Shown: one piece after another, positions 1 to 64,000 of the stretch
Position numbering within the stretch: the stretch's first letter is position 1
Layout of the letters: the number at the start of each line of letters is the position of its first letter
Virus record (IMG/VR): IMGVR_UViG_3300008259_003073
DNA length: 64,000 nt
Direction: 5' to 3' (one strand)
DNA from: a virus
Lineage: Duplodnaviria > Caudoviricetes
Translations under genes and position numbers: made by a program
Notes under the pieces: generated by a model
What the model was told of the DNA's origin: nothing
The model's database searches: none
Seen by the model: only the letters and a program-made list of their open reading frames with translations

Positions 1-11
1 TTTCATATTAG

Positions 12-554
12 TTAGTTTTCGTAGTATAATGCAGGCCATTCAACAATAATATGAACCCCTCCTTCATTATACGCATTTGTGTATATCTTATAAATATCGT
101 TTGGATTTTTTAATTCCCAAATTTTTGTAAATTGTAATATAGATTTGAATTCTTGTGTATAATCGTTTCTATGTTGAATGCCTGGGTCTAATGGATTGGT
201 GCTTCCTACACCTACTCTAATTATAATATTTGCATTTTTACCAGTCATGTTTTCAAACTTATCAGCATGATTTATTAACTGATTTGCCGCAGATACTAAA
301 AAATCCCATCGTGGATAGAATGATATAACGGTTTTTCCTGTAATTGCCAATCCTAAACTGATTCCCATTTGAGTTTCTTCCATAACAGGTAGCTCAATCA
401 TTTTTTCTTTTGGTACTTCCGTTAAGGTTGTACTCATTGGATTTCCAGCATAAACTATTTGTTGTCCAATGAAGATTGTATCTTCTTTTTGGGCAAGAAA
501 TGTCATTGCTTTGGATAATTCATCTTTATACGGAGATGTTTGTGGAGTACTCAT
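12..554 (-). CDS. ThDP-dependent enzyme beta subunit (PDH E1-beta/transketolase pyrimidine-binding domain only)
   Basis: IFIGQ, IELPVMEETQMG, YPRWDF, NQLINH and IIRVGVGS...QH motifs; 180 aa, lacks the transketolase C-terminal domain. Confidence 0.8.
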   Translation of the reverse strand: MSTPQTSPYKDELSKAMTFLAQKEDTIFIGQQIVYAGNPMSTTLTEVPKEKMIELPVMEETQMGISLGLAITGKTVISFYPRWDFLVSAANQLINHADKFENMTGKNANIIIRVGVGSTNPLDPGIQHRNDYTQEFKSILQFTKIWELKNPNDIYKIYTNAYNEGGVHIIVEWPALYYEN

Positions 555-555
555 A

Positions 556-1683
556 TTATTTGTTTAAATGATTAAAATTATGACCTATGCAAATCTTATC
601 GTTTACAAGGGTATGATTATTTATTTTATTTAGTTCTTCTAAAAATTCAGGAAACAATTCATGCTCTTCATTAAATACCTGTAATTCTTTTAATGTATCC
701 GAATCATAGGTTCCCCAATCTACTAATTGTCTATAATTTATGTCCAAATGAAATGTTGAATCTTTAAATATATTGGTTACTAATTCATAAAACGCAAACA
801 TTTCTTTGTAATTGTGTTTACTCACAACCATAGAAACAATAAACCATCCTATTGTATCAACAGTTGATAAAAACTTTAGATTTTTAATTAACCTATCCCA
901 ATTACCATTTAATCTCGTTTTATTTTCATAGGTATCTTTTGTAGCAGCATCTATACTAACTTCAATTGTTTTGATGTAAGGACTTGCTTTCATTTGATTC
1001 CACAATTTTTCATCTAATAAATTACCATTTGTAATTATTTGCAATTGTTCTAAATTAGGATATTTAGATATGTCAAAATTTATTAAATAATCTCTATAAA
1101 TTTTTGAATAAAATGGGTCTCCACTACCTGTTATCATAATTCTTTTTAGATTACTCGCAAAGTTATCTTCTATAGATTTTAGTAAATGTAGTTTTGCGTT
1201 ATGTTGTGGTGATTCTAAATTATCATTTGGAATTAGAGATATTCTACAAGATGGGCATTTTAAATTGCAACTTCTATCAAACCCAAATAAAATTTCTTCT
1301 GGTGAAGTTTTAAAATTTACAATATCTTCTTCTGTGTGGATATTGTATACTTCTCTAAATTCTTCAATTTTCCTAAAAAAATATGGGGTTCTATCAGTAT
1401 TTATTAGTTCATTTAATCTTGGACATATCGTATGGTCGCAATATTTATAGCTACCGTCTAAAACGGATTTACGAATATTTTGTGCCCGTACTGATGTCCA
1501 ATTTCTCATTACATCATCGGTTTCATCTACTGGAAACCAATTTTCATTTCCATTAGAATCTACTCTGATATTGTGTGGTGCCCAAGATGGGCAACACACA
1601 AATTGAGATACAGTTTGTACATCGGAATACATAAATGGCATTTCACAAACGTATTTTTTAAGTATCTCTTTTTTATCATTCAT
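556..1683 (-). CDS. Radical SAM protein with N-terminal Cys-rich (twitch/SPASM-like) segment
   Basis: CNLKCPSC cluster motif; TGSGDPF, TNG, SIDAAT; N-terminal CEMPF..CCPSW..YCDHTICP; paralog of 62239..63288. Confidence 0.85.
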   Translation of the reverse strand: MNDKKEILKKYVCEMPFMYSDVQTVSQFVCCPSWAPHNIRVDSNGNENWFPVDETDDVMRNWTSVRAQNIRKSVLDGSYKYCDHTICPRLNELINTDRTPYFFRKIEEFREVYNIHTEEDIVNFKTSPEEILFGFDRSCNLKCPSCRISLIPNDNLESPQHNAKLHLLKSIEDNFASNLKRIMITGSGDPFYSKIYRDYLINFDISKYPNLEQLQIITNGNLLDEKLWNQMKASPYIKTIEVSIDAATKDTYENKTRLNGNWDRLIKNLKFLSTVDTIGWFIVSMVVSKHNYKEMFAFYELVTNIFKDSTFHLDINYRQLVDWGTYDSDTLKELQVFNEEHELFPEFLEELNKINNHTLVNDKICIGHNFNHLNK

Positions 1684-2675
1684 TATGGTTTCGAATTTGG
1701 ATTGTATTGATGTTTGTTTGTTTTATACCACTCAATGGTTTCTTTTAGAGCTTGTTTTAAATCTCTTTTTGGTTTCCAACCCAAATCATTAATCTTTTTA
1801 GAAGATAATAATCGAATCGGAATCATTGGTGCTTTATTATTTACATACTCAATAGGATTAGTGTTTCCATCTAATTCTTTAATTGTGGCAAGTGTTTCGT
1901 TTACTGTAAATCCTTCACCATAACATACATTGAAAATATCATATGTATCATTGTTCTCTGCAACAAAGATAAAACCATCTGCCATATCTTCAACGTGCAA
2001 CAAATCTCTCACTTCTGTTCCATCCCCCCAAACAGGAATAGGATTCAATCCATCTGCTACTTTACGGATGTTAGCAGGAGTAACGTGACACTTTTCGTAA
2101 TCAAATTTATCATTTGGTCCGAATGCATTAGATGGTCTAACAATCAAACATTGCATTGGTTCGTGAATCTGATTAGAAAAGAAATCACATAACATCTCAC
2201 CATACCGTTTCATACCACCAACTGCTTTGTAAACTGGTAACATTGGAGTTGCGTGTACATTTATATCTTCAGTACAAAATTCAGTACCCATATCTGGATA
2301 TGTTGTATTTGATGAAATAAATAAGAATTTACGAACTTTATTTTTCCAACTTTGTTCCATTAAATTCGTATTCATCTCCACATTTGGAGTGACGTGAAGT
2401 AATGGATTGAATTTGGTATCCAACGCGTTTGATGTATTTGCTGCACAATGGAATACTACATCTACATCTTTACTAACCAACTCACAAAACTCTGCAGTTT
2501 GTAAATCTCCTTTAATGTGTTCTACATTTTCAGTACCTTCGAAATCGTTTCTTAAATCTCTACTAAATGAGGTTGAGCGTAGGTTTTTGTACCCCTTTTC
2601 CCAAAGTAATCTTAATAAATGTGAACCAATAAATCCACTTGCACCTGTAACTAAAATCTTGTCTGTTTTTTTCAT
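1683..2675 (-). CDS. NAD(P)-dependent nucleotide-sugar epimerase/reductase, GDP-L-fucose synthase-like SDR
   Basis: TGASGFIG Rossmann motif; RPSNAFGPND, HVTPA, WGDG..VRD.LHV.D. Confidence 0.85.
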   Translation of the reverse strand: MKKTDKILVTGASGFIGSHLLRLLWEKGYKNLRSTSFSRDLRNDFEGTENVEHIKGDLQTAEFCELVSKDVDVVFHCAANTSNALDTKFNPLLHVTPNVEMNTNLMEQSWKNKVRKFLFISSNTTYPDMGTEFCTEDINVHATPMLPVYKAVGGMKRYGEMLCDFFSNQIHEPMQCLIVRPSNAFGPNDKFDYEKCHVTPANIRKVADGLNPIPVWGDGTEVRDLLHVEDMADGFIFVAENNDTYDIFNVCYGEGFTVNETLATIKELDGNTNPIEYVNNKAPMIPIRLLSSKKINDLGWKPKRDLKQALKETIEWYKTNKHQYNPNSKP

Positions 2676-2683
2676 AACTTTTT

Positions 2684-3727
2684 TTATTTAAATATATCCC
2701 ATTTTAAAACTACATCATTTACAAATTTATGAGTTAATATGGATGATGTGTGTCCATACCAACTTCTTTCTAAATACTTTTTTTGTTCCTCAATACTCAT
2801 ACCGTTCATCTCTCTCCATAAAACTTTTGGCAGATTATCTTTCTCCAATTCGAAATTAAAATTTCTTATACTCCATTCTATTATTCCTCCGTATAAAGAT
2901 ACTAAATTTTCTTCAAAAAACCAAAAATATCTACTAAAATCTATCTTATCTGCATAAGTTTTTACATACGCATTATCAAATTCTAATTGTTTTTGTTCCC
3001 AAGTATTACAAATATCTTTATTTTCAATTATACACTCATAAACTGATTTATTGGTTGGTGTATGATAATATGGTGGGGTTCTACCTTCTCTTAAATAATT
3101 TTTAGAAAAGTTATTACTCATATTAAAAAACTTTATTTTTGTAATTCCATTTATTTCTAAAAAGTTGAGCAATAATAAAATATATTCGAACCATTCAAAA
3201 TATCTTTCATTATAAGTCATAACTTTATCCAACCATTCAAATGTAACTGGGTCTATATTAATAGGATTTTTGGTTGGATTGAAACCACCAGTTAAATGAA
3301 AATAACCATGTTCGTATTCTGTTGTTTTATCTTTACCACCTATTAAGTAATCACTGGTATGTACCCAGCTATCATTTTGTTTAATATAACTGATTGCAGG
3401 GTTTTTGTTAGATTCATATTTTTCAGGTGAAATAAAAAATGAATTTCGTGTCAGAGTTGTCCATTGAGCAACTACCGATATATCATTTGGGTTTACACCT
3501 TGCTTTAATAAATCAGAAACTTTGTAAATAATAGAACGAGCAATTGTTTTATTATCATGTGTAATAGTTCCATAATTATGTAATGTGTGTGTATCTTTTA
3601 ATTTTTCTTGCAACCAATTGGCCCAAGTCCAATTTTCTATCGGGTCTCGTTCCCATCTTCTTTCATCACCAATATTAATTCTAAAATTGTTAGTAAATGA
3701 ACAACCTGATACTACTATATGTTTCAT
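2684..3727 (-). CDS. SGNH/GDSL-like hydrolase or acyltransferase
   Basis: VVSGCSFT block I motif; C-terminal YGH. Confidence 0.55.
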   Translation of the reverse strand: MKHIVVSGCSFTNNFRINIGDERRWERDPIENWTWANWLQEKLKDTHTLHNYGTITHDNKTIARSIIYKVSDLLKQGVNPNDISVVAQWTTLTRNSFFISPEKYESNKNPAISYIKQNDSWVHTSDYLIGGKDKTTEYEHGYFHLTGGFNPTKNPINIDPVTFEWLDKVMTYNERYFEWFEYILLLLNFLEINGITKIKFFNMSNNFSKNYLREGRTPPYYHTPTNKSVYECIIENKDICNTWEQKQLEFDNAYVKTYADKIDFSRYFWFFEENLVSLYGGIIEWSIRNFNFELEKDNLPKVLWREMNGMSIEEQKKYLERSWYGHTSSILTHKFVNDVVLKWDIFK

Positions 3728-4440
3728 ATATAATTTAATGTTTGTAATTTATTTGATAGAAAATTTGCCCACATTTCATGTCCTTCTTTATTAGGATGTT
3801 CATTTTCAGTTGTTTTAGTGTATCCACCAAATGTTTCTTTTAAAAAATTTGGATAATTTGATATTTCATTATCTGAAATCATGCAGTTATCCCATCCAAA
3901 AAAGTGCAAATGTTTATAACCATTTAATTCCAAATATGCATATAGTGATTTTATATAATTTTTTGTTTTATTTATTTGATATTCTGTATCTAAAAAATAT
4001 CTTATAAATCTTTGAAAATCATTATCATATAATTCTATTAATTTTTTTCTGTCTTCATCCGTTCTATTATAATCTATATTTTCATTCATTACAAATTTAG
4101 TAAAATTCCCATAAAAATTTACATCTTTTAGTATTTTATCTGCCGATGCGTGTAATGCGTTTGGTATTGTAAAATACCAGTTCTTATTATTGTGTGTTGT
4201 AATAAGTTCTGTACGAATATAATTCGTCCATTGAATTATTAATACATCTTCTTTTTTAAATTCTTCATTTAAAATATAAAATACTTTTCTAAAAACATAA
4301 TCGTTGGATGCTCCACAATTTCCAAAGTTATAACAATCTACTTTATGTTTTTCAGAAAGTAATTTTGTATAATTTTCTATTTCACAATTTTCTAACCCCT
4401 GACCTTCTGTAAACGAGCATCCAACGGAATATAATTTCAT
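3724..4440 (-). CDS. SGNH/GDSL-like hydrolase or acyltransferase
   Basis: VGCSFT, NFGNCGASND, EHPNKEGH. Confidence 0.65.
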   Translation of the reverse strand: MKLYSVGCSFTEGQGLENCEIENYTKLLSEKHKVDCYNFGNCGASNDYVFRKVFYILNEEFKKEDVLIIQWTNYIRTELITTHNNKNWYFTIPNALHASADKILKDVNFYGNFTKFVMNENIDYNRTDEDRKKLIELYDNDFQRFIRYFLDTEYQINKTKNYIKSLYAYLELNGYKHLHFFGWDNCMISDNEISNYPNFLKETFGGYTKTTENEHPNKEGHEMWANFLSNKLQTLNYI

Positions 4441-5438
4441 TACAATCTACTTTTGTATTCTAAAATTGATTTTGTTAAACCTTCTTTCAAAGATGTTTGT
4501 GGTAAAATTCCATATTTTTTTTGCTTATCAGCTCCTAAACATCTAATTGGGTCACCATTTGTTTTGGTTTCATCCCATACTATGTTTTTAGTTTTGCCTG
4601 TAATTTCGGTATAACACTCGACAATGGTTTCAATTGTATCTTTGATACTTACTGCTTCTGCACATCCAAAGTTGATAATATCCCTAACTTCTTTTTTAAC
4701 AACATCAATCGATGCCTGTGCAACATCATCTCCAAATACAAAATCCCTTTTAGATGAACCATTACCCCAACAAACCATATCATCACCTTCTACATTGAAT
4801 AGTTTCCAAATGTTAGATGATATTACAGTTGCATCTTGTGCAAAGTTATCGTTTGTTCCGTAGATATTTGAAGGTCTGATTACAGTCCAATTATCCCAAC
4901 CATACTGAACTCTCAATGAATCCAAAGTAAGTTCTCCCATTCTTTTTGTCCAACCTGGATGCCAATCTAAACGAGATGGAGTTGATGCCCAAGTTTCTTC
5001 CTGATTCCATGTATCTTCTTCGTTCATTATATCTGCTGGTCTATAAACCCCAACCGATGAAAGATACACAAACCAATCAACTTTGGCATCAAACGATGCT
5101 TTAATCATATTGGTGTTAAACATCAACATTGGGAATAGATAATCAGCAGGACAAGTTGATGACCTTGCTGGTGAACCTTTTACTCCTGCGATATGTAATA
5201 CAATATTAATATCATCTAACTTAAATAAATTCTCACAATGTGAAAGATATGTTAAATCGGTTTTAACCAATTCCAATCTATCTGTGTATTGTGCTTTTAA
5301 GAAGTTTAAATTTTCACTAAATTTAAGGTCTACTGCATATACTTTATCAGCTCCTTCTTCTAAACATTTTCTAACGGTTGGTAATCCTACCAACCCATTT
5401 GCTCCTGTAACCAGAACGGTTTTTCCTTTTAATTCCAT
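4440..5438 (-). CDS. NAD(P)-dependent nucleotide-sugar epimerase/reductase, GDP-L-fucose synthase-like SDR
   Basis: TGANGLVG, RPSNIYG.NDNF, WGNGS.KRDFVF. Confidence 0.85.
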   Translation of the reverse strand: MELKGKTVLVTGANGLVGLPTVRKCLEEGADKVYAVDLKFSENLNFLKAQYTDRLELVKTDLTYLSHCENLFKLDDINIVLHIAGVKGSPARSSTCPADYLFPMLMFNTNMIKASFDAKVDWFVYLSSVGVYRPADIMNEEDTWNQEETWASTPSRLDWHPGWTKRMGELTLDSLRVQYGWDNWTVIRPSNIYGTNDNFAQDATVISSNIWKLFNVEGDDMVCWGNGSSKRDFVFGDDVAQASIDVVKKEVRDIINFGCAEAVSIKDTIETIVECYTEITGKTKNIVWDETKTNGDPIRCLGADKQKKYGILPQTSLKEGLTKSILEYKSRL

Positions 5439-5445
5439 TTTATTT

Positions 5446-6876
5446 TTATTTTGTTGTGTAATCTATTTTTATTTTTTCAAATATTTCATCAAAACACTCA
5501 TAGTTTTCAAATGAGTATATATGCTTTTGGTTATATAATAATATATCAATTATTGAATAATACCAATTATGTAATTCCTCAATTGGCATGTTTTTTAGTT
5601 TAATTAATTCTTTTTCTAAAAGTAACATTCGCTTTTTAGGGTCTTTTTCTAAATCATAACTTTCATCTATAAATGGTTCAAAGGTTTTAAACCCTAATCT
5701 CCGTAATTCTGCTAATGTTAAATAATCCCCAAATACTAAAAATGGTTGTAAATTTGATATTGGTTTAAATATTTTTTCTGAAAGGAATACGTTTGGTCCA
5801 AAGAATGTTTCGGTTACTAAATGAAAATATGAATTTGCGTACCATTCTTTTTTATTATTTCTAACTCCAAATGCTCTTTTTTTATCAGATGGCAATTCCT
5901 TTGTATCATCTTCATAAGGTAATAATTTCTCTAATTCAGATGTATATTTTTCAACATTTTCCTCCGTATCCTCATATACTTTATTTACAATATTTTTTAA
6001 TATATTTTTTTCTAATTTTTCAATAAATGTAAATAATCCATCTTTTAATAAATCGTATTTTAGTGCAAAATATCCCAACATAGTTCTTTGTGGTTTATTC
6101 ATTGTTCTATTTGGGGATAAAAATTTATGTTTTCTAATTTTAGTGGAATCTAAATCTTTTTCTTCAAGTAACTCACACAAATATCCCAAATTACCAATCA
6201 TTGGAAATGAATTTATTTCATCGGCATATCCTCTTATAAATAAATGCCCATTATATATTTTTATTTTACTATCAGGATATATTTCATAGTATTCCGAAAA
6301 TTTACTTCCTCCTAAAATTATGATATTAGAAGCATCTACTCCTAATTCATTTAATTGGATTTCAAATTGTTGTATATTGTGTGAATCATATAAAGGGTCA
6401 TGTATCATATTTACTAATATTTTTACTTTGCCCGATTTAATTAAATCAAATAATTCAGGTTCTATAATGTCTTTTAAAAACCAAGTATATTCTGTATCAT
6501 TTAACAAAAAACTGTTTTTATTATGTAGTGCAGAAAGTGTATCTTTTATTTCTAATGGATATACATAAATGAAATCATCATCTTTAATTTGATTAAATGA
6601 TATTATATTTTTAGGAAAATTTCTAGAAAAATAATTAAACAATTCCGAATGGTCGAATTTTATACCCTTTTGTTCTGATTTATATTGTAGTATTTCATAC
6701 CAATCTATTTTTAAATTGTTTTTTAAAACATATTGAATAAATTTAGTAATAACAGGATGCATTCCATTACCAAATGGCTTGAGTTGACCGTGGTCAATAT
6801 ACCAATCGGTATATATCATTTTAAAATTTGAACCATGTATTGCATTCATATTAATATCTGTATATTTTTTTAACAT
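5446..6876 (-). CDS. Putative glycosyltransferase with GT10 (fucosyltransferase)-like C-terminal motif
   Basis: YFHLVTETF..FLSEKIFKPI..PFLVFG..LGFKTF..DESYD resembles GT10 F.LAFENS..YITEK..PIV.G; paralogs at 21027 and 23566. Confidence 0.45.
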   Translation of the reverse strand: MLKKYTDINMNAIHGSNFKMIYTDWYIDHGQLKPFGNGMHPVITKFIQYVLKNNLKIDWYEILQYKSEQKGIKFDHSELFNYFSRNFPKNIISFNQIKDDDFIYVYPLEIKDTLSALHNKNSFLLNDTEYTWFLKDIIEPELFDLIKSGKVKILVNMIHDPLYDSHNIQQFEIQLNELGVDASNIIILGGSKFSEYYEIYPDSKIKIYNGHLFIRGYADEINSFPMIGNLGYLCELLEEKDLDSTKIRKHKFLSPNRTMNKPQRTMLGYFALKYDLLKDGLFTFIEKLEKNILKNIVNKVYEDTEENVEKYTSELEKLLPYEDDTKELPSDKKRAFGVRNNKKEWYANSYFHLVTETFFGPNVFLSEKIFKPISNLQPFLVFGDYLTLAELRRLGFKTFEPFIDESYDLEKDPKKRMLLLEKELIKLKNMPIEELHNWYYSIIDILLYNQKHIYSFENYECFDEIFEKIKIDYTTK

Positions 6877-7810
6877 TATTTCCTACATAATTGTTATCGT
6901 GAAAGAAACTTTCAAATAACAATTCATTTTTTATATAATCTTTAGTACACATTAAATTAAAAATATTATCTGAAATTTCTGGTGATAGATTATAATTTAT
7001 ATTAGCATTCAGCATATCATTTACGAAATTTTTAATTCCATCTACTATTTTTATTTTATCACTAAAGTATTTTTGATTTTCTGTATCGTTTTCGTTTATA
7101 AACTCACCATTAACAATATCGATATATGTTCCAACTTTATCGGTAAATACTGATTCAAAGAATATGATATTGTTTTTAAAATTACATTTTTCAAAATCAT
7201 AAAAACCTTTTGTATTTTTCAAATCTATATTTCCTTTATAGGTCATATACCTGCCTTTCAAATCCAAATCAAATGTTTTTTGTAAATAATATTGAGTAGT
7301 ACCTTGATAACCACTATCTACCATATATACATTTTTACATTCTCCAATCGTATTATTAATATATTTTCTATACGAATCTCTTAATACCTTTGATTTACCC
7401 AATATATCTGGAGCACATAAATTTAAATTTGGTAATCTATTTGAAGTATCAATTTGAATATCATTTTCAATAATGTAATTTATTTGAAATCTATCTTTAA
7501 GTAATTCGGATAAATTACCTTGGTATCTATGTAAATTAAATGATTCATAAACATCATATTCAGATACAAACGAAGATAGTGATGCCAATTTTCTTGATGT
7601 TTTAAAATAAACTGAATTTGGTAAATTATATTTTATTTTAAAATCTTGATATAATTGATTAAGAAAATATCCTTCTCGTGAGTTAAATAAAATCAAATCA
7701 CCGTCTTTTACTTCATCTTTTAACCAATTAAAATAATTAAATACTAATGGTCCAAAAAAGATATAACCAAGTTCTTCCAATGATTCTGGATTTTTAACAA
7801 TGTGGTCCAT
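6851..7810 (-). CDS. Putative glycan phosphoribosyltransferase (ribofuranosyltransferase gPRT-like domain)
   Basis: LGY..FGPL..WL, LFNSREGY, YFKTSR and a PRPP-binding-like VDSGYQGTTQ loop. Confidence 0.55.
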   Translation of the reverse strand: MDHIVKNPESLEELGYIFFGPLVFNYFNWLKDEVKDGDLILFNSREGYFLNQLYQDFKIKYNLPNSVYFKTSRKLASLSSFVSEYDVYESFNLHRYQGNLSELLKDRFQINYIIENDIQIDTSNRLPNLNLCAPDILGKSKVLRDSYRKYINNTIGECKNVYMVDSGYQGTTQYYLQKTFDLDLKGRYMTYKGNIDLKNTKGFYDFEKCNFKNNIIFFESVFTDKVGTYIDIVNGEFINENDTENQKYFSDKIKIVDGIKNFVNDMLNANINYNLSPEISDNIFNLMCTKDYIKNELLFESFFHDNNYVGNNVKKIYRY

Positions 7811-8241
7811 TATAAATAAACTTTAAATGAAGGTATACCAAGTGAATTCCACAAATCAATTATTTCTTGTTTATCATCAAATGCACAAAACACATCATCT
7901 TTGATAAAATCATTGTACATTTTTCGTTTTAATTCTACATCTTTAATATAATGATTTTCTTCACCTCTCATAAACAATCCATCATATTTAATCCCATATA
8001 TTTCTAACCAATCCTGTGTAGAATTAAGTATCATTCGTGGTCTACTAGTTAGTATATAAATCCCATAATCATTATATAGGTGATTTATAATATCAATCAT
8101 AGGTGCGTTTGGTTTATCTGATATTACATTTTTATAATCATATAAAACATCCCAATCGATACTACCATCAGATTTAGTTGCAAGTGCATACCTCTTTTTA
8201 TTTATTGAAAGAGTATTATCTATATCTACTATAACAATCAT
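7810..8241 (-). CDS. HAD-family phosphatase (T4 PNKP phosphatase-domain-like)
   Basis: DIDNT motif I, LTSR motif II, LFMR, K, FDD motif IV; TAATG overlap with the next gene. Confidence 0.8.
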   Translation of the reverse strand: MIVIVDIDNTLSINKKRYALATKSDGSIDWDVLYDYKNVISDKPNAPMIDIINHLYNDYGIYILTSRPRMILNSTQDWLEIYGIKYDGLFMRGEENHYIKDVELKRKMYNDFIKDDVFCAFDDKQEIIDLWNSLGIPSFKVYL

Positions 8242-9437
8242 TTTCGTAAACCTTGTTCTTTATAAGTTACTGGTATTTTAATACCAGTATTACACCCATT
8301 ACAATTATCACAAAATGTGATGTATCCAAGTTCGGTAAATCCCAAATCAAACTTAATTAAATCTTTGGGGTATACTTCTGATAAATTTACATAATCATTT
8401 TCGTTTGGTGAAAACAATTTAGTTAGAACTGCGCTTGTATTAAGGTGACAATAATAAAACTTGCCATCATTCAATCCTCTAAATGGAGCAGTGCAACTAT
8501 CAAAGTGATTTATGAGTTCTTCTTCACTCATATTATTTTTAATTCTCAAATCACCAAAATCATACCACTCGATATTATTCCTTACATAGTGATTGATATT
8601 TTTCTCTTGGTAAGTTCCTAAAACTCTATCAACTTTACTTTTTAATTTTTCTAATTTATTAGAGTAATTACTTACACTTAAAATAACATTATTATTTTTT
8701 AACACTTCTAGTATTTCTTCTTTTGGGAGGACTGTACCATTAGTGGTTATTATAAACTTATCAATCTTATCTGAATACTTTTCTAAAATGTATTCGATTA
8801 CATCTTTGATATTTGGGTGTAAAAACGGCTCTCCACCAACTAAATGGAAAATACTTACATAATCAACAAGATTAAAATATAAGTCAATATCATTTAAGAT
8901 AGTTTGAGTATCTCTGTGTTTTGGTAGTTCGTAATGTGGTATAAACATATTACAAAACGAACACGCCAAATTACATTTTTCAGTCACCAATACATCTGTT
9001 TGAAATATGTGAACCTTTTGTTTGTGTATAAATGGCCAAATAGATGCAATGTTTTTATACCAAGTATATTTTACATTTAGTTTATCTAAATATTCTTTAT
9101 AGTATTGTCTATACTCATCTGATGTGATAATTACATTTTCACCAGTTGGTTCAAAGTTATCTATATGAACTAATTTTAAATTCTCACGAGTGTTGACGAG
9201 GTTTTTTGATTGATGATAAAATGAACTAATTTCGTTTACATTCAATATAGTTGATTCATCTTTAACATCGTGGTCAACTATGTATTTTATTTTTAAAACA
9301 TTATTACCCAACAAATAATCTACACTTCTAATAAATTGGACACACTCTTTACTTGCACCGAATAGAACATATTCGGTTTCAGTATCCCATTCTTGGATAA
9401 ATTTCTCAAAATTATGTAGATTAGGATTATATTTCAT
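8238..9437 (-). CDS. Radical SAM protein with N-terminal Rossmann-like fragment and C-terminal twitch-like Cys cluster
   Basis: CNLACSFC, GGEPFLHP, TTNG; C-terminal DSC..YYCH..CDNCNGC. Confidence 0.85.
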   Translation of the reverse strand: MKYNPNLHNFEKFIQEWDTETEYVLFGASKECVQFIRSVDYLLGNNVLKIKYIVDHDVKDESTILNVNEISSFYHQSKNLVNTRENLKLVHIDNFEPTGENVIITSDEYRQYYKEYLDKLNVKYTWYKNIASIWPFIHKQKVHIFQTDVLVTEKCNLACSFCNMFIPHYELPKHRDTQTILNDIDLYFNLVDYVSIFHLVGGEPFLHPNIKDVIEYILEKYSDKIDKFIITTNGTVLPKEEILEVLKNNNVILSVSNYSNKLEKLKSKVDRVLGTYQEKNINHYVRNNIEWYDFGDLRIKNNMSEEELINHFDSCTAPFRGLNDGKFYYCHLNTSAVLTKLFSPNENDYVNLSEVYPKDLIKFDLGFTELGYITFCDNCNGCNTGIKIPVTYKEQGLRK

Positions 9438-9440
9438 ATA

Positions 9441-10070
9441 TTAAAATACTACCCATTTACCACTTCCGTAGTGCGGATACTTTGATTTATATTTGTAGTG
9501 AATTACATCGGATGGAATATCTTTCTTTTTATTCCAAGTTGCTTCCGTTGGTGTGTAAGTTGAAACATCATTATCTTCAACTATAAAATGTAAAGGTAAA
9601 TCAAAATTTCTAGCGTATTTATGAACTTCATAGAATATACCACTCTCAAAACTCATATCTCCTATAAATACCCAAACCTTTTCATCACTACCTTTGGCCT
9701 TAATTCCCATTGCTACACCCAATGCAATAGAAAGAGTTCCACCTACAATTGCGGATGAATAAAACTTCTCATCTATCTTACAAAGAGTTATAGATTTACC
9801 ATCAAGTATTTCATCGGTAATCCATTGTGGAGATATTCCTTTTAATAAAGCATGGTAGTGAGACCTCCAAGTTGAAAACACCCAATCGTTTTTAGATATT
9901 CTTTTGAATACCTCTATTAGTTGTTCTTCATTTCCGTTTGATAAGTGAATTGGTCCTCTGATTTTACCATCTTCCCAGTTTTGAACTATATCATTCTCAA
10001 ACTGAATGAGTTCTTCTGCATTCCAATTATGTTCTCTAACTATTGGATATTGTTCTAAATTTTGTATCAT
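9441..10070 (-). CDS. ThDP-dependent enzyme alpha subunit (PDH E1-alpha-like, minimal)
   Basis: GPIHLSNG, STWRSHYH, SAIVGG, ThDP-binding GDM...EDN motif. Confidence 0.8.
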   Translation of the reverse strand: MIQNLEQYPIVREHNWNAEELIQFENDIVQNWEDGKIRGPIHLSNGNEEQLIEVFKRISKNDWVFSTWRSHYHALLKGISPQWITDEILDGKSITLCKIDEKFYSSAIVGGTLSIALGVAMGIKAKGSDEKVWVFIGDMSFESGIFYEVHKYARNFDLPLHFIVEDNDVSTYTPTEATWNKKKDIPSDVIHYKYKSKYPHYGSGKWVVF

Positions 10071-10603
10071 CTATCTCTTTTTTGTAGTATTGGATTGTTT
10101 GTTGGCCATTCCATTTGATATTCAGGGTCATTCCACTTTACCACACCTTGTTCATTTGCATCCACATAACCGTCTTTGTAAAATAAGTTATAGTGAAACA
10201 TACAATCAGTTAATGCATAGTGTCCGTTTGCAAATCCTGGTGGAACTAATACCTGATTTCTTAATCTTTCCGTTATAATAAAACTTTCCCACTCCCCAAA
10301 GGTAGGACTATTTTCTCTCATATCCAAAACAACTAAATAGATATCACCTACTGCTGCTTGTACCAATTTCCAAGTCTTTTTATCCCAGTGTAATCCTCTC
10401 AATACACCTTTATAAGAACGAGAGAATCTACCATGTACTTCACATTTGCCATCGATATAATCAACTATTGGGTGCTCAATTGAATGAAATGTTGTCCATA
10501 TTTCACCTCTGTATTCTCTAAATACGGATGGTTGAAATACTGGAACCTCATGTCCAAATTTTTTTGATGGAGTAATTTGAAACTCATCCCATTTACTACT
10601 CAT
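10067..10603 (-). CDS. rfbC: dTDP-4-dehydrorhamnose 3,5-epimerase family protein
   Basis: FREYRGE, SRSYKGVLRGLH, GDIYLVVLDMR..SPTFG, VPPGFANGH, WNDP. Confidence 0.9.
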   Translation of the reverse strand: MSSKWDEFQITPSKKFGHEVPVFQPSVFREYRGEIWTTFHSIEHPIVDYIDGKCEVHGRFSRSYKGVLRGLHWDKKTWKLVQAAVGDIYLVVLDMRENSPTFGEWESFIITERLRNQVLVPPGFANGHYALTDCMFHYNLFYKDGYVDANEQGVVKWNDPEYQMEWPTNNPILQKRDR

Positions 10604-10604
10604 A

Positions 10605-11570
10605 TTATGTATTATTTGCGTATCCTAAAGGAAATCCATTTCTAAATTCTGCTCCCATTTTTGGAACAATCATTTGGTATGCGTGAATTAATTCTTCGAT
10701 ACCTCTATCTAACCCCCACTCTGGTACCCATCCAGTTTCCTCTAGCTTTGCGTTAGAAACTATGTAATCCCTCTTATCGGGGTCTTCGTAATAATCGTTG
10801 TATGATACGGCAAAATCCTTTACCTGGGATTGAATCTTTTCTAATAATTCTTGCTTTGAAAGATTGGCATTACTCAACCCTACATTAAATACTTGTCCTT
10901 TATATTTTTCGTAATTTATAATCATAAATAAAAATGTAAATGCTACATCTTGAATATGAATAAAATTTCTCTTAAAGTTTTTCTCAAATACTACAATGTA
11001 TTTATCAGTAATTGCTTTATAAACAAAATCGTTTACCAATAAATCGGTTCTCATACGAGGTGATACACCAAATACAGTTGCCAATCTAAATGTAATTGCC
11101 GATGTGGTTGCTCTTAAAAAAGTTTCAGCATCACACTTTGTTTGTCCATACACTGATATAGGTGTTAAAGGTGAATCTTCGGTGCATTCAGTTTGTCCAA
11201 CTCCAATACCATAACCACTATTTGTATTTGGATATAAAATTTTTTTATCCTTTGCAAATTTTACTATGTTACATATTTGGTCAAAATTGATTTCCCTTGC
11301 CAGCTTTGGGTCTGCTGCGCAAGCTGGGAACCCAACAATTGCAGCTAATGGAATTATTACATCAGCTTCATTACACAACTTTTCTAAAAGAGATTCATTA
11401 CGAACATCTCCATATATGAATTTGAATTTAGGATTTGAAGTATATTGTAATAATGAGGTTTGATTAAATAATAGTTTATCCAATACTACTACCTTATAGT
11501 TTTGTTCCAATAACATACCAACTAATACAGAACCCAAATAACCTGCACCACCTGTAATTAATACTTTCAT
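10605..11570 (-). CDS. NAD-dependent nucleotide-sugar epimerase/dehydratase (extended SDR)
   Basis: TGGAGYLG, LAAIVG, catalytic YGQTK, RLATVFG.SPRMR. Confidence 0.9.
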   Translation of the reverse strand: MKVLITGGAGYLGSVLVGMLLEQNYKVVVLDKLLFNQTSLLQYTSNPKFKFIYGDVRNESLLEKLCNEADVIIPLAAIVGFPACAADPKLAREINFDQICNIVKFAKDKKILYPNTNSGYGIGVGQTECTEDSPLTPISVYGQTKCDAETFLRATTSAITFRLATVFGVSPRMRTDLLVNDFVYKAITDKYIVVFEKNFKRNFIHIQDVAFTFLFMIINYEKYKGQVFNVGLSNANLSKQELLEKIQSQVKDFAVSYNDYYEDPDKRDYIVSNAKLEETGWVPEWGLDRGIEELIHAYQMIVPKMGAEFRNGFPLGYANNT

Positions 11571-11574
11571 AATT

Positions 11575-12354
11575 TTAAAAATAAATGTTCTTTTCTATGT
11601 AAAATTGTGGATAGTTTCCACTAAAACTAACATCCCATACTTTATATCTATTGTAATGGTTAAAATCACATAAAAATGCAAAATTATTTCTATATGGATA
11701 ATCGTAATTTAATTTTCGTAAATCATTAAAAACTATATGTGAATACTGTTTTTCATAATTATCAATAAAATCTTGAATTTCTTCAATTTTTAATTTTTTG
11801 TTTAATACAAACGCCATTTCAAATTCAAAATCTCCAATATGTTGATGTTCCTCTGGTCCAATCATACTACCACATCCGAACCAATAGAAAGAATTTTCGT
11901 ATTTCACTTTTTCACCATCTTCAAATTCAATAATTCCTACCAACTTTCCATTTTTATAGCATTTAATATTTCTTTCCAAAAAATGGTCACAAATCATAGC
12001 GTACTCATTGAATTCATTAGTTTCTTCTGGTAATAATCCGGTAAAAATTTGTTTTGAATACATTTCTGTTTTACCATCTATTTCTTTTGAAAACCAATAT
12101 GTAAATGCAATTGAAACAATTCCCAAATTATCTTTATAAGCAGAAATACCAGAATGCATTCCATTTCTGGCAATAGCAAATGATTCTTTATTTTGAGCTA
12201 CAGTATCAGGAAATATTTTAAACTTTAAGAATAAAGAAAAATCTTCATCCATATGTTTATCAATTCTAGATGATACGGAGTATCTACTTTCCGGCAAAAC
12301 GAAAAATATATTATCTTTGTTTACTCTTAAACTCATATTTTTATTGTTGAACAA
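11575..12354 (-). CDS. Stand-alone LamG/concanavalin A-like domain protein
   Basis: FSLFLKFK, CYKNGKLVG, WFGCG; C-terminal DF...DVSFSGN resembles the LamG inserts of the neighbouring GT7 proteins. Confidence 0.5.
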   Translation of the reverse strand: MFNNKNMSLRVNKDNIFFVLPESRYSVSSRIDKHMDEDFSLFLKFKIFPDTVAQNKESFAIARNGMHSGISAYKDNLGIVSIAFTYWFSKEIDGKTEMYSKQIFTGLLPEETNEFNEYAMICDHFLERNIKCYKNGKLVGIIEFEDGEKVKYENSFYWFGCGSMIGPEEHQHIGDFEFEMAFVLNKKLKIEEIQDFIDNYEKQYSHIVFNDLRKLNYDYPYRNNFAFLCDFNHYNRYKVWDVSFSGNYPQFYIEKNIYF

Positions 12355-13748
12355 AAGTTATAAAATTCTTCTAATTCAGGAAATGTTTTACAAAAATCAG
12401 TTCCTCTACGTTTATCGTGGTTTGAAAAATATTGATAAAAACTATATCTATTTTTCATTTGTTGAGTCGCATCCTGTGGAGAAATCATCCAATCATAAAT
12501 TCTTTTTACTTTTTGAACCTCAACATCGGAGTAACCAATGTGTTTTGGGTCAAATGATGGAGCTGCGTAGTAAGTGATTAATTTAGCCTGGTCAGTTATA
12601 TATTTAGCATAATCAAATGGAAGTACTTGGACAGTTTGATGTAAAGGGTATCGTAGATATGATGAATCTAAAAACACTGCAGAATTCCAATATCTATCAG
12701 TGGATGCGTATACATCTTTTAATGTGTAAATATTATGAATTAATTGTTCATAATTAAAAACACTTAACGCATTATATGTCGACATGAATGTTATAATAGT
12801 TCTTGGGCATTTTGTAAGAATTTTATTTACATTATCCCAAAATTTATTAAATTCTAATCCAGTACGAATGTATTCTGCTTGCTCTCCCCATGTATCAACC
12901 GATGTAAATATGACAATTTCTTTTGCTCTACCTTCATCTTCTATTTTTTGTATCTTTTCGATTAATTTATCTATCAACTTATCTGGAACTCCCAAATTAG
13001 AATTAATAGCCAGTTTCAATTCAGTATTTGGATTTGGATGTTCTATGATATAATCAAGTACTCCCCAAGTATCTTTACTCATAAGAGGTTCTCCGCCTGT
13101 GATTCTAAATGTATGAAGGTCTCTATACAAATCAGGCCACCATTTCCAAAATGCTTCTACATATGGATTATGTTCTTTATTTGGAATTGGTAATTTATCT
13201 TCGTTTTTCATCCAATCAACGGAATTAAAATTATCCAAAGTTGGGTATGCACCATGCTTTTCAATTTCTTCCATCCACGCCGAACTATACGCAGGACCAC
13301 AATATGAACATTTGAAATTACACGCATTACTAAATGCAACTTCTACATATTTTGGATTAAAATCATCTCTCCAATCAGATTGAATAATGTCATTGATAAA
13401 TGGATAAGACCAACTTTCACCAGATTTAAATATTCTATCCGAAAATCTATCCGAATTATCTTCTACATTCCAACAATAATCACATTCAGAAGGTCTTGCT
13501 CCCTGTAACATTTCCTTTCTACGAAGTTTCTTATATCTCGTATTATGAAGTGCTGATGGGTTTCTAGCAATTTCAGTTTCTGAAATTTTATGTGTTTTGG
13601 GGTGGTGACATGAATGATTATGTCCACTTTGTAATTGTAGTGTAACTTGCGTCCATTTGGCAGCACACATACCAGGACCAACCACATTTAACTCGTCTTT
13701 AACGCGTAAATAAATTGGATTTTCACTATAAGTTTTATCTTCTGCCAT
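12333..13748 (-). CDS. Radical SAM protein with N-terminal twitch-like segment
   Basis: CNFKCSYC, TGGEPL, NSN; N-terminal CAAKW..SCHHP..ECDYCW. Confidence 0.85.
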   Translation of the reverse strand: MAEDKTYSENPIYLRVKDELNVVGPGMCAAKWTQVTLQLQSGHNHSCHHPKTHKISETEIARNPSALHNTRYKKLRRKEMLQGARPSECDYCWNVEDNSDRFSDRIFKSGESWSYPFINDIIQSDWRDDFNPKYVEVAFSNACNFKCSYCGPAYSSAWMEEIEKHGAYPTLDNFNSVDWMKNEDKLPIPNKEHNPYVEAFWKWWPDLYRDLHTFRITGGEPLMSKDTWGVLDYIIEHPNPNTELKLAINSNLGVPDKLIDKLIEKIQKIEDEGRAKEIVIFTSVDTWGEQAEYIRTGLEFNKFWDNVNKILTKCPRTIITFMSTYNALSVFNYEQLIHNIYTLKDVYASTDRYWNSAVFLDSSYLRYPLHQTVQVLPFDYAKYITDQAKLITYYAAPSFDPKHIGYSDVEVQKVKRIYDWMISPQDATQQMKNRYSFYQYFSNHDKRRGTDFCKTFPELEEFYNFCSTIKI

Positions 13749-13752
13749 ATTT

Positions 13753-15219
13753 TTATTTTAAACAATGAACATTTATTAATTTGTGTTTATCAAAAATGAT
13801 TTTAGTACTGATATGTTTATACTTCATATTATTTATACCATCTTTTTTATAATCAATTTTACCTTGCTGCATTTCTAATACATATCTTCTTTCGTTTCTT
13901 GCAGTGGTTTCACCTTTAGCCCATTTTTCAATACCACCTTCTTTAATTAAACCTTCAGTTTCATGTGGTAAACAGAAAAATTTACCATCTCTTCTATGTG
14001 GTAGTATTACATGGGGTATTTGTATTTCTCTTTCTTCAATACCAACATTATACAATACACCATCGTTTAATTCGGCCTGGTCTATTACAAATTTATCATC
14101 AACTATTTCATCAAAGTTATAGTGTAATACCAAACTATCGGTTGAATACTGCTTATGTAATAAATTAACTTCTTCACCAGTTAACGCTCTATCCCACATT
14201 TTAATATCAGCTATTTCACCTTTAAAAAATGCGTTTGGTTCAAATGGTTCAACCGTTGTCGTATGCCCTACATAAAATGGTTCATTTCCATATCGTTTTA
14301 AGTTATACTGATATTCAAACGGTGATTGCGTACCCGTTCCATTTCTAGCATCACTTTCATTTCCATTTAGATAAAAATGCATTTTCTTTTCCAAATCATC
14401 AATTACCATCGTAACCCACGTCCATTCTCCCTCATACCTTTTAAACCATTGGTAGATATGTTCTCTATGAGCATTCCATAACATACCAGTATATGCCCTA
14501 CTATTGTTAAATGATAATCCCCAATCATAACCTGGTTTTCTGAATATAGGATATTCTACGAATTTTCTGTTTGAATCACCAATTAACCAAATAGGGACTT
14601 TTTCTATTTGTTGGTCTGCCTTTACTAATACAGAAATTGTATGTGAATTGGATATTGCTATTCTATTTTTTTCAGAAGATGGTATTTTGATGTATGAACT
14701 TTTACCATCAAATACTGCTACATTTTTTACTTTAGCGAAATCAATAGTTTGTTTATTAACATATCCTTCCATCACACATCTCCAAAACAAATCATCATCT
14801 TCCATGCCCCAATCCCAATAATCATTTGAATAACCATTGGTTGCTAAAACTTGCTCTTTTGTAAAAACAACCGCACCACCAAAGTATTCCTGATATTTTA
14901 ATTGGTAATCCGATTGTGAGATACGAACTGCAATGTGTTGTGGATTTTCCATAGGATATGAATAATCACAACTATCATCTTCGGGTACCATATCAATATC
15001 ATGCCAAACTATGTAATCACATCCATCATCAATTGCATGTTTTGCAGCAATGTTTTTCATCAATCCTCTATTGAATAGATATTCATCACACTGATGTGCA
15101 ATATAAATGGTGTGGTCAATTCCTTTCTTTGTTAAGAAATTAGTAACCCAAGGAACAAATTGATTCATATGTTCCTCTCTGTTTCTATATGGTACGCAGA
15201 CCCCTAACTTATGCCCCAT
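13753..15219 (-). CDS. GT7 (beta-1,4-galactosyltransferase-like) glycosyltransferase with inserted LamG domain
   Basis: VPYRNR, FNRG, HDID, FGG, NGYSN.YW.WG.EDDD, then LamG (FYLNG, FKGEIAD..WDRAL), then GT7 tail (F.CLPH..DGINNMKY). Confidence 0.85.
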   Translation of the reverse strand: MGHKLGVCVPYRNREEHMNQFVPWVTNFLTKKGIDHTIYIAHQCDEYLFNRGLMKNIAAKHAIDDGCDYIVWHDIDMVPEDDSCDYSYPMENPQHIAVRISQSDYQLKYQEYFGGAVVFTKEQVLATNGYSNDYWDWGMEDDDLFWRCVMEGYVNKQTIDFAKVKNVAVFDGKSSYIKIPSSEKNRIAISNSHTISVLVKADQQIEKVPIWLIGDSNRKFVEYPIFRKPGYDWGLSFNNSRAYTGMLWNAHREHIYQWFKRYEGEWTWVTMVIDDLEKKMHFYLNGNESDARNGTGTQSPFEYQYNLKRYGNEPFYVGHTTTVEPFEPNAFFKGEIADIKMWDRALTGEEVNLLHKQYSTDSLVLHYNFDEIVDDKFVIDQAELNDGVLYNVGIEEREIQIPHVILPHRRDGKFFCLPHETEGLIKEGGIEKWAKGETTARNERRYVLEMQQGKIDYKKDGINNMKYKHISTKIIFDKHKLINVHCLK

Positions 15220-15220
15220 T

Positions 15221-16651
15221 TTACAATAATACTGATAGATGATGATAGTTATTCATTGATACATCATTTAATACCTGATATAAACAATTGTTTAAACCAT
15301 CCTTATCTGTGTTATATAATTTAGTTTTAATTTGATTTAAAAATCTTAATTGGTTTATACGAGTTTCTCTATGAACCCAGTTTTTCTCATTCCAACTATT
15401 TGTTTTATGAGATAATAATTTAAATAAAGATTTTCTTCTATACGGAACCGTCATTTCTCTACCTAATGATTCATGTGATTTTATGAAATGGCAATTATTA
15501 ATTTCACCATTATTACCGTTAAAAGATAAATCTAATAGAGTATTTTCTTTGTAGAATTTAAAATCATAATATAATTTTAAATGTTCCGCCGATTTATACG
15601 CTCTAAAATTTTCTAATAAAGAATTTTCCAAAACATTATCTGCTAATATAGAAATTTCTTTATCTTTCAATTTACAATCGTATATTGCAAATTCAGAAAT
15701 CATTCCATAAAAAAAGTTTGGGTTAGAATCCCTTTCAGGTGAACCAACGCCTAAATAAAAGTATTCTTCATCTGAATAATCCTTTGGAGCATTCTTTAGT
15801 TTTTCTGTACCTACTAATTCACCATCTTTATAAAAAGAAATTTCATTTTTTTTATAATCAAAAGTTAAACAAATTTGAGTAAAATGATTAGTTAGTATTT
15901 CTGAATTAATAGAAGTGCAATCATCGGTATCATCCCAAAAATCTACTTTATATCTTCTAAAAGAATTATAACTTATATTCGTATCGTATCCAGGTATTGA
16001 AAATACAGTATATTCATCATAATCATTATTTGGATTTGATATTATTTCATCAGGTTTAAATGTAATTATTATTGATGTATCTTTTTCAAAATCTAATAAG
16101 TCTTTCTTTAGTATCCTGATGTAAGAATCATTTCCACTAAAAGATAACCCATATAATTTTTTGGTTTCATTTTTACCAATAATTTTTGAATCCAATGGAA
16201 TGCTCTTTTGATTAACCCTAAATAAAAGGTCATCATCTTCAAACCCCCATCCCCAATATAAATTAGAATATCCATTTACTCTTTCAAATGTATCAGAACT
16301 AAACATAGTTACACCTCCAAAATAATCATCAAATGATAAGTTTTTGGATTTATCATATTCTAATTCAAAATTGGTTGCAAGGTGCATGGGTAATTCAGAA
16401 TAAGAATAATCAACCTCAATTGGTAGCATATCCACATCGTGAAATACAATATATCCACATCCTAATTCTTTTGCTTTGATATACCCAATATTTAATAACT
16501 TCCCTCTATTAAACGGTTTATCATCGGTCTGTTCAACTACGATAATCTCGTGTTTAATTTTTTTGGATTTTAAATATGAAGACATAGTTTCACCGAATCG
16601 TGCTAAATGCGATTCTCTATCTCTGTATGGTACAATTATTCCTAACTTCAT
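15221..16651 (-). CDS. GT7 glycosyltransferase with inserted LamG domain
   Basis: VPYRDR, FNRGKLLN.G, HDVD, NGYSNLYWGWGFEDDD, LamG (FYKDG, FYG.ISEFAIYD), DGLNNCLY. Confidence 0.85.
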   Translation of the reverse strand: MKLGIIVPYRDRESHLARFGETMSSYLKSKKIKHEIIVVEQTDDKPFNRGKLLNIGYIKAKELGCGYIVFHDVDMLPIEVDYSYSELPMHLATNFELEYDKSKNLSFDDYFGGVTMFSSDTFERVNGYSNLYWGWGFEDDDLLFRVNQKSIPLDSKIIGKNETKKLYGLSFSGNDSYIRILKKDLLDFEKDTSIIITFKPDEIISNPNNDYDEYTVFSIPGYDTNISYNSFRRYKVDFWDDTDDCTSINSEILTNHFTQICLTFDYKKNEISFYKDGELVGTEKLKNAPKDYSDEEYFYLGVGSPERDSNPNFFYGMISEFAIYDCKLKDKEISILADNVLENSLLENFRAYKSAEHLKLYYDFKFYKENTLLDLSFNGNNGEINNCHFIKSHESLGREMTVPYRRKSLFKLLSHKTNSWNEKNWVHRETRINQLRFLNQIKTKLYNTDKDGLNNCLYQVLNDVSMNNYHHLSVLL

Positions 16652-16656
16652 TTAGA

Positions 16657-16998
16657 TTATACTTTTTCTATATCTTTTTTAGGTCTTGCTCTACGAGGTG
16701 GCGGTAATTCTGCATCATTTTCAATTTGAGCAGGTTCGGTGGGAATACTTCCTTTAAAAGATGTTTCTGAACTAGATGATGACCCATTTTCTTTTGCAAT
16801 GTTGTAGAATTCATAAAGATAATACGCAACTCTATCACTCCATTCTGATTTGTTAATTTCTTCAAACCAAATAGTAAGTGCATCTAAAGAATTGGCAATT
16901 TTTTCCAATGCTTTAACTTTTCTAGTTTCCAATACTACCGATTCCAAATTTTGTTCAGGTGTAGTTGTTGTGTCAGATTGTAACTTAACTTTCGCCAT
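16657..16998 (-). CDS. Hypothetical protein
   Basis: 113-aa ORF packed between operon genes; no recognised motif. Confidence 0.7.
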   Translation of the reverse strand: MAKVKLQSDTTTTPEQNLESVVLETRKVKALEKIANSLDALTIWFEEINKSEWSDRVAYYLYEFYNIAKENGSSSSSETSFKGSIPTEPAQIENDAELPPPRRARPKKDIEKV

Positions 16999-17004
16999 TT
17001 ATTT

Positions 17005-18462
17005 TTATATTTTAATTTGATGCTTATAAACTCCTGTTTTAATTTCTTCTGTTGATACTAAATCATATGATAATGTATTTAATCCAAATTTATCAGTATC
17101 TAATATATCAGTTGCAATTTCATAAAAGAAAATACCTTCATTTTCTTCAAAAATATCATCTTTTACTTTCCAACTATAATTTTGTAATTTAGTGAATTTT
17201 TTTGAATTTTCCAAGATTTGAAACCGTCCATTTGATTGTTCTGGCATATCAAATTCATAAGACAGGTTTAATTGTTCAGAATACAATTCCTGATGTAACC
17301 CAGTTGATACTATTCTTGGATTTGAAAATGTTTTAGAATCATCTACATAAAAATCTCCAAACTTTTTATCAAATGGTACATTTATAACTGCTTCAAAATT
17401 TGTAGTTATTGTATCATTTATTGTTTTATACCCATCGGTGTATAGTTTTAATATTTCGGATTCTGCCAATGGGTAATCGAATAATAATAGGTTAGATATT
17501 TTGCCATTAAATGAATTTTTAAATGCCAAACTACCAATCCACAAATCTTTTCCTTTAAAGTCCATTAAATAATTTGGTAATCCATCCAGTGCTTGTACAA
17601 GTTTGCCATCAATGTATAGACCGGCTTTTTTCTTATCCATATCAACCTTTAATGACAGGTTTATCCATTGATTGACATGTGCTTTGTGTGAATACCACAT
17701 TTGATGTAAACTCTTATTATCATCCCACAATTGAACTACAATTGCATCGTTTTTCATAATAAAAATTCCCATATCATAACCTTGTTTCCCAATAATACAC
17801 GCATCGTTTGATTGATTATCGTTAATGAAAACATTCATTGATATTGTAAATGAATCTTCAAAAATATAATCGGTTGTTTTGCTTGCTCTTATAAACACAC
17901 AATTATTTTCATTTGAATCAAAAGGATATATTGTTTTTTTAATATATTTATTTACCTCTTTTACATCTGTTAAAACATGCGGTTTATATATATTTTTAGT
18001 AAAAAATCTCTTTGCAGATAATAATTTGTGTTTTTTTAATCTATATAAGAAATCTATCCAATGAAAAGAACCTCCCCAATAATCGTTACTGAACCCGTTT
18101 GCTTCGAAGAAATTTTCTTTTGTAATTTTAAAAGCTCCGCCTATCCAATGAGGATACGGTTTTAAATTTGCGGCTAAATGTGTTGGGTAGTATTCAAAAT
18201 CATAATTACACGATTCTTGTCTTGGTAGAATATCAATATCGTGGAATATATAATAATCGGAACGATTTTGTGTTATATCCGCACCAATATTACACAGTTT
18301 TCCATAATTAAAATAAACATCCGCATCTATTTGTTCGATGAAATGTATTTCGTAATCTATTTTATCTTTTAAAAAGTATTCCATGTGACCCACAAAGGTA
18401 TACAGGTCTTGTAAACGATTGGAGTACGGTACTATAATTGATAACTTTTTACTATTCGCCAT
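17005..18462 (-). CDS. GT7-LamG paralog with degenerate catalytic motif
   Basis: VPY.NR, FNYGKL.NIG, HDID, NGFSNDYWG, but WGxEDDD is replaced by GSFHWID; LamG insert; FGLNTLSY tail. Confidence 0.75.
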   Translation of the reverse strand: MANSKKLSIIVPYSNRLQDLYTFVGHMEYFLKDKIDYEIHFIEQIDADVYFNYGKLCNIGADITQNRSDYYIFHDIDILPRQESCNYDFEYYPTHLAANLKPYPHWIGGAFKITKENFFEANGFSNDYWGGSFHWIDFLYRLKKHKLLSAKRFFTKNIYKPHVLTDVKEVNKYIKKTIYPFDSNENNCVFIRASKTTDYIFEDSFTISMNVFINDNQSNDACIIGKQGYDMGIFIMKNDAIVVQLWDDNKSLHQMWYSHKAHVNQWINLSLKVDMDKKKAGLYIDGKLVQALDGLPNYLMDFKGKDLWIGSLAFKNSFNGKISNLLLFDYPLAESEILKLYTDGYKTINDTITTNFEAVINVPFDKKFGDFYVDDSKTFSNPRIVSTGLHQELYSEQLNLSYEFDMPEQSNGRFQILENSKKFTKLQNYSWKVKDDIFEENEGIFFYEIATDILDTDKFGLNTLSYDLVSTEEIKTGVYKHQIKI

Positions 18463-18476
18463 CTTAATAACCTATT

Positions 18477-19325
18477 TTATATAGATATAATTTTTTTAAA
18501 TAATTGTTTCCATTTTGAGTATCCTGAATAATGATAAGTTGGTGATAATTCGAATCCAAATCTCACATCATCCAATGGTAATTTAAATCTAAATTTTGCC
18601 AATTCTCTATACATTTTTCGATATTCTTCTGAATATGAGTAATCTTTATTTATGTTTGCAACTGCTCTAATTCTTTCTCCACAAGTACTATCCCATTTAA
18701 AATGATGTACTTGCACACTGCATTTGTTAATTGGTGCAATCAGTGGATGATTCCAACCTTGCCATTTCCAAGTAGTATGTCCGTCTATTTTTGCATAATG
18801 CTGTCCGTTTGTAATTTCAACATACCCCTTTGCTATACAAATTTTATTAGGATTAGCACCACTTAACGGAAATCTAAAAAATCCTGCGTATGGAAACTTT
18901 TCAAATATGTCATCCGTATCTAATAATTCAACAAATTCACCATCCTCTCCAATTCTATCTATAAATCCACCTCTTACCATTTCCCATCCATTTACATCAC
19001 AATTTGATGTGATACTTCGTAATGAATCCGAATAGACATGGAACTCATCATCATCGGATATTACCCACCAATCGTTTGGATGAGTTGATTTTACTTCATT
19101 GTAAAGTCTTGTTACCTTTTCCCAATTATACTTCTCTTCAATTACCGTTTTTACAATTTTAGCATTTGGAAATTGAGATACTATGGTTTTAACTTCTGAT
19201 AAATTAGATTGCTCTTCCCAATCATATACAACAATATACATTTCATCCACTTTATCTTTGTAGTGGTTTAACATATGTTTTAATGTTGTTGTTCTAGAAC
19301 CTGTTACCGTAACTAATCTAATCAT
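18477..19325 (-). CDS. GT2-like (GT-A fold) glycosyltransferase
   Basis: MLNHY..VD, WWVISDDDEF (DxD-like), HHFKW. Confidence 0.65.
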   Translation of the reverse strand: MIRLVTVTGSRTTTLKHMLNHYKDKVDEMYIVVYDWEEQSNLSEVKTIVSQFPNAKIVKTVIEEKYNWEKVTRLYNEVKSTHPNDWWVISDDDEFHVYSDSLRSITSNCDVNGWEMVRGGFIDRIGEDGEFVELLDTDDIFEKFPYAGFFRFPLSGANPNKICIAKGYVEITNGQHYAKIDGHTTWKWQGWNHPLIAPINKCSVQVHHFKWDSTCGERIRAVANINKDYSYSEEYRKMYRELAKFRFKLPLDDVRFGFELSPTYHYSGYSKWKQLFKKIISI

Positions 19326-20080
19326 TTTCTTTTAACTAATGTTAATCCAGTTGATGATGGTTTATTTTTTACTATTCCAAAATTGAATAAATCAAATGTT
19401 TCCCACTTTGGATTATCTTTAAGTTCTTTAGCAAATGTAATTGGTCCATGCCAATCATCAAAATCACCTCTATCTTTTACTTCGTTTGTAACAATGTAAC
19501 TATCTGCATAATTAGGGTCCGTATCGTGGATAGAAATGATACCATTTGGAGAAAGTAACTGCGAATATAGTTCAAAATCCTCTTTTACATTCTCATAACT
19601 ATGACCAGCATCTATATGTAAATAATCTATCTGAATATCATTAAGAATAAAGTAATTATGAAAAGCGTCTTCTGTTGTTTTATTAATAATTCGTGGATGA
19701 AATGTTCTTCTGAAAAATGATTCTTCTCTAAACCAATTTACATGTCCACCAATACCGTTCATAGCATCAACAACATAAGTAACACCAATATCTCCCCAAT
19801 TTAAATCAGAATTTCCTTCAAAAATGCCTTGTTTATGTAAATCGTAACGAGCCTGTGTCATTAATCTAGGTACAAATCCTCCACCTGAACCTAAACATAC
19901 ACAAGTTTTTGCTCTCATATACTGAATAAGAGAATAGATTATTAAACCATCTCCTAAATGATTATCAGTTGCTCCATGTGACCATCTATACGGAACTGGA
20001 ACTTCTTCTTGCTCCTGATATTCGTTATATTCTAAATTGTTTGTTAGATAATTCTTTAAGTATTGTAAATCTTGTAGCAT
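19322..20080 (-). CDS. Class I SAM-dependent methyltransferase (Methyltransf_24-like)
   Basis: CLGSGGGF, IDYLHIDAGHSYE.V..DF, G.I..HD. Confidence 0.8.
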   Translation of the reverse strand: MLQDLQYLKNYLTNNLEYNEYQEQEEVPVPYRWSHGATDNHLGDGLIIYSLIQYMRAKTCVCLGSGGGFVPRLMTQARYDLHKQGIFEGNSDLNWGDIGVTYVVDAMNGIGGHVNWFREESFFRRTFHPRIINKTTEDAFHNYFILNDIQIDYLHIDAGHSYENVKEDFELYSQLLSPNGIISIHDTDPNYADSYIVTNEVKDRGDFDDWHGPITFAKELKDNPKWETFDLFNFGIVKNKPSSTGLTLVKRK

Positions 20081-20107
20081 TAGATTAGTTGATAAAGTAA
20101 AGTGAAT

Positions 20108-20138
20108 ACAATATACTAAAAAAAATCTAAATTTACAA
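20108..20138 (-). promoter_or_regulatory. Candidate Bacteroidota-type -33/-7 promoter (weaker match)
   Basis: Minus strand TTGT-N19-TATATTGT in the intergenic gap upstream of 20080. Confidence 0.4.
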
Positions 20139-20142
20139 CACT

Positions 20143-21030
20143 TTATTCATTTATTTTAGTATGATATTTTTCTACATCATCTTTAATTTTTGGCCATAGG
20201 AAATTTGTAAAGAAATCAATTGATTGTTCTTTTGATGGATGAAACCAACCACCCAACATTGTTTGATTTTTGTTGGCAAAGTATTCCAATATACCACCTC
20301 CAAATCCTTTTATCCTAACATCATCGGTAAATATAAATTTATCAAAATCAATTTTTTCTAATAGTTCTGGTATTATATCTGCTTCAAACCAAGAATTTTC
20401 AAATGGTTCTAATTTATCAAATAAACTTTCTGTTTTTAATGTAGCGTAATTTCCTGTATCCACATCAGCTCTTTTTTGAAGATTATATAATTTGTCTACC
20501 GCAACATCCATTTGAAACAAATTACCAATTGTAATCATTTTATATGGTATATTTTTTTCTTTAAAATACTGTTGAGTGTGATATATACTTTCTAATGTTT
20601 GTAATATAGCACCATATATTGAATAATAATTTTCAAAAAATTCTTTCCCATACCCAAATATATCAGTTCCATTTAACATATAGTTTATTTTACCAATTCT
20701 TTCAGGATGCATACTCATTCTTGGAAAATTTTTTGCTCTATCTTCGTTTACAAATACAGGATAATCCCATCTATCGATTGTAGACCATTGAACTATTGCA
20801 TAATCTACATTCGAGTGTGGTTTAGTTGGATTTTTGTAATGTGGTGAATTTAAAAATCTGAATACCTTTCTTCGCATTATATCATTTCCAGAACCACCAC
20901 ATGCTGCATTATACACATCAAACGGGTCTGATGTTTTTTTTGGATTAAATAAGGAATATCCTTCCATTTCAAACCCAATAGGCCAGTTTTCATCTCCTGC
21001 AGTAAAAGAGCATCCGTTTATTAATATCAT
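20143..21030 (-). CDS. SGNH/GDSL-like hydrolase or acyltransferase
   Basis: INGCSFT, NAACGGSGND, QWS..DR, WFHPS. Confidence 0.6.
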   Translation of the reverse strand: MILINGCSFTAGDENWPIGFEMEGYSLFNPKKTSDPFDVYNAACGGSGNDIMRRKVFRFLNSPHYKNPTKPHSNVDYAIVQWSTIDRWDYPVFVNEDRAKNFPRMSMHPERIGKINYMLNGTDIFGYGKEFFENYYSIYGAILQTLESIYHTQQYFKEKNIPYKMITIGNLFQMDVAVDKLYNLQKRADVDTGNYATLKTESLFDKLEPFENSWFEADIIPELLEKIDFDKFIFTDDVRIKGFGGGILEYFANKNQTMLGGWFHPSKEQSIDFFTNFLWPKIKDDVEKYHTKINE

Positions 21031-22349
21031 AGCAATTTATTTATATTATTCATTATATTACAATAATGTGTTATTAATTTTTGTTTGTTTTCTCGTAATA
21101 TTACTGTATTTTTTATAAAAACATTTTTAATGTTATCTACATTTTTATCTTTTAAAAAATTCACTATCATATCGATTTGTTCTAATTCATTTTTATTTTC
21201 AATTCCATTTAATCCAAAATCTTCTAAAAATAAATTTATACCTATTCTATTATATTCTTCATATACTTTATTTGAACCAAATATTAATGCAAACTTTTCA
21301 GATAATACTGGTTTTATTGATTTTTCTGTAAAGAATCCATATTTTAAATTAAAAATACAATGAGTTTCTCCAACCACTTCAAAATATGATAAATCGTATT
21401 CTTTTTCTCTAAAATAATAAAGTAAATGGTCAAATTCAAATGGAGCATTTAATGGTGTAACATTTATTTCATTTCGTAAAGATTTGAGTTTATCAAAATT
21501 TTTAGTTGTAAAGTATTTTATATGATTATCGGTATGTGTTTTAGTATGGTCTGTGTATATATGCCCTTCACTAACCATTTGTGAGTATTCTAATAAAAAT
21601 TTTTCATTTATACAATTCAAACCTGTTTTTAATATATCAAATTCTTTTGCTTTTAACAAAAATTGAACTCTGTGAAATCTCGGTTTCAATGCCTGACTAG
21701 AATATACATATGGTTTTTCAGCATTATGTGTTATATTGAGATTTTTAAACACATCAGAAAAATTGTTATTATACGGTAATTTACCATTAGTATGATGTGG
21801 AAATAAAAAATGTGTAAATTGTCCCTCCGCCATTAAATGAAACATACAATAGAATGAATCATAGTGAAAGTTTTTACCTTCATTAAATAATTCATAGTCT
21901 GTTATTTTAATATAATTAAATTTAAAATCATATCTAAAATATTTTTCATCTATTTCATATTCGTTTGCTTCTAAAAATGCAAAATTGAATAAAACTTTTG
22001 TGTTTCTTTCAACATATAATTTTTCCAATTTATCAAATTCAATTGGATTTTTTTTCATCAATGGTAAATAGAATTCACTCCATATTTTTCTATCAACCAC
22101 AATTATTAAATTATCAATTGGGTTTGAATACAATAAATCAAAAGTAGTTATACCATCAAATGATTTTAAATGATTTAATATATTATATGGGTTTTGTATA
22201 TAATGATGTATTTCAATTTCTTCACCACCATTATTTATAACAATTTTATGATGCTTTTCTATTTCTATTACATTTACAGAAATTAAATTTGCTTCTGGAA
22301 ACAAATTTTGTAACTCATTATATGTTGCTAATATATTTAGTGACCTCAT
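21027..22349 (-). CDS. Putative glycosyltransferase, GT10-like C-terminal motif
   Basis: YFEVVGET..FFTEKSIKP..F.LIFG; paralog of 5446 and 23566. Confidence 0.4.
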   Translation of the reverse strand: MRSLNILATYNELQNLFPEANLISVNVIEIEKHHKIVINNGGEEIEIHHYIQNPYNILNHLKSFDGITTFDLLYSNPIDNLIIVVDRKIWSEFYLPLMKKNPIEFDKLEKLYVERNTKVLFNFAFLEANEYEIDEKYFRYDFKFNYIKITDYELFNEGKNFHYDSFYCMFHLMAEGQFTHFLFPHHTNGKLPYNNNFSDVFKNLNITHNAEKPYVYSSQALKPRFHRVQFLLKAKEFDILKTGLNCINEKFLLEYSQMVSEGHIYTDHTKTHTDNHIKYFTTKNFDKLKSLRNEINVTPLNAPFEFDHLLYYFREKEYDLSYFEVVGETHCIFNLKYGFFTEKSIKPVLSEKFALIFGSNKVYEEYNRIGINLFLEDFGLNGIENKNELEQIDMIVNFLKDKNVDNIKNVFIKNTVILRENKQKLITHYCNIMNNINKLL

Positions 22350-23301
22350 TTATCCAATTTTGTTTGTTTGTATAAAAATATAATCTTGTTGATAGTTTAT
22401 GAAATTCAGAACTAACTATATCCATATCATCTTCTAAAATTTGTAAATACATTTGATGAAATTCTCCTTTACTATTTGCCCTATATTTGTAATCGATGTG
22501 TGGCATCCAATCGGTATGTATAATTGGAATTTTACCATTATCAACTGCGTCAAAAATTGCATATCCAAATGGTTCTTTTGTATAACATCCGTGAAATATT
22601 TGAAAATTACTTTCAAAAAACTTTTGATGGAATCGATAATCGAATTCTATAAACCTATGGTAATCTGAATTGATTTTAGAACCTTCTAACATTCGTTTGT
22701 AATCATATTTGTTTGAAAATATAATTGATGGAATGTAATCTAAATAATGTGCGTTTTTTCTGGTTTCACATCTAGCAGCATATCCAATTTTGTTAGATAT
22801 AACGCCTGTAAATGGTTTTTTATTTTTCCATTCGTAATAATTTGTGATTGTAATGGTATTTGGATACATTTTATGCATAGTATCGTTTTCATATCCAATC
22901 CAAACTATATTATCGGAATTATCTAGTATTTCTTTTTGCCATTTCCAATCCACTTTAGTCATTAGATTTTCATACTCATCGTTCAATCCTAACATATCAG
23001 GAATAAAAGCATGCACAAAAGTAGTATGAATTTTGTGTAAATAATCTTTCAGTAAATCGTATGGTTTGTAGGGGTGATGTAAGATTACAATTTTATCACA
23101 TTGTTGAAAAATTTTACGAACTTCATTATCGTTTTCGTAAGTATAAACCGCACCTTCTTCTCTAATCAAAGGTCTGCCAACTACAACTATTTTGTAATCT
23201 TCTTTTACTAATGGCAATATATTTTCTACAAAGTTATTGCACCAAATATCTGAACCACCAATAATGTTTTTACCATAACCTGTTGTGATAAATACTATCA
23301 T
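22318..23301 (-). CDS. GT-B fold glycosyltransferase (GT4-like)
   Basis: N-terminal IIGGSD.W; KEPFGYAIFDAVDNGKIPII donor-binding motif. Confidence 0.65.
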   Translation of the reverse strand: MIVFITTGYGKNIIGGSDIWCNNFVENILPLVKEDYKIVVVGRPLIREEGAVYTYENDNEVRKIFQQCDKIVILHHPYKPYDLLKDYLHKIHTTFVHAFIPDMLGLNDEYENLMTKVDWKWQKEILDNSDNIVWIGYENDTMHKMYPNTITITNYYEWKNKKPFTGVISNKIGYAARCETRKNAHYLDYIPSIIFSNKYDYKRMLEGSKINSDYHRFIEFDYRFHQKFFESNFQIFHGCYTKEPFGYAIFDAVDNGKIPIIHTDWMPHIDYKYRANSKGEFHQMYLQILEDDMDIVSSEFHKLSTRLYFYTNKQNWINEVTKYISNI

Positions 23302-23336
23302 ATATAACCACTAATCAATAACTTTTTAATTTCAGA

Positions 23337-23513
23337 TTATTCTGCAGATTCTACGGGAATTAAAATGTATTTGTGAGTATCACCACATTCGTTTGGTTCA
23401 TCAAAAATTTCTTGATGTTCGGCAATCCATTCCATTGCTTGCTCATTAGTTAATGATTCACAACCTTCAATGGGTGTATCTGTTCCTGATAATACTATTT
23501 TCCAAAGTTCCAT
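23337..23513 (-). CDS. Small acidic protein, 58 aa (not in ORF track)
   Basis: My translation: MELWKIVLSGTDTPIEGCESLTNEQAMEWIAEHQEIFDEPNECGDTHKYILIPVESAE; fills the gap and is preceded by ATATTTATA. Confidence 0.7.
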   Translation of the reverse strand: MELWKIVLSGTDTPIEGCESLTNEQAMEWIAEHQEIFDEPNECGDTHKYILIPVESAE

Positions 23514-23532
23514 AATTGTTAGTTTTATTTAG

Positions 23533-23541
23533 TATAAATAT
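23533..23541 (-). promoter_or_regulatory. ATATTTATA late-promoter candidate
   Basis: Same 9-mer recurs in the sense orientation in most intergenic gaps. Confidence 0.55.
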
Positions 23542-23565
23542 AATATTTTTTTGATAAAAGTGATA

Positions 23566-24666
23566 TTAGTTCAACAGTTTCTTAAAAGTGGTTTCCATTT
23601 CCGAATAATCATTTAGGTATTCTATCAACTTATATCTATTTTCTATAGATTTTTCTAAAGAATGATTATATCTTTCTTCTATTTCATCATCTGATGTATT
23701 ATATAACCATTCTGAAAACAGATTTATACTTCTTTCCACATCTTGGGCATTTGTTATATTTTGTACAAAATCAAAATTTAATAAATAAAATCCCATATTT
23801 TTAAGTTCATTTAATGTTTCACTACATGCTACTAAAATTATCGGTTTTCCAAAAAATAAACCCTTATATATTTTTTCTGTAATAAATCTTTCTGGATTAT
23901 TTCTATAATCCAATGTCTCAAATATTAAATTATAATTACAATATACATAATCATTTATTGCTTCGAAATGTTTGTACTTTGGATATAACAAATCATACGC
24001 ATCGTTTGCAGAATCTTTTGGATTTAACATTTTTTCAATTAAAGGATTATTATTAAGAATATCCATTCTCCAGCTACCAGTACGATGTGCTCTTATATAT
24101 GAAAATAACTTTGATTTAGATTTATCATATTTAGGTAATGATATATTATTTACCAATTCTTCTAAATAATAATATCCAATATAGTATCTGAAATATCTAA
24201 ATGGAAATAACAAATCAAAATAAAAATTAGATTCCGTTTCCAGTATTGGTCTTTTTGACCCCGAAAGGATTAAATCATAATTAATTTCCTGTACTCTTTT
24301 TACAAATGCAATATCAAATACTTCACCATAATGCCATATAAATACTTTTTTTATGTTTATATGATTGGTGTTTAACTCAAATAGTTTATCCTCTAATAAT
24401 TTATTTTCTAATTCTCCTGCAAATACTATACATCTATTAAATTTTTTAAAAAATTCAATTGGTTCTTTTATAAAATTACTTAAATTGTTGTAAAAATATA
24501 TTTTACTGTTTAGTTCTTTATGATAGTATATTTGCTTTTCAGAATTATCAAATTTTGTTGCATCAAATTCAGATAAATAATCTACATTTTCTTTACCGAA
24601 CATACCAAGCATTATTGGTAATTGGTTTGAATAAGTTATAAAAACCATTAGATTTTCCTCTATCAT
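23566..24666 (-). CDS. Putative glycosyltransferase, GT10-like C-terminal motif
   Basis: YNLIFETL..RFITEKIYKGLFFGKPIILV, the closest of the three to the GT10 motif. Confidence 0.5.
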   Translation of the reverse strand: MIEENLMVFITYSNQLPIMLGMFGKENVDYLSEFDATKFDNSEKQIYYHKELNSKIYFYNNLSNFIKEPIEFFKKFNRCIVFAGELENKLLEDKLFELNTNHINIKKVFIWHYGEVFDIAFVKRVQEINYDLILSGSKRPILETESNFYFDLLFPFRYFRYYIGYYYLEELVNNISLPKYDKSKSKLFSYIRAHRTGSWRMDILNNNPLIEKMLNPKDSANDAYDLLYPKYKHFEAINDYVYCNYNLIFETLDYRNNPERFITEKIYKGLFFGKPIILVACSETLNELKNMGFYLLNFDFVQNITNAQDVERSINLFSEWLYNTSDDEIEERYNHSLEKSIENRYKLIEYLNDYSEMETTFKKLLN

Positions 24667-25391
24667 ATTCCTCCTCCTCCTGAATCTGCTTCAATAAAAT
24701 GGACAAATATTGCTTGTACATTATTAATATCGTTCCAAGGTATAGTTATTGTCAAATCGGAAACAGTTCCACCATCAGAAAAATAAGTATTAAAACTATT
24801 AACTGGAGTCCCATCTGGTCCGTTTCCATTGATACTACAATTTTCTATTGTTGGAGATACACCACATTGGTCGGATATTCCTCTATATCTTCCACTCGAT
24901 TTACTATTAACTACAATTTCAAAACCACTTGAATAATTATTTGAGTAATCCCAATAGATATCAAATCTACCACACCCACCCAAGCTATTATCATTACCAA
25001 GAACTCCTGCCAACGAACGAGGATTAAATGAACCACAATTGGAAACATAAATTGATGTGTAATTGTTATGAATTTTACTTCTTGGGATTTTTATTTCACC
25101 ATAAGTATAGGCAAGACTATCTACCATAAAAGCTTGAATTCCACCTGCTAATCCAATGTTGGTTTCAAAATCAAAAAATAAAGAATTACCAAATCCACTT
25201 ACATCTTGTGTTTGGTCATTAGCAGAAAATTGTGTCAAATCAGGAATATATTGATTTTCTGCTATATTAGGCCAACGAATTTCAATTGGAAAAAATGCGT
25301 ACGGAGTTGATGAGGTAGGTAAAACAGCACCTTGTCCTGATAAGTGATGTTTTAATTGTATTCTCGATGTTGGTATTGTTATAGCTGACAT
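24663..25391 (-). CDS. Hypothetical protein, probably tail-fibre associated
   Basis: S/G/N-rich 242-aa ORF starting 1 nt after the tail-fibre stop. Confidence 0.55.
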   Translation of the reverse strand: MSAITIPTSRIQLKHHLSGQGAVLPTSSTPYAFFPIEIRWPNIAENQYIPDLTQFSANDQTQDVSGFGNSLFFDFETNIGLAGGIQAFMVDSLAYTYGEIKIPRSKIHNNYTSIYVSNCGSFNPRSLAGVLGNDNSLGGCGRFDIYWDYSNNYSSGFEIVVNSKSSGRYRGISDQCGVSPTIENCSINGNGPDGTPVNSFNTYFSDGGTVSDLTITIPWNDINNVQAIFVHFIEADSGGGGI

Positions 25392-25392
25392 A

Positions 25393-28300
25393 TTACCTAT
25401 TTAATAACTTTTTAATTGATATTATTTCATTTTTTAATTCAACAATTTCACTATTTTGTTCTTTTATTCCCTCAATCAATAAAGCAATTATCTTTTCATA
25501 ATCAACTCCTAAATACCCATCTCCTTTTTCTCTTACAACTTCTGGTAAAACTTCTTGAATTTCTTGTGCTAAAACCCCAACCTCTTGAATATTTTTTGGT
25601 TTGTTAGAAATACCGTTCCAATTAAAAGTATATCCTCCAATTTTTTTAATCTTATCCATTGGGTTTGAAATGGGAATAATATTTTCTTTTAATCTTTTAT
25701 CAGAACTAGATAGTGCGTACATATCACCAGTTGCTCTAATATCACCATTAATAGTTAATACCCCACTTGATATTGAGATTTCACCAACTGATAAATTTGT
25801 TATTGCACCATTTGTTGCACTTAATGTTGAGAATGTACTCAAACCTGTAAAGTTTGATGACCCTTTTACTGTCAGAAAATTGGTAGAAGATAAACTGGTA
25901 TCAACTTTGAATTGGTTTGACCCATACAAAGATTGTAAACCTGCTTGGCAAATTTCAACACTTCTTGGAGCACTACCTACCACTGCGTTAACACCACTAA
26001 AGTTTGGTGTTTTTAATGTTATACTTTCACCACTAACTAAATAATTTACACCAATTTGATGTTTTATTCTAACATCATATGTTCCGCCTGAAGGGATTAT
26101 TATGGATGCTCCACCAGTAGAAGTTATACTTCTTTCATAATTTGGATTATTATAAAAAACATATCCAGATGCAATTAACGCTTCCCCTACACCTACAACT
26201 TCCAAACTTATCCAATGATAGGTCTGAACGTAAGTAGCAGTAGATATTTGCATTAAGTACGAAGTACCAAGAGAGTTTGAAATCATTGCCGATATTTCCG
26301 CATCTGTCATAGAAACCTCTGTTCCAGCTGCAACAACACCCGTTGATACGGTATTTGAATTAAAAGTAGTACTCGCTTCAGCTTGTAAGTTTTGTCCAAA
26401 TACAGGACCGTTTCTTGTTGTTGAACTTGTGCCACTAAAATCGGATAAAGCGGATGTAGAACTTGCTATTCTAAATGAAGTATCATCCGTCATAATTACT
26501 GCGTTTCTAGACCCATCTTTTATGAAGAATCCTAAATCGGATGAATTTATTTCAATTGTACCAGTACTAGTTTTACTTATCTTATCATTAGAAATTGACC
26601 AACCTCCAATTGTAGCACCTAATGCGGATAATTCACTTACTGTTATTTTATTAGCGGTTACCGCGCCAGCTGCTATTGTGGTTGCGGTTACTGCGTCAGC
26701 TGCAATTTTACCTGCAATAATTGCACCAGCTGCTATTGTGGTTGCAGTTACTGCGTCAGCTGCAATTTTACCTGCAACTATTGCATTTGCAACTATTTTA
26801 CCAGAAGTAACTGCATCTGCTGCTATTTTACCTTCCGTTACTGCATTAGCCGCTAATTCTGCATTTGTTACGGTACTTAAAGTTGCCAATCCACCTAATC
26901 CAGTAACTTGTCCAGTTGATACGGTGTTTTGAGTTGCTAATGTTCCAAGACCAGTAACTTGACCAGTTGTAACACTATTTGCAGTTGCTAATGTTCCCAA
27001 TCCAGTTACTACAGTATTTGGAACTGTACTACCAACACTTAAATTACCAACTATGTTTAGATTTGTTCCATCCCAAGTTAAAGAATTTGTTGCAGATTTT
27101 AAAGAAAGTTTGGAAACTCCACTATCTTGACCTAAAAATATACCAGTATTATTAAACCCTTGAGAGGATTGTCCAATCGAAATATAAGGATTTGTAGAAC
27201 CACCCGCTATAGTTATATTTGCCGAACTTAATGTGGTTGAAGTCGTACCAATGTTTATTGTATTTTGAACAAATGAATCTTCAAATATACCTATTTTAGC
27301 TGCAACAAAGAAATCTTGTGCACCCAATGATATCCAACCCGTTTGTGATGATTGATGTGGTGCACCATCCGCGACGTTTCCTGTAGCTGAAAGATGTTGT
27401 CTAGTGGTTGCGTAGTAAGTATTATACGGTGGTGAGCCAGTTGAACTCCATAGAACAGTATCTCTTCTACCTGTCCCAGTTGTTAACCCATCTGAAAATT
27501 GGTATGTTCTACCACTTGTCCAAACTCCAGTATGAACTACACCAGGTCCAGTTTGGCCATTGGCACCATTTGCACCATTTGCTCCCGTTGCTCCCGTTGC
27601 TCCCGTTGCTCCGGTATTACCGATTCCACTTACTCCAACTTCAAAATCAATAGTTCTGCCAGTAAATGCAGTACCTTCAGAGTTTCTGTAAGAAATAGTT
27701 ATTACACCACTTGTACCACTAATACTAGTTGGAGTGTTTGGGGTGATTGTACCATTGCCATTATTTGTAGCGTTTGTGACACCAGTTATATTAAAAGTAT
27801 TTGCTCCACTTGTATTGTATGTATAATTTGACCCACCTTCGTTTACTACAACGGTTACATTACTAGGTGTCCCTATACCAACTAACGAACCACTAACTAC
27901 GGTTTGTGATTGTGGATTTGCAGAAATGTTTACAACGGGTGCAGAACTTCTTACTCTAGAAATCGTAGCAGTTACATTCTTTGTACCTGAAACACCTTCA
28001 CTATCGGTGAAATTGACAGGAATTGTTACTGTTCCACTATCGGATGTCATCGAAGATGCATTACTTGAAAACACTATTGTATTAGAAGAAACACTACCCG
28101 CTAATCCATTTGTATAAGTAGGTGTTCCTAATGATGTAAATCTACTTATACCACCTTCTAATGCAGTTACAGTTAGGGTTTGTGGTGTAGCTGAACCACT
28201 ACCACGAGAATTTGATTGGATTGATTGTGCAGTTGGTGAAACTGAAACTTCCACATTTGGTACTCCTCTCTTACTTTTTGAATAGGTTACCACCTTTGTT

Positions 28301-30633
28301 ACATCAGTTGTATCTCCTGCTCCATCTTTATATCTTACTAATAACGTTAAAGAACCACTATCGGCAGTTAAAGTAGTAATACCATAAGTTGCATCATCAG
28401 GTGTTGAATCGTTTGCAATACAATTCACAGCAGTTGCAGAAATTACATCAAATCTATTATTTGTTGATAATCCTTCCTCTCTTGTAATATCTTCTCCACC
28501 AACTTTAACACTTACCGAACCACTTGTTGCTGCAAATGAAGCACTTGCTACAAATCCAGTTGATAATGCTGGTAATGTTGCGTTCTCATTTGTAAGATTT
28601 ACCGATAATCCATCTAATATTTTTACAGGAGTTACTTTTATAGCATCTGAAAATTGATTACCAAATTGGTCTGAACCCGAAATGAAGTATGTAGTTTCGC
28701 CTGTTAAAAATGGATAAGATGCACCCGATAATGTGTAGGTATCTACTCCGTTTGTCGCATTTGTATCTACAAATGTTAACGGTGGTTTACCACTACCCGA
28801 ATTTACGGTCAATGGAGTTGTTGCCGATGCTAAATTCTTACGTTTAGCTTCGATTGTTATTATTTGACCTACTGGGTTTAAAGATAAATCAGTTGCTTTA
28901 TAAATGAATTGGTTTGTATTAGATGTTACAAATAATCCAGGTGCATTTTCACCATCTTCAAATCTGTATACAGTTTCAAATTGTTCCAATCCCTCACAAG
29001 ATGCAGTATATACAATTGAACCAACTAATACTGATGATATACTACCACTAAAATTTGCAATAGTTAGTGTTGCACCCGCATCACTTACATTTGTTAATGT
29101 TCCAGGATAAGTTCCTCCGTATGATGATGGGTCTATGTAATTTCCTAAAGTGTCAAACGCAGACCTACCGTATGTAACAGAACCTGTTAAATTTGATTTT
29201 GAAACCTTAAATCCCAATTGTTGAAAAGCAGGATTACCAAATGAACCACTAGAAAATCTAAATGCAGTTCTATCCGAATCAAATGTTAATAATTTAGTGG
29301 TTATTCCTGCAGTTCCACCTGTAAAATTTGCACTTTGTGTTACCGATACTGGAACAAAATTATTGTTCACATCGTAAAATTCAAATTTAAAATTATATGT
29401 TTCATTACCAATAACTGTAGGCATTGTTGTAATAAACGAAATCTCATCTGGTGAAAATGCGGTATCTTCGGAAAGTCTTAAACTTATATTTCCAACATGC
29501 CATTCTCCTTGTGATTGAGAAAAATATAAAGAACCACTTTCAAAATCAGAATCTACTTTAAAAGGAACTACTGTATCTAATAAATTTTTTGTAGGAGTTA
29601 TTCCATTTAATGTAGTAATTAAAACATCACCCCCATCGGACCCACTTATGTATATTCCTAAATTACTTGCAGTAGATGATGAATAGAACGCATCCAAATT
29701 TAACTCGTAAGTATTTGATGCTTTTATATTCAATGATTGTGAATAAGTTAATAATCCACTTCCATTCAATTTCAATCCACCCTCAACTCTACTAGATGTT
29801 AATTCAGTGGTTAATGAACCAGTGTTCCAAAATAAAGGCAATACTTCGGATGTAAATGTACCAGTGTTACCTATAACACTTCCACTTAATTGTGTAGTTG
29901 TTAATAATTCTTTTGATTCTACTAATATATCTTGTATTAAATTAAAATCAGAAATATCTCCTTCAGAAGTTCTAAATACTTTTACTCTTTTTACATCACC
30001 CGCGAATGTTTCTAAATTTGAAAGTTTTATATCAGCAAATGATTGATTTACTCCAGAATCAACTTTTGAACCACTTTCTATTCTGTATATTGGGGATAGT
30101 ATTTCGTTAATAGTGGCAGTTGGTCTTTTATAAAAACGAATTTTGGTAGTATTTGCTAATGTAGGATTAACATTAACAGTTCTTTGCCACTTTACATTGT
30201 AAGTACCCTGCCAATCAATTGGTATAGGTGTTAATAACCCGTTGCCATCATAGTATGAACTTAATTCACCTAGTATTGTAATTGTACATGGACCATACGC
30301 GGTTGTATCTGGATAAACATATACTGCTACAACTTTTGATACTCCTTCGTAGTATTCTGTAACAAATGTTTCACCATCTATGGAAGAGGATACTATACCT
30401 TCTCCAGGTTCGTGATATATAGTATTTCCCGCAGCATCTTTAATTTCAATTTTAACTAAAGTATCGGCTACCAATTCTTTTGAACCTGCTATTAAAAATG
30501 CGTTTTTACCACCAGTAAATGCATCAGGTATTTCTGTTACATTGAAGTAAGTACTGTTTGGAGCACTATCTACTACGAATGTATTATACTTGTCTAAATT
30601 TTCAGCAAAAAGCGTTTTCTTTATTACGGCCAT
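25393..30633 (-). CDS. Long tail fibre with Ig-like repeats, collagen-like and hydrophobic repeats, and C-terminal S74 intramolecular chaperone
   Basis: 1746 aa, S/T/G-rich; GXY run; SSDKRLKENI..GVLAQEI..VLPEVV..GVDYEKII..LIEGIKE plus coiled coil. Confidence 0.85.
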   Translation of the reverse strand: MAVIKKTLFAENLDKYNTFVVDSAPNSTYFNVTEIPDAFTGGKNAFLIAGSKELVADTLVKIEIKDAAGNTIYHEPGEGIVSSSIDGETFVTEYYEGVSKVVAVYVYPDTTAYGPCTITILGELSSYYDGNGLLTPIPIDWQGTYNVKWQRTVNVNPTLANTTKIRFYKRPTATINEILSPIYRIESGSKVDSGVNQSFADIKLSNLETFAGDVKRVKVFRTSEGDISDFNLIQDILVESKELLTTTQLSGSVIGNTGTFTSEVLPLFWNTGSLTTELTSSRVEGGLKLNGSGLLTYSQSLNIKASNTYELNLDAFYSSSTASNLGIYISGSDGGDVLITTLNGITPTKNLLDTVVPFKVDSDFESGSLYFSQSQGEWHVGNISLRLSEDTAFSPDEISFITTMPTVIGNETYNFKFEFYDVNNNFVPVSVTQSANFTGGTAGITTKLLTFDSDRTAFRFSSGSFGNPAFQQLGFKVSKSNLTGSVTYGRSAFDTLGNYIDPSSYGGTYPGTLTNVSDAGATLTIANFSGSISSVLVGSIVYTASCEGLEQFETVYRFEDGENAPGLFVTSNTNQFIYKATDLSLNPVGQIITIEAKRKNLASATTPLTVNSGSGKPPLTFVDTNATNGVDTYTLSGASYPFLTGETTYFISGSDQFGNQFSDAIKVTPVKILDGLSVNLTNENATLPALSTGFVASASFAATSGSVSVKVGGEDITREEGLSTNNRFDVISATAVNCIANDSTPDDATYGITTLTADSGSLTLLVRYKDGAGDTTDVTKVVTYSKSKRGVPNVEVSVSPTAQSIQSNSRGSGSATPQTLTVTALEGGISRFTSLGTPTYTNGLAGSVSSNTIVFSSNASSMTSDSGTVTIPVNFTDSEGVSGTKNVTATISRVRSSAPVVNISANPQSQTVVSGSLVGIGTPSNVTVVVNEGGSNYTYNTSGANTFNITGVTNATNNGNGTITPNTPTSISGTSGVITISYRNSEGTAFTGRTIDFEVGVSGIGNTGATGATGATGANGANGANGQTGPGVVHTGVWTSGRTYQFSDGLTTGTGRRDTVLWSSTGSPPYNTYYATTRQHLSATGNVADGAPHQSSQTGWISLGAQDFFVAAKIGIFEDSFVQNTINIGTTSTTLSSANITIAGGSTNPYISIGQSSQGFNNTGIFLGQDSGVSKLSLKSATNSLTWDGTNLNIVGNLSVGSTVPNTVVTGLGTLATANSVTTGQVTGLGTLATQNTVSTGQVTGLGGLATLSTVTNAELAANAVTEGKIAADAVTSGKIVANAIVAGKIAADAVTATTIAAGAIIAGKIAADAVTATTIAAGAVTANKITVSELSALGATIGGWSISNDKISKTSTGTIEINSSDLGFFIKDGSRNAVIMTDDTSFRIASSTSALSDFSGTSSTTRNGPVFGQNLQAEASTTFNSNTVSTGVVAAGTEVSMTDAEISAMISNSLGTSYLMQISTATYVQTYHWISLEVVGVGEALIASGYVFYNNPNYERSITSTGGASIIIPSGGTYDVRIKHQIGVNYLVSGESITLKTPNFSGVNAVVGSAPRSVEICQAGLQSLYGSNQFKVDTSLSSTNFLTVKGSSNFTGLSTFSTLSATNGAITNLSVGEISISSGVLTINGDIRATGDMYALSSSDKRLKENIIPISNPMDKIKKIGGYTFNWNGISNKPKNIQEVGVLAQEIQEVLPEVVREKGDGYLGVDYEKIIALLIEGIKEQNSEIVELKNEIISIKKLLNR
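26666..26777. repeat. 60-bp-period tandem repeat in tail fibre (GKIAADAVTATTIAAG x2)
   Basis: ccagctgctattgtggttgc(g/a)gttactgcgtcagctgcaattttacctgcaa at 26666 and 26726. Confidence 0.85.
26880..27013. repeat. 51-bp-period (17-aa) repeat x3 in tail fibre
   Basis: VTGLGTLATANSVTTGQ / VTGLGTLATQNTVSTGQ / VTGLGGLAT. Confidence 0.8.
27541..27621 (-). repeat. Collagen-like Gly-X-Y run
   Basis: GNTGATGATGATGANGANGANGQTGPG; tgctcccgt 9-nt repeats. Confidence 0.85.
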
Positions 30634-30649
30634 TATATAATATCTTTAC

Positions 30650-30687
30650 TATAAATATCCTTAAAAAATAAATCTAACATATTTATA
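30650..30687. promoter_or_regulatory. Back-to-back ATATTTATA motifs (minus 30650-30658, plus 30679-30687)
   Basis: Each copy points toward the gene on its own strand (tail fibre, RHH gene). Confidence 0.6.
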
Positions 30688-30736
30688 TAAAGAAAACTAA
30701 TAAATACTTTAATAAACTAAAGATAACTAAAGAGTT

Positions 30737-30910
30737 ATGAAATACGCAATGTTACAAATCAAAAAAGAAACCCACGAACTTCTCAAAAATTATTGTGAAG
30801 AACATGGATTTAAAATGGGAAGTTTAGTTGAAAACTTAATTAAGAAACATGTTGGTGTTCCTAAAATTCAAAACGGTGTGTTAAAAGCAGATAAAATTAA
30901 ATCTTTTTAA
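30737..30910 (+). CDS. Ribbon-helix-helix (CopG/Arc-like) DNA-binding protein, 57 aa (not in ORF track)
   Basis: My translation: MKYAMLQIKKETHELLKNYCEEHGFKMGSLVENLIKKHVGVPKIQNGVLKADKIKSF; alternating strand, helix, G turn, helix. Confidence 0.75.
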   Translation: MKYAMLQIKKETHELLKNYCEEHGFKMGSLVENLIKKHVGVPKIQNGVLKADKIKSF

Positions 30911-31620
30911 TCCTCGTGTGAGTAGAATGATACTATATTATATTTAATATCATTCTTTACTTTTTCAACTTCATGGAATAAATTTTTATCAGAATCTAAT
31001 ACTACAAAATTAGGAAAAATTGGATTTACTTTAATATCATTTCCATTTAAATCATGTAATATCAAATGCCCACCGTTTGATTCACCCCATTCATTATTTA
31101 AAAAATACAAAAATACACATATTCTGTTGTTAGGTTGTCCATCATCGTGTAATTTTATTTCGCAACCTTCATTGTAAAATTGCAGTTTTGTATTTTCAGT
31201 AAATCTACCAAACGATTTTTCAGGATAGTATTTTTTTACAAAGTTTTTTTGAAAATTTCTTAATACTTCATTGTTTATTTTTCCATTTATTTCTGAATTC
31301 ATAGAGGTACCAAATACCCAAGTTGGATAAAATCCACATTCTTCAATTTTTTTCAATTGATATTGATGTGCTTTATTATAAACATAATCGGCAGTATTTA
31401 AATCTTTATCATTTTTTAAATACCCATCATACACCAATTCTTCCATATATGATTGGTCGTTGTATTTAAACCAATAATCATATCTAGAATGTCTTACAAA
31501 ATTTGTATTATCTATATAATCTTTTATTTGTTTAAACCCATCTAAATCGATTAGTTCGGAATAATCTTCCAACTTACCGTAAATGTATCCACTATTTCTG
31601 TAATTTTCTATACTTTCCAT
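30907..31620 (-). CDS. 2OG-Fe(II) oxygenase (prolyl-4-hydroxylase-like)
   Basis: LHDD (HxD), YFLN..W..GG.L, FHEV. Confidence 0.75.
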   Translation of the reverse strand: MESIENYRNSGYIYGKLEDYSELIDLDGFKQIKDYIDNTNFVRHSRYDYWFKYNDQSYMEELVYDGYLKNDKDLNTADYVYNKAHQYQLKKIEECGFYPTWVFGTSMNSEINGKINNEVLRNFQKNFVKKYYPEKSFGRFTENTKLQFYNEGCEIKLHDDGQPNNRICVFLYFLNNEWGESNGGHLILHDLNGNDIKVNPIFPNFVVLDSDKNLFHEVEKVKNDIKYNIVSFYSHED

Positions 31621-34600
31621 TAGAAATTAATTTTACTATATCCATTTTCTTTTTTAATTTCAATCAATCCATCTACTATATCTCTCATTTGTTCTAAATG
31701 GGAAATTATCCATATAAAATCAAATTGAGTTTTAAGATATTGCATCATCATAAATAGTGATGATAAATTATCTGAATCCAATGTGCCAAATCCTTCATCG
31801 ATTACCAAAAAATTTGGACGAGGTAAGTTACACACATTGATAAGAGCAACTCTAATTGCCAATCCACTAACAAATTTTTCCATACCACTACACATCTCCA
31901 ATGGCCATTCTTGGTCATCATAAACAATTTTGGCATTGATTGATTTTCCATCCATCTCCATCGTAACTCCAAAATCAACTACTTGTGCCAAAATATTATT
32001 TACCTCATTCTCAATTACAGGTAATGCTTTTGAAATTAACTCATATGGGATTCCATCTCTCTTTACTGAATCCAAATAATAGGTATACAGGCGGTTCTTT
32101 TCTTCCAATGCCTTAACATCATTCATCTTCTGTTTTATGTCCTCTATAAACGAAGATATGGATGTAATAGAACCATTTAAATTTGTTATATCTTTATTTA
32201 ATTTACTAATATCATTTGCAATAGTATTTTTTGCTTTATTTAATTCAGAAATTTCACTTTCTATTTCTTTATTTCTAGAAATAGTATCTTCATTTTCATA
32301 ATACTTATCTATATTTTCATCAATTGTATCTAATTGATTTTGTAATAATTGTTCTTTAGTTTTTAAAGCACTTAATTCTATTTGTGTTTTTTCTAAAATA
32401 ATTTTACTTCTAGAGTATTTGTTTTTTAGTTCATTCCACTCATTATATTGCTCTTCAACTCCATTTAAGGAATCTAAAACACAATTGATTGCAGCAACTT
32501 CATTAAAAGTATGCTCTACTGATATTTGCAATCCTTCTAAATCTGATTTTGCTTTTACTGCATCTTTCACAAATTCATTATCACAACAGAATTTACAATT
32601 AGGGTCATATTGGTGATTATTTAAATGTCCAATCTTTTCTTCAGCTACTTCTAATTGTTGTTTTGCTTTTTGGTATACTTTTTCTGCTTCAACTAAATCT
32701 TTGGATTGTTTTACAAAATCGTTATGAGCAATTTCTATATCAACTTCATTGTCATCTATTGTGAATTTACATTTTTCAAATAGGGATTGTGAAACTTCGG
32801 TAAGTAAAATTTTATGTTGTTCAATTTTACTTTCTTTTAATTCATAATCAGTTTCTGCATCTTCAATCTGTTTCGATATAGAGTTTCTTTTTGATTCTAA
32901 TAAAGATAAATCAAGATTAGAATCAATTGGAGTTAATTCTCTACTTAAATTTACAATTTTATCATTTAATTCACTTACTTCCGTATTTTTATCACTTAAT
33001 AATACTTCTAATCCCTTTAATTGTGATTTTTTTTCCAATAATTCCTTACCCTTTTCGGCAAGTTCTGTTGTAAAATCTGTTTTCTTAAAGTTTTTAATCA
33101 ATACGGAAACTTCTCTAATATCTTCAGTTGCAGTATCATATAGTTTATCAAAAATAGTTAAACCCATAAATTGTGCAAGAAGGTCTTTCCTTTCTGATTG
33201 TGATTTATCAATAAAAAGGGCATTATTACCTTGCAGTGATAGTGCAGTTAGTACAAAATCTTCATATTTTCCAACATATTGTTCAATAATTTGGTTTGTA
33301 TCTCTTCTTTCGGTTCCATTTAGTGATGTTTTAGTATCACCATCTTGTCTCCAAAATTGAACATCTACTTTTACATTTTTTCCTTTGTTAATCGTTTTAG
33401 CAGTTCTCTGAATACCATATTCTACCCCATCTATTTGAAAATATAGTGTACAATCAAAATCCGTTTTACGATTATTTAAGATATTAGATGCTTTATATGC
33501 TCTACTACTCTTATCATATAAACAAAACGATACTGCATCAAATAAAGAAGATTTGCCCGCTGCATTTGGGGCAAATAATCCAACTAATCCGTTTAATTTT
33601 GTAAAATCAATTTTGTTACTTTCTCCATAACTAAACATATTTGAAAACTCAAAACGAATTGGTTTCCATTGAATGTTGCGTTGGATGTCATCTTGAACGA
33701 TTCTACTATTTATATCTCTGTTAATCAATTCTAGCCCTTTTAAATCTTCAGGAACTACAAAAGGCATCATTCTCTCAATATACTCATTTATAAGTGAGTT
33801 TTGATAATTGATGTCTGAAATATCTTCAAAGTCTAATTTGTTTAATCTATCACCTGTTTTAGATTTAGAAAGGGAATCGGTTCTAATAATTGTAAAATCC
33901 TCAACACCATATCTCATTTTAATTTCAGCCATTACTCTTTTAGTATCAGCGGAATCGGTATTAGATAAACGAACTCTCAAACGAGGTTTCTTTGGCATAT
34001 CGGATACGATAGGAACTTTCCCATTATCAATATCCATAGTATAATACCCATAATCGTTTTGGATATCAACTGCTTCGTAAGTAAAAGTATCCAAATCCCA
34101 AACGAGGAACCCATGTTTATCTAGGGTTTCACCAAAGTTTTGTTGAATAAGAGAACCAGCATAGACAACCTTACAACCTTTTGGAGAAATCATCTCTTGT
34201 CGTTTGTGAATATCACCTAATAAGGCTAAATCGTATCCATCAAACATATCAGTTGTAAAATGACGAGATGAAACGGTGTATCCAATATCTGTTTGAGAAT
34301 TATCAACTGGCCCGTGAAATAAAGCAATCTTTTTGTTTCCAAATATAGTATTTGCTTTTGGCCAATTTGCTTTATTATCAAAGATACTGAATACCGCAAA
34401 ATCTATTCCACCAATACCATACACTTGAGTATCTTTGAGATATGTAAAGTTTGGTAAGTTTAAAGCATCTACAATTGGAGTAAGAACATCCAATCTATCA
34501 GAGTTATTCATATTACAATCGTGATTACCTGTAATAAGGATTGTTTCACAATGTTTAGAACACTCCGTAAATAACCAACTAATCTCCCTAACTAATTCAG

Positions 34601-34778
34601 GAGATAATTCTAATTTAGCATGAGCAATATCACCTGCTAAATAAATGATTGAATCATCCGTACCTCTTTTACGAATCTCCTCAAACATCTTTTCAAAAAC
34701 CTGTCTGTACTCATTGTGTCTTTTCACATTACGGATGTGTATATCTGCAATATGATAAATCTTTTTCAATCTACTCAT
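31620..34778 (-). CDS. Mre11/SbcD nuclease - Rad50/SbcC ATPase fusion (gp47-gp46-like)
   Basis: DIH, GD, GNHD, GDIH phosphoesterase motifs; Walker A PNAAGKS; zinc hook CKFC; CSGME signature; Walker B IDEGFG. Confidence 0.92.
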   Translation of the reverse strand: MSRLKKIYHIADIHIRNVKRHNEYRQVFEKMFEEIRKRGTDDSIIYLAGDIAHAKLELSPELVREISWLFTECSKHCETILITGNHDCNMNNSDRLDVLTPIVDALNLPNFTYLKDTQVYGIGGIDFAVFSIFDNKANWPKANTIFGNKKIALFHGPVDNSQTDIGYTVSSRHFTTDMFDGYDLALLGDIHKRQEMISPKGCKVVYAGSLIQQNFGETLDKHGFLVWDLDTFTYEAVDIQNDYGYYTMDIDNGKVPIVSDMPKKPRLRVRLSNTDSADTKRVMAEIKMRYGVEDFTIIRTDSLSKSKTGDRLNKLDFEDISDINYQNSLINEYIERMMPFVVPEDLKGLELINRDINSRIVQDDIQRNIQWKPIRFEFSNMFSYGESNKIDFTKLNGLVGLFAPNAAGKSSLFDAVSFCLYDKSSRAYKASNILNNRKTDFDCTLYFQIDGVEYGIQRTAKTINKGKNVKVDVQFWRQDGDTKTSLNGTERRDTNQIIEQYVGKYEDFVLTALSLQGNNALFIDKSQSERKDLLAQFMGLTIFDKLYDTATEDIREVSVLIKNFKKTDFTTELAEKGKELLEKKSQLKGLEVLLSDKNTEVSELNDKIVNLSRELTPIDSNLDLSLLESKRNSISKQIEDAETDYELKESKIEQHKILLTEVSQSLFEKCKFTIDDNEVDIEIAHNDFVKQSKDLVEAEKVYQKAKQQLEVAEEKIGHLNNHQYDPNCKFCCDNEFVKDAVKAKSDLEGLQISVEHTFNEVAAINCVLDSLNGVEEQYNEWNELKNKYSRSKIILEKTQIELSALKTKEQLLQNQLDTIDENIDKYYENEDTISRNKEIESEISELNKAKNTIANDISKLNKDITNLNGSITSISSFIEDIKQKMNDVKALEEKNRLYTYYLDSVKRDGIPYELISKALPVIENEVNNILAQVVDFGVTMEMDGKSINAKIVYDDQEWPLEMCSGMEKFVSGLAIRVALINVCNLPRPNFLVIDEGFGTLDSDNLSSLFMMMQYLKTQFDFIWIISHLEQMRDIVDGLIEIKKENGYSKINF

Positions 34779-35716
34779 AAACTATTTATTTTATTTAATA
34801 GTAATTCTTCCGAAGTAAACTCTTTAGTTTTATTTAGTTCTTCGTAGAATTTTTCATACCCCATATCAGCGGCATCTTTATCTTTCAAATACATCATCTT
34901 AACTTGAATTCCATTCTTTCTAAAGTATTCCGCAGCTTTTAATGCTTCATTCATCGCATCGTTATCTAATGAAATTACAATATCACTAACTCCACTCATA
35001 AAGATTTTCTCAACCAATTGTTTGGATGGAAACTTACCTAAAAGTGGAATTGCATTTCTTTTGATTGTGATTGCATCAAATACACCCTCACATAGTATAA
35101 TTGGTTCATTCCAATTAACCTGTGATTCTAAACAAATTATATTTTTACTGATTGGAGGGTTTTTGTATTTCATCTTCTCATCTGGATAATAAGAACGAGA
35201 AACAAAATAGTTTAGTAAACCATCCGAACTGTACGATGGTATAATTATTCTCCTACTATACAACCCATCTTTGCAATAACCAATGTTATATTTAACAATT
35301 TCCTTTATACCAATTCCTCTTTGAGAAAGATAGAACATAGCATGTTTATATTCTGGATTGAATCCAGTTGGTTCATCTGCTAATGAAATAAATTCCTTTG
35401 GGAGTTGTATAAATACTCTAGTTTCAGCATCTTCTTGTTGAGGTGTCCAATTACTATCTCCGTAGATTTGTCTAATTATGGATATAGTTTGTCTATCCAC
35501 ATCCAACTTACGAAGTAGAGATGTAAGTTTTTTACCACCACTATTACAATTCCAACAATGCCATTTCTGACTTTCTGTATTTACTTGCAATTTAGGTTTG
35601 TGGTGGTTACAGAAAGGGCAATAAAAGGCCAATTCATTACCTTTTAAATAATTGTATGTACCCAACACATTTGATAGTGTGGATGTAACGAGATTTTTAT
35701 CAGTTTGATTCAACAC
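34775..35716 (-). CDS. DNA primase (Zn finger + TOPRIM)
   Basis: CPFC.HH..WHCWNC, KYKNPP, CEGVFDA, LDNDA; GTG start. Confidence 0.88.
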   Translation of the reverse strand: MLNQTDKNLVTSTLSNVLGTYNYLKGNELAFYCPFCNHHKPKLQVNTESQKWHCWNCNSGGKKLTSLLRKLDVDRQTISIIRQIYGDSNWTPQQEDAETRVFIQLPKEFISLADEPTGFNPEYKHAMFYLSQRGIGIKEIVKYNIGYCKDGLYSRRIIIPSYSSDGLLNYFVSRSYYPDEKMKYKNPPISKNIICLESQVNWNEPIILCEGVFDAITIKRNAIPLLGKFPSKQLVEKIFMSGVSDIVISLDNDAMNEALKAAEYFRKNGIQVKMMYLKDKDAADMGYEKFYEELNKTKEFTSEELLLNKINSL

Positions 35717-35720
35717 AAAT

Positions 35721-35751
35721 CAAAGATAGTATAAATATTTTAGATTTACAA
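35721..35751 (-). promoter_or_regulatory. Bacteroidota-type -33/-7 promoter with embedded ATATTTATA
   Basis: TTGT-N19-TATCTTTG (exact TAnnTTTG); ATATTTATA at 35730-35738 lies in the spacer. Confidence 0.65.
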
Positions 35752-35756
35752 GTCTT

Positions 35757-36161
35757 TTAAAACCAATCCTCTGGAATAATCTTATCAGAGTATTTGAATC
35801 CGTTTTTATCACACCAATCTCCATACGAAGTTTTAGAGCTTTTTGTGATTTTGTTTTTTGAATTAGAAAATACGAATCTTATATCCAGTTCTGGATTTTG
35901 AGATTTAACTAACAGATGCTTTTTCCTATCAGCTGCAACAAATCTACCTTTAGTTTCTACAAAAATACCATTAGGTAATTTGAAATCAGGATTATAAGTG
36001 TGGTTCGAAGCGGGTATGATGTAAGGAATCTTTTCAGATTCATATTTAACATCAATACCCCTCTCTTTGATTTGGCTTGAAATAGTTTCTTCAAGACCAG
36101 ATTTGAATCCGTGTTTTCTAGCAACCCAACTTTTAGACTTCTTTGTAACTTTTTTAGCCAT
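35757..36161 (-). CDS. T7 endonuclease I-like Holliday junction resolvase
   Basis: FKSGLEE, YNPDF.LPNG..VETKGRF, DIRFVFSNS, YGDWC.KNGF. Confidence 0.88.
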   Translation of the reverse strand: MAKKVTKKSKSWVARKHGFKSGLEETISSQIKERGIDVKYESEKIPYIIPASNHTYNPDFKLPNGIFVETKGRFVAADRKKHLLVKSQNPELDIRFVFSNSKNKITKSSKTSYGDWCDKNGFKYSDKIIPEDWF

Positions 36162-36167
36162 TAAAAA

Positions 36168-36377
36168 TTATCGTTTTACTGATTCCGAATACTTTGCAAA
36201 GTTCTTTTCACCACCTCTACCTGTTTTGAATTTTGTAGCAGTTAAAACTTGCTCATCTGCTTTTTTCAAATCATTTGTAGAATATGGAGTGTTTGCAGCT
36301 TTTCCAGCTTCGAATGAAATCTTATCAACACCTAGTGATGTTTGTTGTGCTTTGTATAATTCTTCTAATGTTGCCAT
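36168..36377 (-). CDS. Hypothetical protein
   Basis: 69-aa ORF with its own ATATTTATA at 36395-36403. Confidence 0.65.
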   Translation of the reverse strand: MATLEELYKAQQTSLGVDKISFEAGKAANTPYSTNDLKKADEQVLTATKFKTGRGGEKNFAKYSESVKR

Positions 36378-36407
36378 TTGTTTTGTAGTTTAAGTATAAA
36401 TATAAGA

Positions 36408-37580
36408 TTATGTGTCAAATCGTATAATAAAGTTAACCGGAATATCTCTTTCTGATTTAATTGGTTGAGGAAGTTTAGCTACTGCAACTAAATCACAATT
36501 ATCATCATATAAACCAATTGTTGTAATGAATGGTGTTAAGAAAGAACCAGTTGAATCAATAGAACTACTTAAATCGTAATGTTCAAATCCTGCAAAGTGA
36601 GTTGAAGAACTTACGGATGATGTATAACGATAATCCAAAGTATTTCCATTTTCTAATACAGATTTTTTACGAATATATTTAACAGGTTGTTTAGAGTATA
36701 CTCTATGTGTGTTTCCAGAAGAGTCAACAAATGATTCGTATTCACCACCTTCCGTTACAACTGCGGATGGGTTTTGTGAAACATTGAATTCATCTTCATT
36801 AACAATTAGCAGATATTCATGCTCATAAATTGTTTTTGTAGATTTGAATGATACCTCCCAATTAGATATTAATACATCATTAAGTGCACGAGTGATTACA
36901 ATCAAACCTTGAGTATAAAATATATTACCAATTGAATTTGTTCCTGCTGCGCCTGATAAGAATGGTATATTATCTACTACCATTACACCACTTTCAATGT
37001 TAAAACTAACAATGTTCATATCATAATTCACACCATTATAAACTAAATTGAATGTTTCTGATTGAATATCAAAATCACCAACTGCAGTTTGGAAAGAAGC
37101 AGTATATGGAGAAGAAGCCAAGTCTGTAAATATGATTTCATTATCTTGAATATCTACAGATACTATAGTAATAGTATCACCTGCCGAATCTATTAAATTT
37201 CCAAAGGTATCATCTATATATGTTTTACCATTATCCAATAAACTGATTGAACCTTTTTTGATTCCCTCACCAACATATATCTGTGGAATAGAAATTACTT
37301 TTGCAGACCCACTTAAAAATCTATCTCTACCTGAATCAGAGGTTTCGTATGTATTATTTTTGGAACCAAATCTCAAAAATGGATTATCTTCTAAACCATT
37401 ATAAAATTGCGCTCTTAATTGTCCGTATATAGAGTTTTTAGGATACCCGTTTGATAATTCAGATGATGATATATTGGCTTCTAAAAAAGTAATTTGATTG
37501 GAACCACTGGAAAAGTTCCATTCTTTGTAGGCTTTGAAAGGCCTAATACTAATATCCGATTTTGGTATTCGTTTTAACAT
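36408..37580 (-). CDS. Putative virion/baseplate structural protein
   Basis: Ends ITTIGLYDD..LVAVAKL..PIK, shared with 37680..38915; ATATTTATA at 37587-37595. Confidence 0.55.
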   Translation of the reverse strand: MLKRIPKSDISIRPFKAYKEWNFSSGSNQITFLEANISSSELSNGYPKNSIYGQLRAQFYNGLEDNPFLRFGSKNNTYETSDSGRDRFLSGSAKVISIPQIYVGEGIKKGSISLLDNGKTYIDDTFGNLIDSAGDTITIVSVDIQDNEIIFTDLASSPYTASFQTAVGDFDIQSETFNLVYNGVNYDMNIVSFNIESGVMVVDNIPFLSGAAGTNSIGNIFYTQGLIVITRALNDVLISNWEVSFKSTKTIYEHEYLLIVNEDEFNVSQNPSAVVTEGGEYESFVDSSGNTHRVYSKQPVKYIRKKSVLENGNTLDYRYTSSVSSSTHFAGFEHYDLSSSIDSTGSFLTPFITTIGLYDDNCDLVAVAKLPQPIKSERDIPVNFIIRFDT

Positions 37581-37601
37581 ATCACATATAAATATAAAGA
37601 A

Positions 37602-37629
37602 ATAAAAAACCCCATATTACTATGGGGTT
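37602..37629 (-). terminator. Rho-independent terminator
   Basis: AACCCCATA-GTAA-TATGGGGTT stem-loop followed by a T-tract on the minus strand. Confidence 0.8.
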
Positions 37630-37679
37630 GAAACTCCAACGAGTCGGTCCTACGAGTCTATCATAGGAGTGGTAATTTA

Positions 37680-38915
37680 TTAGAAATCTAATTTTACTTT
37701 TATAGCTACCTCTTTATCAAATGATTTAGCAATTGGTTTAGAAGTTTTTGCTACTGCTAATAATTCGTTTGCGTCATTATACAAACCAACGGTTGTAATA
37801 TATACATGCGGGTCTCTCTCAAACAAAGGTTGTACAAATGCACCTACTGAACCAGTTACGAATGTAGGATTGTTAGAGAAGTTAAATTCTCTATTGTTTG
37901 CTCTTACAAAGTAATGAGATGTAGAAACATTTTCAGTTCTACGAGCTTGGAAATCAGCTCCTTTCTTCAATGCATCATATAATTTCAATGAACCAGATAC
38001 TGAACCTGATTGATGATATAATGCGGTTGTTGAACCCGCTGCTGCTGATAATTCACCACCAACCGATGCAGAAAGTGCAGTTGGGTTTAATAAGATGATA
38101 CCCATATCAGGATAGAATAAACCGTATCCTTGTTGTGTATATGTATCGGAATACTGTGCAATTGAAGCAGTTAAAGATGTTCCAATGTTTAATGCACCAC
38201 TAACCATATTATAAACTCTACCCGCAGTTGTTACATTTTCACCAGTTCCACCTGAATCATCAATTAAGGTGATATATCCAGCTGAACCTGATAGTGCAAT
38301 TTGTATATTTCCTGGGTCTAATTTTTCTTTATATCTAGCTCTATTAATGTTAAGTACATAGAATGATGATAAATCATGTCCTCCTGCAGTTGAACCAGTA
38401 TAAACACTAAAATATGCATCAGCTGCATCTAACAATACATTCTTAAATTGGTTATAAACCGCAGTTGTTTGTAAATTTGAATCATCATTTTGAGATAATG
38501 TAGGTGTTCCTTTTCCATCTACATCACCATACGCAATTGAGAATTGAACCTCTGCGGAAGTGGATGATGTTGCAAGATTGTATACATCCAAATAGTATTT
38601 ACCACTTACAGAGTTCAACTGTGTCGATGATGTGAAAAAATTAGTTAATGAACCCTCATCACCACTCCATATTCCAGAAGTTACAATTTCTGTTCTGTTG
38701 GTTACCTTATCAATTGCTCCAAATTTCTTATATATACCATTTGTAATGGTGGTTATATCCGAACTAATCTGTTCACCCTGACCTAAAAATTGGTTTACAA
38801 TGCTAACTAATTCATTTGTATCGATAGGAGTACCTGCTACATTTGACTGTCCTGCCAAGTATTGAGCTATATTACTTGCTAAAAGGGCTCCTCTATTGTC
38901 TCTAATTAATGCCAT
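37680..38915 (-). CDS. Putative virion/baseplate structural protein
   Basis: S/T/G-rich; ends ITTVGLYND.NELLAVAK.SKPI.K. Confidence 0.55.
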   Translation of the reverse strand: MALIRDNRGALLASNIAQYLAGQSNVAGTPIDTNELVSIVNQFLGQGEQISSDITTITNGIYKKFGAIDKVTNRTEIVTSGIWSGDEGSLTNFFTSSTQLNSVSGKYYLDVYNLATSSTSAEVQFSIAYGDVDGKGTPTLSQNDDSNLQTTAVYNQFKNVLLDAADAYFSVYTGSTAGGHDLSSFYVLNINRARYKEKLDPGNIQIALSGSAGYITLIDDSGGTGENVTTAGRVYNMVSGALNIGTSLTASIAQYSDTYTQQGYGLFYPDMGIILLNPTALSASVGGELSAAAGSTTALYHQSGSVSGSLKLYDALKKGADFQARRTENVSTSHYFVRANNREFNFSNNPTFVTGSVGAFVQPLFERDPHVYITTVGLYNDANELLAVAKTSKPIAKSFDKEVAIKVKLDF

Positions 38916-38923
38916 AGTTTATT

Positions 38924-39547
38924 TTATTGAACGTAAGTTATCGTTACTGGTATTGTTTGTGAACCACCAGTTTCGTTACCATAAACTGTAATTGTAGTTT
39001 TGATAGTCGAAGTTAATGATGGGTTTGGAATAAATTTAAATGTCAATCCTTTTGCAATTGCCGCAGTTGCAGATACATCATCACCAATAAATACTGGTAC
39101 TGAACCTACATCGGAAGTCACACCTTCACCTACAATATCACCTGCGTTTTTGTTAGAAAGAACAATAGTATATCCTAAACTTCTATTTCCAGCTGGGGAT
39201 GTAGTTGGAGATAATGATACCTCACCACTTCTTTGATTAACCGAAATAGTTGGTATACCGAACTCTACAACAGGAATACGAGTTGTGTTTTTAGGTAATG
39301 TTACTAATTTGTATTTCATTACTTGAGTTTCATCAGGATTAGCTTCCAATACTGGCATACCCTTAATAGCTGCATCATAATATGCAGAACCAAGTGGGTG
39401 TGCTGGTTCGTATAAAGTGTAATCAATCTCATCATCTGCTAACGCAAATTGAGTGATGTTTAATCCTTGACCTGATGCTAATTTTTCTCTACCCTTTTTA
39501 GTAAGAATTGCATCGACAGTTAATTCGCTATTACTTAAATATCCCAT
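38924..39547 (-). CDS. Putative virion structural protein
   Basis: NITQFALADD resembles tail-collar/fibre N-termini; ATATTTATA at 39570-39578. Confidence 0.5.
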   Translation of the reverse strand: MGYLSNSELTVDAILTKKGREKLASGQGLNITQFALADDEIDYTLYEPAHPLGSAYYDAAIKGMPVLEANPDETQVMKYKLVTLPKNTTRIPVVEFGIPTISVNQRSGEVSLSPTTSPAGNRSLGYTIVLSNKNAGDIVGEGVTSDVGSVPVFIGDDVSATAAIAKGLTFKFIPNPSLTSTIKTTITVYGNETGGSQTIPVTITYVQ

Positions 39548-39596
39548 AATATTTTATTATTCTTTTGTTTATAAATATAATAATTTTTAAATTTCG

Positions 39597-42500
39597 TTAT
39601 TCTACTTCCAAAATAGGTTCGGAAGAATCTCTACCAGTCTTATTTACTCTTAATGTATTTGGATTAGATGTAAATGTTTCAATAGGTGAACTTCCATCCA
39701 ATGTAGTTGCCGAAGTATTTTTAGAACCTCTAAAGAAACTATTTTGCAATCCTCTTGTTAAATCGGATGTAAATTTATTATGTGTTGGTAAATAACCATC
39801 TACATTTTTTACTTCTATTATATTACCTTTAACAGTGGGTACGGTAGAACCACTAAATGGTTGTATATTTAATTTTGTTTCAGTATATGTTTCAATATCC
39901 GAAACATAACCACCACGAGGGTCACCCAATCCGTTAGCCGAAGCAGTTATTGCAAATTTCTGTATAATTCTTTCTTTTTCTTCCGTAACCAATTGTACTC
40001 TAACTCTTTCTTTTACTACTCTGTTATCCTTATTAAAATATGTTCTAATTGCGGAGCCACTCTGTGCATAAATACCAAACCCAATTGTTTCAAATTCAGT
40101 TTGTCCTATAATTTGATTTGAATTTGAACTAACAATTTCACTTACAATTGTAGGGTCTCCCAATTCTGCATCTATAGTAATTTCTTTTTGGTAATAATCC
40201 GAATTAAAAACAAAATTAGAATTCATATCAATAGTAGAATCCTGTTGATAGTTTTCGGCCAATAAATTATTTACCGATGCAGTTGAAATTAATGCTTCAT
40301 ACTGATTATTTTCTGCCGTTAAATTTTGTGATATATTGGCATCTATTAATGTTTCTTTTTGAATATCTTCAAATGAAATAACACTAGTATCAGATAATTT
40401 TATTTCAGTTTCTTTCTGATAATCATCTGCAGTAGGTTTTTTGTGAACAACTTTACTTCTTTCTAAAAAGTGTGGTTCTATTAATAGACCAGTGGTTGCT
40501 TTAACCCTTGCAGGTAACATTTTCTTTAAATCTTCAAACATAGATTTCTCATATAGTTTGATTAGATTTATATAAGAATAAATATCTCTATTATCAAATC
40601 TTTGGAAATAATAATTTCTTAAATTATCCAATGATTTGTAATTTGGTTTATAATCATCTGATGGGTCCCCAATATAATTATCGATATTCAATCCACCAAA
40701 AGTTTTGGCAATATCCATATTCAACTCTTTTGTAGGAGAAAAGAATAAACCAACCCTGTTAGAATCGGTTGGAGATTGGTCAAATGCCTTTTTAGTTGCT
40801 CTACTTTTTATTGATAAATCTACACCGACACTTCCGGATATTTTTTGATTAGTTAGAGTATATTGGTCTTCAAATCTAATCTTATTAGTTGAGAACCTAC
40901 TCGCTCCACCATCTGGATATTCCATCACAATCGTTCTATCAATTACTTCAAATTGGAATGGGTATTCACTTACAGATGGAAAACCAATTGCTGATGCGGA
41001 TAATAATGGTGTAAGGTTTACTGAATATAATGAAGCGGTAGTTCCGTTTTCATAATGATTTCTAGTCAAACCATTTTCAAAATAAATGTTAGTATCAACA
41101 TTTATTAACGAAGATGTTTCTGCTAAATTTTTAGGATATTCAAAATCTAAACGGAAATATAAATCATCGGTTGAAGATGAAACACTATTTCCATTAATCA
41201 TTTCAGGGAATGAAACGTGTTCGTAGAATTTTTCAGTATCCAATACTTCAGACCATAAACGAAATTCATCCACACTACCAATATAGTTTCCACCCAATTT
41301 AATCGTAGAACCATTATTCCAATTTGTATAATTAGAAGATGATATTGATTCTTGGAATATAGTTCTTTCTTTATCGGCTTGTCTTACATCTAATTTTAAT
41401 CCAGCGGAACCACTACTTACGGATATACCAAAAAACTTACCATTAAATATTGGTAATGTTGAAGTTTCTATTGATAGTGAACCACTATAATTAAATTTAA
41501 CTTTACCATAATCACTATTTGTAGAACCACTTAAATTTACATTCCAACCACTACCACTTATTAAAGTATATTGGGATGATTCTAATGGTTTTACAAATAA
41601 CTCAATCGTATTTGGTTTAAGACTAGAAGTATTATTTGTTTGTTTCCACTCCATCTCTATTGATGAAGTTAATGTCATATTAAGACCTGTAGTGATATTA
41701 TCTAATACCAACTTACTTTTGGATGTATCACCTACTTCAGGACCTCCAAATTCTAAAATTGAAAGATTAGATGATGGAATTCCATAACATGCCATTAAAG
41801 CATGTATACCTCTTCTAGTACCTTTATGTTTAAGTAAATATGGTAAGTTGTTTACAATTCTTCTCCAAACTTCGTTAGTTCTTTGTTTTGCTGGGTTTGA
41901 TTCCCTATCATTACCTTCTTTATCTTTACCAAACACATAACTCCACAAATCAGCATCTGCTGCTAAATTTTTAGCGTCCCAACTAAATGATTTTAATGTA
42001 TCAAAAAGTAATTTGTCAGAAATACCATCTTTCGATTTATATCCTAATCCCCTACTTTTTTCAATTGATTTGGTATGGAAATAGATATTATCAAAATGAT
42101 GTCCAATCATTGAAAAGAATAATAATAAACTTTCATTTTCATTATTATTAACAATGTATTGAGGTATATTGTTTAATACATAATTTGAATTATTGGCATC
42201 ATATATATTTGCAAGTTCTTCTATATTACTGTACCAATTAGAAACTTCATTAGATGTACTCAATCTTCGAGTCGCTCCGTTATAAGGCCAACTTAAAGAA
42301 GATGATGTGTATAAGAATTTTTCAAATCCATCAAATCCGTTTACTAATTGATTTTTCTTTAATTGTTGTCTTTCTGCTTCCTGTATAGATGGTAACGAAC
42401 CACTATGTGCCTGTGATGCGTTAGCTGCTGCTAAAGCAGTTTCATACACTTCAATGAGTTGAACTTTATAAACAAAATTAGCAATACGTTCATTTGCAGA

Positions 42501-44573
42501 ACTAAAATGAACAAAATTTTCCCATAAATAAGTAGAACCAGATGAGTATTCGATATTTAATTCATCCGTAGTTATTAACGATGAACTTAAATATAGTGAT
42601 ATTAACTCATTAGAAGATGTAGAACTATCTAGTATTATATTATCTAATGATTCATAATTAGTAGATTGTCCTTTTACAAAATCTACATCAATTGTAAAAT
42701 TAGGTCCTTTTATTGGTGGACAACTTACATCATTATTTTCCGTTAATACAACCGTTTCAATTAAAGGATTACTCATTAATTTTGTAATCCAGAATGTTGA
42801 ATTATTCTGTATATTAGCAGGTAATGGTGAATATAATTTTAATATAATTGAATTAACAACATCATTTGGAGCAACAAACGTATTACCTAAATTATCCGTA
42901 GATTTTTTAGATAATGTAAAATCATCGGTTTCCCATGATGAAATTATAATTTGTTCATCGTTTCCAAAATTAGCAAGGTGAGTTAAATACTTACTTTCTT
43001 TTGAAGGTTCATCAATTTTTAATTTTTCAGAAAAAGCATTAAATAAAGCGTTAGTAATTATATCTTCATTTAATGAAAGTGTTGGAAGTGTTAATTTTGT
43101 CAACACTTCGTATTCATTACCAATTAACTCCTCTGCTCCACTTCGATTATATGGTTTTAGTATTAATGTTATATTGTCACTACCAACCCAATTTGGATAA
43201 TTTTCTCTTAATTTTTTAAGATTAATTTTTATAGAACCGTTTGGTGGTTGATTACTTAATAATCCAATTTTACTGCCATCTTTTTGTTTTAACCAAACAT
43301 CAACCGATGAAACTGCAAAAGAGGAATATGAAACTTCATAATCAATGTTAAAATCAGAAAATGATGGTACATCAATTGATTCTGCATATATAACCTCCGT
43401 AATAGCAGGGAAATCATTTATTGCAGTAAATGTTACAATTGCTTCTACTCTAGTGCCTGTTCCGAATTTATTACTGGTTGGAACAAAAAATATCTTTTTA
43501 GAACCGTAAACCTCATTGAAATCTTTTTGAAAGAATAAGGTTACTTCTTTATCTGAAGCTGGAATTTCTAAAACTTTATCAGCTGAAAGATATACTAAAA
43601 CAGAATCTGCAAATTCAGTATTAAATGGAATTGCTATACTTTTTTCTGTATCAGAATCTTTTACGTTAACATTATATTGTATTTGATTTAATACTACTAC
43701 AGGTGCTTCTGATTTAACTTCTTTTTCCGCTTCGATTACAACTCCTAATCCAGAATTTAGTAATGATGCTGGTAATTGGAATGCATAATTTTGTTTTGTT
43801 AATCTATCGTAATTAACTGAATCTGAACCAAATTGTTGAGTAGTTCCTGAATATATGTTTTTAATAAAAATGCCATCGGGTACATTACCTTTAATTTCAA
43901 AATTAACAACAGCACTATCTAAAACATTTTTAGGTATACTTCCAATCTGATTATTAGATAATTGCAATTCTCCATCTACACCTATGTTACCTTCAAATAC
44001 AATTTGATATTTTAAACTTAAAGTAGTTAATTCTTTTATATTTGAATCAAACAAAATTTCATATCCAACCATCGGATTATCAACGGTTACCACATCTGCA
44101 GGAGGTGGAGGTGGAGTTTGTGTTCGTCTTGCTACTTCTGTTTTAAATCTTAAACTTATAGTTCCAAAATTGAAATTTTGAGTTTGTTGTTCTTCCCATA
44201 CATCATCTATTAATGAGTATTCAGTTACACCAATTCCTTCAACTATTTCATTTGCATATTGTAGTTGTTTGGTATTAATTATAAATTTAGATAATACTTT
44301 ACCATTATCTAAATTTGCAGTATAAGTTTTGGGACCATTAAATTGTAAAGATGAATTATATACAATATCAACAGATTTACCATATCCAGTAGATACACCT
44401 TCTTCAAAAAACTCTAAATCATTAGTTTCACTTACTAAATAAATTTTTAAACTAGAGGGAGGACTACTTGGTCTATATGTGGGGGCATTAAAAGGAGCCT
44501 CTCCATTGCTAGATGGGATTCCTGCGTTATTAGTAAAATCAGGATAGGAGTATAGACCGTTTTGTTCTGCCAT
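39597..44573 (-). CDS. Large baseplate wedge-like protein (P2 gpI/T4 gp7-like motif) with LamG domain
   Basis: 1658 aa; LLKHKGTRRGIHALMACYG; LamG YIGSVDEFRLWS. Confidence 0.6.
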   Translation of the reverse strand: MAEQNGLYSYPDFTNNAGIPSSNGEAPFNAPTYRPSSPPSSLKIYLVSETNDLEFFEEGVSTGYGKSVDIVYNSSLQFNGPKTYTANLDNGKVLSKFIINTKQLQYANEIVEGIGVTEYSLIDDVWEEQQTQNFNFGTISLRFKTEVARRTQTPPPPPADVVTVDNPMVGYEILFDSNIKELTTLSLKYQIVFEGNIGVDGELQLSNNQIGSIPKNVLDSAVVNFEIKGNVPDGIFIKNIYSGTTQQFGSDSVNYDRLTKQNYAFQLPASLLNSGLGVVIEAEKEVKSEAPVVVLNQIQYNVNVKDSDTEKSIAIPFNTEFADSVLVYLSADKVLEIPASDKEVTLFFQKDFNEVYGSKKIFFVPTSNKFGTGTRVEAIVTFTAINDFPAITEVIYAESIDVPSFSDFNIDYEVSYSSFAVSSVDVWLKQKDGSKIGLLSNQPPNGSIKINLKKLRENYPNWVGSDNITLILKPYNRSGAEELIGNEYEVLTKLTLPTLSLNEDIITNALFNAFSEKLKIDEPSKESKYLTHLANFGNDEQIIISSWETDDFTLSKKSTDNLGNTFVAPNDVVNSIILKLYSPLPANIQNNSTFWITKLMSNPLIETVVLTENNDVSCPPIKGPNFTIDVDFVKGQSTNYESLDNIILDSSTSSNELISLYLSSSLITTDELNIEYSSGSTYLWENFVHFSSANERIANFVYKVQLIEVYETALAAANASQAHSGSLPSIQEAERQQLKKNQLVNGFDGFEKFLYTSSSLSWPYNGATRRLSTSNEVSNWYSNIEELANIYDANNSNYVLNNIPQYIVNNNENESLLLFFSMIGHHFDNIYFHTKSIEKSRGLGYKSKDGISDKLLFDTLKSFSWDAKNLAADADLWSYVFGKDKEGNDRESNPAKQRTNEVWRRIVNNLPYLLKHKGTRRGIHALMACYGIPSSNLSILEFGGPEVGDTSKSKLVLDNITTGLNMTLTSSIEMEWKQTNNTSSLKPNTIELFVKPLESSQYTLISGSGWNVNLSGSTNSDYGKVKFNYSGSLSIETSTLPIFNGKFFGISVSSGSAGLKLDVRQADKERTIFQESISSSNYTNWNNGSTIKLGGNYIGSVDEFRLWSEVLDTEKFYEHVSFPEMINGNSVSSSTDDLYFRLDFEYPKNLAETSSLINVDTNIYFENGLTRNHYENGTTASLYSVNLTPLLSASAIGFPSVSEYPFQFEVIDRTIVMEYPDGGASRFSTNKIRFEDQYTLTNQKISGSVGVDLSIKSRATKKAFDQSPTDSNRVGLFFSPTKELNMDIAKTFGGLNIDNYIGDPSDDYKPNYKSLDNLRNYYFQRFDNRDIYSYINLIKLYEKSMFEDLKKMLPARVKATTGLLIEPHFLERSKVVHKKPTADDYQKETEIKLSDTSVISFEDIQKETLIDANISQNLTAENNQYEALISTASVNNLLAENYQQDSTIDMNSNFVFNSDYYQKEITIDAELGDPTIVSEIVSSNSNQIIGQTEFETIGFGIYAQSGSAIRTYFNKDNRVVKERVRVQLVTEEKERIIQKFAITASANGLGDPRGGYVSDIETYTETKLNIQPFSGSTVPTVKGNIIEVKNVDGYLPTHNKFTSDLTRGLQNSFFRGSKNTSATTLDGSSPIETFTSNPNTLRVNKTGRDSSEPILEVE

Positions 44574-44606
44574 CGATTACTTTTGTTTTATATAAGTATT
44601 TTAATA

Positions 44607-45911
44607 TTATTTTATTGCCCCACGAGGTCTTTTAGTTGTTACCAATCCAGCTGCTTCATCTCTAAACGAAATTTCACCAGGTGTGAACACATCAACAGTT
44701 CCTTCACCCATTGTTACAGTTTGTTCACCAGTTCCTCCGCCTGTTGTTACAACTGGTGGTTCAAAAACAGGCTCTGGCATTGTTACAGGAGCCTTCTCTT
44801 CTACTACAGGTATTTTCGGAGGAGGTTGTAATGCAGGTGGTTGTGGTGGTATAACTTCAACTGGTGTGGGTGGAGTTACATTTGAGATACCTTCAAATGA
44901 TACTGCTACCAATTCTGGGGAATACACATTTCTTACAATTTCTACTTTAGTATCATAAGCTTCCACTAAATTTTGAATTTCTTTTTTAACTTCTTCTACT
45001 CCAAATTCAATAGGTAACTTTTCATATTTTACAACCCTTCTACTTAATGTTTTTATATTAAATGTTATAGAATTATTTAAAATATTTTTTATTTCATTTA
45101 ATAAATAATTGAAATCATATTGTTCACAATCATCAAATCGTTTCTCCGATGGAGAACCAAATGTAGATTGAGCAATATCATAATTTTTATTGTTTAACCA
45201 ATAATTAACACTATCTCTGAAATCTGTAAATATTTTAGTTTTAAATGCATTAAAGTTACTTAATCCAAAATCTTTTTTAAGAACTGATTGAAAATCATTT
45301 CCAAATTTTGCTGTCAATGCATCATCTATAGATTGTAAAGATGTTCTTTCAAACGAATCCAATCCATCTAATATATTTTTTTTATAGTATTTAAAATCTC
45401 TATTTAGATTGTTTAAGTTTAAAAATTGTTTAGTATTAGTTGCGTTTATTTCAGGACTGTTAGTTTTTAATGGTATAATACGAAGTTCTGCTCTTGATGG
45501 GGATATTTCATGTATCCAAACTCTTTCTAGTTCGTTTTCACTACCAATTCTACTACGAACAAAGTTTATATTAACTTTAAGGATTCCGTTTGTAAATCCT
45601 AAATCATTCAATAATTTTTCAATATTAATAGCAAGTTCTTTTTTACCTAATGTATTAGTAAGTGAATACATATATGAACCTATATTATTTTTTTTTATAT
45701 ATGCTACATTTTTTCCTGATTTTTGGGGTAAGAGTATATTGTTAATATCATATACAGATACTTCCATTACATCATATTTACATTCACCAAATTCGGCTTC
45801 CTCTGTTTGATTTTTAGTAACAATAAATAAATCTTCAGCAACGAGAAATTGTCCTTCATTGGTTGAATTTGAATTTATGCTATCAAAATTTGTATATTTT
45901 CTAATACTCAT
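44607..45911 (-). CDS. Hypothetical virion protein with Pro-rich C-terminus
   Basis: EISPSRAELRI; PPTPVEVIPPQPPALQPPP; in structural operon. Confidence 0.5.
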   Translation of the reverse strand: MSIRKYTNFDSINSNSTNEGQFLVAEDLFIVTKNQTEEAEFGECKYDVMEVSVYDINNILLPQKSGKNVAYIKKNNIGSYMYSLTNTLGKKELAINIEKLLNDLGFTNGILKVNINFVRSRIGSENELERVWIHEISPSRAELRIIPLKTNSPEINATNTKQFLNLNNLNRDFKYYKKNILDGLDSFERTSLQSIDDALTAKFGNDFQSVLKKDFGLSNFNAFKTKIFTDFRDSVNYWLNNKNYDIAQSTFGSPSEKRFDDCEQYDFNYLLNEIKNILNNSITFNIKTLSRRVVKYEKLPIEFGVEEVKKEIQNLVEAYDTKVEIVRNVYSPELVAVSFEGISNVTPPTPVEVIPPQPPALQPPPKIPVVEEKAPVTMPEPVFEPPVVTTGGGTGEQTVTMGEGTVDVFTPGEISFRDEAAGLVTTKRPRGAIK

Positions 45912-45921
45912 AATTTATATA

Positions 45922-47070
45922 TTAATACGAACCCGGATTTGCTTTTACAATATTACATGGGTATTCTTTAAATTCAGTTGTACCATCTTTTTTAGTTGCA
46001 ATAACTTTTATAGTTCCTTTATATTCGGTAGTAGACCCCCAACCAATAAATTTGGATTCGGATTCAGCACTTTTTGGTACTGCGTTAGCTTTTATTTTAA
46101 ATTCTATAGTTTCATTTCCACCACCAGCTAAATCAAAATTATTCTTTGGTATAATTAACCAATTCCAATTGTTTGCCAATTTAACTTGAAATGTTATGTT
46201 TACAGGTTGAGTATCGTTGTTTGTTATAGCCAATTGACCACCTGCTTCCCATTTAGTTGCATTGTAATCTTTTGCATTAATTTTACCAGCTAATCCCTTT
46301 GTTATATCAGTTCTAGTTGTTGCGCCTGACCACTTAATGATTGTGGTTTTAACTAAAATATCACCACCACTTGCTAATGCGGTATTGGATGCAGATTGTT
46401 GTATGGCCTGTTGTTGTTGAACTGCTCCTAATTGAGATTGTAATCCTTCAATTATGGAATTCAACGAATCAATTTGTTTAATTAGGGCTTCAATTTGTGC
46501 TTTAAATCCTGCATTTTGAGATTGTAATGATGCTCTTAAAATGGATTCATCTACTGATTTTTGTACTGCAGATTGTATCTGTGTTGCAAATTGTTCAATC
46601 ACTTTTGATAACGCATCCAACTGATTAGCCAATATATCATTGGTTTGCTCTATTGCTAATCTTTTATTAGTTTCAGATAACACTTGTGATGTTAAAGTGT
46701 TGATTTCAGCATTTAAAACTTCAATATCCGTTGTTAATTTTTGAACCTGTTTTCTTAAATCCGCATTAGTAAGAACTTCAGCGTCGTATAATGGTTTAGG
46801 TACTAAATCAAGATTTACTGTAGGGATATTTGGTTTTAATTCCTTAACTTCAGTATCAATTGCTTTTAAAAGTTCAACATCATCTAATTTAGATTTAACC
46901 AATGGTTTGAATATCAAAGATGATGCGATATTATCTTCACTAACTACGGTTACACCATATTCATTTTTAGAAACAGCAGCAGACCCTGATACTTTTAGAA
47001 TGTTTTCTAAATCAGTGTTTCTTTTTTCTTCTAATTTTAATGCAATTGCTTCTAATGATGTTAATGCCAT
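45922..47070 (-). CDS. Coiled-coil protein with Ig-like C-terminal domain
   Basis: Long heptad Q/L-rich segment then a beta-rich C-terminus. Confidence 0.5.
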   Translation of the reverse strand: MALTSLEAIALKLEEKRNTDLENILKVSGSAAVSKNEYGVTVVSEDNIASSLIFKPLVKSKLDDVELLKAIDTEVKELKPNIPTVNLDLVPKPLYDAEVLTNADLRKQVQKLTTDIEVLNAEINTLTSQVLSETNKRLAIEQTNDILANQLDALSKVIEQFATQIQSAVQKSVDESILRASLQSQNAGFKAQIEALIKQIDSLNSIIEGLQSQLGAVQQQQAIQQSASNTALASGGDILVKTTIIKWSGATTRTDITKGLAGKINAKDYNATKWEAGGQLAITNNDTQPVNITFQVKLANNWNWLIIPKNNFDLAGGGNETIEFKIKANAVPKSAESESKFIGWGSTTEYKGTIKVIATKKDGTTEFKEYPCNIVKANPGSY

Positions 47071-47072
47071 TG

Positions 47073-48134
47073 TTATACTATTTGAAATGTTAATTTATCA
47101 TCAATTATAGTAGATATTTCACCATCAATTATTTTTAATTTTAATCGGTATGTTCTATACAATGGTAATGTATTTAAATCTAAAATAAAATAATTAGATG
47201 TGTTATCACATGAAATTTTAGTGTATTCTCCAAATGGAAATATAACATCGTTTGTGATATAATCTTCTAATTGATAATATGATGTTGTAGGTAAATACTT
47301 TGATTGGTCGTATTCAAATGTTGTTGAAAATGACTTTAAAGGAAACATATCTCTACCTTTAATTCTAATTTTTATTCTACTATCTTTAGTATATTCCGTT
47401 TTTAAATTGGTAATAACTACCTTATAATCATCTTCAGCATAGCCAGTTACTGGTAATAAACTTCCAGTTGCAAAGGATGTGTCATTCCAAACTACCTCTA
47501 ATTTTGGTTCATATATCGTATTGGTTTCTTTAGAAAAGAATTTTAATACACCATAATCTAATGTATTTTCTTCGTTTTCTAATCCATGATGTACGATAAA
47601 CCCATTATTTGGTATAGAACCACTTAACCATCCATTAACTATACCTGTCACATTGATTCTAATATCTGCATCTTCGTAGTTGTAAGATTGAGATGCCTGT
47701 GATGCCGTATACCATGTACCACCTTCCGCATTTGCAGAACCAGTTGTACCCGGTGTAAACACTGCGGTTCCTGCCGTAACATTATCTTGCCAAGTATTAA
47801 CACCATTTCTGTATTTCCAACTTACACCATCTGATGTAATGTTATCGAATTTAGTACCAGTACCCATTGACCAACTCTGTGATATTGCGTTAGCGTGTAT
47901 CGTATATTCTAAAGGAATTTCTTCCGCTTGGGAGGATTTTAGATTTAAATATACAATAGAACCACTTGGGATTCCCATATTAGCTACATCAAATTTTATT
48001 AAAGTTCTAGCTATATCTTTACTAGAACCATAATACAATTTACCAACCTCTAATATCTCATCTCTACCTGCATTTTGGTCTGGTTGTTGTAAGTAAATAC
48101 TGGCATCGAACGATGATGTGAATAATTTATGCAT
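47073..48134 (-). CDS. Virion protein with DNRLRE/CBM96-like domain
   Basis: DASIY..P.QNAG.DEILEVG..RTLIKFD..YLNL. Confidence 0.5.
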   Translation of the reverse strand: MHKLFTSSFDASIYLQQPDQNAGRDEILEVGKLYYGSSKDIARTLIKFDVANMGIPSGSIVYLNLKSSQAEEIPLEYTIHANAISQSWSMGTGTKFDNITSDGVSWKYRNGVNTWQDNVTAGTAVFTPGTTGSANAEGGTWYTASQASQSYNYEDADIRINVTGIVNGWLSGSIPNNGFIVHHGLENEENTLDYGVLKFFSKETNTIYEPKLEVVWNDTSFATGSLLPVTGYAEDDYKVVITNLKTEYTKDSRIKIRIKGRDMFPLKSFSTTFEYDQSKYLPTTSYYQLEDYITNDVIFPFGEYTKISCDNTSNYFILDLNTLPLYRTYRLKLKIIDGEISTIIDDKLTFQIV

Positions 48135-48135
48135 A

Positions 48136-50163
48136 TTATAAAGCTCTTCCTTTTATATCTTTGTTAGGGTATCTTACTTCGAAAACACAAGGGTCTAATG
48201 ATGGGTATACCACTTTACCTCTAGTTGCTTCATCGATATTGTATTTATTTGGTGAATAATTTCCATCTCCACCACATAAGTTTGAAATCTTAACAGATGG
48301 AACACTCATGACTCCTTCTACATTTGCAAGTATTAATTCTAATTCAGAAATGTTTATTGGTTTATTGAATGTCCAATTATCTATATTAAAATAATCTTGT
48401 ATTTTAACTAAACAATTAGCAACCACTTCTCTTTTATTGTAATTTGAATAACATATTACATCAAAGTCAACACCTATGTTTACAATGAATCCATCAATCA
48501 TATTTACCGCATCGGTAATCAATCGATATTCACCTAAATAAGTTTTAAGATTTTGTTTAACTGCTTGATTTAAATTTACCAAATGTTTGTTAGAATCATA
48601 CCCCAAAACATACATATTGATAGCAAATGGATTATTTACTTCATTTAATGATGATTTTTTAGTTGAAAGGTATTTAATTAATTGTCCTTGAATATCCGAT
48701 TTACTCATACCCTTAAATCCATCTACTAAATTAGTAAATTCTGCAATAGATGCTGGGCTAGATAAAATAGATGCAGGTGAATTGTTGTCTATCTCTCCAT
48801 CTTGAGATACATACACCTTCGCAACTGAACCATATCTTTCTGGCAATGATAATGCTCTTACTATATAATCCTGTTTAGTTACTGCTCTGTTTTGTGAACC
48901 AAATGTTGCTAAAGCGTTTTGTCTGATTTCTTCAATAGATTCTGCCCCTCTACCACCTATTGCAGGTTCTAAATTTTCTACTGCAATTGATGATTTGAAT
49001 GAGTTATACATACCAACAATGTCCGTTGGGATAGCCAGTAAATCATCATCGAATTCAATTTTTTGAATTTTTGTTAAATCACCAACATTAACATTTGATG
49101 CAATTCCTCCACCTGTTAAGTATTTTATACTCAACACTTGCCCAGCAGGTGCTATGCCAAATGTGTTTGTTTTTAAAAAGTTAGATGGGTCAATTCCTTG
49201 ATTCAATCTATTAATAGAATTTGCCAAACCTAATCCTATATTTTTTGTATTAGGTAGTATTTGCTCATCTCTTAAATTAACATCACCACTACCAAATTGT
49301 ATTTCAGTTGTATTATCCGAATTAATTTTTACAGAAAATCTACGAGGTACTTTTTGTACTTCTAAAATATATGGTACTGAACCAGAATACTGTGATAAAT
49401 CATTCACATTGGGTTGTTCTACAAATATACTTTCTTGAGCCAAATATGGAACTTCATAATATCTGTTGTTATTGGAATCAGTTATTGATACTATTTGTAT
49501 GATATTAGTTTCGGATAATTGAATAGATGGGTAATCAGTATCACTACCCAATGTAATAGCAGTAGTATTTTCTTTAGCTGAAATGGCTTTAATTTTTTTG
49601 GATACTAAATATTGAGTAGGGGTACCAGTTGTAGCATCCCTTTCGTATACTTCAATTGTTCTATCCGTTGGATTTTCAAAATCGATTGCATCGGTAGTTA
49701 TAAAAGATACATTACTATTTGTGGAGGATTGTACCTCAAATCCAGCTTTTATTTTAAAATAAAATCTACTATCTGCGGAATAATTAACACCACCATTTTC
49801 AACTTCAAAAACCGATGGTATTAATTGATAAACAGTCAGTGTGGTTATAGCGGGTGAAGTTACTTTAGGTTTATATCCCATAGATTGAGCCAATGAAACC
49901 ACATTTTTACGTTCCGTAGCATGGGATAACATTGATTCTTTTAATTGAGTATCTTGGTAAAATGAAAGAACATCTCCAATTGCAGCAGCCTGTTCAATAA
50001 ACACCATACCAGGTGATGCTTCATTAAAATCTGAATATGTATTTGGGAAATAGGTTTTAGTAAAATCTATTAAATTTTGCTTAAACGTGGCAAAATCTTT
50101 ACCAATGTAATTGATGTTTTTAGTATCACTACCCCAACTTTTGTTTGATGGATTAATTGCCAT
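48136..50163 (-). CDS. Baseplate wedge protein (T4 gp6/baseplate J-like)
   Basis: KDF..FK..L, GGRGAES.EEIR, RAVT..DY, GSVAKVYV. Confidence 0.8.
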   Translation of the reverse strand: MAINPSNKSWGSDTKNINYIGKDFATFKQNLIDFTKTYFPNTYSDFNEASPGMVFIEQAAAIGDVLSFYQDTQLKESMLSHATERKNVVSLAQSMGYKPKVTSPAITTLTVYQLIPSVFEVENGGVNYSADSRFYFKIKAGFEVQSSTNSNVSFITTDAIDFENPTDRTIEVYERDATTGTPTQYLVSKKIKAISAKENTTAITLGSDTDYPSIQLSETNIIQIVSITDSNNNRYYEVPYLAQESIFVEQPNVNDLSQYSGSVPYILEVQKVPRRFSVKINSDNTTEIQFGSGDVNLRDEQILPNTKNIGLGLANSINRLNQGIDPSNFLKTNTFGIAPAGQVLSIKYLTGGGIASNVNVGDLTKIQKIEFDDDLLAIPTDIVGMYNSFKSSIAVENLEPAIGGRGAESIEEIRQNALATFGSQNRAVTKQDYIVRALSLPERYGSVAKVYVSQDGEIDNNSPASILSSPASIAEFTNLVDGFKGMSKSDIQGQLIKYLSTKKSSLNEVNNPFAINMYVLGYDSNKHLVNLNQAVKQNLKTYLGEYRLITDAVNMIDGFIVNIGVDFDVICYSNYNKREVVANCLVKIQDYFNIDNWTFNKPINISELELILANVEGVMSVPSVKISNLCGGDGNYSPNKYNIDEATRGKVVYPSLDPCVFEVRYPNKDIKGRAL

Positions 50164-50165
50164 TA

Positions 50166-50603
50166 CTAATTATTTATGTTTATTTGTACTGATTCTGTTA
50201 AATTTGGATTTGATGCTAAAGAAAATTGAATGTCCAATGATATTCTGTTTGTATCAATATCATTATCATCGTAATCAAATACTATTGAAGTTAAACTTAA
50301 ATATGGTAACCAAGTATCAACTGCATCTACAATAGATGTTTCAATTCTTGACTCAATAGTAGCACCGTCCATCTGTTCAAATAACACCAACCAAACATCA
50401 CACCCAAATTCAGGATTCATTAATCTTTCTCCTTTTTTTGTTAGGATTAGGTTTTTTAAATTATCTTTTGCTTGAGTTAGAGTAGTATAATTTGTAGAAA
50501 ATACACCATTAGAATTTGAAGATTTGTTTATCCCAATTCCTAATACTTTATAATCATTTTCAGCTAAATCCGCTACTTTTACATTACCTAACTCTATTGC
50601 CAT
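50166..50603 (-). CDS. Baseplate gp25/GPW-like protein
   Basis: NLKNLILTKKGERLMNPEFG, WLPY. Confidence 0.85.
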   Translation of the reverse strand: MAIELGNVKVADLAENDYKVLGIGINKSSNSNGVFSTNYTTLTQAKDNLKNLILTKKGERLMNPEFGCDVWLVLFEQMDGATIESRIETSIVDAVDTWLPYLSLTSIVFDYDDNDIDTNRISLDIQFSLASNPNLTESVQININN

Positions 50604-51127
50604 TATTTAAATCTTTTTACTAATTCTGAATAATCTCTTGATAATGCCTTTATTGTAGCATCTTGTAATCCATCACCCGTAGATTCAAAGTTTGGAACAT
50701 TAGATGGTACATTTACCTCTCTAAAATCCATAGTTTCCCATTCACTCTCATCAACTCTTAATTCAGGTTTAATCATATCTAATACACTCCCAACTGCTTG
50801 AGCACCTTCCTTACGTTGTTCTGATGAAAATGGTTGGGTCATATTTAGAATCTCATTTATCATCGGGTCTTTTGAAAATTCCTTTTTGATTTGAGGTTTT
50901 TGTTGAGGTTGTACCACCTTTCTACTTTGTTGTAAAGCATTATTCGCAGCTGCAAATGGGTCTACTGATTTAATAGCCTCCTTTAAAGTAGGTGCGGTTG
51001 ATGCTTTAGGTAAATTTGGAGTAACTGCACCAGATTTGATAAGTTTAGCAACTTCCTCTTTTACTTGTGCTTTTACTTCATTCTTAACCACTTCTTTAAT
51101 TAGTGATACTAAAATGTCTGATTTCAT
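50603..51127 (-). CDS. Hypothetical protein
   Basis: 174-aa ORF; ATATTTATT variant at 51150-51158. Confidence 0.6.
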   Translation of the reverse strand: MKSDILVSLIKEVVKNEVKAQVKEEVAKLIKSGAVTPNLPKASTAPTLKEAIKSVDPFAAANNALQQSRKVVQPQQKPQIKKEFSKDPMINEILNMTQPFSSEQRKEGAQAVGSVLDMIKPELRVDESEWETMDFREVNVPSNVPNFESTGDGLQDATIKALSRDYSELVKRFK

Positions 51128-51181
51128 AAAAATTATTGTTCTGTTTGTTAATAAATATAATAAGTTAAAATTTACACCGAT

Positions 51182-52168
51182 TTATCTTGAGGCAAGTAGT
51201 GTAGATGATTCTATTAGTTCTGCTTCATCTCCATATATTATAGATTTTATAGCTGCTGCGATTTCTGGTTCTTGAGTTTGCTCACCTTCTATAAATCCTT
51301 TAGCGATAGCAGTTCCAATTGCAGAAAGTGTATCAGTTTGATTTTCCGTTTGAGTTATAGCACTCGTTGCATCTAATGCAGTATCTACACCAACTATTGC
51401 TATACCACCCGCGAGTGATACCATATCTTTAAAATCTAAAGAAGATAATGGACTACCACTAAATGGTTTAACAAAATAACCAGCCCATGGTAAAACTCCA
51501 GGAGCAGGTGGGGCAGGTGGAGGGTATGTACAATTACAAGTAAATAATCCACCTACCGTTAGTAAATGTACTGATGCGGATATTATAAAATTTAATAAAA
51601 ATGGTGAAATACTAGCCATTGGTGGTACAACAATTGGTGTCCATATTCCAGGAGATAAATTCAAACCAGTATTTGTTGTTAAATTTGCAACTGCACCAAT
51701 ACATGGTATATTTGGAACAGGTATTTTAGCAGAAGTTGCACCTAACCAATATGCCTGAATCGCAGGTCCAATATCTCTTAACAAATCTCCAGTTTTACTT
51801 AATGTAGTTGTATTCAAAATTAAAAGTAAAGTTGACTCCATTAAAGCAACATTGCCTCCTGTGAATGGAACACCTCCTATCAAAGTTTTACCACCTCGTA
51901 TAGCTTTATCATATTCTTCGGTTAAAGATTGAGCGAATGAGTAGTTGTTTGCTATATTATTTAAATCTGTTTCAGGGAAAAAATCACCAATAACACCAGT
52001 ATCACCCAATACAGAAGTACCTCCCACAACCGAAGAAGCTACCGCTGCTATTTTAGATTTAGCAACATTTTCTGCCATTTCTAATGACATATTTAAATAA
52101 AAGTCCGACCAACTATTAGAAATTCCTCCTTTAAAAAGTTGTTTTGCCGCATTTAAATTTATAGCCAT
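51182..52168 (-). CDS. Hypothetical virion-associated protein
   Basis: A/G-rich ORF in the baseplate operon. Confidence 0.5.
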   Translation of the reverse strand: MAINLNAAKQLFKGGISNSWSDFYLNMSLEMAENVAKSKIAAVASSVVGGTSVLGDTGVIGDFFPETDLNNIANNYSFAQSLTEEYDKAIRGGKTLIGGVPFTGGNVALMESTLLLILNTTTLSKTGDLLRDIGPAIQAYWLGATSAKIPVPNIPCIGAVANLTTNTGLNLSPGIWTPIVVPPMASISPFLLNFIISASVHLLTVGGLFTCNCTYPPPAPPAPGVLPWAGYFVKPFSGSPLSSLDFKDMVSLAGGIAIVGVDTALDATSAITQTENQTDTLSAIGTAIAKGFIEGEQTQEPEIAAAIKSIIYGDEAELIESSTLLASR

Positions 52169-53412
52169 TAGGTTTTACTTAAATAATTATTAGCAGATAA
52201 TATGGTTTTTAATTGTGAGTTTATTGATTGAAATGCTGCAGCGTTTTCTGGACCAACTTTCGATGGACCAGATGGTGTTAAGTAATTTTGTTGTAAAATC
52301 GCACTTATTAAATCTTTTAATATCTTAACAAGTTCCCCACCCAATACCATTTGTTGTACAGCCGCTCCTTCTTGTCCTACTCCACTATTCTTTCCTATAA
52401 ATACTTTACCACTATCGGAATTAAGAAATATCTGATTAGAACCTTTTGAGTGTAATGTTATATTTTTATTATTGTGAATATAAACTTCTTGCTCTGCATC
52501 AACTGTAAAATTACCATCAGTTAGTATTCCAGTATTTCCTTTTCCAAATATAATAAATTCACTTGCTTTTGATGAAAGGATTATTCTATCTGAATTTATA
52601 AATAATTGGTCACCTTTTAACGAATCGGATGATGGATATCCTTTGAATGCAGTTTTAGTTTTAGCTACGGTTTCTTTAAAAGGTACTTTAACTTTATTAG
52701 AAGTTATATAAATTGATGTACCATCTTTGTTAATATCTTCATCTACTAATTCACCTATTTTTTTTGAATCTAATTCTGGATTCTGTTTATTACGAATGAA
52801 TATAGATGGGGATGATGTTTTACTATCTTCAGTTAAAAAAAACTCACTAAAACGAATTGTGTTGCCAACTCTACCACTTATAATAGTATCACCGTTTGAT
52901 GGTTTTAAAAATTTAATTTTTTCATTTACCGAATACTCGTTTTTATCTTTAGTTTTAGTTTTTGCATTTGTCTTACCACCAGTAGCAGCAGTATTAGCCA
53001 TAGAACCACCACCTTGTTTTCCAGCAGGCACTTCTACATCTTCCTCTAACGTAGCGTAATAGGTTGTGTAATCTCTTCTATAATTTGAATAAGGAGTATT
53101 GGTATATGGTAGATAAAATGATTGATTGTGTAATTTTACTATCACTACCGTTTCTCCTTTGATTGGAAATGTAAAATTATTTTTATCAAATGGAAATGCG
53201 TAATCATCTACTTTGATATTACTTTCTCTTCGATAAGTAATGGCACCGTACATTCTAGCATCTTTGTCAGAAAATGCTTTATTATCGTTGTATACCGAAA
53301 TAGCATCAAGTCCAGCTTCACCTGCTTCTTTAGTTAATAATTCGGTTGTTGTACCATATACATTATCTACTGTTGCTAAAAATCCAAATATGTTACTTTG
53401 GGTATCTGCCAT
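52168..53412 (-). CDS. Baseplate hub/spike protein (gp5-like)
   Basis: OB-fold-like FPIKGETV; GDTIISGRVGN.IRF; beta-helix-like repeats; VLGGEL..L..L C-terminus. Confidence 0.6.
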   Translation of the reverse strand: MADTQSNIFGFLATVDNVYGTTTELLTKEAGEAGLDAISVYNDNKAFSDKDARMYGAITYRRESNIKVDDYAFPFDKNNFTFPIKGETVVIVKLHNQSFYLPYTNTPYSNYRRDYTTYYATLEEDVEVPAGKQGGGSMANTAATGGKTNAKTKTKDKNEYSVNEKIKFLKPSNGDTIISGRVGNTIRFSEFFLTEDSKTSSPSIFIRNKQNPELDSKKIGELVDEDINKDGTSIYITSNKVKVPFKETVAKTKTAFKGYPSSDSLKGDQLFINSDRIILSSKASEFIIFGKGNTGILTDGNFTVDAEQEVYIHNNKNITLHSKGSNQIFLNSDSGKVFIGKNSGVGQEGAAVQQMVLGGELVKILKDLISAILQQNYLTPSGPSKVGPENAAAFQSINSQLKTILSANNYLSKT

Positions 53413-53816
53413 TATAATTTAGTTTTTATCTCTTCAATTTCGACCTGAATATCTAATAACTTTTCATCGTTCTTCTTGTCCAATTCATTTACCGTATCTT
53501 CTAATTCGGTAAGCAATTGAGCCTTTTCATGTTCACTCAACCAACCATCTTCACCTATACCTTTAGCTTCAGCCTGTGCCAATCTCTGTGCAATTGTAGC
53601 CAACTTAATTAAATGGTCATCATTCTTAATGGATGAATCGATTAGGTCTCTAATAATGGGAGCTATTACAGTTGCTTCACCTACACTTTTAATTAACTTA
53701 CGAAGTGATTCAATCATTTCTGAAATGTTCTTCTTCTTTACTTGTTGATTATCGTAAATATCTTTGAATAGTGATGATAAGTTTTTACCATCAAATAATT
53801 GAAATTCTGCGCTCAT
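53412..53816 (-). CDS. Hypothetical helical protein
   Basis: 134-aa ORF coupled to the gp5-like gene. Confidence 0.6.
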   Translation of the reverse strand: MSAEFQLFDGKNLSSLFKDIYDNQQVKKKNISEMIESLRKLIKSVGEATVIAPIIRDLIDSSIKNDDHLIKLATIAQRLAQAEAKGIGEDGWLSEHEKAQLLTELEDTVNELDKKNDEKLLDIQVEIEEIKTKL

Positions 53817-53875
53817 ATTATGTTGTTCTTTACTATATAATTATAAAGTTATTCACTTATTAGATTGTATTCGTA

Positions 53876-55573
53876 TTATATCTTACTTATTATGTAATTA
53901 CCAATAACTAAATAATCCATATCACAATTTTTAAATGTGTTAACCGCAGTGTACGGGTCATTAACCATTGTTTGTCCTCTTAAATTAAAAGATGTATTCA
54001 ATAGTATAGGTGTTCCACTTACTTTTTCAAATGCTTTTAACAATTCATAATACAGAGGATTTTGTTGACTTTTTACCGTTTGAATTCGTGCACTATTATC
54101 TACATGAGTTACGGATGGGATTGGTATTTCGGAAATTACTTGTACAACCTGATTCATGTATGGAACATCTTCTTCTGATTTAAAGTATTGTTGATAATCT
54201 TCGTGAGTTACGGATGGAGCAAATGGTCTAAACATTTCCCTCTTTTTGACAACCTTATTTATCCTATCTCTAACATCTGGTAAATGTGGATTGGCTAAAA
54301 TAGAACGATTACCTAATGCTCTTGCACCGAATTCAGTTCTACCTTGAAACCATCCTATGATATTACCTTCATTGATTAACTCTGCGGTTTTATTTAATAA
54401 CTCATCTGAATTTTTATAGTATTTAAACGATATATCTCCGATTCTATCTATAATGTTTAATACATATTCTTTACTAAATTCGGGTCCTAAATATGGGGAT
54501 TGGTTATCACCACCTTTTACTTTAGGATTTCCAATTACATCATGCCACACATATAAACATGCTCCAATTGCAGAACCCGCATCAGATGGTGCGTATGGAA
54601 TCCAAACATTTTTTATTGCACAATGTTTTTTTATTTTACCATTAGCAGTTCCATTATATGCACATCCTCCACCTAATACTAAATTTGAATTATCGGAATG
54701 ACTGCATGAGTTATTGATAATATAATACAAACATCTCTCATACCATCGTTGTAAAGCAGCAGCTAAATCCATATGATGTTGTTCTAATTTAGATTCAGGT
54801 TCACGTGGTTCAAATCCTATCAATTTAACCAAATCCAATGTAAACATATCCGTATTAGAATACTCCCATGTAAAATACTTCTGATTTATATCAACCAAAT
54901 TAACAGTATCCAATGATGCGAATGTATCAAATAATTCGTTATATTTTGAAGAATCTCCGTATGGAGCCAATCCCATTACTTTGTACTCACCACTATTTGG
55001 TTTAAATCCCAAATATGAAGTTATAGTTGAATATATTAATCCCAATGAATTTGGGAATTTGACTGTTTTAATTTCAATAATACCATTTGAATTACATTCT
55101 GCAATGGATATGGTATCCCATTCACCAACCCCATCAATTGAAATTCCAATAGCTTTATCAAAAGGTGAGGTATAAAAAGATAAAGCCAAATGAGATAAGT
55201 GATGTTTTGTAAATGTAATTACTCCATCGTATCCAATAGCATCTTTTATATATTTTTTTAAATTACCTTGAGTTGCTTTAAATTCTTTTTTAAATTTATT
55301 CCAAGTTTTGAAATACTTAATCCATCTCTTTCCTAATGTCTTACTAACTCTATCATATTTGATATTTGGTACTTCATACCAACACACCATATCAACTTCA
55401 TCTATTGTAATTTGTGCATGAGATAGACATGCTTCTATGGCCTTAAACGGAAAAGAGTTGTCGTGCTTTATACCCGACAACTTCTCTTCTTCTATTGCAA
55501 ATACTACCTTACCATCTATAACTAATGCCGCAGCTGAATCGTGGTAAAATGCTGATAATCCTAATTGAATCAT
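53876..55573 (-). CDS. O-carbamoyltransferase (CmcH/NodU/TobZ family)
   Basis: YHDSAAAL, HHLSH, DGVGE, GEYKVMGLAPYG, EFGARALGNRSIL, RPFAP, LLNTSFN. Confidence 0.92.
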   Translation of the reverse strand: MIQLGLSAFYHDSAAALVIDGKVVFAIEEEKLSGIKHDNSFPFKAIEACLSHAQITIDEVDMVCWYEVPNIKYDRVSKTLGKRWIKYFKTWNKFKKEFKATQGNLKKYIKDAIGYDGVITFTKHHLSHLALSFYTSPFDKAIGISIDGVGEWDTISIAECNSNGIIEIKTVKFPNSLGLIYSTITSYLGFKPNSGEYKVMGLAPYGDSSKYNELFDTFASLDTVNLVDINQKYFTWEYSNTDMFTLDLVKLIGFEPREPESKLEQHHMDLAAALQRWYERCLYYIINNSCSHSDNSNLVLGGGCAYNGTANGKIKKHCAIKNVWIPYAPSDAGSAIGACLYVWHDVIGNPKVKGGDNQSPYLGPEFSKEYVLNIIDRIGDISFKYYKNSDELLNKTAELINEGNIIGWFQGRTEFGARALGNRSILANPHLPDVRDRINKVVKKREMFRPFAPSVTHEDYQQYFKSEEDVPYMNQVVQVISEIPIPSVTHVDNSARIQTVKSQQNPLYYELLKAFEKVSGTPILLNTSFNLRGQTMVNDPYTAVNTFKNCDMDYLVIGNYIISKI

Positions 55574-55577
55574 AATC

Positions 55578-56267
55578 TTAAATTTTTATGTCACCATCTC
55601 TTTCGAACTCATTATATAGTTCCATTTGTCTTTCTCTCATCTTATTAACAACTTTAGTAATATAATGAGTTGGGTGTCCTGTCATTTCTCTAATAAGTAG
55701 ATATAATGATTTTTTATTAAAATTTTCTATGTATTCTGCTCTTCTAAATAATTCCAATACGGAATCTGCTATTTGTAAATCTCTTTTTTTAGGAAAGAAG
55801 TTTTCCAAATGTTTATCCCAATAGTTCAACATTACTACATTAAAAGTTCTATGGTCATCATTACGAACTTCTTCTGTAAAATTGTTTTCAGTATCCCAAT
55901 GGTCTGGCATTGCAGACATTATATCGGTATCTTTGTATCTTTTGTAATTTGCGTTGTTATTTAAAATTAAATAATTCCTAGCAACAATTGTAAAATACGA
56001 AAAGGCTTTACCCTTTCCATTTTTATACATATGAATCTTCTCAATCATAAACGCAACTACTTCACACATCACATCCTGTGGGTCATCATCGAAATATGAA
56101 AACTTCCATTTGTTATAAACTATTTCTGCTAGTTTATCAAATGCAGGTTTAATTCTATCTCTATATAATAAATCTTTAACACGCTGATTATCCGATAGAT
56201 TATATTCGATAATAGCTTGTTCCGTATCTGATGTAAAGTATTGTTTATTTTTGGCTTTTCTAGGCAT
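55578..56267 (-). CDS. Putative phage sigma factor (T4 gp55-like, region 2)
   Basis: QAIIEY, KGKAFSYFTIVARNYL resembles the gp55 region 2 core-binding segment. Confidence 0.6.
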   Translation of the reverse strand: MPRKAKNKQYFTSDTEQAIIEYNLSDNQRVKDLLYRDRIKPAFDKLAEIVYNKWKFSYFDDDPQDVMCEVVAFMIEKIHMYKNGKGKAFSYFTIVARNYLILNNNANYKRYKDTDIMSAMPDHWDTENNFTEEVRNDDHRTFNVVMLNYWDKHLENFFPKKRDLQIADSVLELFRRAEYIENFNKKSLYLLIREMTGHPTHYITKVVNKMRERQMELYNEFERDGDIKI

Positions 56268-56268
56268 T

Positions 56269-56511
56269 TTAATTAAATTGTTTGAATCTTTCGATAGTTT
56301 CTTTTATTTGATAAAATATAGAACCTACTTCATCATCCTTCTCAAACATTTCACGACTATCAATTTGTCGTAATGCCTCCAGTAATGCTTCGTTTCTTTG
56401 AGTTTCTATTTCTACAAACTCTTCGTATTTTTCTAACTTTTTTAATAAGTTAAAAATAATGTAAATACATAATACGAATAATAAGGTGATTATAAATAAA
56501 GCTATTTCCAT
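56269..56511 (-). CDS. Small membrane-anchored protein
   Basis: N-terminal hydrophobic helix plus charged coiled coil. Confidence 0.55.
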   Translation of the reverse strand: MEIALFIITLLFVLCIYIIFNLLKKLEKYEEFVEIETQRNEALLEALRQIDSREMFEKDDEVGSIFYQIKETIERFKQFN

Positions 56512-56513
56512 AA

Positions 56514-57161
56514 TTACACTATTTCATATCCTTGTAAAAAATAATTATTTGCTTTTTTGTATTTAACCTCAACCAGTTCACCAGTTGGTGATTTCATTAC
56601 AATTTTATCATTTCTACCATAATTATTTTTCTTTACGATAGTTGTAGAATAAACCCTATCTTTAATAGTTATTCCATCTAAATGGTCAATTTCATGCTGA
56701 ACGATAACAGTCATCATTGTTTCAATTGAAACTCTTTCATCAGCTTTATCTCCTTCTGGATTGATTTCAAATTCCAATTCTCCCAAATTATCAGTTTGAA
56801 CTTTAATTTTACAAGACCTAATAGTTCGTAATGGGTTTTCAATGGTTTTAGGAATGGATAAACATCCTTCATAAAAAAGAAATCCTTCTTTAGACCGTTC
56901 TGTAATAACGGGATTCACTAAAAATAGTTCTCTACTATCTTCATCGTACCCAAACTTAATATAACATGCTCTTTTTTTAATACCCAATTGAGTTGCAGAT
57001 ATACCTAATCCTGGGTATTCGTTTAATCCATCTTTCAGAGTTTGTTCTAATTCATCTGCTTCTTTAGCAGTAATTTCGGTTTTGGGGACGCGTGTTAAAA
57101 GAAACTCGCTAAATTCTTTAGATTGTAATCCGTTTGATGCTTTGTCTGTAATTAATTTCAT
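56514..57161 (-). CDS. def: Peptide deformylase with extra C-terminal domain
   Basis: GLGISATQLG, EGCLS, QHEIDHLDG. Confidence 0.92.
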   Translation of the reverse strand: MKLITDKASNGLQSKEFSEFLLTRVPKTEITAKEADELEQTLKDGLNEYPGLGISATQLGIKKRACYIKFGYDEDSRELFLVNPVITERSKEGFLFYEGCLSIPKTIENPLRTIRSCKIKVQTDNLGELEFEINPEGDKADERVSIETMMTVIVQHEIDHLDGITIKDRVYSTTIVKKNNYGRNDKIVMKSPTGELVEVKYKKANNYFLQGYEIV

Positions 57162-57165
57162 ATTT

Positions 57166-57375
57166 TTATTTATTTTTAAGTCCGTATTTTATAAATTTAT
57201 ACCATATTCTTTCATGTAGAAAGTATTGTATGGGTTTGTACACTAATTCAACCACTCCGAAAGCAGCACCTATTTTAATAGAACCACTTATCCACCACAT
57301 TATTAAGAATCCAATTAAAGTACTTACAATGCGGTATGAGATGGTTTTAGCTATGTGTCTTTTTACCTGTGGCAT
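57166..57375 (-). CDS. DUF2061-like small membrane protein
   Basis: RHIAKTISYR..T, E...K...Y.LHERIW. Confidence 0.75.
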   Translation of the reverse strand: MPQVKRHIAKTISYRIVSTLIGFLIMWWISGSIKIGAAFGVVELVYKPIQYFLHERIWYKFIKYGLKNK

Positions 57376-57712
57376 CTATTTCTCCATTTCTGATTGCAGT
57401 TCCACTAATTTCGGCTATATTTGTGGGTGGTTCGTGATAAATTACATCATACCCTACTCCTCTACCATAATTTACTGATTCAATATCAGGAATAATTGAT
57501 ATATGAATTTTATCCCAATTATCAATAAAAAAAGATTCTTTAGTTAAATCTATCATAACCTGTTGAGCAGTTTTTGGATTATTCTCATCTGTTGGAACAT
57601 CTCTAATTGCTAACCAAACATTTTTACCCTTTTCTAATTGTTGATTGATTAACCACTCATGTCCTTTGTGCCAATTCTGCCATCTTCCGATGTATAGTGC
57701 GTATTTTTTCAT
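57347..57712 (-). CDS. Cytidylyltransferase-like (HIGH-type) nucleotidyltransferase
   Basis: IGRWQNWHKGH, ISGTAIR. Confidence 0.75.
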   Translation of the reverse strand: MKKYALYIGRWQNWHKGHEWLINQQLEKGKNVWLAIRDVPTDENNPKTAQQVMIDLTKESFFIDNWDKIHISIIPDIESVNYGRGVGYDVIYHEPPTNIAEISGTAIRNGEIDATGKKTHS

Positions 57713-58608
57713 AACATTATTTTTATAAAAGGTAAAATTGCTAATTCTTTTCCTTTTGCTTCAACCATAATGTCCAAATCCAACTCGTATGTATTGGGGA
57801 GGGCATTAATAAGATAGGAATGTGCTTGCGGTTTTTCTTTTGGGTTGTTTTCATGTAATGCCTTCGATTCTGAATAATGAACTTCTTGCGTAATACCTTT
57901 TGGCCAAGTAGTTGCTGCTAATTTAAGAGCTTCTTCTTCCGTTAATCCACCTGTACAAAATTGGTGGTGGTGATAATCGAAAACAATAGGAATACCAGTA
58001 TGTTCGTGGATATACATCAAATCTTTAACAGAGTACATAGATGCTTTATCATCATTCTCCAATGTCAATCGTTTTTGTACGCTTGGTGAGAGTCTTTTGA
58101 AGTTTTGTATCAATCTATCCATTGCAGACTTTTTATCTCCGTAGACACCATTACAATGGATATTTATATTGTTGTAATGTGTTTTTGATAACCCCATCAT
58201 ATCAAAAATCTTACCATGTAGTTCCAAATCGGCAAAAGTCTTTTGAATAACTTCTTCGTTTGGAGATGGTAATACATTAAATGGACCTGGATGTGAATTA
58301 ATACGGATATTATGAAATTTAGCAAAATCACCTGCTTTTTTAAGCTCTGATTTGATTTCTTTGTAATCCTTTAATTGAGTAATGTCGAAATTATCACCCC
58401 ACGGAATGATAGTAGATGAAAGACGGAAGAACTTAATACCATTCATCCTATTCCACTCTAAAATCTTAATAACATCCTTTGCATTGAGTAATGCAAGTTC
58501 GGAAACGTAATCTAAACCTTTTTGATTGAAGGTTTTTTTGACCATTGTACGATTAGTGGTAATTTTCTTACCTACGGTCATATTAATACATGCATATCCT
58601 ATATTCAT
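57709..58608 (-). CDS. uvsE: UV damage endonuclease
   Basis: IGYACIN, FRLSS, HPG.F..L.SP, LENDD, FDYHHH, HYSE, QAHS. Confidence 0.92.
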   Translation of the reverse strand: MNIGYACINMTVGKKITTNRTMVKKTFNQKGLDYVSELALLNAKDVIKILEWNRMNGIKFFRLSSTIIPWGDNFDITQLKDYKEIKSELKKAGDFAKFHNIRINSHPGPFNVLPSPNEEVIQKTFADLELHGKIFDMMGLSKTHYNNINIHCNGVYGDKKSAMDRLIQNFKRLSPSVQKRLTLENDDKASMYSVKDLMYIHEHTGIPIVFDYHHHQFCTGGLTEEEALKLAATTWPKGITQEVHYSESKALHENNPKEKPQAHSYLINALPNTYELDLDIMVEAKGKELAILPFIKIML

Positions 58609-58612
58609 ATGT

Positions 58613-58643
58613 TAAATATAAGAAAATTATTTCGTATTTACAA
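58613..58643 (-). promoter_or_regulatory. Bacteroidota-type -33/-7 promoter
   Basis: TTGT-N19-TATATTTA, 4 nt before the uvsE ATG. Confidence 0.55.
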
Positions 58644-58647
58644 GCGT

Positions 58648-59730
58648 TTAGTAAATTTTGATGTTTTCATCCTCTGTGCGGAATCTAGCTAAATCTCTAA
58701 CATTCCCTTTTTTAGTATTTAACCAATAATTTACCGCTTTTGGATTATTTATCCACAATTTACGATTATTCCATGGAAATTCTGGATGCATATACTCTTC
58801 CCATTTTAAATTCGGTAATTCTTCTTCTTCTTTAGGGGGATTTTCTACTATATCTTCATTTACCGTTGGTTTATCTTCCAATCCGTCGTTCAAAATTACA
58901 TCCCAATCATCATACAGACCATCTTTCTCATCTGCTTGTATGATTTCTTTAAGAAGTTCTCTTTGTTTTTCTTTATCACCGTATACTTCGTATTCTTTTT
59001 CTTTTTTATCAGAAATTAATCCGTTAAATGCGATAATTAGAGCAACTGCGAGTGGGTCAAAGACAATTACAATCAAAAATATGAAGAATTTTACTACATT
59101 TTTCAATTCTATATCAAATGCCTCTGCTACAAATCGAAATCCACCCACTTCTTTCTCTAAATCTAGGTTAGTAACCTTAATTTCGTTAATTTTTTCGGTT
59201 TCGGCTGCATTTTCTTCTTGTAAAATTGAAATTTTATCATTAATTTTACTGATTTCTTTATCTCTAGCATCAATTGAACGCAGTAAACGAGAATTTACCG
59301 TACCTCCATCGATAATTTTACCTTGATTAGTATTAAATTCACTAATTTGAGTAGAAAGTTGAGTGATTTGAGCAGTGTTTTGGTCAATTTTAGTTTGATG
59401 AACTTCAATTTCTCTATCTACCTGTTGTAACTGAAGAGATTGTGCCTGAAAAGCATTAGAAAGGTATCCGAAAATACCTGCAGAGGTGATTAACATAAGA
59501 ACTCCTACTGAAAGTGTAAGATACCATTTGTTAAATCCACCAATTACATCCCATTTTTGTTTTAAGTATGTTGCAGCAACTAATTTAGCTAACTCCAACG
59601 AAGATGCCATCACTATAACAGATGTAGATGCTCCTGCAAAAAGAACACCTAATCCAGTTACAGAGAAATAAGCAGCACATCCGGCTATAATAATAGCAGA
59701 TAACCCCACTAATACTTTTAGCCAATTCAT
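58648..59730 (-). CDS. Membrane protein with coiled coil and acidic tail
   Basis: Three N-terminal hydrophobic helices, coiled coil, a fourth helix. Confidence 0.6.
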   Translation of the reverse strand: MNWLKVLVGLSAIIIAGCAAYFSVTGLGVLFAGASTSVIVMASSLELAKLVAATYLKQKWDVIGGFNKWYLTLSVGVLMLITSAGIFGYLSNAFQAQSLQLQQVDREIEVHQTKIDQNTAQITQLSTQISEFNTNQGKIIDGGTVNSRLLRSIDARDKEISKINDKISILQEENAAETEKINEIKVTNLDLEKEVGGFRFVAEAFDIELKNVVKFFIFLIVIVFDPLAVALIIAFNGLISDKKEKEYEVYGDKEKQRELLKEIIQADEKDGLYDDWDVILNDGLEDKPTVNEDIVENPPKEEEELPNLKWEEYMHPEFPWNNRKLWINNPKAVNYWLNTKKGNVRDLARFRTEDENIKIY

Positions 59731-59731
59731 A

Positions 59732-59908
59732 TTATCGATTTATTCTGGATAATTCTGCTACGCGTTCTACTAACATTCTAGCATCTGCTAATGTAGCATG
59801 TGCTTCAGATGGTGATAAATGTTGTGCACCACTAATTCCATTCTGTAAAATTCTCAATTTACCATCAATGGCTTCCAATAGGTTTTTTATTTTTTCGTCG
59901 TATATCAT
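59732..59908 (-). CDS. Small hypothetical protein, 58 aa (not in ORF track)
   Basis: My translation: MIYDEKIKNLLEAIDGKLRILQNGISGAQHLSPSEAHATLADARMLVERVAELSRINR; stop 1 nt before next ATG. Confidence 0.7.
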   Translation of the reverse strand: MIYDEKIKNLLEAIDGKLRILQNGISGAQHLSPSEAHATLADARMLVERVAELSRINR

Positions 59909-59927
59909 AGTAATAAGTATTTTTAAA

Positions 59928-59959
59928 TAAAAAAAGGTGGTAAGTTTACCCTACCACCT
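59928..59959 (-). terminator. Rho-independent terminator after hsp20
   Basis: AGGTGGTA-N9-TACCACCT stem followed by a T-tract on the minus strand. Confidence 0.75.
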
Positions 59960-59983
59960 ATAAATATACAAAAAATAATTCAC

Positions 59984-60427
59984 TTAATCAACTTTAATTG
60001 AAATTGATTTTGATTTCCTTTCGTCTTTCTTATCAATTGTTAAAGTAAGTAACCCATTAGTGAATTTTGCCTCCGTTTTAGTTCCATCATAATCTTTGCC
60101 TACACTGAATGTGGAATCGATGTCCTGTACTAACGGAGAACTACCTTCTTGCTTTTTTGCTTTAATTGTTACCTTATCTTCGGTAACTTCTAATTTAATG
60201 TTTTTAACATCATGCCCTAATACATTAAATGTTAATTGTTGTTTACCATCCTCCAACTGCGTTACATCGTAATCTGCCGCAAATGTATTGTAATTAGTTG
60301 TGGTAGTGTACCAGTTTGGAGAATTAAATAAATTTACTAATTTTTTTAAATCTGAATTGTACATAGTTAATTTGTTTAAGTTTTTGAAATAATTTAAATT
60401 CATATTATCCAATACTATACCAACCAA
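59984..60427 (-). CDS. Small heat-shock protein (Hsp20); true start probably MYNSDL at 60364
   Basis: Alpha-crystallin domain: IKLEV..DKVTIKA, AKFTNGLLTLTI.K. Confidence 0.85.
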   Translation of the reverse strand: MVGIVLDNMNLNYFKNLNKLTMYNSDLKKLVNLFNSPNWYTTTTNYNTFAADYDVTQLEDGKQQLTFNVLGHDVKNIKLEVTEDKVTIKAKKQEGSSPLVQDIDSTFSVGKDYDGTKTEAKFTNGLLTLTIDKKDERKSKSISIKVD

Positions 60428-60434
60428 ATTAATA

Positions 60435-60479
60435 TGACAAAGTGTCAGTATTCTTTAATAAATATCTGACACAATGTCT
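60435..60479. promoter_or_regulatory. Paired TGACA-N3-TGTC palindromes upstream of hsp20
   Basis: TGACAaagTGTCA 60435-60447 and TGACAcaaTGTCT 60467-60479 flanking ATATTTATT (minus). Confidence 0.5.
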
Positions 60480-60482
60480 GTA

Positions 60483-61136
60483 TTATTTAGATTTATTGTA
60501 ATTTTGTCTTTCAATAACAGTACTCATATGGTCTGCCCAATGCATTATATACTGAATGTTTGATTTAAGATACTTGGATACATCAAATACTTTATAGTAT
60601 TTTACATTATCCTCATCATACATACCATCTGTAAGTTTAATACCAAAGTATTCATTTTCATTATACTGAATACCATACCTATTAAGTAAGAAGAAAGTTC
60701 TATCAGTAATAGCCATATACGAGTTCTTACTATTTCTAGTATAGACTTCACCTTTATTTTTTACATGCCAATCTGATTCATTAGGATGATAATGTAATTC
60801 TTCTTTGGTTCCTAACTTACCTAAATCATGATGTAGTGCTACAAAAATTAATTCTTCATCTGTAAAATCAGGTTCACCACCTTGTGATGTAAATAGATTT
60901 TTTACAGCAAGTGCATTCTTGCAAACATTAAAAATATGGTCGATATAACCACCTGGATATGCATTATGAAAATTTAAATTACCAGAAGCTGGTGAAATCA
61001 TAAGGTTACCACCTAATTCTGATTCAGAATACATATGAAGAAGTTTTTCTAATCTTTCACCTGTGAAGTACTTTTCTAGGATTTTGAGAAACTTTTCGTA
61101 ATTTGCTTTTAATTCTTGTTCTGTTTTTTGCTTCAT
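60483..61136 (-). CDS. HD-domain phosphohydrolase (YhaM-like)
   Basis: PAS..FHNAYPGGYIDH, ALHHDLGK, HWAD. Confidence 0.8.
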   Translation of the reverse strand: MKQKTEQELKANYEKFLKILEKYFTGERLEKLLHMYSESELGGNLMISPASGNLNFHNAYPGGYIDHIFNVCKNALAVKNLFTSQGGEPDFTDEELIFVALHHDLGKLGTKEELHYHPNESDWHVKNKGEVYTRNSKNSYMAITDRTFFLLNRYGIQYNENEYFGIKLTDGMYDEDNVKYYKVFDVSKYLKSNIQYIMHWADHMSTVIERQNYNKSK

Positions 61137-61174
61137 TTTCTTGAGTAGTAATGAGTTTAACTATTAATAATACC

Positions 61175-61182
61175 CAAACATA
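61175..61182 (-). promoter_or_regulatory. Bacteroidota -7 box
   Basis: TATGTTTG preceded by AAAATTTTTCG in the intergenic gap. Confidence 0.5.
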
Positions 61183-61209
61183 CGAAAAATTTTCAAATTT
61201 TCCTAGTCA

Positions 61210-61524
61210 TTACATAAAAAGTTTTTTCTTTGTTAGGATTTCATACAGAATTTCAACTTCTTCTTCAGTAGTTAATTCAGGTAAATCATCATCAAATAAT
61301 CGAACGGTGTAGATTGTGTTTCCGTTTTCATCAAAAAATTCATCAGATTCGGAACTGAATAATACTGGAGCAAATTCTATATTTTCTATATCATCTTCAT
61401 CTATATCTACCAATGGTATGACGTAATAATGGTAGGAATCTATACCATCTTCTACTTCTATTTTATGACACTTCCATCTATTGAAGCTATTTTCGGTTAT
61501 TGGATTCTGCGGTAATATAATCAT
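61210..61524 (-). CDS. Hypothetical acidic protein
   Basis: 104-aa ORF, no recognised motif. Confidence 0.6.
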   Translation of the reverse strand: MIILPQNPITENSFNRWKCHKIEVEDGIDSYHYYVIPLVDIDEDDIENIEFAPVLFSSESDEFFDENGNTIYTVRLFDDDLPELTTEEEVEILYEILTKKKLFM

Positions 61525-61542
61525 AATTAAAATTTTTACAAG

Positions 61543-61574
61543 TAAATATAGTAAAAAAATATGAATTTTACAAA
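61543..61574 (-). promoter_or_regulatory. Bacteroidota-type -33/-7 promoter
   Basis: TTTG-N20-TATATTTA. Confidence 0.55.
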
Positions 61575-61584
61575 TTACCGTTTC

Positions 61585-62235
61585 TTATAATAATTTTTTA
61601 CCATCTTCATTAAATAATGATGAGTATACATAATTAGCGAATTGTTTATGCCCAAGAAAACTTAAATGGTAATCTTCCATTTTACCTTTGGTAGCATCTT
61701 TTATATTCTGTGCGTGTGAATCCTCCCAAATAGTTTGTGTATAAAATTCAAAATATTTATAACATTTTATTATAGATTTTAAAAAATCATATCGTTTCTC
61801 GTGACGTTTACGATATACATCGTGTCCACTAAAGTAATATGAAAAATTAACAATAGTTTCATATTTTTCTTTATTTTCAATTGTGGTCTTATAACCAGTA
61901 TCGGATTTAATAACCTCACCACATACATTATAAAATTCATCTGGATTATGAGATGGTATATCAAATCTATATGAAAAAGTTTTATTAACAATTACAATAT
62001 CGTTTTCCGAAATTGAATGATAATTATCTATTATCTTATCAAATATATAATCGTTAGATGCTCCACATTTTCCTAAATTATTTAATTTATAACCTAATTT
62101 ATTAGCCAATATAACAGGCCAAATCAAATCATCATCTGATTTTTTATATTTTTTATAGTATTCATCTCCCTCATAATTTGGTACACACCCGTGTCCAAAG
62201 GTCATTGAATCACCAAAAGTCCAAAGTGTTGCCAT
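61585..62235 (-). CDS. SGNH/GDSL-like hydrolase or acyltransferase
   Basis: FGDSMT, NLGKCGASND, DYHLSFLGH. Confidence 0.7.
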   Translation of the reverse strand: MATLWTFGDSMTFGHGCVPNYEGDEYYKKYKKSDDDLIWPVILANKLGYKLNNLGKCGASNDYIFDKIIDNYHSISENDIVIVNKTFSYRFDIPSHNPDEFYNVCGEVIKSDTGYKTTIENKEKYETIVNFSYYFSGHDVYRKRHEKRYDFLKSIIKCYKYFEFYTQTIWEDSHAQNIKDATKGKMEDYHLSFLGHKQFANYVYSSLFNEDGKKLL

Positions 62236-62238
62236 TAT

Positions 62239-63288
62239 TTAAATTAAAGGTTTTTCAGTTGTATATAAATGATGAAAATTATGTATTACATTTGGAATAT
62301 TTTTAACTTTATCCAATTCTAACAAAAACGAATTATATTCAGCATGGTCTGGATTTGCTACATTTTTAATTTTAAATTCAGCTTCACTAAATGTACCCCA
62401 ATCAGAAATCACATTGGTTCTAATATCCCATTTTACTTTAGTTTCTCTTTTATCCATATATGATTTAATCATTTTATAAAAATCGTACATTTCTTTATAA
62501 TTAGTATCTTGCACTACAAATGAAAAAATATATTCTTTTATAGTTGGTATTTTTGTTATAAACTTTAAATTTTCATGCAACACATCCCAATTACCTCCAA
62601 TTCTAGTTTTAGTTTCGTATGTTTCTTTTGTAGCAGCATCTATTGAAATCTCACAAGTATTAACATAACGATGTATACCATTCATTTTCTCCCACATTTC
62701 AGGAGTCCATAATGAACCATTTGTATGTAAATGAATTGATTTTAATTTTTTAAATCTATTTGAATCCAATGTAATAAGAAACTGTCTGAATGATTTTGAG
62801 AAAAATGGGTCAGCTGAACCACTTAATACCAATCGTTCAACGAACGGTGATATTTCATCGTTAATTTCAGTTAGTTTTTTTTCTACGGATATTCGTTTAC
62901 TACCTTTATAATTTATTAATTCAACCCTACAAGATGGGCATTGAAAATTACAGCTTCTATCAAATGTAAAATTAATTATTTTAGGCCCCTTTGTTTTATG
63001 TAAATAATCAACATTTTCGGATGTATTGGGTATGAATTTAGAAGGTATTCTATTACTTTTAAAACTTGCTAAATATGGACACAAAAATTCATTACAGTAT
63101 TTGTAACTACCATCAGTTACACTATCTCTTATTTTTTCAGAAATTTCAGAATTAAAACTATCCAATATCCCTTTACCACTATTAATATCCGTACTTAACC
63201 AAGATGGACAACATAAAAATTGTTTATTATCTTCTACCTCTGTAAAGAAGAATGGAGTTGTGCATATATATTTTGATTTATCAATCAT
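62239..63288 (-). CDS. Radical SAM protein, paralog of 556..1683
   Basis: CNFQCPSC; CTTPF..CCPSW; DGSYKYC; SIDAATKETYE. Confidence 0.85.
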   Translation of the reverse strand: MIDKSKYICTTPFFFTEVEDNKQFLCCPSWLSTDINSGKGILDSFNSEISEKIRDSVTDGSYKYCNEFLCPYLASFKSNRIPSKFIPNTSENVDYLHKTKGPKIINFTFDRSCNFQCPSCRVELINYKGSKRISVEKKLTEINDEISPFVERLVLSGSADPFFSKSFRQFLITLDSNRFKKLKSIHLHTNGSLWTPEMWEKMNGIHRYVNTCEISIDAATKETYETKTRIGGNWDVLHENLKFITKIPTIKEYIFSFVVQDTNYKEMYDFYKMIKSYMDKRETKVKWDIRTNVISDWGTFSEAEFKIKNVANPDHAEYNSFLLELDKVKNIPNVIHNFHHLYTTEKPLI

Positions 63289-63767
63289 ACTAATTTATTC
63301 TTTAATAAATCTTTACTTAAAAATGCAATTAGAGACCATCGTTCACCACTAGTAACCTCTGTTACTTCGTGTAATCTACTACCATAAAAGGTATAGATAT
63401 TTCCGGCAATTTTAGGTACAATAAATTTTGGATTATAGCAAATGAGTTCTCCTCCTTGATAATCATCATTTAAACAAGCACCTATGTTATATAAACTATG
63501 TTTATCAATATGAGGTTCAAATTTATTTCCCTTTTGTACATTTTGTAAATGAATCACATTGAGTGGTTTATTCAATGTGATGTTTGTATTCATTTTAAGA
63601 TAGTTTAACAATCGTTCAAATATCCATTCAGTTATTTCATTTCTTTCTATATGCCAAGCAAAATAAATAGTTTCATTACTTTCCCACCATTCATTTGATA
63701 AATGTTTTTGAAATAAATTTGATAATGATATTATTTCGTTACATTCTTCTTTTGTAAAGTTTATCAT
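63285..63767 (-). CDS. 2OG-Fe(II) oxygenase
   Basis: PHID, LNDDYQGGEL, LHEV..VTSGERWS. Confidence 0.85.
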   Translation of the reverse strand: MINFTKEECNEIISLSNLFQKHLSNEWWESNETIYFAWHIERNEITEWIFERLLNYLKMNTNITLNKPLNVIHLQNVQKGNKFEPHIDKHSLYNIGACLNDDYQGGELICYNPKFIVPKIAGNIYTFYGSRLHEVTEVTSGERWSLIAFLSKDLLKNKLV

Positions 63768-63803
63768 TATAAAAATTATTTTTTTATTAAGTCAATCAGA
63801 ACA

Positions 63804-64000
63804 CTATATTAGTGATTTATTTAATGCGAAATTATCAATTGATAACCAAAAAACAATACTATATCGTATACCATCTTTAATTTTATTAACACTATGTTCG
63901 ATAGATGAATCAAACATTATAACATTTCCAATTTCTTTTGAAGATACTATTGTATCATCATTGTGAAAAATACATAATTCACCACCATCATAATCGGTTT
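63804..64000 (-). CDS. 2OG-Fe(II) oxygenase, C-terminal part (runs off window; not in ORF track)
   Basis: My translation: ...DYDGGEL..GNVIMFDSSIEHSVNKIKDGIRYSIVFWL..NKSLI*. Confidence 0.75.
   Translation of the reverse strand, partial: TDYDGGELCIFHNDDTIVSSKEIGNVIMFDSSIEHSVNKIKDGIRYSIVFWLSIDNFALNKSLI

What the first reader, a model, noticed from the sequence alone, without database searches (positions are those of the whole stretch)
1..64000. GATC appears to be absent from the whole window
Seen: reading every GAT context by eye I found no GATC, while GATA/GATT/GATG and the palindromes TCGA, AGCT, GTAC, CCGG, GGCC, GCGC and CATG all occur. Base composition alone would give on the order of 150 sites (rough estimate). 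Known: phages purge sites of host restriction or Dam-dependent systems (Sau3AI/MboI/DpnI type). Inference: strong long-term selection at GATC, which also suggests the DNA is not globally shielded by sugar modification. A manual scan can miss a few sites.
Basis: seen in the sequence. Interest (0 to 1): 0.6.

Follow-up and report, generated by a model that had tools for sequence, protein, structure and literature searches.

The report
Phage genome purged of GATC sites
This uncultured freshwater T4-like phage and almost all of its relatives have removed the four-letter DNA word GATC by silent codon changes, which is the well-known way phages escape bacterial DNA-cutting enzymes, so it is a clear but ordinary case.

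Summary
GATC occurs 0 times in the 64-kb window, against 167 expected from dinucleotide shuffles and 212 from a Markov model (z -17.5). It occurs twice in the 94-kb record held; a synonymous-codon shuffle expects 222 +/- 9.

The purge is purely synonymous:
- Asp before a C-starting codon is GAC 94 times and GAT twice. Elsewhere Asp is 94-96% GAT.
- ATC never follows a G-ending codon (0 of 218).
- AGA, GGA or CGA followed by Ser always uses AGY (39 of 39).

The purge is clade-wide. Seventy-three related IMG/VR loci (791 kb) hold 5 GATC against about 2460 expected, and a 92%-complete 176-kb relative holds 1 against 554. One nested subclade has relaxed to about a third of expectation, mainly by GAC reverting to GAT.

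A second word, CTNAG, is also absent (0 against 120 in the window), but only in the window's near kin. Other sublineages purge ACGT, CATG, GTAC, CTAG, GATATC or AATATT.

This is restriction-site avoidance, a known kind. The host and the cutting enzyme were not identified. No DNA methyltransferase or GATC nuclease was found in the phage records searched. GATC-directed nuclease families occur in about 1-2% each of the Bacteroidota species sampled.

The scan has noted GATC avoidance before: 55 findings in at least 54 other genomes.

The parts
1..64000 (.). Stretch with no GATC on either strand. It is part of a record with 2 GATC in 94,186 bases. The two survivors lie outside the window, at G000:C1:5314 and 12315, both in the Asp GAT|C frame of minus-strand genes.
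   Evidence: 0 observed against 167 (dinucleotide shuffle), 212 (Markov), and 222 for the whole record under a synonymous-codon shuffle.
1..64000 (.). The same stretch has no CTNAG (DdeI-type word) on either strand. This also explains the strong depletion of CTTA/TAAG among tetramers.
   Evidence: 0 against 120.5 +/- 12.6; 0 of 140 in the whole record, with CTAAG/CTTAG 0 of 85 and CTCAG/CTGAG 0 of 56; a synonymous shuffle gives 135 +/- 10.
48136..50163 (-). Baseplate wedge gene (gp6/J-like), used as the marker to collect and order 162 related loci. It is not itself part of the mechanism.
   Evidence: phrog_219, phrog_6.

Best explanation
The phage lineage has eliminated GATC, the recognition word of MboI/DpnII/Sau3AI-type Type II restriction enzymes and, when adenine-methylated, of DpnI-type enzymes. 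Incoming and replicating phage DNA then offers no target to GATC-directed nucleases in its host population. Shown here: each GATC that arises is removed by selection, and the genome keeps its proteins by using otherwise disfavoured synonymous codons (GAC before C, ATT/ATA after G, AGY serine after NGA). The state is maintained across a deep clade. Other words (CTNAG, ACGT, CATG, GTAC, CTAG, GATATC, AATATT) are purged in individual sublineages, as expected if each meets its own set of host restriction enzymes. Inferred: that the agent is a host nuclease, and which one. Both modification-blocked and modification-dependent GATC cutters exist in Bacteroidota. Site loss is the only escape that works against both, and this may be why GATC is the deepest and most complete purge.
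For: (1) Size of the effect. (2) Synonymous mechanism in all three reading frames: Asp GAT 2 / GAC 94 before C against 94-96% GAT elsewhere; ATC 0 of 218 after G-ending codons against 12-13% elsewhere; NGA followed by Ser is AGY in 39 of 39 cases. (3) Conservation: 73 clade-A loci (791 kb) hold 5 GATC against about 2460 expected. The 176-kb, 92%-complete relative G001 holds 1 of 554. (4) Relaxation: the subclade L049-L052, L056, L057, L067 and its 102-kb record G002 have 151 of 404 GATC, spread evenly along the genome. At 24 of 60 alignable G002 sites, G000 has GACC. The rare GAC codon is therefore held only by the avoidance. (5) The mosaic of other purged Type II words maps onto the tree. (6) No self-protection by methylation: no D12, N6_N4 above cut-off, or phage-Dam methyltransferase in G000, G001 or G002. 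(7) GATC-directed nucleases occur in the candidate host phylum: DpnII family full-length in 3 of 401 genomes, each next to a D12 methyltransferase; MutH/Sau3AI family in 6 of 301; DpnI family in 3-4 of 301. (8) Precedent: the GATC-free 140-kb staphylococcal phage K evades Sau3A (PMC6532042). Complete or near-complete site elimination is seen in about a tenth of viral genomes, mostly for orthodox Type II sites, and GATC is also avoided where hosts have Type IIM enzymes (PMC6286503).
Against: The host is unknown, so no cognate enzyme could be matched. Recognisable GATC nucleases are rare among Bacteroidota species representatives, about 1-2% per family. This does not by itself explain why the purge is universal across such a deep clade. 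However, restriction genes vary between strains and many are not recognised by Pfam. The host phylum is itself uncertain. The nearest cultured relative is annotated as a Microcystis phage. Early promoters of the relative G001 carry a strongly conserved CTTGAC -35-like box. Only about half of this genome was readable, so a phage methyltransferase or nuclease in the unread half cannot be excluded.
Confidence: 0.75

Rival explanations
1. Modification-dependent restriction alone. Phage DNA becomes adenine-methylated at GATC, by a host Dam-like enzyme in some hosts or by a phage enzyme. It is then cut by DpnI-type (Type IIM/IV) nucleases in the next host. Losing GATC removes the methylatable target.
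For: D12-class (Dam-like) methyltransferases are common in the candidate phylum, in 116 of 301 genomes. DpnI-family nucleases are present in 3-4 of 301. PMC6286503 reports GATC reduced in all 46 phages whose hosts encode the Type IIM enzyme. An MTase-like gene scores weakly in the relative G001 (PF01555 at 17.8 bits, PF03602 at 26.4 bits).
Against: This cannot explain the parallel purges of CTNAG, ACGT, CATG, GTAC, CTAG and CCGG, which are classical Type IIP words. DpnI-family genes are no more frequent than DpnII or Sau3AI-type genes in the survey. This reading is not exclusive of the main one.
Confidence: 0.12
2. Self-weapon. The phage encodes a GATC-specific endonuclease to degrade host DNA and protects itself by having no sites. 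Chloroviruses are known to carry restriction enzymes of their own.
For: The purge is universal across the clade, which fits a conserved phage-borne agent better than strain-variable host systems do. An earlier scan note on giant viruses linked GATC purging to virus-borne restriction cassettes (unchecked).
Against: No DpnII-family or MutH/Sau3AI-family match was found in G000, in the 92%-complete G001, or in G002, G003, G004, Mel-JY01 or L088's record. Pfam scans of 30 larger non-structural proteins of G001 showed only ordinary T4-like replication and repair enzymes and a NUMOD3 homing-type protein. Many restriction folds would escape these searches.
Confidence: 0.04
3. Avoidance of Dam-directed processes rather than restriction, such as MutH-type mismatch-repair nicking or Dam-dependent regulation. 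This has been proposed for phiX174 and enterobacteriophages.
For: phiX174 lacks GATC and this has been linked to mismatch repair (PMC5014478, abstract listed). D12 methyltransferases are common in Bacteroidota.
Against: MutH-family proteins were found in only 6 of 301 Bacteroidota genomes. The strongest three are about 465-480 aa, Sau3AI-like, rather than MutH-sized. Methyl-directed MutH repair is, from my own knowledge, a gammaproteobacterial trait. This reading does not explain the other purged words.
Confidence: 0.03
4. No selection: a compositional or mutational bias, or a sequencing or assembly artefact.
For: None found.
Against: z is -17 to -24 under three different nulls. One-mismatch neighbours of GATC are abundant, about 5000 in the record. 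The context-specific codon switches are exact. The same absence appears in contigs from many independent samples, while related contigs and bacterial contigs have normal counts.
Confidence: 0.01

Closest known systems
GATC-free staphylococcal phage K (about 140 kb myovirus), which evades Sau3A restriction (as reviewed in PMC6532042)
   Same: A large virulent myovirus with low G+C. GATC is eliminated essentially completely across the whole genome, with no need for a protective methyltransferase.
   Different: In phage K the host enzyme (Sau3A) is known. Here host and enzyme are unknown. Here the purge is documented across a deep uncultured freshwater clade, with one lineage that has relaxed, and it is accompanied by a second complete purge (CTNAG) in the window's near kin.
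Restriction-site avoidance in non-temperate dsDNA phages (Rusinov et al. 2018, PMC6286503)
   Same: Short palindromic Type II words are under-represented or eliminated. Different phages avoid different words. The effect is strongest in virulent phages.
   Different: That study paired phages with known hosts and annotated R-M systems. Here the pattern is inferred from sequence and phylogeny alone.
GATC absence in phiX174 and scarcity in enterobacteriophages, linked to Dam/MutH (PMC5014478)
   Same: The same word is missing.
   Different: That explanation depends on Dam-directed MutH repair in enterobacteria. The MutH family is rare and Sau3AI-like in the candidate host phylum. Several other restriction words are also purged here.

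Membership tests
Restriction-site (palindrome) avoidance in virulent dsDNA phages | The word is significantly under-represented against composition-aware nulls | tested here: met
   0 of 167-212 in the window; 2 of 222-321 in the record; z -17.5 to -23.7.
Restriction-site (palindrome) avoidance in virulent dsDNA phages | The word is the recognition site of known Type II restriction enzymes | tested here: met
   GATC is the Sau3A site (PMC6532042) and a Type IIM site (PMC6286503). Pfam families DpnII, MutH/Sau3AI and DpnI were found in Bacteroidota genomes. CTNAG as the DdeI site is from my own knowledge.
Restriction-site (palindrome) avoidance in virulent dsDNA phages | Sites are removed at the DNA level without changing proteins (synonymous, context-dependent codon choice) | tested here: met
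   all three frames; synonymous shuffle; GACC in G000 where the relaxed relative has GATC.
Restriction-site (palindrome) avoidance in virulent dsDNA phages | The avoided words differ between related lineages, tracking different host enzyme repertoires | tested here: met
   ACGT is 0 in two separate groups. GTAC is near 0 in three. CTAG is 0 in Mel-JY01. CTNAG is 0 only in the window's near kin. GATATC and AATATT are 0 in parts of the sister clade.
Restriction-site (palindrome) avoidance in virulent dsDNA phages | The host encodes a cognate restriction enzyme | not testable with these tools
   The host is not identified.
Phage self-protection by a Dam-like methyltransferase | The phage encodes a GATC (D12, N6_N4 or phage-Dam class) methyltransferase | tested here: not met
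   none above cut-off in G000, G001 (92% complete) or G002. About half of this genome was not readable.
Dam/MutH-driven GATC avoidance (phiX174 type) | The host lineage has methyl-directed MutH | tested here: inconclusive
   MutH family in 6 of 301 Bacteroidota genomes, the strongest being Sau3AI-sized two-domain proteins. The host itself is unknown.

The most novel reading that the evidence does not exclude
The clade-wide, essentially perfect GATC purge may be held in place by something more constant than strain-variable Type II R-M systems. One possibility is a two-sided trap in the host population, with DpnII/Sau3AI-type cutters of unmethylated GATC in some strains and Dam plus DpnI-type cutters of methylated GATC in others. 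Site loss would be the only stable escape from that. Another possibility is a GATC-specific nuclease carried by the phages themselves, in the unread half of the genome, and used against host DNA.
Probability: 0.12. Interest if true: 0.55.

Novelty: new member of a known kind. Interest (0 to 1): 0.3.

Why it matters
The case gives a clean, quantified natural record of restriction-site avoidance in an abundant, uncultured freshwater T4-like phage group. One word is lost in the common ancestor and kept out over deep divergence. One lineage lets it drift back. Other words are purged lineage by lineage. These word fingerprints could serve as host-range markers, predicting which restriction enzymes the unknown hosts carry. 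They also warn that codon-usage analyses of such phages are distorted by site avoidance. The case does not change what is known about how phages evade restriction.

Tried and rejected
- **Close matches among cultured phages.** Megablast and tblastn of two window genes against cultured phages found nothing. Only the baseplate protein found cultured relatives, at 39-42% identity.
- **Host markers.** A T9SS sorting-domain search was uninformative because the control also rang nowhere. A TonB-receptor search found nothing in the readable records.
- **Host from an auxiliary gene.** The one genome-contig scan returned a 94%-identical hit in a Pelagibacterales MAG. That contig is collinear with the phage and is a mis-binned phage contig, not host evidence.
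- **Protein atlas.** The carbamoyltransferase gave mixed taxa.
- **Promoter motifs.** Counts of the Bacteroidota motif TAnnTTTG were inconclusive. The relative's early promoters read CTTGAC-N~20-TAT(A/C)TT, which fits both sigma-70 and Bacteroidota-type models.
- **Gene-content comparison.** GATC-free and GATC-relaxed genomes could not be compared usefully, because G000 and G002 both cover only the structural half.
- **Literature.** Searches for Mel-JY01 and Immutovirus gave nothing on GATC.
Full report
**Observation**

GATC is absent from both strands of the 64,000-base window. Dinucleotide-preserving shuffles give 167 +/- 14 sites. A second-order Markov model gives 212.5, z = -17.5, the most extreme of all 256 tetramers.

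The record that holds the window (G000) is a 94,186-base linear IMG/VR virus contig rated about 50% complete. It has two GATC against 321 expected, z = -21.5.

I also used a stricter null that keeps every protein sequence and the overall codon usage and shuffles only synonymous codons. It gives 222.5 +/- 9.3, with a minimum of 198 in 200 shuffles, against 2 observed. About 5000 words in the record are one substitution away from GATC, so mutation supplies new sites constantly.

**What the sequence is**

The window is almost entirely coding, and 93 of 98 ORFs in the record lie on the minus strand. It carries:
- T4-type baseplate-wedge and long-tail-fibre genes;
- a fused SbcC/SbcD-like nuclease;
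- a carbamoyltransferase;
- a run of sugar epimerase/dehydratase and radical-SAM genes.

The nearest cultured relatives of the baseplate protein are Microcystis phage Mel-JY01 (42% identity) and Flavobacterium phage vB_FspM_immuto (39%). The nearly complete relative G001 (176 kb) has T4-like replication genes: gp32, a RecA/UvsX homologue, a 5'-3' exonuclease, a DnaB-like helicase, ribonucleotide reductase, PhoH and thymidylate synthase. It also has 24 tRNA genes and a tmRNA.

**How the sites were removed**

All three reading frames show exact, context-dependent synonymous switching.
- Asp is GAT in 94-96% of cases before codons starting with A, G or T. Before a C-starting codon it is GAC 94 times and GAT twice, and those two are the surviving sites.
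- Ile after a G-ending codon is never ATC (0 of 218, against 12-13% elsewhere).
- AGA, GGA or CGA followed by Ser always uses AGY (39 of 39). TCN serines follow only other Arg and Gly codons.

The proteins are untouched. Selection acts on the DNA word.

**Evolutionary depth**

The baseplate protein has 443 relatives in IMG/VR. The best 80 loci (71-96% identity, 904 kb) contain 147 GATC against 2903 expected.

On a tree of 163 baseplate proteins (FastTree) the window sits in a clade of 81 rows. Seventy-three of the related loci in that clade (791 kb) hold 5 GATC against about 2460 expected. The 176-kb relative G001 has 1 GATC against 554 expected, z = -28.

One nested subclade (L049-L052, L056, L057, L067) has GATC at about one third of expectation. 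In its 102-kb record G002 the 151 sites are spread evenly, 2-18 per 5 kb. At 24 of 60 alignable sites G000 reads GACC. So once the constraint relaxed, the disfavoured GAC codon drifted back to GAT.

In the sister clade around Mel-JY01 (L083-L162) the pattern is patchy:
- most members have 30-90% of expected GATC;
- L088, L089, L091 and Mel-JY01 itself have none;
- Flavobacterium phage immuto is normal (136 of 143).

**Other purged words**

A 5- and 6-mer scan showed that CTNAG is also completely absent: 0 against 120.5 in the window, 0 of 140 in the record, and 135 +/- 10 under the synonymous shuffle. This purge is younger than the GATC purge:
- complete only in the window's near kin (L001-L010, L013);
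- nearly complete in the GATC-relaxed subclade (7 of 121 in G002);
- weak or absent elsewhere in the clade.

Other sublineages have their own zeros:
- ACGT in two separate groups;
- CATG near zero in one group;
- GTAC in three groups;
- CTAG in Mel-JY01;
- GATATC through most of the sister clade;
- AATATT in several of its branches.

In this record CATG, ACGT, CCGG, GTAC, CTAG, TCGA and AATATT are significantly but incompletely depleted. A lineage-by-lineage mosaic of short Type II-type words is the signature of restriction-site avoidance described by Rusinov et al. (PMC6286503).

**What is doing the selecting**

I could not identify the host. Shine-Dalgarno cores occur upstream of only 3% of genes, below background, with an A-rich leader. 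This matches the Flavobacterium phage (2%) and differs from Mel-JY01 (26%).

The relative's early promoters read CTTGAC-N~20-TAT(A/C)TT, which fits either promoter model.

A 94%-identical epimerase gene in a Pelagibacterales MAG lies on a contig that is collinear with the phage throughout and has 1 of 53 GATC. The MAG's other contigs have normal GATC. That contig is therefore a mis-binned phage contig.

I surveyed an even sample of Bacteroidota species genomes:

| Family | Genomes with a match |
|---|---|
| DpnII-family enzymes, full length, each next to a D12 methyltransferase | 3 of 401 |
| MutH/Sau3AI-family proteins | 6 of 301 |
| DpnI-family proteins | 3-4 of 301 |
| D12 methyltransferases | 116 of 301 |

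Both kinds of GATC cutter exist in the phylum but are rare among species representatives. Strain-level variation and unrecognised nuclease folds mean this is a lower bound.

The phage records searched carry no D12, N6_N4 (only a 17.8-bit hit) or phage-Dam methyltransferase, and no DpnII- or MutH-family nuclease. The relative G001 encodes a SAM-lyase-family protein. From my own knowledge, that family includes the T3 anti-restriction enzyme, which disables SAM-dependent Type I/III systems but not Mg-only Type II enzymes. That would complement site avoidance, but it is an inference and was not seen in the readable part of this genome.

**Comparison and verdict**

This works like, and belongs with, classical restriction-site avoidance. 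The closest single precedent is the GATC-free 140-kb staphylococcal phage K, which evades Sau3A (PMC6532042).

Every defining feature I could test is met: significance, a known restriction word, synonymous removal, and lineage-specific variation. The presence of a cognate host enzyme could not be tested.

It remains untested. An earlier unchecked scan note reports a candidate hypermodification module in a part of the genome outside the held record.

The scan has logged 55 similar GATC-avoidance findings in at least 54 other genomes. The kind is familiar. What is added here is the clade-wide map, the relaxed lineage, and the second purged word.

Noticed in passing
window 1-64000 (and all of G000): CTNAG (the DdeI-type word) is completely absent: 0 against 120 expected in the window and 0 of 140 in the record. 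The purge is confined to the window's near kin and is nearly complete in the GATC-relaxed subclade.
   Followed up: yes
L182/L183 (G006:C6, GenBank VHCC01000006.1, 23 kb): A contig binned in a 'Candidatus Pelagibacterales' MAG is collinear with this phage (G000 about 18.7-45.9 kb, 70-82% nucleotide identity) and has 1 of 53 GATC. The MAG's other contigs have normal GATC. It is probably a mis-binned phage contig, not host evidence.
   Followed up: partly
L190:11360-12097 (+), relative G001: A gene of the S-adenosylmethionine lyase family (PF23780, E 3e-13). This is a possible anti-restriction or anti-methylation function that would complement site avoidance.
   Followed up: no
L190-L192 (G001:6046-54914): About 20 early-region promoters share the consensus AAAAG(A/G)CTTGAC(T/A)T-N14-TTT(T/C)GTAT(A/C)TT. 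Many are followed by a GAGAG-rich leader such as TGAGAGTGAGAG.
   Followed up: no
L190:12589-19436 and L191:1223-1309 (G001): A cluster of 24 tRNA genes plus a predicted tmRNA with an unusually long tag peptide, in the relative's early region.
   Followed up: no
L082 and W01 (Microcystis phage Mel-JY01, PP395634.1): A 42-kb stretch has 0 GATC (83 expected) and 0 CTAG (36 expected). The genome carries four N6_N4-class methyltransferase genes, unlike the window's clade.
   Followed up: partly
G083:C62:20712-22173 (a Bacteroidota genome in the survey): A D12 (Dam-like) methyltransferase gene lies directly next to a full-length DpnI-family nuclease gene. This pairing is odd if the nuclease needs methylated GATC.
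   Followed up: no
window 31620-34778 (-): A single 1052-aa ORF joins an SbcD-like phosphoesterase N-terminus to an SbcC-like ATPase. In T4 the gp47/gp46 equivalents are separate genes.
   Followed up: no
L148, L131, L115, L133, L117, L156, L145, L140, L136 (sister clade): AATATT (the SspI-type word) is absent, 0 against 7-28 expected per locus. GATATC is absent through most of the sister clade.
   Followed up: partly

What the first reader, a model, noticed from the sequence alone, without database searches (positions are those of the whole stretch)
12..24666. ~25-kb soluble glycan-building island directly downstream of the tail fibre: candidate phage virion-glycosylation system
Seen: about 25 contiguous same-strand genes follow the S/T-rich tail fibre, with ATATTTATA motifs at 30650 and 23533. 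They include at least 8 GT or GT-like proteins (3 GT7-LamG, 3 GT10-like, GT2, GT-B), a PRTase-like protein, RfbC, 3 SDRs, a ThDP pair, a methyltransferase, 3 SGNH proteins and 3 radical SAM enzymes. I see no transmembrane protein, flippase or undecaprenyl-linked initiator, and no nucleobase-modifying enzyme (thymidylate synthase/hydroxymethylase homolog). Known: GtrABC-type O-antigen conversion needs membrane components; virion glycosylation is documented for PBCV-1, Mimiviridae and some mycobacteriophages. Inference: the island makes its own donors and builds and decorates a complex glycan on virion proteins in the cytoplasm. Caveat: a weak host-type promoter at 20108-20138 could drive earlier expression of part of it.
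Basis: partly seen in the sequence, partly recalled or inferred. Interest (0 to 1): 0.82.

Follow-up and report, generated by a model that had tools for sequence, protein, structure and literature searches.

The report
Phage sugar-building island beside tail fibre
An uncultured large freshwater phage carries about 27 soluble sugar-building and sugar-attaching genes between its tail-fibre and head genes; they most likely coat its fibres with a complex sugar chain, but no experiment shows what the sugars are attached to.

Summary
Window 12-24666, all on the minus strand, is an unbroken run of soluble glycan enzymes:
- three GT7 enzymes with a LamG domain;
- a GT4-like GT-B;
- three GT-B proteins with a GT10-like motif;
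- a weak GT-A;
- three SDRs, RfbC, a split ThDP pair and three radical SAM enzymes;
- a methyltransferase, a HAD phosphatase and three SGNH-like proteins.

No protein has a transmembrane helix. The island runs about 1.6 kb past the window's left edge and ends before a polyprotein, terminase and portal.

The "PRTase-like" call was not confirmed. "Makes its own donors" is overstated, because no sugar nucleotidyltransferase occurs in four complete relatives.

A core (GT-B, methyltransferase, GT-A, GT7-LamG genes, a 113-aa protein, N_Twi radical SAM) is collinear in 80 fetched IMG/VR contigs. It keeps the same genome position in two complete ~240-kb relatives.

Virion (fibre) glycosylation is my best reading, at about 0.5:
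- the GT-B family has two copies per complete relative, each downstream of an S74-ended fibre;
- a promoter-like motif is shared with structural genes;
- two of four complete relatives lack any thymidylate-synthase-type enzyme.

It remains unproven. Host O-chain remodelling, as published for the "host recognition cluster" of pelagimyophages, is the main rival.

This scan has already noted similar islands on other DNA.

The parts
25393..30633 (-). Tail fibre, 1746 aa, with a C-terminal Peptidase_S74 chaperone domain. It is 24.6% Ser+Thr, the highest in the contig. Proposed acceptor.
   Evidence: Pfam PF13884, E 3.7e-16. Composition against a contig mean of 12.4 +/- 4.0%. Homologue within 10 kb in 45 of 80 loci.
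30650..30658 (-). Promoter-like motif ATATTTATA, 16 nt upstream of the fibre gene.
   Evidence: 16 on the coding strand, 4 on the other, about 6 expected; 14 of 16 intergenic.
24663..25391 (-). 242-aa protein after the fibre. No family. Found only in close relatives.
23566..24666 (-). GT-B-fold protein with a GT10-like motif, paralogue 3. Variable part of the island.
   Evidence: Aligned in A1 with 5446-6876 and shares the invariant E..EK. Found in 4 of 80 loci.
23533..23541 (-). Promoter-like motif ATATTTATA at the head of the conserved core. A 58-aa ORF (23337-23513) follows it.
   Evidence: The same motif lies within 300 nt upstream of the GT-B gene in 15 of 69 relatives and of the methyltransferase gene in 19 of 70, against a 1.6% background.
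22318..23301 (-). GT-B, GT4-like glycosyltransferase. First gene of the conserved core. This is the fibre-linked family.
   Evidence: Model pLDDT 86.5. Foldseek matches GlgM, BshA and PimA, E 2e-10. Found in 69 of 80 loci. Two copies per complete genome, each downstream of an S74 fibre.
21027..22349 (-). GT-B-fold protein with a GT10-like motif, paralogue 2. Variable.
20143..21030 (-). SGNH-like esterase or acyltransferase (GCSFT, GSGND, FHPS motifs). Variable.
   Evidence: Sequence read. No Pfam hit. Found in 16 of 80 loci.
19322..20080 (-). Class I SAM methyltransferase (Methyltransf_24), probably a sugar O-methyltransferase. Core.
   Evidence: PF13578, E 2.9e-12. Found in 75 of 80 loci.
18477..19325 (-). 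Probable GT-A glycosyltransferase with an invariant DDD. Core.
   Evidence: PF13704, E 2.2e-4, below the cut-off. Alignment A4. Found in 78 of 80 loci.
17005..18462 (-). GT7-LamG paralogue that lacks the WGxEDDD acidic motif, so a probable pseudo-enzyme or altered enzyme. Absent in some relatives.
   Evidence: Pfam. Sequence. Missing in L022 and L031.
16657..16998 (-). Conserved 113-aa protein: a helical core, a variable Ser/Thr/acidic linker, and an invariant RPKKD C-terminal tail. Role unknown.
   Evidence: Alignment A5. Found in 76 of 80 loci.
15221..16651 (-). GT7 (beta-4-galactosyltransferase-like) enzyme with a LamG domain inserted after WGFEDDD. Core.
   Evidence: Pfam. Nearest solved relatives are B4GALT7 and B4GALT1, E 1e-26. 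Invariant H71, D72, D74, W135, G136, E138, D139-D141 and H415 in A6.
13753..15219 (-). GT7-LamG enzyme (DID motif and WGMEDDD). Core.
   Evidence: Pfam. 199 related stretches in IMG/VR. 1643 proteins in the 5.8-billion set. None in 50,697 phage records.
12333..13748 (-). Radical SAM enzyme of the N_Twi_rSAM family. Core.
   Evidence: NF033640, 352.6 bits against a cut-off of 170. Found in 80 of 80 loci. Homologues occur in Bdellovibrionota chromosomes.
11575..12354 (-). 259-aa protein with no Pfam hit. Other first-stage notes on related DNA read a 'free LamG' ORF in this relative position. I did not verify that.
   Evidence: Found in 38 of 80 loci.
10605..11570 (-). SDR sugar epimerase or reductase. 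YxxxK is present, but there is no RmlB-type DE pair.
   Evidence: Pfam and NCBIfam. Sequence.
10067..10603 (-). RmlC-type NDP-4-keto-6-deoxyhexose 3,5-epimerase.
   Evidence: PF00908, E 3e-32. TIGR01221, 105 bits, below the equivalog cut-off.
9441..10070 (-). ThDP-binding half (E1-alpha-like) of a split ThDP enzyme.
   Evidence: PF00676, E 1e-14. TIGR03182, E 1e-24.
8238..9437 (-). Radical SAM enzyme. The family is generic.
   Evidence: PF04055, E 3.7e-15. Only sub-threshold NCBIfam hits.
7810..8241 (-). Small HAD phosphatase of the PNKP-phosphatase type.
   Evidence: PF25109, E 2.4e-17.
6851..7810 (-). 319-aa protein of unknown family.
   Evidence: No Pfam or PDB match. The Atlas places it near clusters auto-named HAD hydrolase, score 0.95.
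5446..6876 (-). GT-B-fold glycosyltransferase with a GT10-like E..(S/T)EK motif, paralogue 1.
   Evidence: Model pLDDT 76.8. VIA matches T4 BGT Z 10.3, EXT1 10.2, alpha-1,3-FucT 9.7, FUT9 9.6. Invariant E356, E367, K368.
4440..5438 (-). SDR, GDP-fucose-synthase-like epimerase/reductase.
3724..4440 (-). SGNH-like protein (GCSFT, GASND, EHPN motifs).
   Evidence: Sequence. No Pfam hit.
2684..3727 (-). SGNH-like / DUF6071-like protein.
   Evidence: PF19547, E 1.4e-3, weak. A DUF6071 protein also sits in the Haliscomenobacter radical SAM cluster.
1683..2675 (-). SDR, GDP-fucose-synthase-like epimerase/reductase.
556..1683 (-). Radical SAM enzyme with a weak N_Twi-like N-terminus.
   Evidence: PF04055. 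NF033640, 50 bits, sub-threshold.
12..554 (-). Pyrimidine-binding half (E1-beta-like) of the split ThDP enzyme. Last island gene inside the window. One more gene (480 aa, contig 21626-23068) follows outside it.
   Evidence: PF02779, E 2.4e-5.. The 480-aa protein has homologues in bacterial radical SAM clusters.

Best explanation
The island is a cytoplasmic glycan assembly line. It most likely glycosylates the phage's own virion proteins, chiefly the Ser/Thr-rich, S74-ended tail fibres.

Proposed sequence of events (inferred):
1. Host NDP-sugars are tailored by the variable 'donor' half of the island. This half holds an RmlC-type epimerase, three SDR epimerase/reductases, a split ThDP enzyme that could add a two-carbon branch to a keto-sugar, radical SAM enzymes and a HAD phosphatase.
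2. The conserved 'core' half builds the chain directly on folded or folding fibre protein in the cytoplasm. This half holds the GT4-like GT-B, a GT-A, and two active GT7 enzymes whose inserted LamG lectin-like domain would hold the acceptor. It also holds a third, degenerate GT7-LamG, the 113-aa protein and the N_Twi radical SAM enzyme.
3. The methyltransferase and the SGNH-like enzymes decorate the chain.

Shown here: the enzyme families, their solubility, the conserved core and its position, the GT-B/fibre pairing, and the shared promoter-like motif.

Inferred: the acceptor, the order of the steps, the sugars, and the timing.
For: 1. Position. The order fibre, island, polyprotein, TerL, portal is collinear in the complete relatives G001 (238 kb) and G004 (237 kb). 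A fibre homologue lies within 10 kb in 45 of 80 loci.

2. GT-B and fibre pairing. In four complete relatives the GT-B family has exactly two copies (one of them cut off by the end of the G003 record). Every copy lies downstream of a Peptidase_S74 fibre gene, and five of eight start within 160 nt of the S74 match. The second copy sits inside the tail module, in the order fibre, fibre, GT-B, 586-aa protein, sheath. It is 36% identical to the island copy and keeps the EPFGY..F(D/E)A motif.

3. Conservation. The core evolves at backbone-like rates and stays collinear. Against G001 the core is 59-87% identical, while portal is 84% and TerL 89%. Against G004 the core is 37-83% identical, while portal is 56% and TerL 64%. 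This fits a conserved phage-encoded acceptor better than a hypervariable host O-antigen.

4. Promoter motif. ATATTTATA is strongly strand- and intergenic-biased. It precedes the fibre, head, baseplate-region and polyprotein genes and also the island core. It recurs before the core in relatives, in 15 of 69 and 19 of 70 cases against a 1.6% background.

5. No island protein has a transmembrane helix.

6. The GT7 domains are true relatives of animal B4GALT7 and B4GALT1, enzymes that act on protein-linked glycans. Their catalytic residues are invariant.

7. The fibres next to GT-B genes are the most Ser/Thr-rich proteins, at 24.6-28.7% against a mean of 12.4%.

8. Two of four complete relatives have no thymidylate-synthase-family gene.
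Against: - There is no direct evidence that any virion protein is glycosylated.
- No cultured phage carries the core, so no proteomics exist.
- Soluble glycosyltransferases are also the norm for building undecaprenyl-linked O-antigen units, so the lack of membrane proteins does not discriminate.
- The published reading of analogous islands in pelagimyophages is host O-chain modification (PMC7029224).
- A bipartite element like the one before the primase gene lies before the methyltransferase gene, so part of the island may be expressed earlier.
- Homologues of the accessory enzymes sit in uncharacterised chromosomal clusters of Bdellovibrionota and Saprospiraceae. Some of these lie near multi-pass membrane proteins.
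- Tail fibres are commonly Ser/Thr-rich anyway.
- The fold matches of both GT-B families include the T4 DNA glucosyltransferases among tied hits.
Confidence: 0.5

Rival explanations
1. Host envelope remodelling. The soluble phage enzymes hijack the host's undecaprenyl-linked O-antigen, capsule or general O-glycosylation pathway during infection. This would change the cell surface and block superinfection or prevent progeny from being trapped on debris. It is the reading published for 'host recognition clusters'.
For: - Published analogue: pelagimyophage and cyanomyophage islands inside the structural region hold tail fibres, many glycosyltransferases, LPS-type sugar genes and radical SAM cassettes. 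The authors read them as O-chain modification (PMC7029224).
- The donor half of the island is variable between relatives, as expected if it tracks host serotypes.
- Homologous accessory enzymes occur in bacterial chromosomes, sometimes next to 9-TM proteins.
- An element like the one before the primase gene lies before the methyltransferase gene.
Against: - No initiating phosphoglycosyl transferase, flippase, polymerase or ligase is present in the island.
- The glycosyltransferase core is conserved and collinear across phages that are only 56-64% identical in portal and TerL. That is unexpected for enzymes that must fit hypervariable host glycans.
- The GT-B paralogue sits inside the tail module between fibre and sheath genes.
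Confidence: 0.25
2. A soluble product or another cytoplasmic acceptor. The island makes a free oligosaccharide, a glycosylated small molecule, or modifies a non-virion protein such as the conserved 113-aa protein. The aim would be host takeover or competition.
For: - Three to many radical SAM enzymes, a ThDP pair, a methyltransferase and acyl-esterase-like proteins resemble natural-product tailoring sets.
- Bacterial homologues form long arrays of soluble enzymes of unknown role.
- A small conserved protein is embedded among the GT7 genes.
Against: - No scaffold-forming enzyme (PKS, NRPS, cyclitol or nucleoside core synthase) was found by Pfam.
- There are no exporters.
- The tight, duplicated fibre linkage of the GT-B family is left unexplained.
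Confidence: 0.13
3. DNA hypermodification. The glycosyltransferases add sugars to modified bases in phage DNA, as in T4 and other hydroxymethyl-pyrimidine phages.
For: - Both GT-B models match the T4 alpha- and beta-glucosyltransferases among tied hits. For 5446-6876, BGT scores Z 10.3. For 22318-23301, AGT is rank 30.
- The Atlas lists an AGT cluster at 0.97 among look-alikes of 22318-23301.
Against: - No thymidylate-synthase or hydroxymethylase homologue in two of four complete relatives that keep the island, and none in the island.
- GT4 enzymes match the 22318-23301 model better than AGT does.
- GT7 enzymes with lectin domains, RmlC, ThDP and SGNH enzymes have no precedent in DNA glycosylation.
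Confidence: 0.07

Closest known systems
Host recognition cluster (HRC) of pelagimyophages and cyanomyophages (Zaragoza-Solas et al. 2020, PMC7029224)
   Same: It is a large island inside the structural region of aquatic T4-like myophages. It combines tail-fibre genes with many glycosyltransferases, deoxy-sugar genes and radical SAM cassettes. Part of it varies between relatives.
   Different: - The HRC is described as hypervariable, lies between VrlC and gp14, is dominated by GT8, and is read as host O-chain modification.
- Here a 7-9 gene core is conserved and collinear, and the island lies between the fibre and terminase.
- The hallmark enzymes here are GT7-LamG, a fibre-linked GT4-like GT-B and N_Twi radical SAM.
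- This phage is a distant T4 relative. The nearest cultured portals are Microcystis phage Mel-JY01 at 50% and Flavobacterium phage immuto at 47%.
Mycobacteriophage virion glycosylation (Che8, Corndog, Myrna; Freeman et al. 2023, as cited in PMC12619734)
   Same: Phage-encoded soluble glycosyltransferases sit beside structural genes, and the proposed acceptor is a virion protein in the cytoplasm.
   Different: - Those cassettes hold a few glycosyltransferases, and glycans were shown by mass spectrometry on capsid and tail-tube C-termini (as summarised).
- Here there are about 27 genes, including sugar-tailoring, radical SAM and ThDP enzymes.
- The host is probably Gram-negative (Bacteroidota, an unchecked lead), and there are no experimental data.
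- Homology to those glycosyltransferases was not tested.
Giant-virus capsid and fibril glycosylation (PBCV-1 Vp54; Mimivirus fibrils). This comparison rests on my own knowledge.
   Same: The virus-encoded machinery is cytoplasmic and independent of the ER and Golgi. It includes methyltransferases and sugar-nucleotide tailoring enzymes and builds complex glycans with methylated deoxy-sugars on virion proteins.
   Different: Those viruses are eukaryotic and their enzyme families differ. No homology was tested here.
'Moraphages', aquatic jumbo phages predicted to infect Bacteroidota (Perez-Hernandez et al. 2025, PMC12619734)
   Same: - Mostly freshwater genomes of 200-307 kb, with distant links to ERM huge phages and Rhodothermus phage RM378. 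These are also portal relatives of this phage.
- Four of the core orthogroups are putative glycosyltransferases whose role was left open.
   Different: I could not check directly whether this contig belongs to that lineage. The paper does not describe the island, the GT7-LamG architecture or the fibre linkage.
Animal beta-1,4-galactosyltransferases B4GALT7 and B4GALT1 (CAZy GT7; PDB 3lw6, 1nmm)
   Same: They are the nearest solved relatives of the N-terminal 150 residues, at E 1e-26. The DxD and WGxEDDD motifs are conserved.
   Different: The phage enzymes have no membrane anchor and carry a roughly 240-aa LamG domain inserted between the WGxEDDD motif and the C-terminal His segment. One paralogue lacks the acidic motif.

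Membership tests
CAZy GT7 / Pfam Glyco_transf_7N+7C | Both Pfam halves score above their gathering cut-offs. | tested here: met
   13753-15219 scores 68.2 and 66.0 bits. 15221-16651 scores 70.7 and 62.0 bits. The cut-offs are 27 and 23. For 17005-18462 the 7C half scores 22.5, just below the cut-off.
CAZy GT7 / Pfam Glyco_transf_7N+7C | DxD metal site and WGxEDDD acceptor/catalytic loop. | tested here: met
   H71, D72, D74, W135, G136, E138 and D139-D141 are invariant in 11 orthologues of 15221-16651. The acidic loop is absent in 17005-18462 (sequence).
CAZy GT7 / Pfam Glyco_transf_7N+7C | A contiguous catalytic domain. | tested here: not met
   Laminin_G_3 occupies residues about 171-352, between the 7C match and the C-terminal segment. 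So these are a variant architecture.
NCBIfam NF033640 N_Twi_rSAM | Score above the curated cut-off, and a CX3CX2C cluster. | tested here: met
   12333-13748 scores 352.6 bits against a cut-off of 170 and covers profile positions 3-398. C143, C147 and C150 are invariant.
GT4-like retaining GT-B glycosyltransferases | Two-Rossmann GT-B fold with a C-terminal E-x7-E-type motif. | tested here: met
   The model has pLDDT 86.5. Top Foldseek hits are GlgM, BshA, PimA and tll1591 (E 2e-10 to 4e-9, TM 0.58-0.68). The invariant motif is E243-PFGY-x-IF-x-A. No Pfam hit.
CAZy GT10 fucosyltransferases (for 5446-6876 and its paralogues) | A Pfam PF00852 match, or GT10-specific structural similarity. | tested here: inconclusive
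   No Pfam hit. The fold is GT-B, and alpha-1,3-FucT (Z 9.7) and FUT9 (Z 9.6) tie with T4 BGT (Z 10.3) and EXT1 (Z 10.2). The nearest named Atlas clusters are PF00852, at only 0.79-0.80. Invariant E356, E367 and K368 resemble the FEN...TEK motif, which I recalled from memory.
GtrABC-type O-antigen conversion | Membrane components: the GtrA flippase, the GtrB bactoprenol glucosyltransferase and the GtrC serotype-specific transferase. | tested here: not met
   No predicted transmembrane segment in any island protein.
T4-type DNA glycosylation | A hydroxymethyl-pyrimidine pathway (thymidylate-synthase-family hydroxymethylase) in the same genome. | tested here: not met
   PF00303 is absent from G001 and G004, both rated 100% complete by CheckV and both island-bearing. 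It is present in G002 and G003. The window's own record is about 50% complete, so it is not decisive for this genome.
Mycobacteriophage-type virion glycosylation | Glycan shown covalently attached to virion proteins. | not testable with these tools
   No cultured member exists. This needs mass spectrometry of particles.
Mycobacteriophage-type virion glycosylation | Glycosyltransferase genes embedded in or next to the structural gene module. | tested here: met
Host recognition cluster of pelagimyophages and cyanomyophages | An island within the structural region that holds fibres, glycosyltransferases, LPS-type genes and radical SAM cassettes. | tested here: met
   Definition taken from PMC7029224.
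Host recognition cluster of pelagimyophages and cyanomyophages | Hypervariable and non-syntenic between relatives. | tested here: not met
   The core, from GT-B to N_Twi radical SAM, is collinear in 80 loci and in two complete genomes. Only the donor half and a few inserts vary.

The most novel reading that the evidence does not exclude
A globally distributed clade of freshwater jumbo phages runs a wholly cytoplasmic, mucin-like protein O-glycosylation pathway on its tail fibres. The pathway uses eukaryote-type GT7 enzymes that carry an inserted lectin domain, together with a fibre-dedicated GT-B. It builds a methylated, acylated, branched-sugar glycan whose donor chemistry (radical SAM and ThDP) is swapped between strains. 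That would add a second, sugar-based layer of host-range or defence-evasion variation on top of fibre sequence.
Probability: 0.4. Interest if true: 0.8.

Novelty: new variant of a known kind. Interest (0 to 1): 0.6.

Why it matters
- If the glycan sits on the fibres, virion glycosylation would not be a curiosity of a few mycobacteriophages and giant eukaryotic viruses. It would be a major, conserved investment of abundant freshwater phages: about 27 genes, roughly 11% of a ~240-kb genome.
- That would bear on adsorption, host range, particle stability and evasion of host or grazer recognition.
- It would also challenge the usual annotation of such islands as 'LPS auxiliary metabolic genes' that modify the host.
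- The island is a source of unstudied enzymes: GT7 with an inserted LamG domain, N_Twi radical SAM, and a minimal split ThDP enzyme. These also occur in predatory Bdellovibrionota.
- Even if the target turns out to be the host envelope, the conserved core and the fibre-linked GT-B give concrete, testable candidates.

Tried and rejected
- Megablast of the island and of the structural region against 50,697 phage records found no match.
- tblastn of GT7-LamG against cultured phages found none. The GT-B hit only one uncultured 484-kb record.
- Profile searches of four unknown families (A1-A4) against PDB sequences gave nothing significant.
- PHROGs on ten structural-region proteins gave only baseplate wedge and carbamoyltransferase.
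- The T4 late promoter TATAAATA is not enriched on the coding strand: 10 found against about 24 expected. I rejected it as this phage's late signal.
- Complex prediction of the 113-aa protein with GT7-LamG (15221-16651) returned no verdict, with score 0.00. This is no evidence either way.
- A single-protein GT7-LamG scan of 185,579 species genomes found no relative. The method reaches only close relatives.
- An estuary metatranscriptome library (X20) holds contigs 85-99% alike over 29 of 30 bins of 11000-30999, covering both fibre and island. These are contigs, DNA carry-over cannot be excluded, and they say nothing on timing, so I did not use them as evidence.
- Pfam on ten neighbours of the Haliscomenobacter radical SAM cluster gave only DUF6071, so the cellular role of the homologous clusters stays unknown.
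- The genome search 'relatives' is not available for virus records.
- I considered the downstream 1731-aa protein, with its N-terminal cytidylyltransferase-like domain, as the missing sugar activator. I rejected it as island-specific because a cytidylyltransferase-like gene sits in the same place in Mel-JY01, which lacks the island.

Full report
**What is there**

The window is bases 23265-87264 of a 94,186-bp IMG/VR virus record that CheckV rates about 50% complete. Every gene lies on the minus strand, and G+C is about 30%.

From the 1746-aa fibre gene (25393-30633; Peptidase_S74 at its C-terminus) down to base 12 there is an almost gap-free run of 26 ORFs. Pfam and NCBIfam identify:
- three GT7N+GT7C+Laminin_G_3 proteins;
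- three extended SDRs, two of them closest to GDP-fucose synthase;
- an RmlC-type 3,5-epimerase;
- two halves of a minimal ThDP enzyme (E1-alpha-like at 9441-10070, E1-beta-like at 12-554);
- a Methyltransf_24 enzyme;
- a HAD_PNKP-type phosphatase;
- three radical SAM enzymes, one of which (12333-13748) is a full member of NF033640 N_Twi_rSAM (352.6 bits against a cut-off of 170).

I folded two Pfam-blank families:
- 22318-23301 is a confident GT-B (pLDDT 86.5). It is closest to GT4 enzymes such as GlgM, BshA and PimA.
- The family of 5446-6876, 21027-22349 and 23566-24666 is also GT-B (pLDDT 76.8). Alpha-1,3-fucosyltransferases tie with T4 BGT and EXT1 at Z about 10. An invariant E...EK pair is present.

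So 'GT10-like' is plausible but unproven. The 'GT2' is a sub-threshold GT-A with an invariant DDD. The 'SGNH' calls rest on motifs only. 'PRTase-like' could not be confirmed. A Kyte-Doolittle scan finds no transmembrane helix in any island protein.

**Boundaries and surroundings**

The rest of the contig shows one more island gene beyond the window. It is a 480-aa protein whose only relatives lie in bacterial radical SAM clusters.

Downstream of it come, in order:
- an ATATTTATA motif;
- TerL;
- a T4-type portal.

Upstream of the fibre lie a P4H-like 2OG-Fe(II) oxygenase, a fused Mre11-Rad50 and a primase. The island is therefore about 26.3 kb and sits between fibre and head genes.

The nearest cultured portals are Microcystis phage Mel-JY01 (50%) and Flavobacterium phage immuto (47%). 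Mel-JY01 has no such island at the equivalent place.

**Relatives**

- GT7-LamG has 199 related stretches in IMG/VR.
- It has 1643 relatives among 5.8 billion proteins. The 120 listed are unnamed or called hypothetical.
- It has none in 50,697 deposited phage genomes.

In the 80 fetched loci a core is collinear. Its order is GT-B, (inserts), methyltransferase, GT-A, (GT7-LamG), 113-aa protein, GT7-LamG, GT7-LamG, N_Twi radical SAM. Each element is found in 69-80 of 80 loci. The sugar-tailoring half and a few inserts vary.

In two complete relatives (238 and 237 kb) the whole order is kept: baseplate, primase, SbcCD, fibre, island, polyprotein, TerL, portal. Core identities track the backbone. 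Against G001 the core is 59-87% identical, with portal at 84% and TerL at 89%. Against G004 the core is 37-83% identical, with portal at 56% and TerL at 64%.

Near-identical DNA occurs in lake and freshwater metagenomes of at least 12 studies.

**What bears on the target**

1. GT-B and fibre pairing. All four complete relatives have two copies of the GT-B family, one of them cut off by the end of the G003 record. Each copy lies downstream of an S74-ended fibre gene, and five of eight are the very next gene. The second copy lies in the tail module, in the order fibre, fibre, GT-B, 586-aa protein, sheath. It is 36% identical to the island copy and keeps the nucleotide-sugar motif. These are two independent loci pairing this enzyme with fibres, and they are the strongest argument for a fibre acceptor.

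2. Promoter motif. ATATTTATA occurs 16 times on the coding strand against 4 on the other and about 6 expected, and 14 of the 16 are intergenic. It precedes fibre, fibre-like, head and polyprotein genes, and also the island core at 23533. It recurs before the core in relatives at 22-27% against a 1.6% background. The T4 motif TATAAATA is not enriched. The motif also precedes the primase gene, there together with an upstream TTGTAAAT. A similar bipartite element lies before the methyltransferase gene. Timing is therefore suggestive, not shown.

3. DNA route. PF00303 is absent from two of four complete island-bearing relatives. This weighs against hydroxymethyl-pyrimidine-based DNA glycosylation.

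4. Donors. No PF00483 nucleotidyltransferase occurs in any complete relative, so donors start from host NDP-sugars.

5. GT7 catalytic residues. The GT7 domains are real relatives of B4GALT7 and B4GALT1 (E 1e-26), and their catalytic residues are invariant in the orthologues of 15221-16651. One paralogue (17005-18462) lacks the acidic loop and is dispensable in some relatives.

6. Composition. Fibres next to GT-B genes are the most Ser/Thr-rich proteins, at 24.6-28.7% against 12.4 +/- 4.0%. This is weak evidence, since fibres are often so.

**Cellular counterparts**

N_Twi radical SAM homologues (35-46% identical) are chromosomal in many MAGs assigned to Bdellovibrionota (for example Bacteriovoracaceae), and in Haliscomenobacter and Neomarinimicrobiota MAGs. 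They often form tandem arrays with DUF6071, 5446-like, 480-aa-like, carbamoyltransferase and ThDP-pair genes.

These clusters are equally uncharacterised. Some lie next to multi-pass membrane proteins, so they do not settle the target.

Two 'MAG' contigs carry the phage island and are probably mis-binned phage DNA: one labelled Pelagibacterales, and a 248-kb one labelled Flavobacteriaceae.

**Comparison with the literature**

- The closest published description is the 'host recognition cluster' of pelagimyophages and cyanomyophages. It holds fibres, glycosyltransferases, LPS-type genes and radical SAM cassettes inside the structural region, and it is read as host O-chain modification (PMC7029224).
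- The 'moraphage' paper reports putative glycosyltransferases among the core orthogroups of a lineage that resembles this phage in habitat, size and relatives. It leaves their role open (PMC12619734).
- Neither paper describes the conserved core, the GT7-LamG architecture or the duplicated fibre/GT-B pairing.
- My searches found no paper on these.
- This scan has flagged similar islands on other DNA. Those notes are not independent evidence.

**Verdict**

- A soluble, phage-encoded glycan assembly and decoration line tied to the fibres is well supported.
- Virion glycosylation is the best reading, at about 0.5, and is unproven.
- Host-surface remodelling is a serious rival, at about 0.25.

This is a new variant of a known kind.

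Noticed in passing
L093:6958-19951 (G001:206958-219951); also G004:110571-119512 and G002 near 148064-149359: A second fibre locus in complete relatives. One or two S74-ended fibres (27-29% Ser+Thr in the four I measured, in G001 and G004) are followed directly by a paralogue of the island GT-B. In G001 a 586-aa unknown protein and the tail sheath follow; in G004 a 553-aa ORF follows. The region lies beyond the end of the window's own contig.
   Followed up: yes
L123, L126, L137, L143, L149, L169 (MAG chromosomal contigs labelled Bdellovibrionales/Bdellovibrionia, Bacteriovoracaceae, Bdellovibrionaceae and Haliscomenobacter): Chromosomal arrays of up to seven to nine tandem N_Twi-type radical SAM paralogues, with soluble partners of unknown function: DUF6071, 5446-like GT-B, 480-aa-like, carbamoyltransferase and a split ThDP pair. 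This is an unstudied cellular counterpart of the phage island's accessory half.
   Followed up: partly
L102 (VHCC01000006.1, 'Pelagibacterales' MAG) and L105 (CBFHJJ010000001.1, a 248-kb contig of a 'Flavobacteriaceae' MAG): Both contigs carry the collinear phage island core, so they are probably phage genomes binned into bacterial MAGs. The Flavobacteriaceae bin could be a host hint or a binning artefact.
   Followed up: no
window 35744-35730, 58642-58610, 51176-51140, 20137-20100 (minus strand): A bipartite element, TTGTAAAT followed after about 14-17 nt by TATATT(T/G)(A/T), precedes the primase gene, 57709-58608, 50603-51127 and the island methyltransferase gene. It may mark a promoter class different from the bare ATATTTATA sites before structural genes.
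   Followed up: partly
window 30907-31620: A prolyl-4-hydroxylase-type 2OG-Fe(II) oxygenase (PF13640) lies directly upstream of the fibre gene. It is kept there in G001. In G004 two weaker homologues sit inside the island instead. Hydroxylation of a fibre or glycan substrate is conceivable and untested.
   Followed up: no
window 31620-34778: One 1052-aa ORF fuses an Mre11-like metallophosphoesterase (residues 6-192) to a Rad50/SbcC-like ATPase (AAA_23, SMC_N). These are normally two proteins.
   Followed up: no
window 23337-23513: A 58-aa ORF lies between the ATATTTATA motif at 23533 and the GT-B gene. I did not check its conservation.
   Followed up: no
L086 (Ralstonia phage RsoM2USA, MG752970.1 202345-233685): This cultured 344-kb jumbo phage has an N_Twi radical SAM homologue (40% identical) in a same-strand block that follows its tail sheath gene and an SDR sugar epimerase. 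It could serve as an experimentally tractable model for the radical SAM family.
   Followed up: partly
window 53876-55573: A Nol/NodU-type carbamoyltransferase (phrog_1601, E 3e-125) sits among baseplate and structural genes. Homologues also accompany the bacterial radical SAM clusters.
   Followed up: no

What the first reader, a model, noticed from the sequence alone, without database searches (positions are those of the whole stretch)
12..11570. Minimal split ThDP enzyme among sugar epimerases: possible branched-chain nucleotide-sugar pathway
Seen: an E1-alpha-like gene (9441..10070, 209 aa) overlaps rfbC. Its E1-beta partner (12..554, 180 aa, no C-terminal domain) lies ~9 kb away, with two Fcl-like SDRs between them. 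No E2/E3 or lipoyl gene is in the window. Known: YerE (yersiniose A) and the PDH-like pair AviB1/AviB2 (avilamycin eurekanate) use ThDP and pyruvate to add a C2 branch to 4-keto NDP-sugars. Inference: this is sugar C-branching, not a pyruvate dehydrogenase metabolic gene.
Basis: partly seen in the sequence, partly recalled or inferred. Interest (0 to 1): 0.72.

Follow-up and report, generated by a model that had tools for sequence, protein, structure and literature searches.

The report
Minimal thiamine enzyme in phage heptose cassette
A large uncultured freshwater phage carries a stripped-down two-part thiamine enzyme, its halves 9 kb apart, inside a cassette that makes 4-keto heptose sugar nucleotides; it most likely adds a two-carbon branch to that sugar, a sugar type I found described in no paper searched.

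Summary
An E1-alpha-like gene (9441-10070, 209 aa) overlaps an RmlC-like gene by 4 nt. An E1-beta-like gene (12-554, 180 aa, no C-terminal domain) lies 8.9 kb away, with two Fcl-like SDRs between them. No E2, E3 or lipoyl gene is in the 94-kb record.

It also missed that the neighbours are orthologues of the Campylobacter jejuni GDP-heptose pathway: a Cj1427-like C4-dehydrogenase (53% identity, Z 43.9) and a GDP-4-keto-heptose 3/5-epimerase.

Alpha and beta are partners:
- They co-occur in 73 of 80 related phage loci, 6 nt to 9.3 kb apart.
- They are adjacent in 74 of 80 cellular loci (SAR11, Patescibacteria, DPANN and others).
- They are fused in cyanophages P-TIM68 and S-SM2.
- They pass a complex prediction.

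The short alphas form their own clade beside canonical E1-alpha.

Best reading (0.55, inferred, not assayed): a minimal E1-type carboligase that puts a C2 unit, probably from pyruvate, on the C4 keto group of a GDP-heptose. It works like AviB1/AviB2-type enzymes but fails several of their membership features.

This scan has reached the same reading for this family on other genomes. What is new here is the separation of the two halves by a variable tailoring block.

The parts
12..554 (-). Beta: ThDP Pyr-domain subunit (180 aa, P0002), no C-terminal domain
   Evidence: PF02779 24.5 bits. PDH E1-beta NCBIfam models at E 1.5e-8. BCKDH and PDH E1-beta chains in PDB. Glu59 and Gln127-His128 are invariant. 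Co-occurs with alpha. Complex prediction 0.81 against a best control of 0.01.
556..1683 (-). Radical SAM enzyme (375 aa), 1 nt upstream of beta
   Evidence: PF04055 38 bits. Weak N_Twi_rSAM match. Present in 13 of 80 related phage loci.
1683..2675 (-). Fcl-like SDR (330 aa), candidate keto-reductase
   Evidence: GDP-L-fucose synthase model 144 bits, below cut-off. PDB hits are GDP-fucose-synthase-named chains and epimerases.
2684..3727 (-). Unknown protein (347 aa) with an N-terminal GCSFT motif, SGNH/GDSL-like by eye
   Evidence: No Pfam or NCBIfam hit. Sequence. Present in 42 of 80 phage loci.
3724..4440 (-). Unknown protein (238 aa) with an N-terminal GCSFT motif, SGNH/GDSL-like by eye
   Evidence: No family hit. 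Sequence.
4440..5438 (-). Fcl-like SDR (332 aa), candidate keto-reductase
   Evidence: GDP-L-fucose synthase model 118 bits. PDB GDP-fucose synthases at E 8e-18.
5446..6876 (-). Unknown protein (476 aa), phage-only family; weak lead to GT10-type glycosyltransferase
   Evidence: No Pfam hit. Atlas hits are viral hypotheticals at 0.97; the GT10 lead scores only 0.80. Hits in 72 of 80 phage loci, some at only 27-37% identity.
6851..7810 (-). Unknown protein (319 aa)
   Evidence: No family hit. Travels with the rSAM399 and HAD genes in 21 of 80 loci.
7810..8241 (-). HAD-type phosphatase (143 aa)
   Evidence: PF25109 HAD_PNKP 63.9 bits.
8238..9437 (-). Radical SAM enzyme (399 aa)
   Evidence: PF04055 56.9 bits and Fer4_12.
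9441..10070 (-). Alpha: ThDP PP-domain subunit (209 aa, P0001), lacks the C-terminal half of E1-alpha
   Evidence: PF00676 54.7 bits over profile positions 6-172 of 300. Human PDH E1-alpha residues 55-209 at E 4e-9. Family motifs. Separate clade.
10067..10603 (-). RmlC-like cupin: GDP-4-keto-heptose 3- or 3,5-epimerase type (178 aa, P0137)
   Evidence: PF00908 112 bits. Best PDB matches are GDP-D-glycero-4-keto-D-lyxo-heptose epimerases 8DCL, 8DCO, 7M14 and 8DB5 at E about 2e-38.
10605..11570 (-). Cj1427-like GDP-manno-heptose C4-dehydrogenase (321 aa, P0136)
   Evidence: E 2.7e-105 to PDB 6VO6/6VO8. Model pLDDT 90.5. Z 43.9, rmsd 1.3 A, 53% identity to Cj1427; the next entry scores Z 36.8.

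Best explanation
Alpha and beta are the two halves of one minimal thiamine-diphosphate enzyme. Alpha is the PP domain and beta is the Pyr domain, with the cofactor held at their interface. It belongs to the E1/transketolase superfamily.

It has lost everything a dehydrogenase complex needs: the C-terminal half of alpha, the E2-binding domain of beta, and any lipoyl partner.

It sits in a phage cassette with two other enzymes. A Cj1427-like dehydrogenase oxidises a GDP-heptose at C4. A Cj1430-like cupin then epimerises the 4-keto sugar.

Inferred mechanism:
1. The enzyme decarboxylates a 2-oxo acid, most likely pyruvate, to the hydroxyethyl-ThDP carbanion.
2. It adds that carbanion to the C4 carbonyl of the GDP-4-keto-heptose. 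This gives a 4-C-acetyl tertiary alcohol, a branched nine-carbon sugar.
3. The Fcl-like SDRs, radical SAM enzymes and SGNH-like proteins encoded between alpha and beta then tailor the product.
4. The glycosyltransferases upstream transfer it to a phage or host target.

Shown here: the identities of the neighbours, the partnership of alpha and beta, the truncations, and the distribution.

Inferred: the donor, the acceptor, the carboligation and the product.
For: (1) Partnership of alpha and beta.
- Beta is found with alpha in 73 of 80 related phage loci, 6 nt to 9.3 kb away and sometimes upstream.
- The two are immediately adjacent in 74 of 80 cellular loci.
- They are fused in one frame in cyanophages P-TIM68 gp190 and S-SM2 198 and in metagenome proteins P0126, P0131 and P0133.
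- Complex prediction: ipSAE 0.81 against a best control of 0.01. That mark was reached by 58 of 80 solved complexes and 2 of 110 mismatched pairs. The three runs agree in 100% of contacts and the partner pLDDT is at least 91.
- The predicted interface joins alpha 95-126 and 145-152 to beta 53-74, which includes Glu59.
- Solved E1 alpha/beta complexes exist, so this pass may reflect likeness to them.

(2) Not a dehydrogenase E1.
- Alpha covers only profile positions 6-172 of 300.
- It scores 87 bits against a 394-bit cut-off for PDH E1-alpha.
- Beta has no Transketolase_C domain.
- No E2, E3 or lipoyl gene is in the record.
- Short and fused alphas form one clade (SH-aLRT 96, stem length 1.23). 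It lies beside, not inside, eight canonical E1-alphas taken from genomes that also hold a short alpha.

(3) The context makes 4-keto heptose.
- The SDR at 10605-11570 matches Cj1427.
- The RmlC-like gene matches GDP-4-keto-heptose epimerases.
- A Cj1427-like gene is present in 67 of 69 phage loci with enough upstream sequence.
- In cellular loci of at least 12 kb, 34 of 42 hold a keto generator. This is either Cj1427-like or a GDP-manno-heptose 4,6-dehydratase (7US5, E 1.5e-101). In the same set, 26 of 42 hold HddA-, GmhA- or GmhB-HddC-type genes.
- Three of 52 full-flank phage loci have dehydrogenase, epimerase, alpha and beta but no Fcl-like reductase.

(4) Precedent.
- E1-type alpha/beta pairs are proposed to put a pyruvate-derived acetyl branch on keto sugars: AlmDI/DII, AviB1/B2 and Pau11/12.
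- KbDH-alpha/beta has been assayed in vitro, with ketone sugar analogues as acceptors (PMC12247030, PMC4425429).

(5) Alpha is also found fused to a GT2, an FkbM methyltransferase, a B12-radical SAM enzyme and an SDR epimerase.
Against: - There is no biochemical datum for any member of the short family.
- Most loci (49 of 52) also carry Fcl-like reductases, so the C. jejuni-type oxidise, epimerise, reduce route is complete without alpha and beta.
- Sequence and fold cannot separate a pyruvate-decarboxylating carboligase from a transketolase- or DXS-like enzyme. Foldseek hits to DXS, E1-beta and transketolase are about equal.
- I know of no described 4-C-acetyl heptose. That statement rests on my own knowledge and on searches of the held library only.
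- The known sugar-branching E1 pairs are full length.
- The alpha C-terminal tail is modelled with low confidence.
Confidence: 0.55

Rival explanations
1. A miniature transketolase- or DXS-like enzyme that works on sugar phosphates. It would feed the heptose pathway with sedoheptulose 7-phosphate, or build a longer ketose phosphate, rather than act on the nucleotide sugar.
For: - The pair belongs to the same superfamily. The fold search hits DXS and transketolase as well as E1-beta, and alpha has weak DXS and transketolase model hits.
- In cellular loci alpha and beta often lie next to GmhA-, HddA- and HddC-type genes.
- Cyanophage fusions sit among heptose-activation genes.
Against: - The phage loci keep alpha and beta with the 4-keto generator and epimerase but carry no GmhA-, HddA- or HddC-type genes in the fetched spans.
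- Alpha is coupled by a 4-nt overlap to the 4-keto-sugar epimerase.
- The best sequence matches are PDH E1-alpha models, not transketolase.
- Ordinary split transketolases occur as separate genes in the same SAR11 islands.
Confidence: 0.12
2. An E1-type decarboxylase that loads an acyl group onto a carrier, which other cassette enzymes then use for acylation. The carrier would be a free lipoyl domain or another thiol; the users would be enzymes such as the SGNH-like proteins.
For: - Two related phage loci (L007, L016) encode a free 75-aa lipoyl domain with the E2-type ETDKA motif inside the same cassette.
- Two SGNH-like proteins lie between alpha and beta.
- The beta Gln-His motif of E1 enzymes is kept.
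Against: - The lipoyl ORF is present in only 2 of about 80 phage loci. It is absent from the window, the 94-kb record and the cellular alpha-beta loci.
- The alpha region that carries the histidine and loops used in reductive acylation of lipoate is deleted.
Confidence: 0.07
3. A plain ThDP decarboxylase acting on a keto-acid sugar or a small 2-oxo acid, with no C-C bond formed. One example would be removing or converting the 2-oxoglutarate or 2-hydroxyglutarate linked to the Cj1427-type ping-pong reaction.
For: - Cj1427 needs 2-oxoglutarate as oxidant (PMC10680097).
- Minimal two-subunit ThDP decarboxylases exist (sulfopyruvate decarboxylase; my own knowledge).
Against: - Alpha and beta also accompany heptose 4,6-dehydratases, which need no 2-oxo acid.
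- There are no TPP_enzyme_N-type hits.
- No ulosonic-acid genes are seen in the cassette.
Confidence: 0.08
4. A captured and decayed host pyruvate or acetoin dehydrogenase E1, either acting as a central-metabolism auxiliary gene or non-functional.
For: Sources annotate relatives as 'pyruvate dehydrogenase E1 component alpha subunit'.
Against: - Close relatives at 72-99% identity are very many and of constant length. Catalytic motifs are invariant.
- The short alphas form a separate clade.
- Genomes with the pair also hold canonical E1-alpha.
- No E2 or E3 gene is present.
Confidence: 0.02

Closest known systems
E1 alpha/beta-type (alphaKADH2) sugar acetyl-branching enzymes of actinomycete antibiotic pathways: AlmDI/DII, AviB1/AviB2, Pau11/Pau12, KbDH-alpha/beta (PMC12247030, PMC4425429, PMC4753412)
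   Same: - Two-subunit E1-type ThDP enzyme with no E2 or E3.
- Encoded inside a nucleotide-sugar cluster next to enzymes that make a keto sugar.
- Ketoreductase, aminotransferase and methyltransferase genes nearby could tailor an acetyl branch.
   Different: - Subunits are 209 and 180 aa against about 325 and 345 aa (Pau11, Pau12). Alpha lacks its C-terminal half and beta lacks the Transketolase_C domain.
- Found in phages and in surface-glycan islands of SAR11, Patescibacteria, DPANN and others, not in antibiotic clusters.
- The acceptor is predicted to be a GDP-4-keto-heptose.
- Kinship by tree was not tested, and there is no assay.
Campylobacter jejuni capsular GDP-heptose modification pathway: Cj1427 C4-dehydrogenase, Cj1430 C3/C5-epimerase, Cj1428 C4-reductase (PMC10680097)
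   Same: - The phage encodes a Cj1427 orthologue (53% identity, Z 43.9).
- It encodes an epimerase of the GDP-4-keto-heptose type.
- It encodes Fcl-like SDRs of the class to which the C4-reductases belong.
   Different: C. jejuni has no ThDP enzyme in this pathway. Here and in many uncultured microbes the ThDP pair is inserted directly after the epimerase, which implies an extra step on the 4-keto intermediate.
YerE-type branching enzymes (YerE, ErwE, MygE; acetolactate-synthase/decarboxylase superfamily) of yersiniose-type LPS sugars (PMC9306805)
   Same: Proposed chemistry: a ThDP-bound acyl anion from a 2-oxo acid adds to the C4 keto group of a nucleotide sugar for a cell-surface glycan.
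   Different: - Unrelated domain order: a single chain of about 560 aa with TPP_enzyme_N, M and C domains.
- CDP-3,6-dideoxy-4-keto-hexose is the acceptor.
- An ALS-like gene of this kind occurs as a separate gene in some SAR11 islands next to the short pair.
Pyruvate, branched-chain 2-oxoacid and acetoin dehydrogenase E1 heterotetramers (PDB 1NI4, 1W85, 1DTW)
   Same: - Closest by sequence: E 4e-9 for alpha and 2e-5 for beta.
- ThDP-Mg motif, activating Glu and the Gln-His motif are kept.
- The alpha/beta interface is predicted.
   Different: About 40% of each subunit is missing. There is no E2-binding domain, and the pair forms a separate clade.

Membership tests
Heterotetrameric 2-oxoacid dehydrogenase E1 (PDH, BCKDH, AcoAB; alphaKADH2) | PP domain with ThDP-Mg motif GDG-X(25-30)-N | tested here: met
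   GDMS...EDN at alpha 137-167. G137 and N167 are invariant in 42 family members. The motif aligns to the human E1-alpha GDGA...ENN.
Heterotetrameric 2-oxoacid dehydrogenase E1 (PDH, BCKDH, AcoAB; alphaKADH2) | Pyr domain with cofactor-activating glutamate and the Gln-His motif | tested here: met
   Beta E59, Q127 and H128 are invariant in 24 sequences. The region aligns to BCKDH E1-beta residues 33-123.
Heterotetrameric 2-oxoacid dehydrogenase E1 (PDH, BCKDH, AcoAB; alphaKADH2) | Alpha and beta associate | tested here: met
   Fusions and co-occurrence. Complex prediction 0.81 against a best control of 0.01; 58 of 80 solved complexes and 2 of 110 mismatched pairs reach the mark. The pass may come from likeness to solved E1s.
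Heterotetrameric 2-oxoacid dehydrogenase E1 (PDH, BCKDH, AcoAB; alphaKADH2) | Full-length alpha (about 320-370 aa) with the C-terminal half carrying the TYRxxGHSxSD loop | tested here: not met
   Alpha is 209 aa and covers profile positions 6-172 of 300. An alignment with 6 canonical E1-alphas shows the deletion. A short tail, YxYxxxYPHxGxG, replaces the missing part.
Heterotetrameric 2-oxoacid dehydrogenase E1 (PDH, BCKDH, AcoAB; alphaKADH2) | Beta C-terminal Transketolase_C domain (E2 binding) | tested here: not met
   Beta is 180 aa and matches PF02779 only. The family length is 167-190 aa.
Heterotetrameric 2-oxoacid dehydrogenase E1 (PDH, BCKDH, AcoAB; alphaKADH2) | E2 and E3 partners, lipoyl acceptor | tested here: not met
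   No PF00364, PF00198 or PF07992 match in the 94-kb record. The record is about half of the genome, and a host complex cannot be excluded.
Heterotetrameric 2-oxoacid dehydrogenase E1 (PDH, BCKDH, AcoAB; alphaKADH2) | Scores above curated equivalog cut-offs; nests among canonical E1-alpha | tested here: not met
   87 bits against a 394-bit cut-off. The short alphas form a separate clade, SH-aLRT 96.
Sugar acetyl-branching alphaKADH2 pairs (AviB1/B2, Pau11/12, AlmDI/DII, KbDH) | E1-type pair encoded in a nucleotide-sugar cluster with a keto-sugar generator | tested here: met
   Cj1427-like and epimerase genes lie directly upstream of alpha. A keto generator is present in 34 of 42 cellular loci.
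Sugar acetyl-branching alphaKADH2 pairs (AviB1/B2, Pau11/12, AlmDI/DII, KbDH) | Full-length E1 subunits (Pau11 325 aa, Pau12 345 aa) | tested here: not met
   209 and 180 aa here. Sizes of Pau11 and Pau12 are from PMC4425429.
Sugar acetyl-branching alphaKADH2 pairs (AviB1/B2, Pau11/12, AlmDI/DII, KbDH) | Common descent with these enzymes | not tested
   No tool gave me their sequences, so the tree holds only canonical E1-alphas and TK/DXS outgroups.
Sugar acetyl-branching alphaKADH2 pairs (AviB1/B2, Pau11/12, AlmDI/DII, KbDH) | Pyruvate-dependent addition of a C2 unit to a keto sugar | not testable with these tools
   Needs an enzyme assay.
C. jejuni-type GDP-heptose modification pathway | Cj1427-type C4-dehydrogenase | tested here: met
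   E 2.7e-105. Z 43.9, rmsd 1.3 A over 300 residues, 53% identity.
C. jejuni-type GDP-heptose modification pathway | GDP-4-keto-heptose C3 or C3/C5 epimerase | tested here: met
   The best PDB matches are these enzymes, at E about 2e-38, against 3e-23 for dTDP-type RmlC. The RGLH, Lys and Tyr positions are present by eye.
C. jejuni-type GDP-heptose modification pathway | Cj1428-type C4-reductase | tested here: inconclusive
   Two Fcl-like SDRs give only moderate matches, E 2e-27 to 8e-18, to GDP-fucose-synthase-named chains.
C. jejuni-type GDP-heptose modification pathway | Own supply of GDP-manno-heptose (GmhA, HddA, GmhB, HddC) | tested here: not met
   Absent from the fetched spans of 80 phage loci. 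Present in many cellular loci.

The most novel reading that the evidence does not exclude
The short alpha/beta pair is the smallest working E1-type carboligase. It would make a so far undescribed 4-C-acetyl (or hydroxyethyl) heptose, a branched nine-carbon sugar. That sugar would be used on cell or virion surfaces by SAR11, candidate-phyla bacteria, DPANN archaea, cyanophages and this freshwater phage group. In this phage lineage the two subunit genes bracket a swappable block of tailoring genes that diversifies the sugar.
Probability: 0.4. Interest if true: 0.75.

Novelty: new variant of a known kind. Interest (0 to 1): 0.6.

Why it matters
If the reading holds, three things follow.

1. ThDP-dependent sugar branching by E1-type enzymes has so far been tied to actinomycete antibiotics, about 120 clusters by PMC12247030. 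It would also be a common trait of surface glycans in some of the most abundant aquatic microbes and their phages.
2. A ThDP carboligase would be shown to need only a 209-aa PP domain and a 180-aa Pyr domain. That is useful for enzymology and biocatalysis of tertiary alcohols.
3. It predicts a new class of branched higher sugars on phage or host surfaces, relevant to phage-host recognition.

Cultured carriers make it directly testable: cyanophages S-SM2 and P-TIM68 with the fused form, and HIMB-type SAR11 strains.

Tried and rejected
- Megablast of 20 kb of the window against 50,697 phage records found no match.
A 9-row alignment worked.
- Papers PMC7509852 and PMC7500870 are not held, and a text search for '6VO6' gave nothing relevant. 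The identity of 6VO6/6VO8 as Cj1427 was settled by the entry titles in the fold search.
- The AlphaFold model of a natural fused homologue (P0131, pLDDT 76.6, linker 154-219 disordered) hit DXS, E1-beta and transketolase about equally with Foldseek. The fold therefore does not tell the reaction type.
- The Atlas search for the 476-aa unknown gave only viral hypotheticals and a weak GT10 lead at 0.80.
- Lipoyl-carrier idea: the free lipoyl ORF occurs in only 2 phage loci.
- Expression: contigs from two RNA libraries of one estuary study lie on parts of the block. These include 1-419 (beta), 7961-9437, and 10039-10314 (the alpha/RmlC junction), at 90-99% likeness. They are contigs of relatives, and DNA carry-over is not excluded, so they do not show transcription.
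- A tree against AviB, Pau, Alm and KbDH sequences could not be made, because no tool supplied those sequences.
- The argument that no reductase is needed rests on only 3 of 52 loci, so I give it little weight.

Full report
**What the DNA is.** The window is bases 23265-87264 of a 94,186-bp IMG/VR virus record, which CheckV rates about 50% complete. It has about 29% G+C, and every ORF of 100 aa or more that looks real lies on the minus strand. It encodes phage parts:
- T4-type portal and large terminase just outside the window;
- a baseplate wedge protein;
- a 1746-aa fibre with an S74 chaperone;
- a primase, an SbcCD-like nuclease and T7-type endonuclease I.

Near-identical DNA occurs in lake and freshwater metagenomes of at least 11 studies. 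So the finding lies in a large T4-like freshwater phage, not in a bacterial O-antigen locus.

**The observation.** All stated features are present.
- Alpha (9441-10070, 209 aa) matches E1_dh over only the first 172 of 300 profile positions. It matches human PDH E1-alpha residues 55-209.
- Alpha's start overlaps the stop of the RmlC-like gene by 4 nt.
- Beta (12-554, 180 aa) matches only the transketolase-type Pyr domain, weakly. It matches BCKDH and PDH E1-beta chains over their first 120-140 residues.
- Alpha keeps the ThDP-Mg motif. Beta keeps the activating Glu59 and the Gln127-His128 motif.
- Two Fcl-like SDRs lie between the two genes.
- No lipoyl, E2 or E3 domain is found in the whole record.

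**Are the two genes partners although 8.9 kb apart?** Yes, on four lines of evidence.
- In 80 related phage loci, beta is found in 73. Of the other 7, 2 are cut short after alpha and 5 have 10 kb downstream without beta in the fetched span. The distance ranges from 6 nt to 9.3 kb, and in 4 loci beta lies upstream.
- In 80 loci from cellular genomes, the two genes are immediately adjacent in 74. These come from many Pelagibacteraceae single-cell genomes and strain HIMB1412, and from Patescibacteria, Woese- and Pacearchaeota, Chloroflexota, Omnitrophota and others.
- In cyanophages P-TIM68 and S-SM2 they are one ORF in one frame. Fused forms of 381-406 aa also occur in metagenomes.
- A complex prediction scored 0.81 against 0.01 for the best of three controls. 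That mark was reached by 58 of 80 solved complexes and 2 of 110 mismatched pairs. The runs agree in 100% of contacts and the partner pLDDT is at least 91. The interface joins alpha's cofactor loop region to beta's Glu59 helix. Solved E1 heterotetramers exist, so this pass shows likeness rather than independent proof.

The adjacent arrangement is therefore the common one. This phage group has a variable block of tailoring genes inserted between the two subunit genes.

**A distinct family.**
- HMMER against 1.84 billion representatives gave 117 clusters at E of 1e-30 or better, mostly 195-220 aa.
- Close relatives at 80-99% identity are very numerous in metagenomes.
- Family motifs are PIHLSGGNE, DWVFSTWRSHYHALLKG, SSAIVGG, GDM...EDN and a C-terminal YxYxxxYPHxGxGxxVxF.
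- Against canonical E1-alpha, the family lacks the GGSMH loop and everything after the ThDP motif.
- Five genomes that hold a short alpha also hold canonical E1-alphas of 321-351 aa.
- In a tree, short and fused forms are one clade (SH-aLRT 96, stem 1.23) beside the canonical clade. Fusion arose at least twice.
- AviB- and Pau-type sequences could not be included.

**What surrounds it.**
- The SDR upstream of the RmlC-like gene (10605-11570) matches PDB 6VO6/6VO8 at E 2.7e-105.
- Its model (pLDDT 90.5) aligns to those entries at Z 43.9, rmsd 1.3 A and 53% identity, seven Z units above all other SDRs. Their titles name Cj1427 of Campylobacter jejuni.
- The RmlC-like protein's best solved relatives are GDP-D-glycero-4-keto-D-lyxo-heptose 3- and 3,5-epimerases, at E about 2e-38, against 3e-23 for dTDP-type RmlC.
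- A Cj1427-like gene is present in 67 of 69 phage loci with enough upstream sequence. The epimerase ends within 60 nt of alpha in 45 of 74 loci.
- In cellular loci of at least 12 kb, 34 of 42 carry a keto generator. This is either Cj1427-like or a GDP-manno-heptose 4,6-dehydratase (7US5, E 1.5e-101).
- In the same set, 26 of 42 carry HddA-, GmhA- or GmhB-HddC-type genes. DegT aminotransferases (14 of 42) and B12-radical SAM enzymes (16 of 42) are also frequent.
- The cyanophage fusions sit among phosphoheptose isomerase, heptose kinase and adenylyltransferase genes, next to a Zn-alcohol dehydrogenase.
- Alpha is also found fused to a GT2, an FkbM methyltransferase, a B12-radical SAM enzyme and an SDR epimerase.

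**Mechanism.**
- Shown: a catalytically intact minimal ThDP enzyme of E1 type without dehydrogenase-complex parts, tied to enzymes that make and epimerise GDP-4-keto-heptoses.
- Inferred: it decarboxylates a 2-oxo acid, probably pyruvate, and adds the C2 carbanion to the C4 carbonyl. This gives a 4-C-acetyl heptose, which the genes between alpha and beta tailor further. Those genes are two Fcl-like SDRs, two radical SAM enzymes, a HAD phosphatase, two SGNH-like proteins and three unknowns. The upstream glycosyltransferases then use the product.
- Precedent: E1-type alpha/beta pairs are held to install pyruvate-derived acetyl branches on keto sugars in aldgamycin, avilamycin, paulomycin and kibdelomycin pathways. 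In vitro data exist for KbDH-alpha/beta with ketone sugar analogues, and the branch is later reduced, methylated or transaminated (PMC12247030, PMC4425429, PMC4753412). That review ties such enzymes mainly to antibiotic clusters and names viruses as unexplored.
- Weak point: 49 of 52 full-flank phage loci also have Fcl-like reductases, so the ordinary oxidise, epimerise, reduce route could run without the ThDP enzyme. Only 3 loci lack them.
- Fold comparison cannot tell a carboligase from a transketolase- or DXS-like enzyme.
- I put the branching reading at 0.55.

**Rivals.**
- A mini-transketolase feeding the heptose pathway (0.12).
- An acyl-loading E1 with a carrier (0.07), suggested by a free lipoyl domain in two related phages.
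- A plain decarboxylase (0.08).
- A decayed PDH gene (0.02).

**Comparison and novelty.** It works like the alphaKADH2 sugar-branching pairs but fails tested membership features of E1 enzymes: full-length alpha, the beta C-terminal domain, curated cut-offs, and nesting with canonical E1. It is best called a new variant of a known kind.

Earlier follow-ups of this scan on other genomes reached the same reading for adjacent pairs. I read those notes after my own analysis and they are not independent evidence. What this window adds:
- the phage setting;
- the direct identification of the Cj1427- and Cj1430-type neighbours;
- the separation of the two subunit genes by a variable block of up to 9.3 kb.

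Noticed in passing
L007:5069-5296 and L016:6084-6308 (related phage contigs): A free-standing 75-aa lipoyl domain with the E2-type motif EIETDKA lies inside the glycan cassette, between a GT7-LamG gene and the N-terminal-twitch radical SAM gene. It occurs in only 2 of about 80 related phage loci and not in this window.
   Followed up: partly
L171:10001-15388 (SAR11, same sequence as strain HIMB1412 locus L106); also L115, L124, L160: Three kinds of ThDP enzyme lie side by side in one surface-glycan island: the short alpha/beta pair, an acetolactate-synthase/YerE-like protein of 559 aa, and a split transketolase (275 + 299 aa). All three classes have been proposed to branch keto sugars.
   Followed up: partly
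window 2684-3727 and 3724-4440: Two proteins without family hits begin with MK..V.GCSFT, which resembles block I of SGNH/GDSL hydrolases or acyltransferases. They may add or remove acyl groups on the glycan.
   Followed up: no
proteins P0123, P0124, P0125, P0127, P0132: The short alpha domain occurs fused to a GT2 glycosyltransferase, an FkbM methyltransferase, a B12-binding radical SAM enzyme and an SDR epimerase. One copy of 553 aa also matches a LAGLIDADG-type family (PF14528), which suggests an intein or homing-endonuclease insertion.
   Followed up: no
L091 (VHCC01000006.1) and L092 (CAIMCP010000084.1): Contigs filed under a Pelagibacterales MAG and a Saccharibacteria MAG carry the phage-type cassette in the same gene order as the window, at 74-94% protein identity. 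They are probably phage contigs binned into bacterial MAGs.
   Followed up: partly
L172:8774-9979 (Minisyncoccia), also one further cellular locus: A malic enzyme gene lies head to head with the alpha gene. Malic enzyme yields pyruvate and NAD(P)H, which would suit a pyruvate-using ThDP enzyme and its reductases. It was seen in only 2 of 80 loci.
   Followed up: partly
L006:12146-12271 (just before window base 1); L007:16626-16763; L010:19885-20013; L173:11180-11305: A small ORF of 41-45 aa directly follows beta in this phage and in three relatives. In this phage the product is hydrophobic then lysine-rich: MKNLPIISFFVKWYQAYQTKKK... Its function is unknown.
   Followed up: no
window 1-12000, RNA-library runs X19 and X20: Contigs from two estuary metatranscriptome libraries of one study lie on parts of the cassette, including beta and the alpha/RmlC junction, at 90-99% likeness. 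This may mean that relatives are transcribed in nature, but DNA carry-over is not excluded.
   Followed up: partly
related phage loci L011-L090: Alpha is more conserved (72-84% identity to the window) than beta (56-96%). The block between them falls into a few recurring sizes: about 0, 1.9, 4.4, 5.5, 6-7 and 7.5-9.3 kb. This suggests exchange of whole tailoring cassettes.
   Followed up: partly
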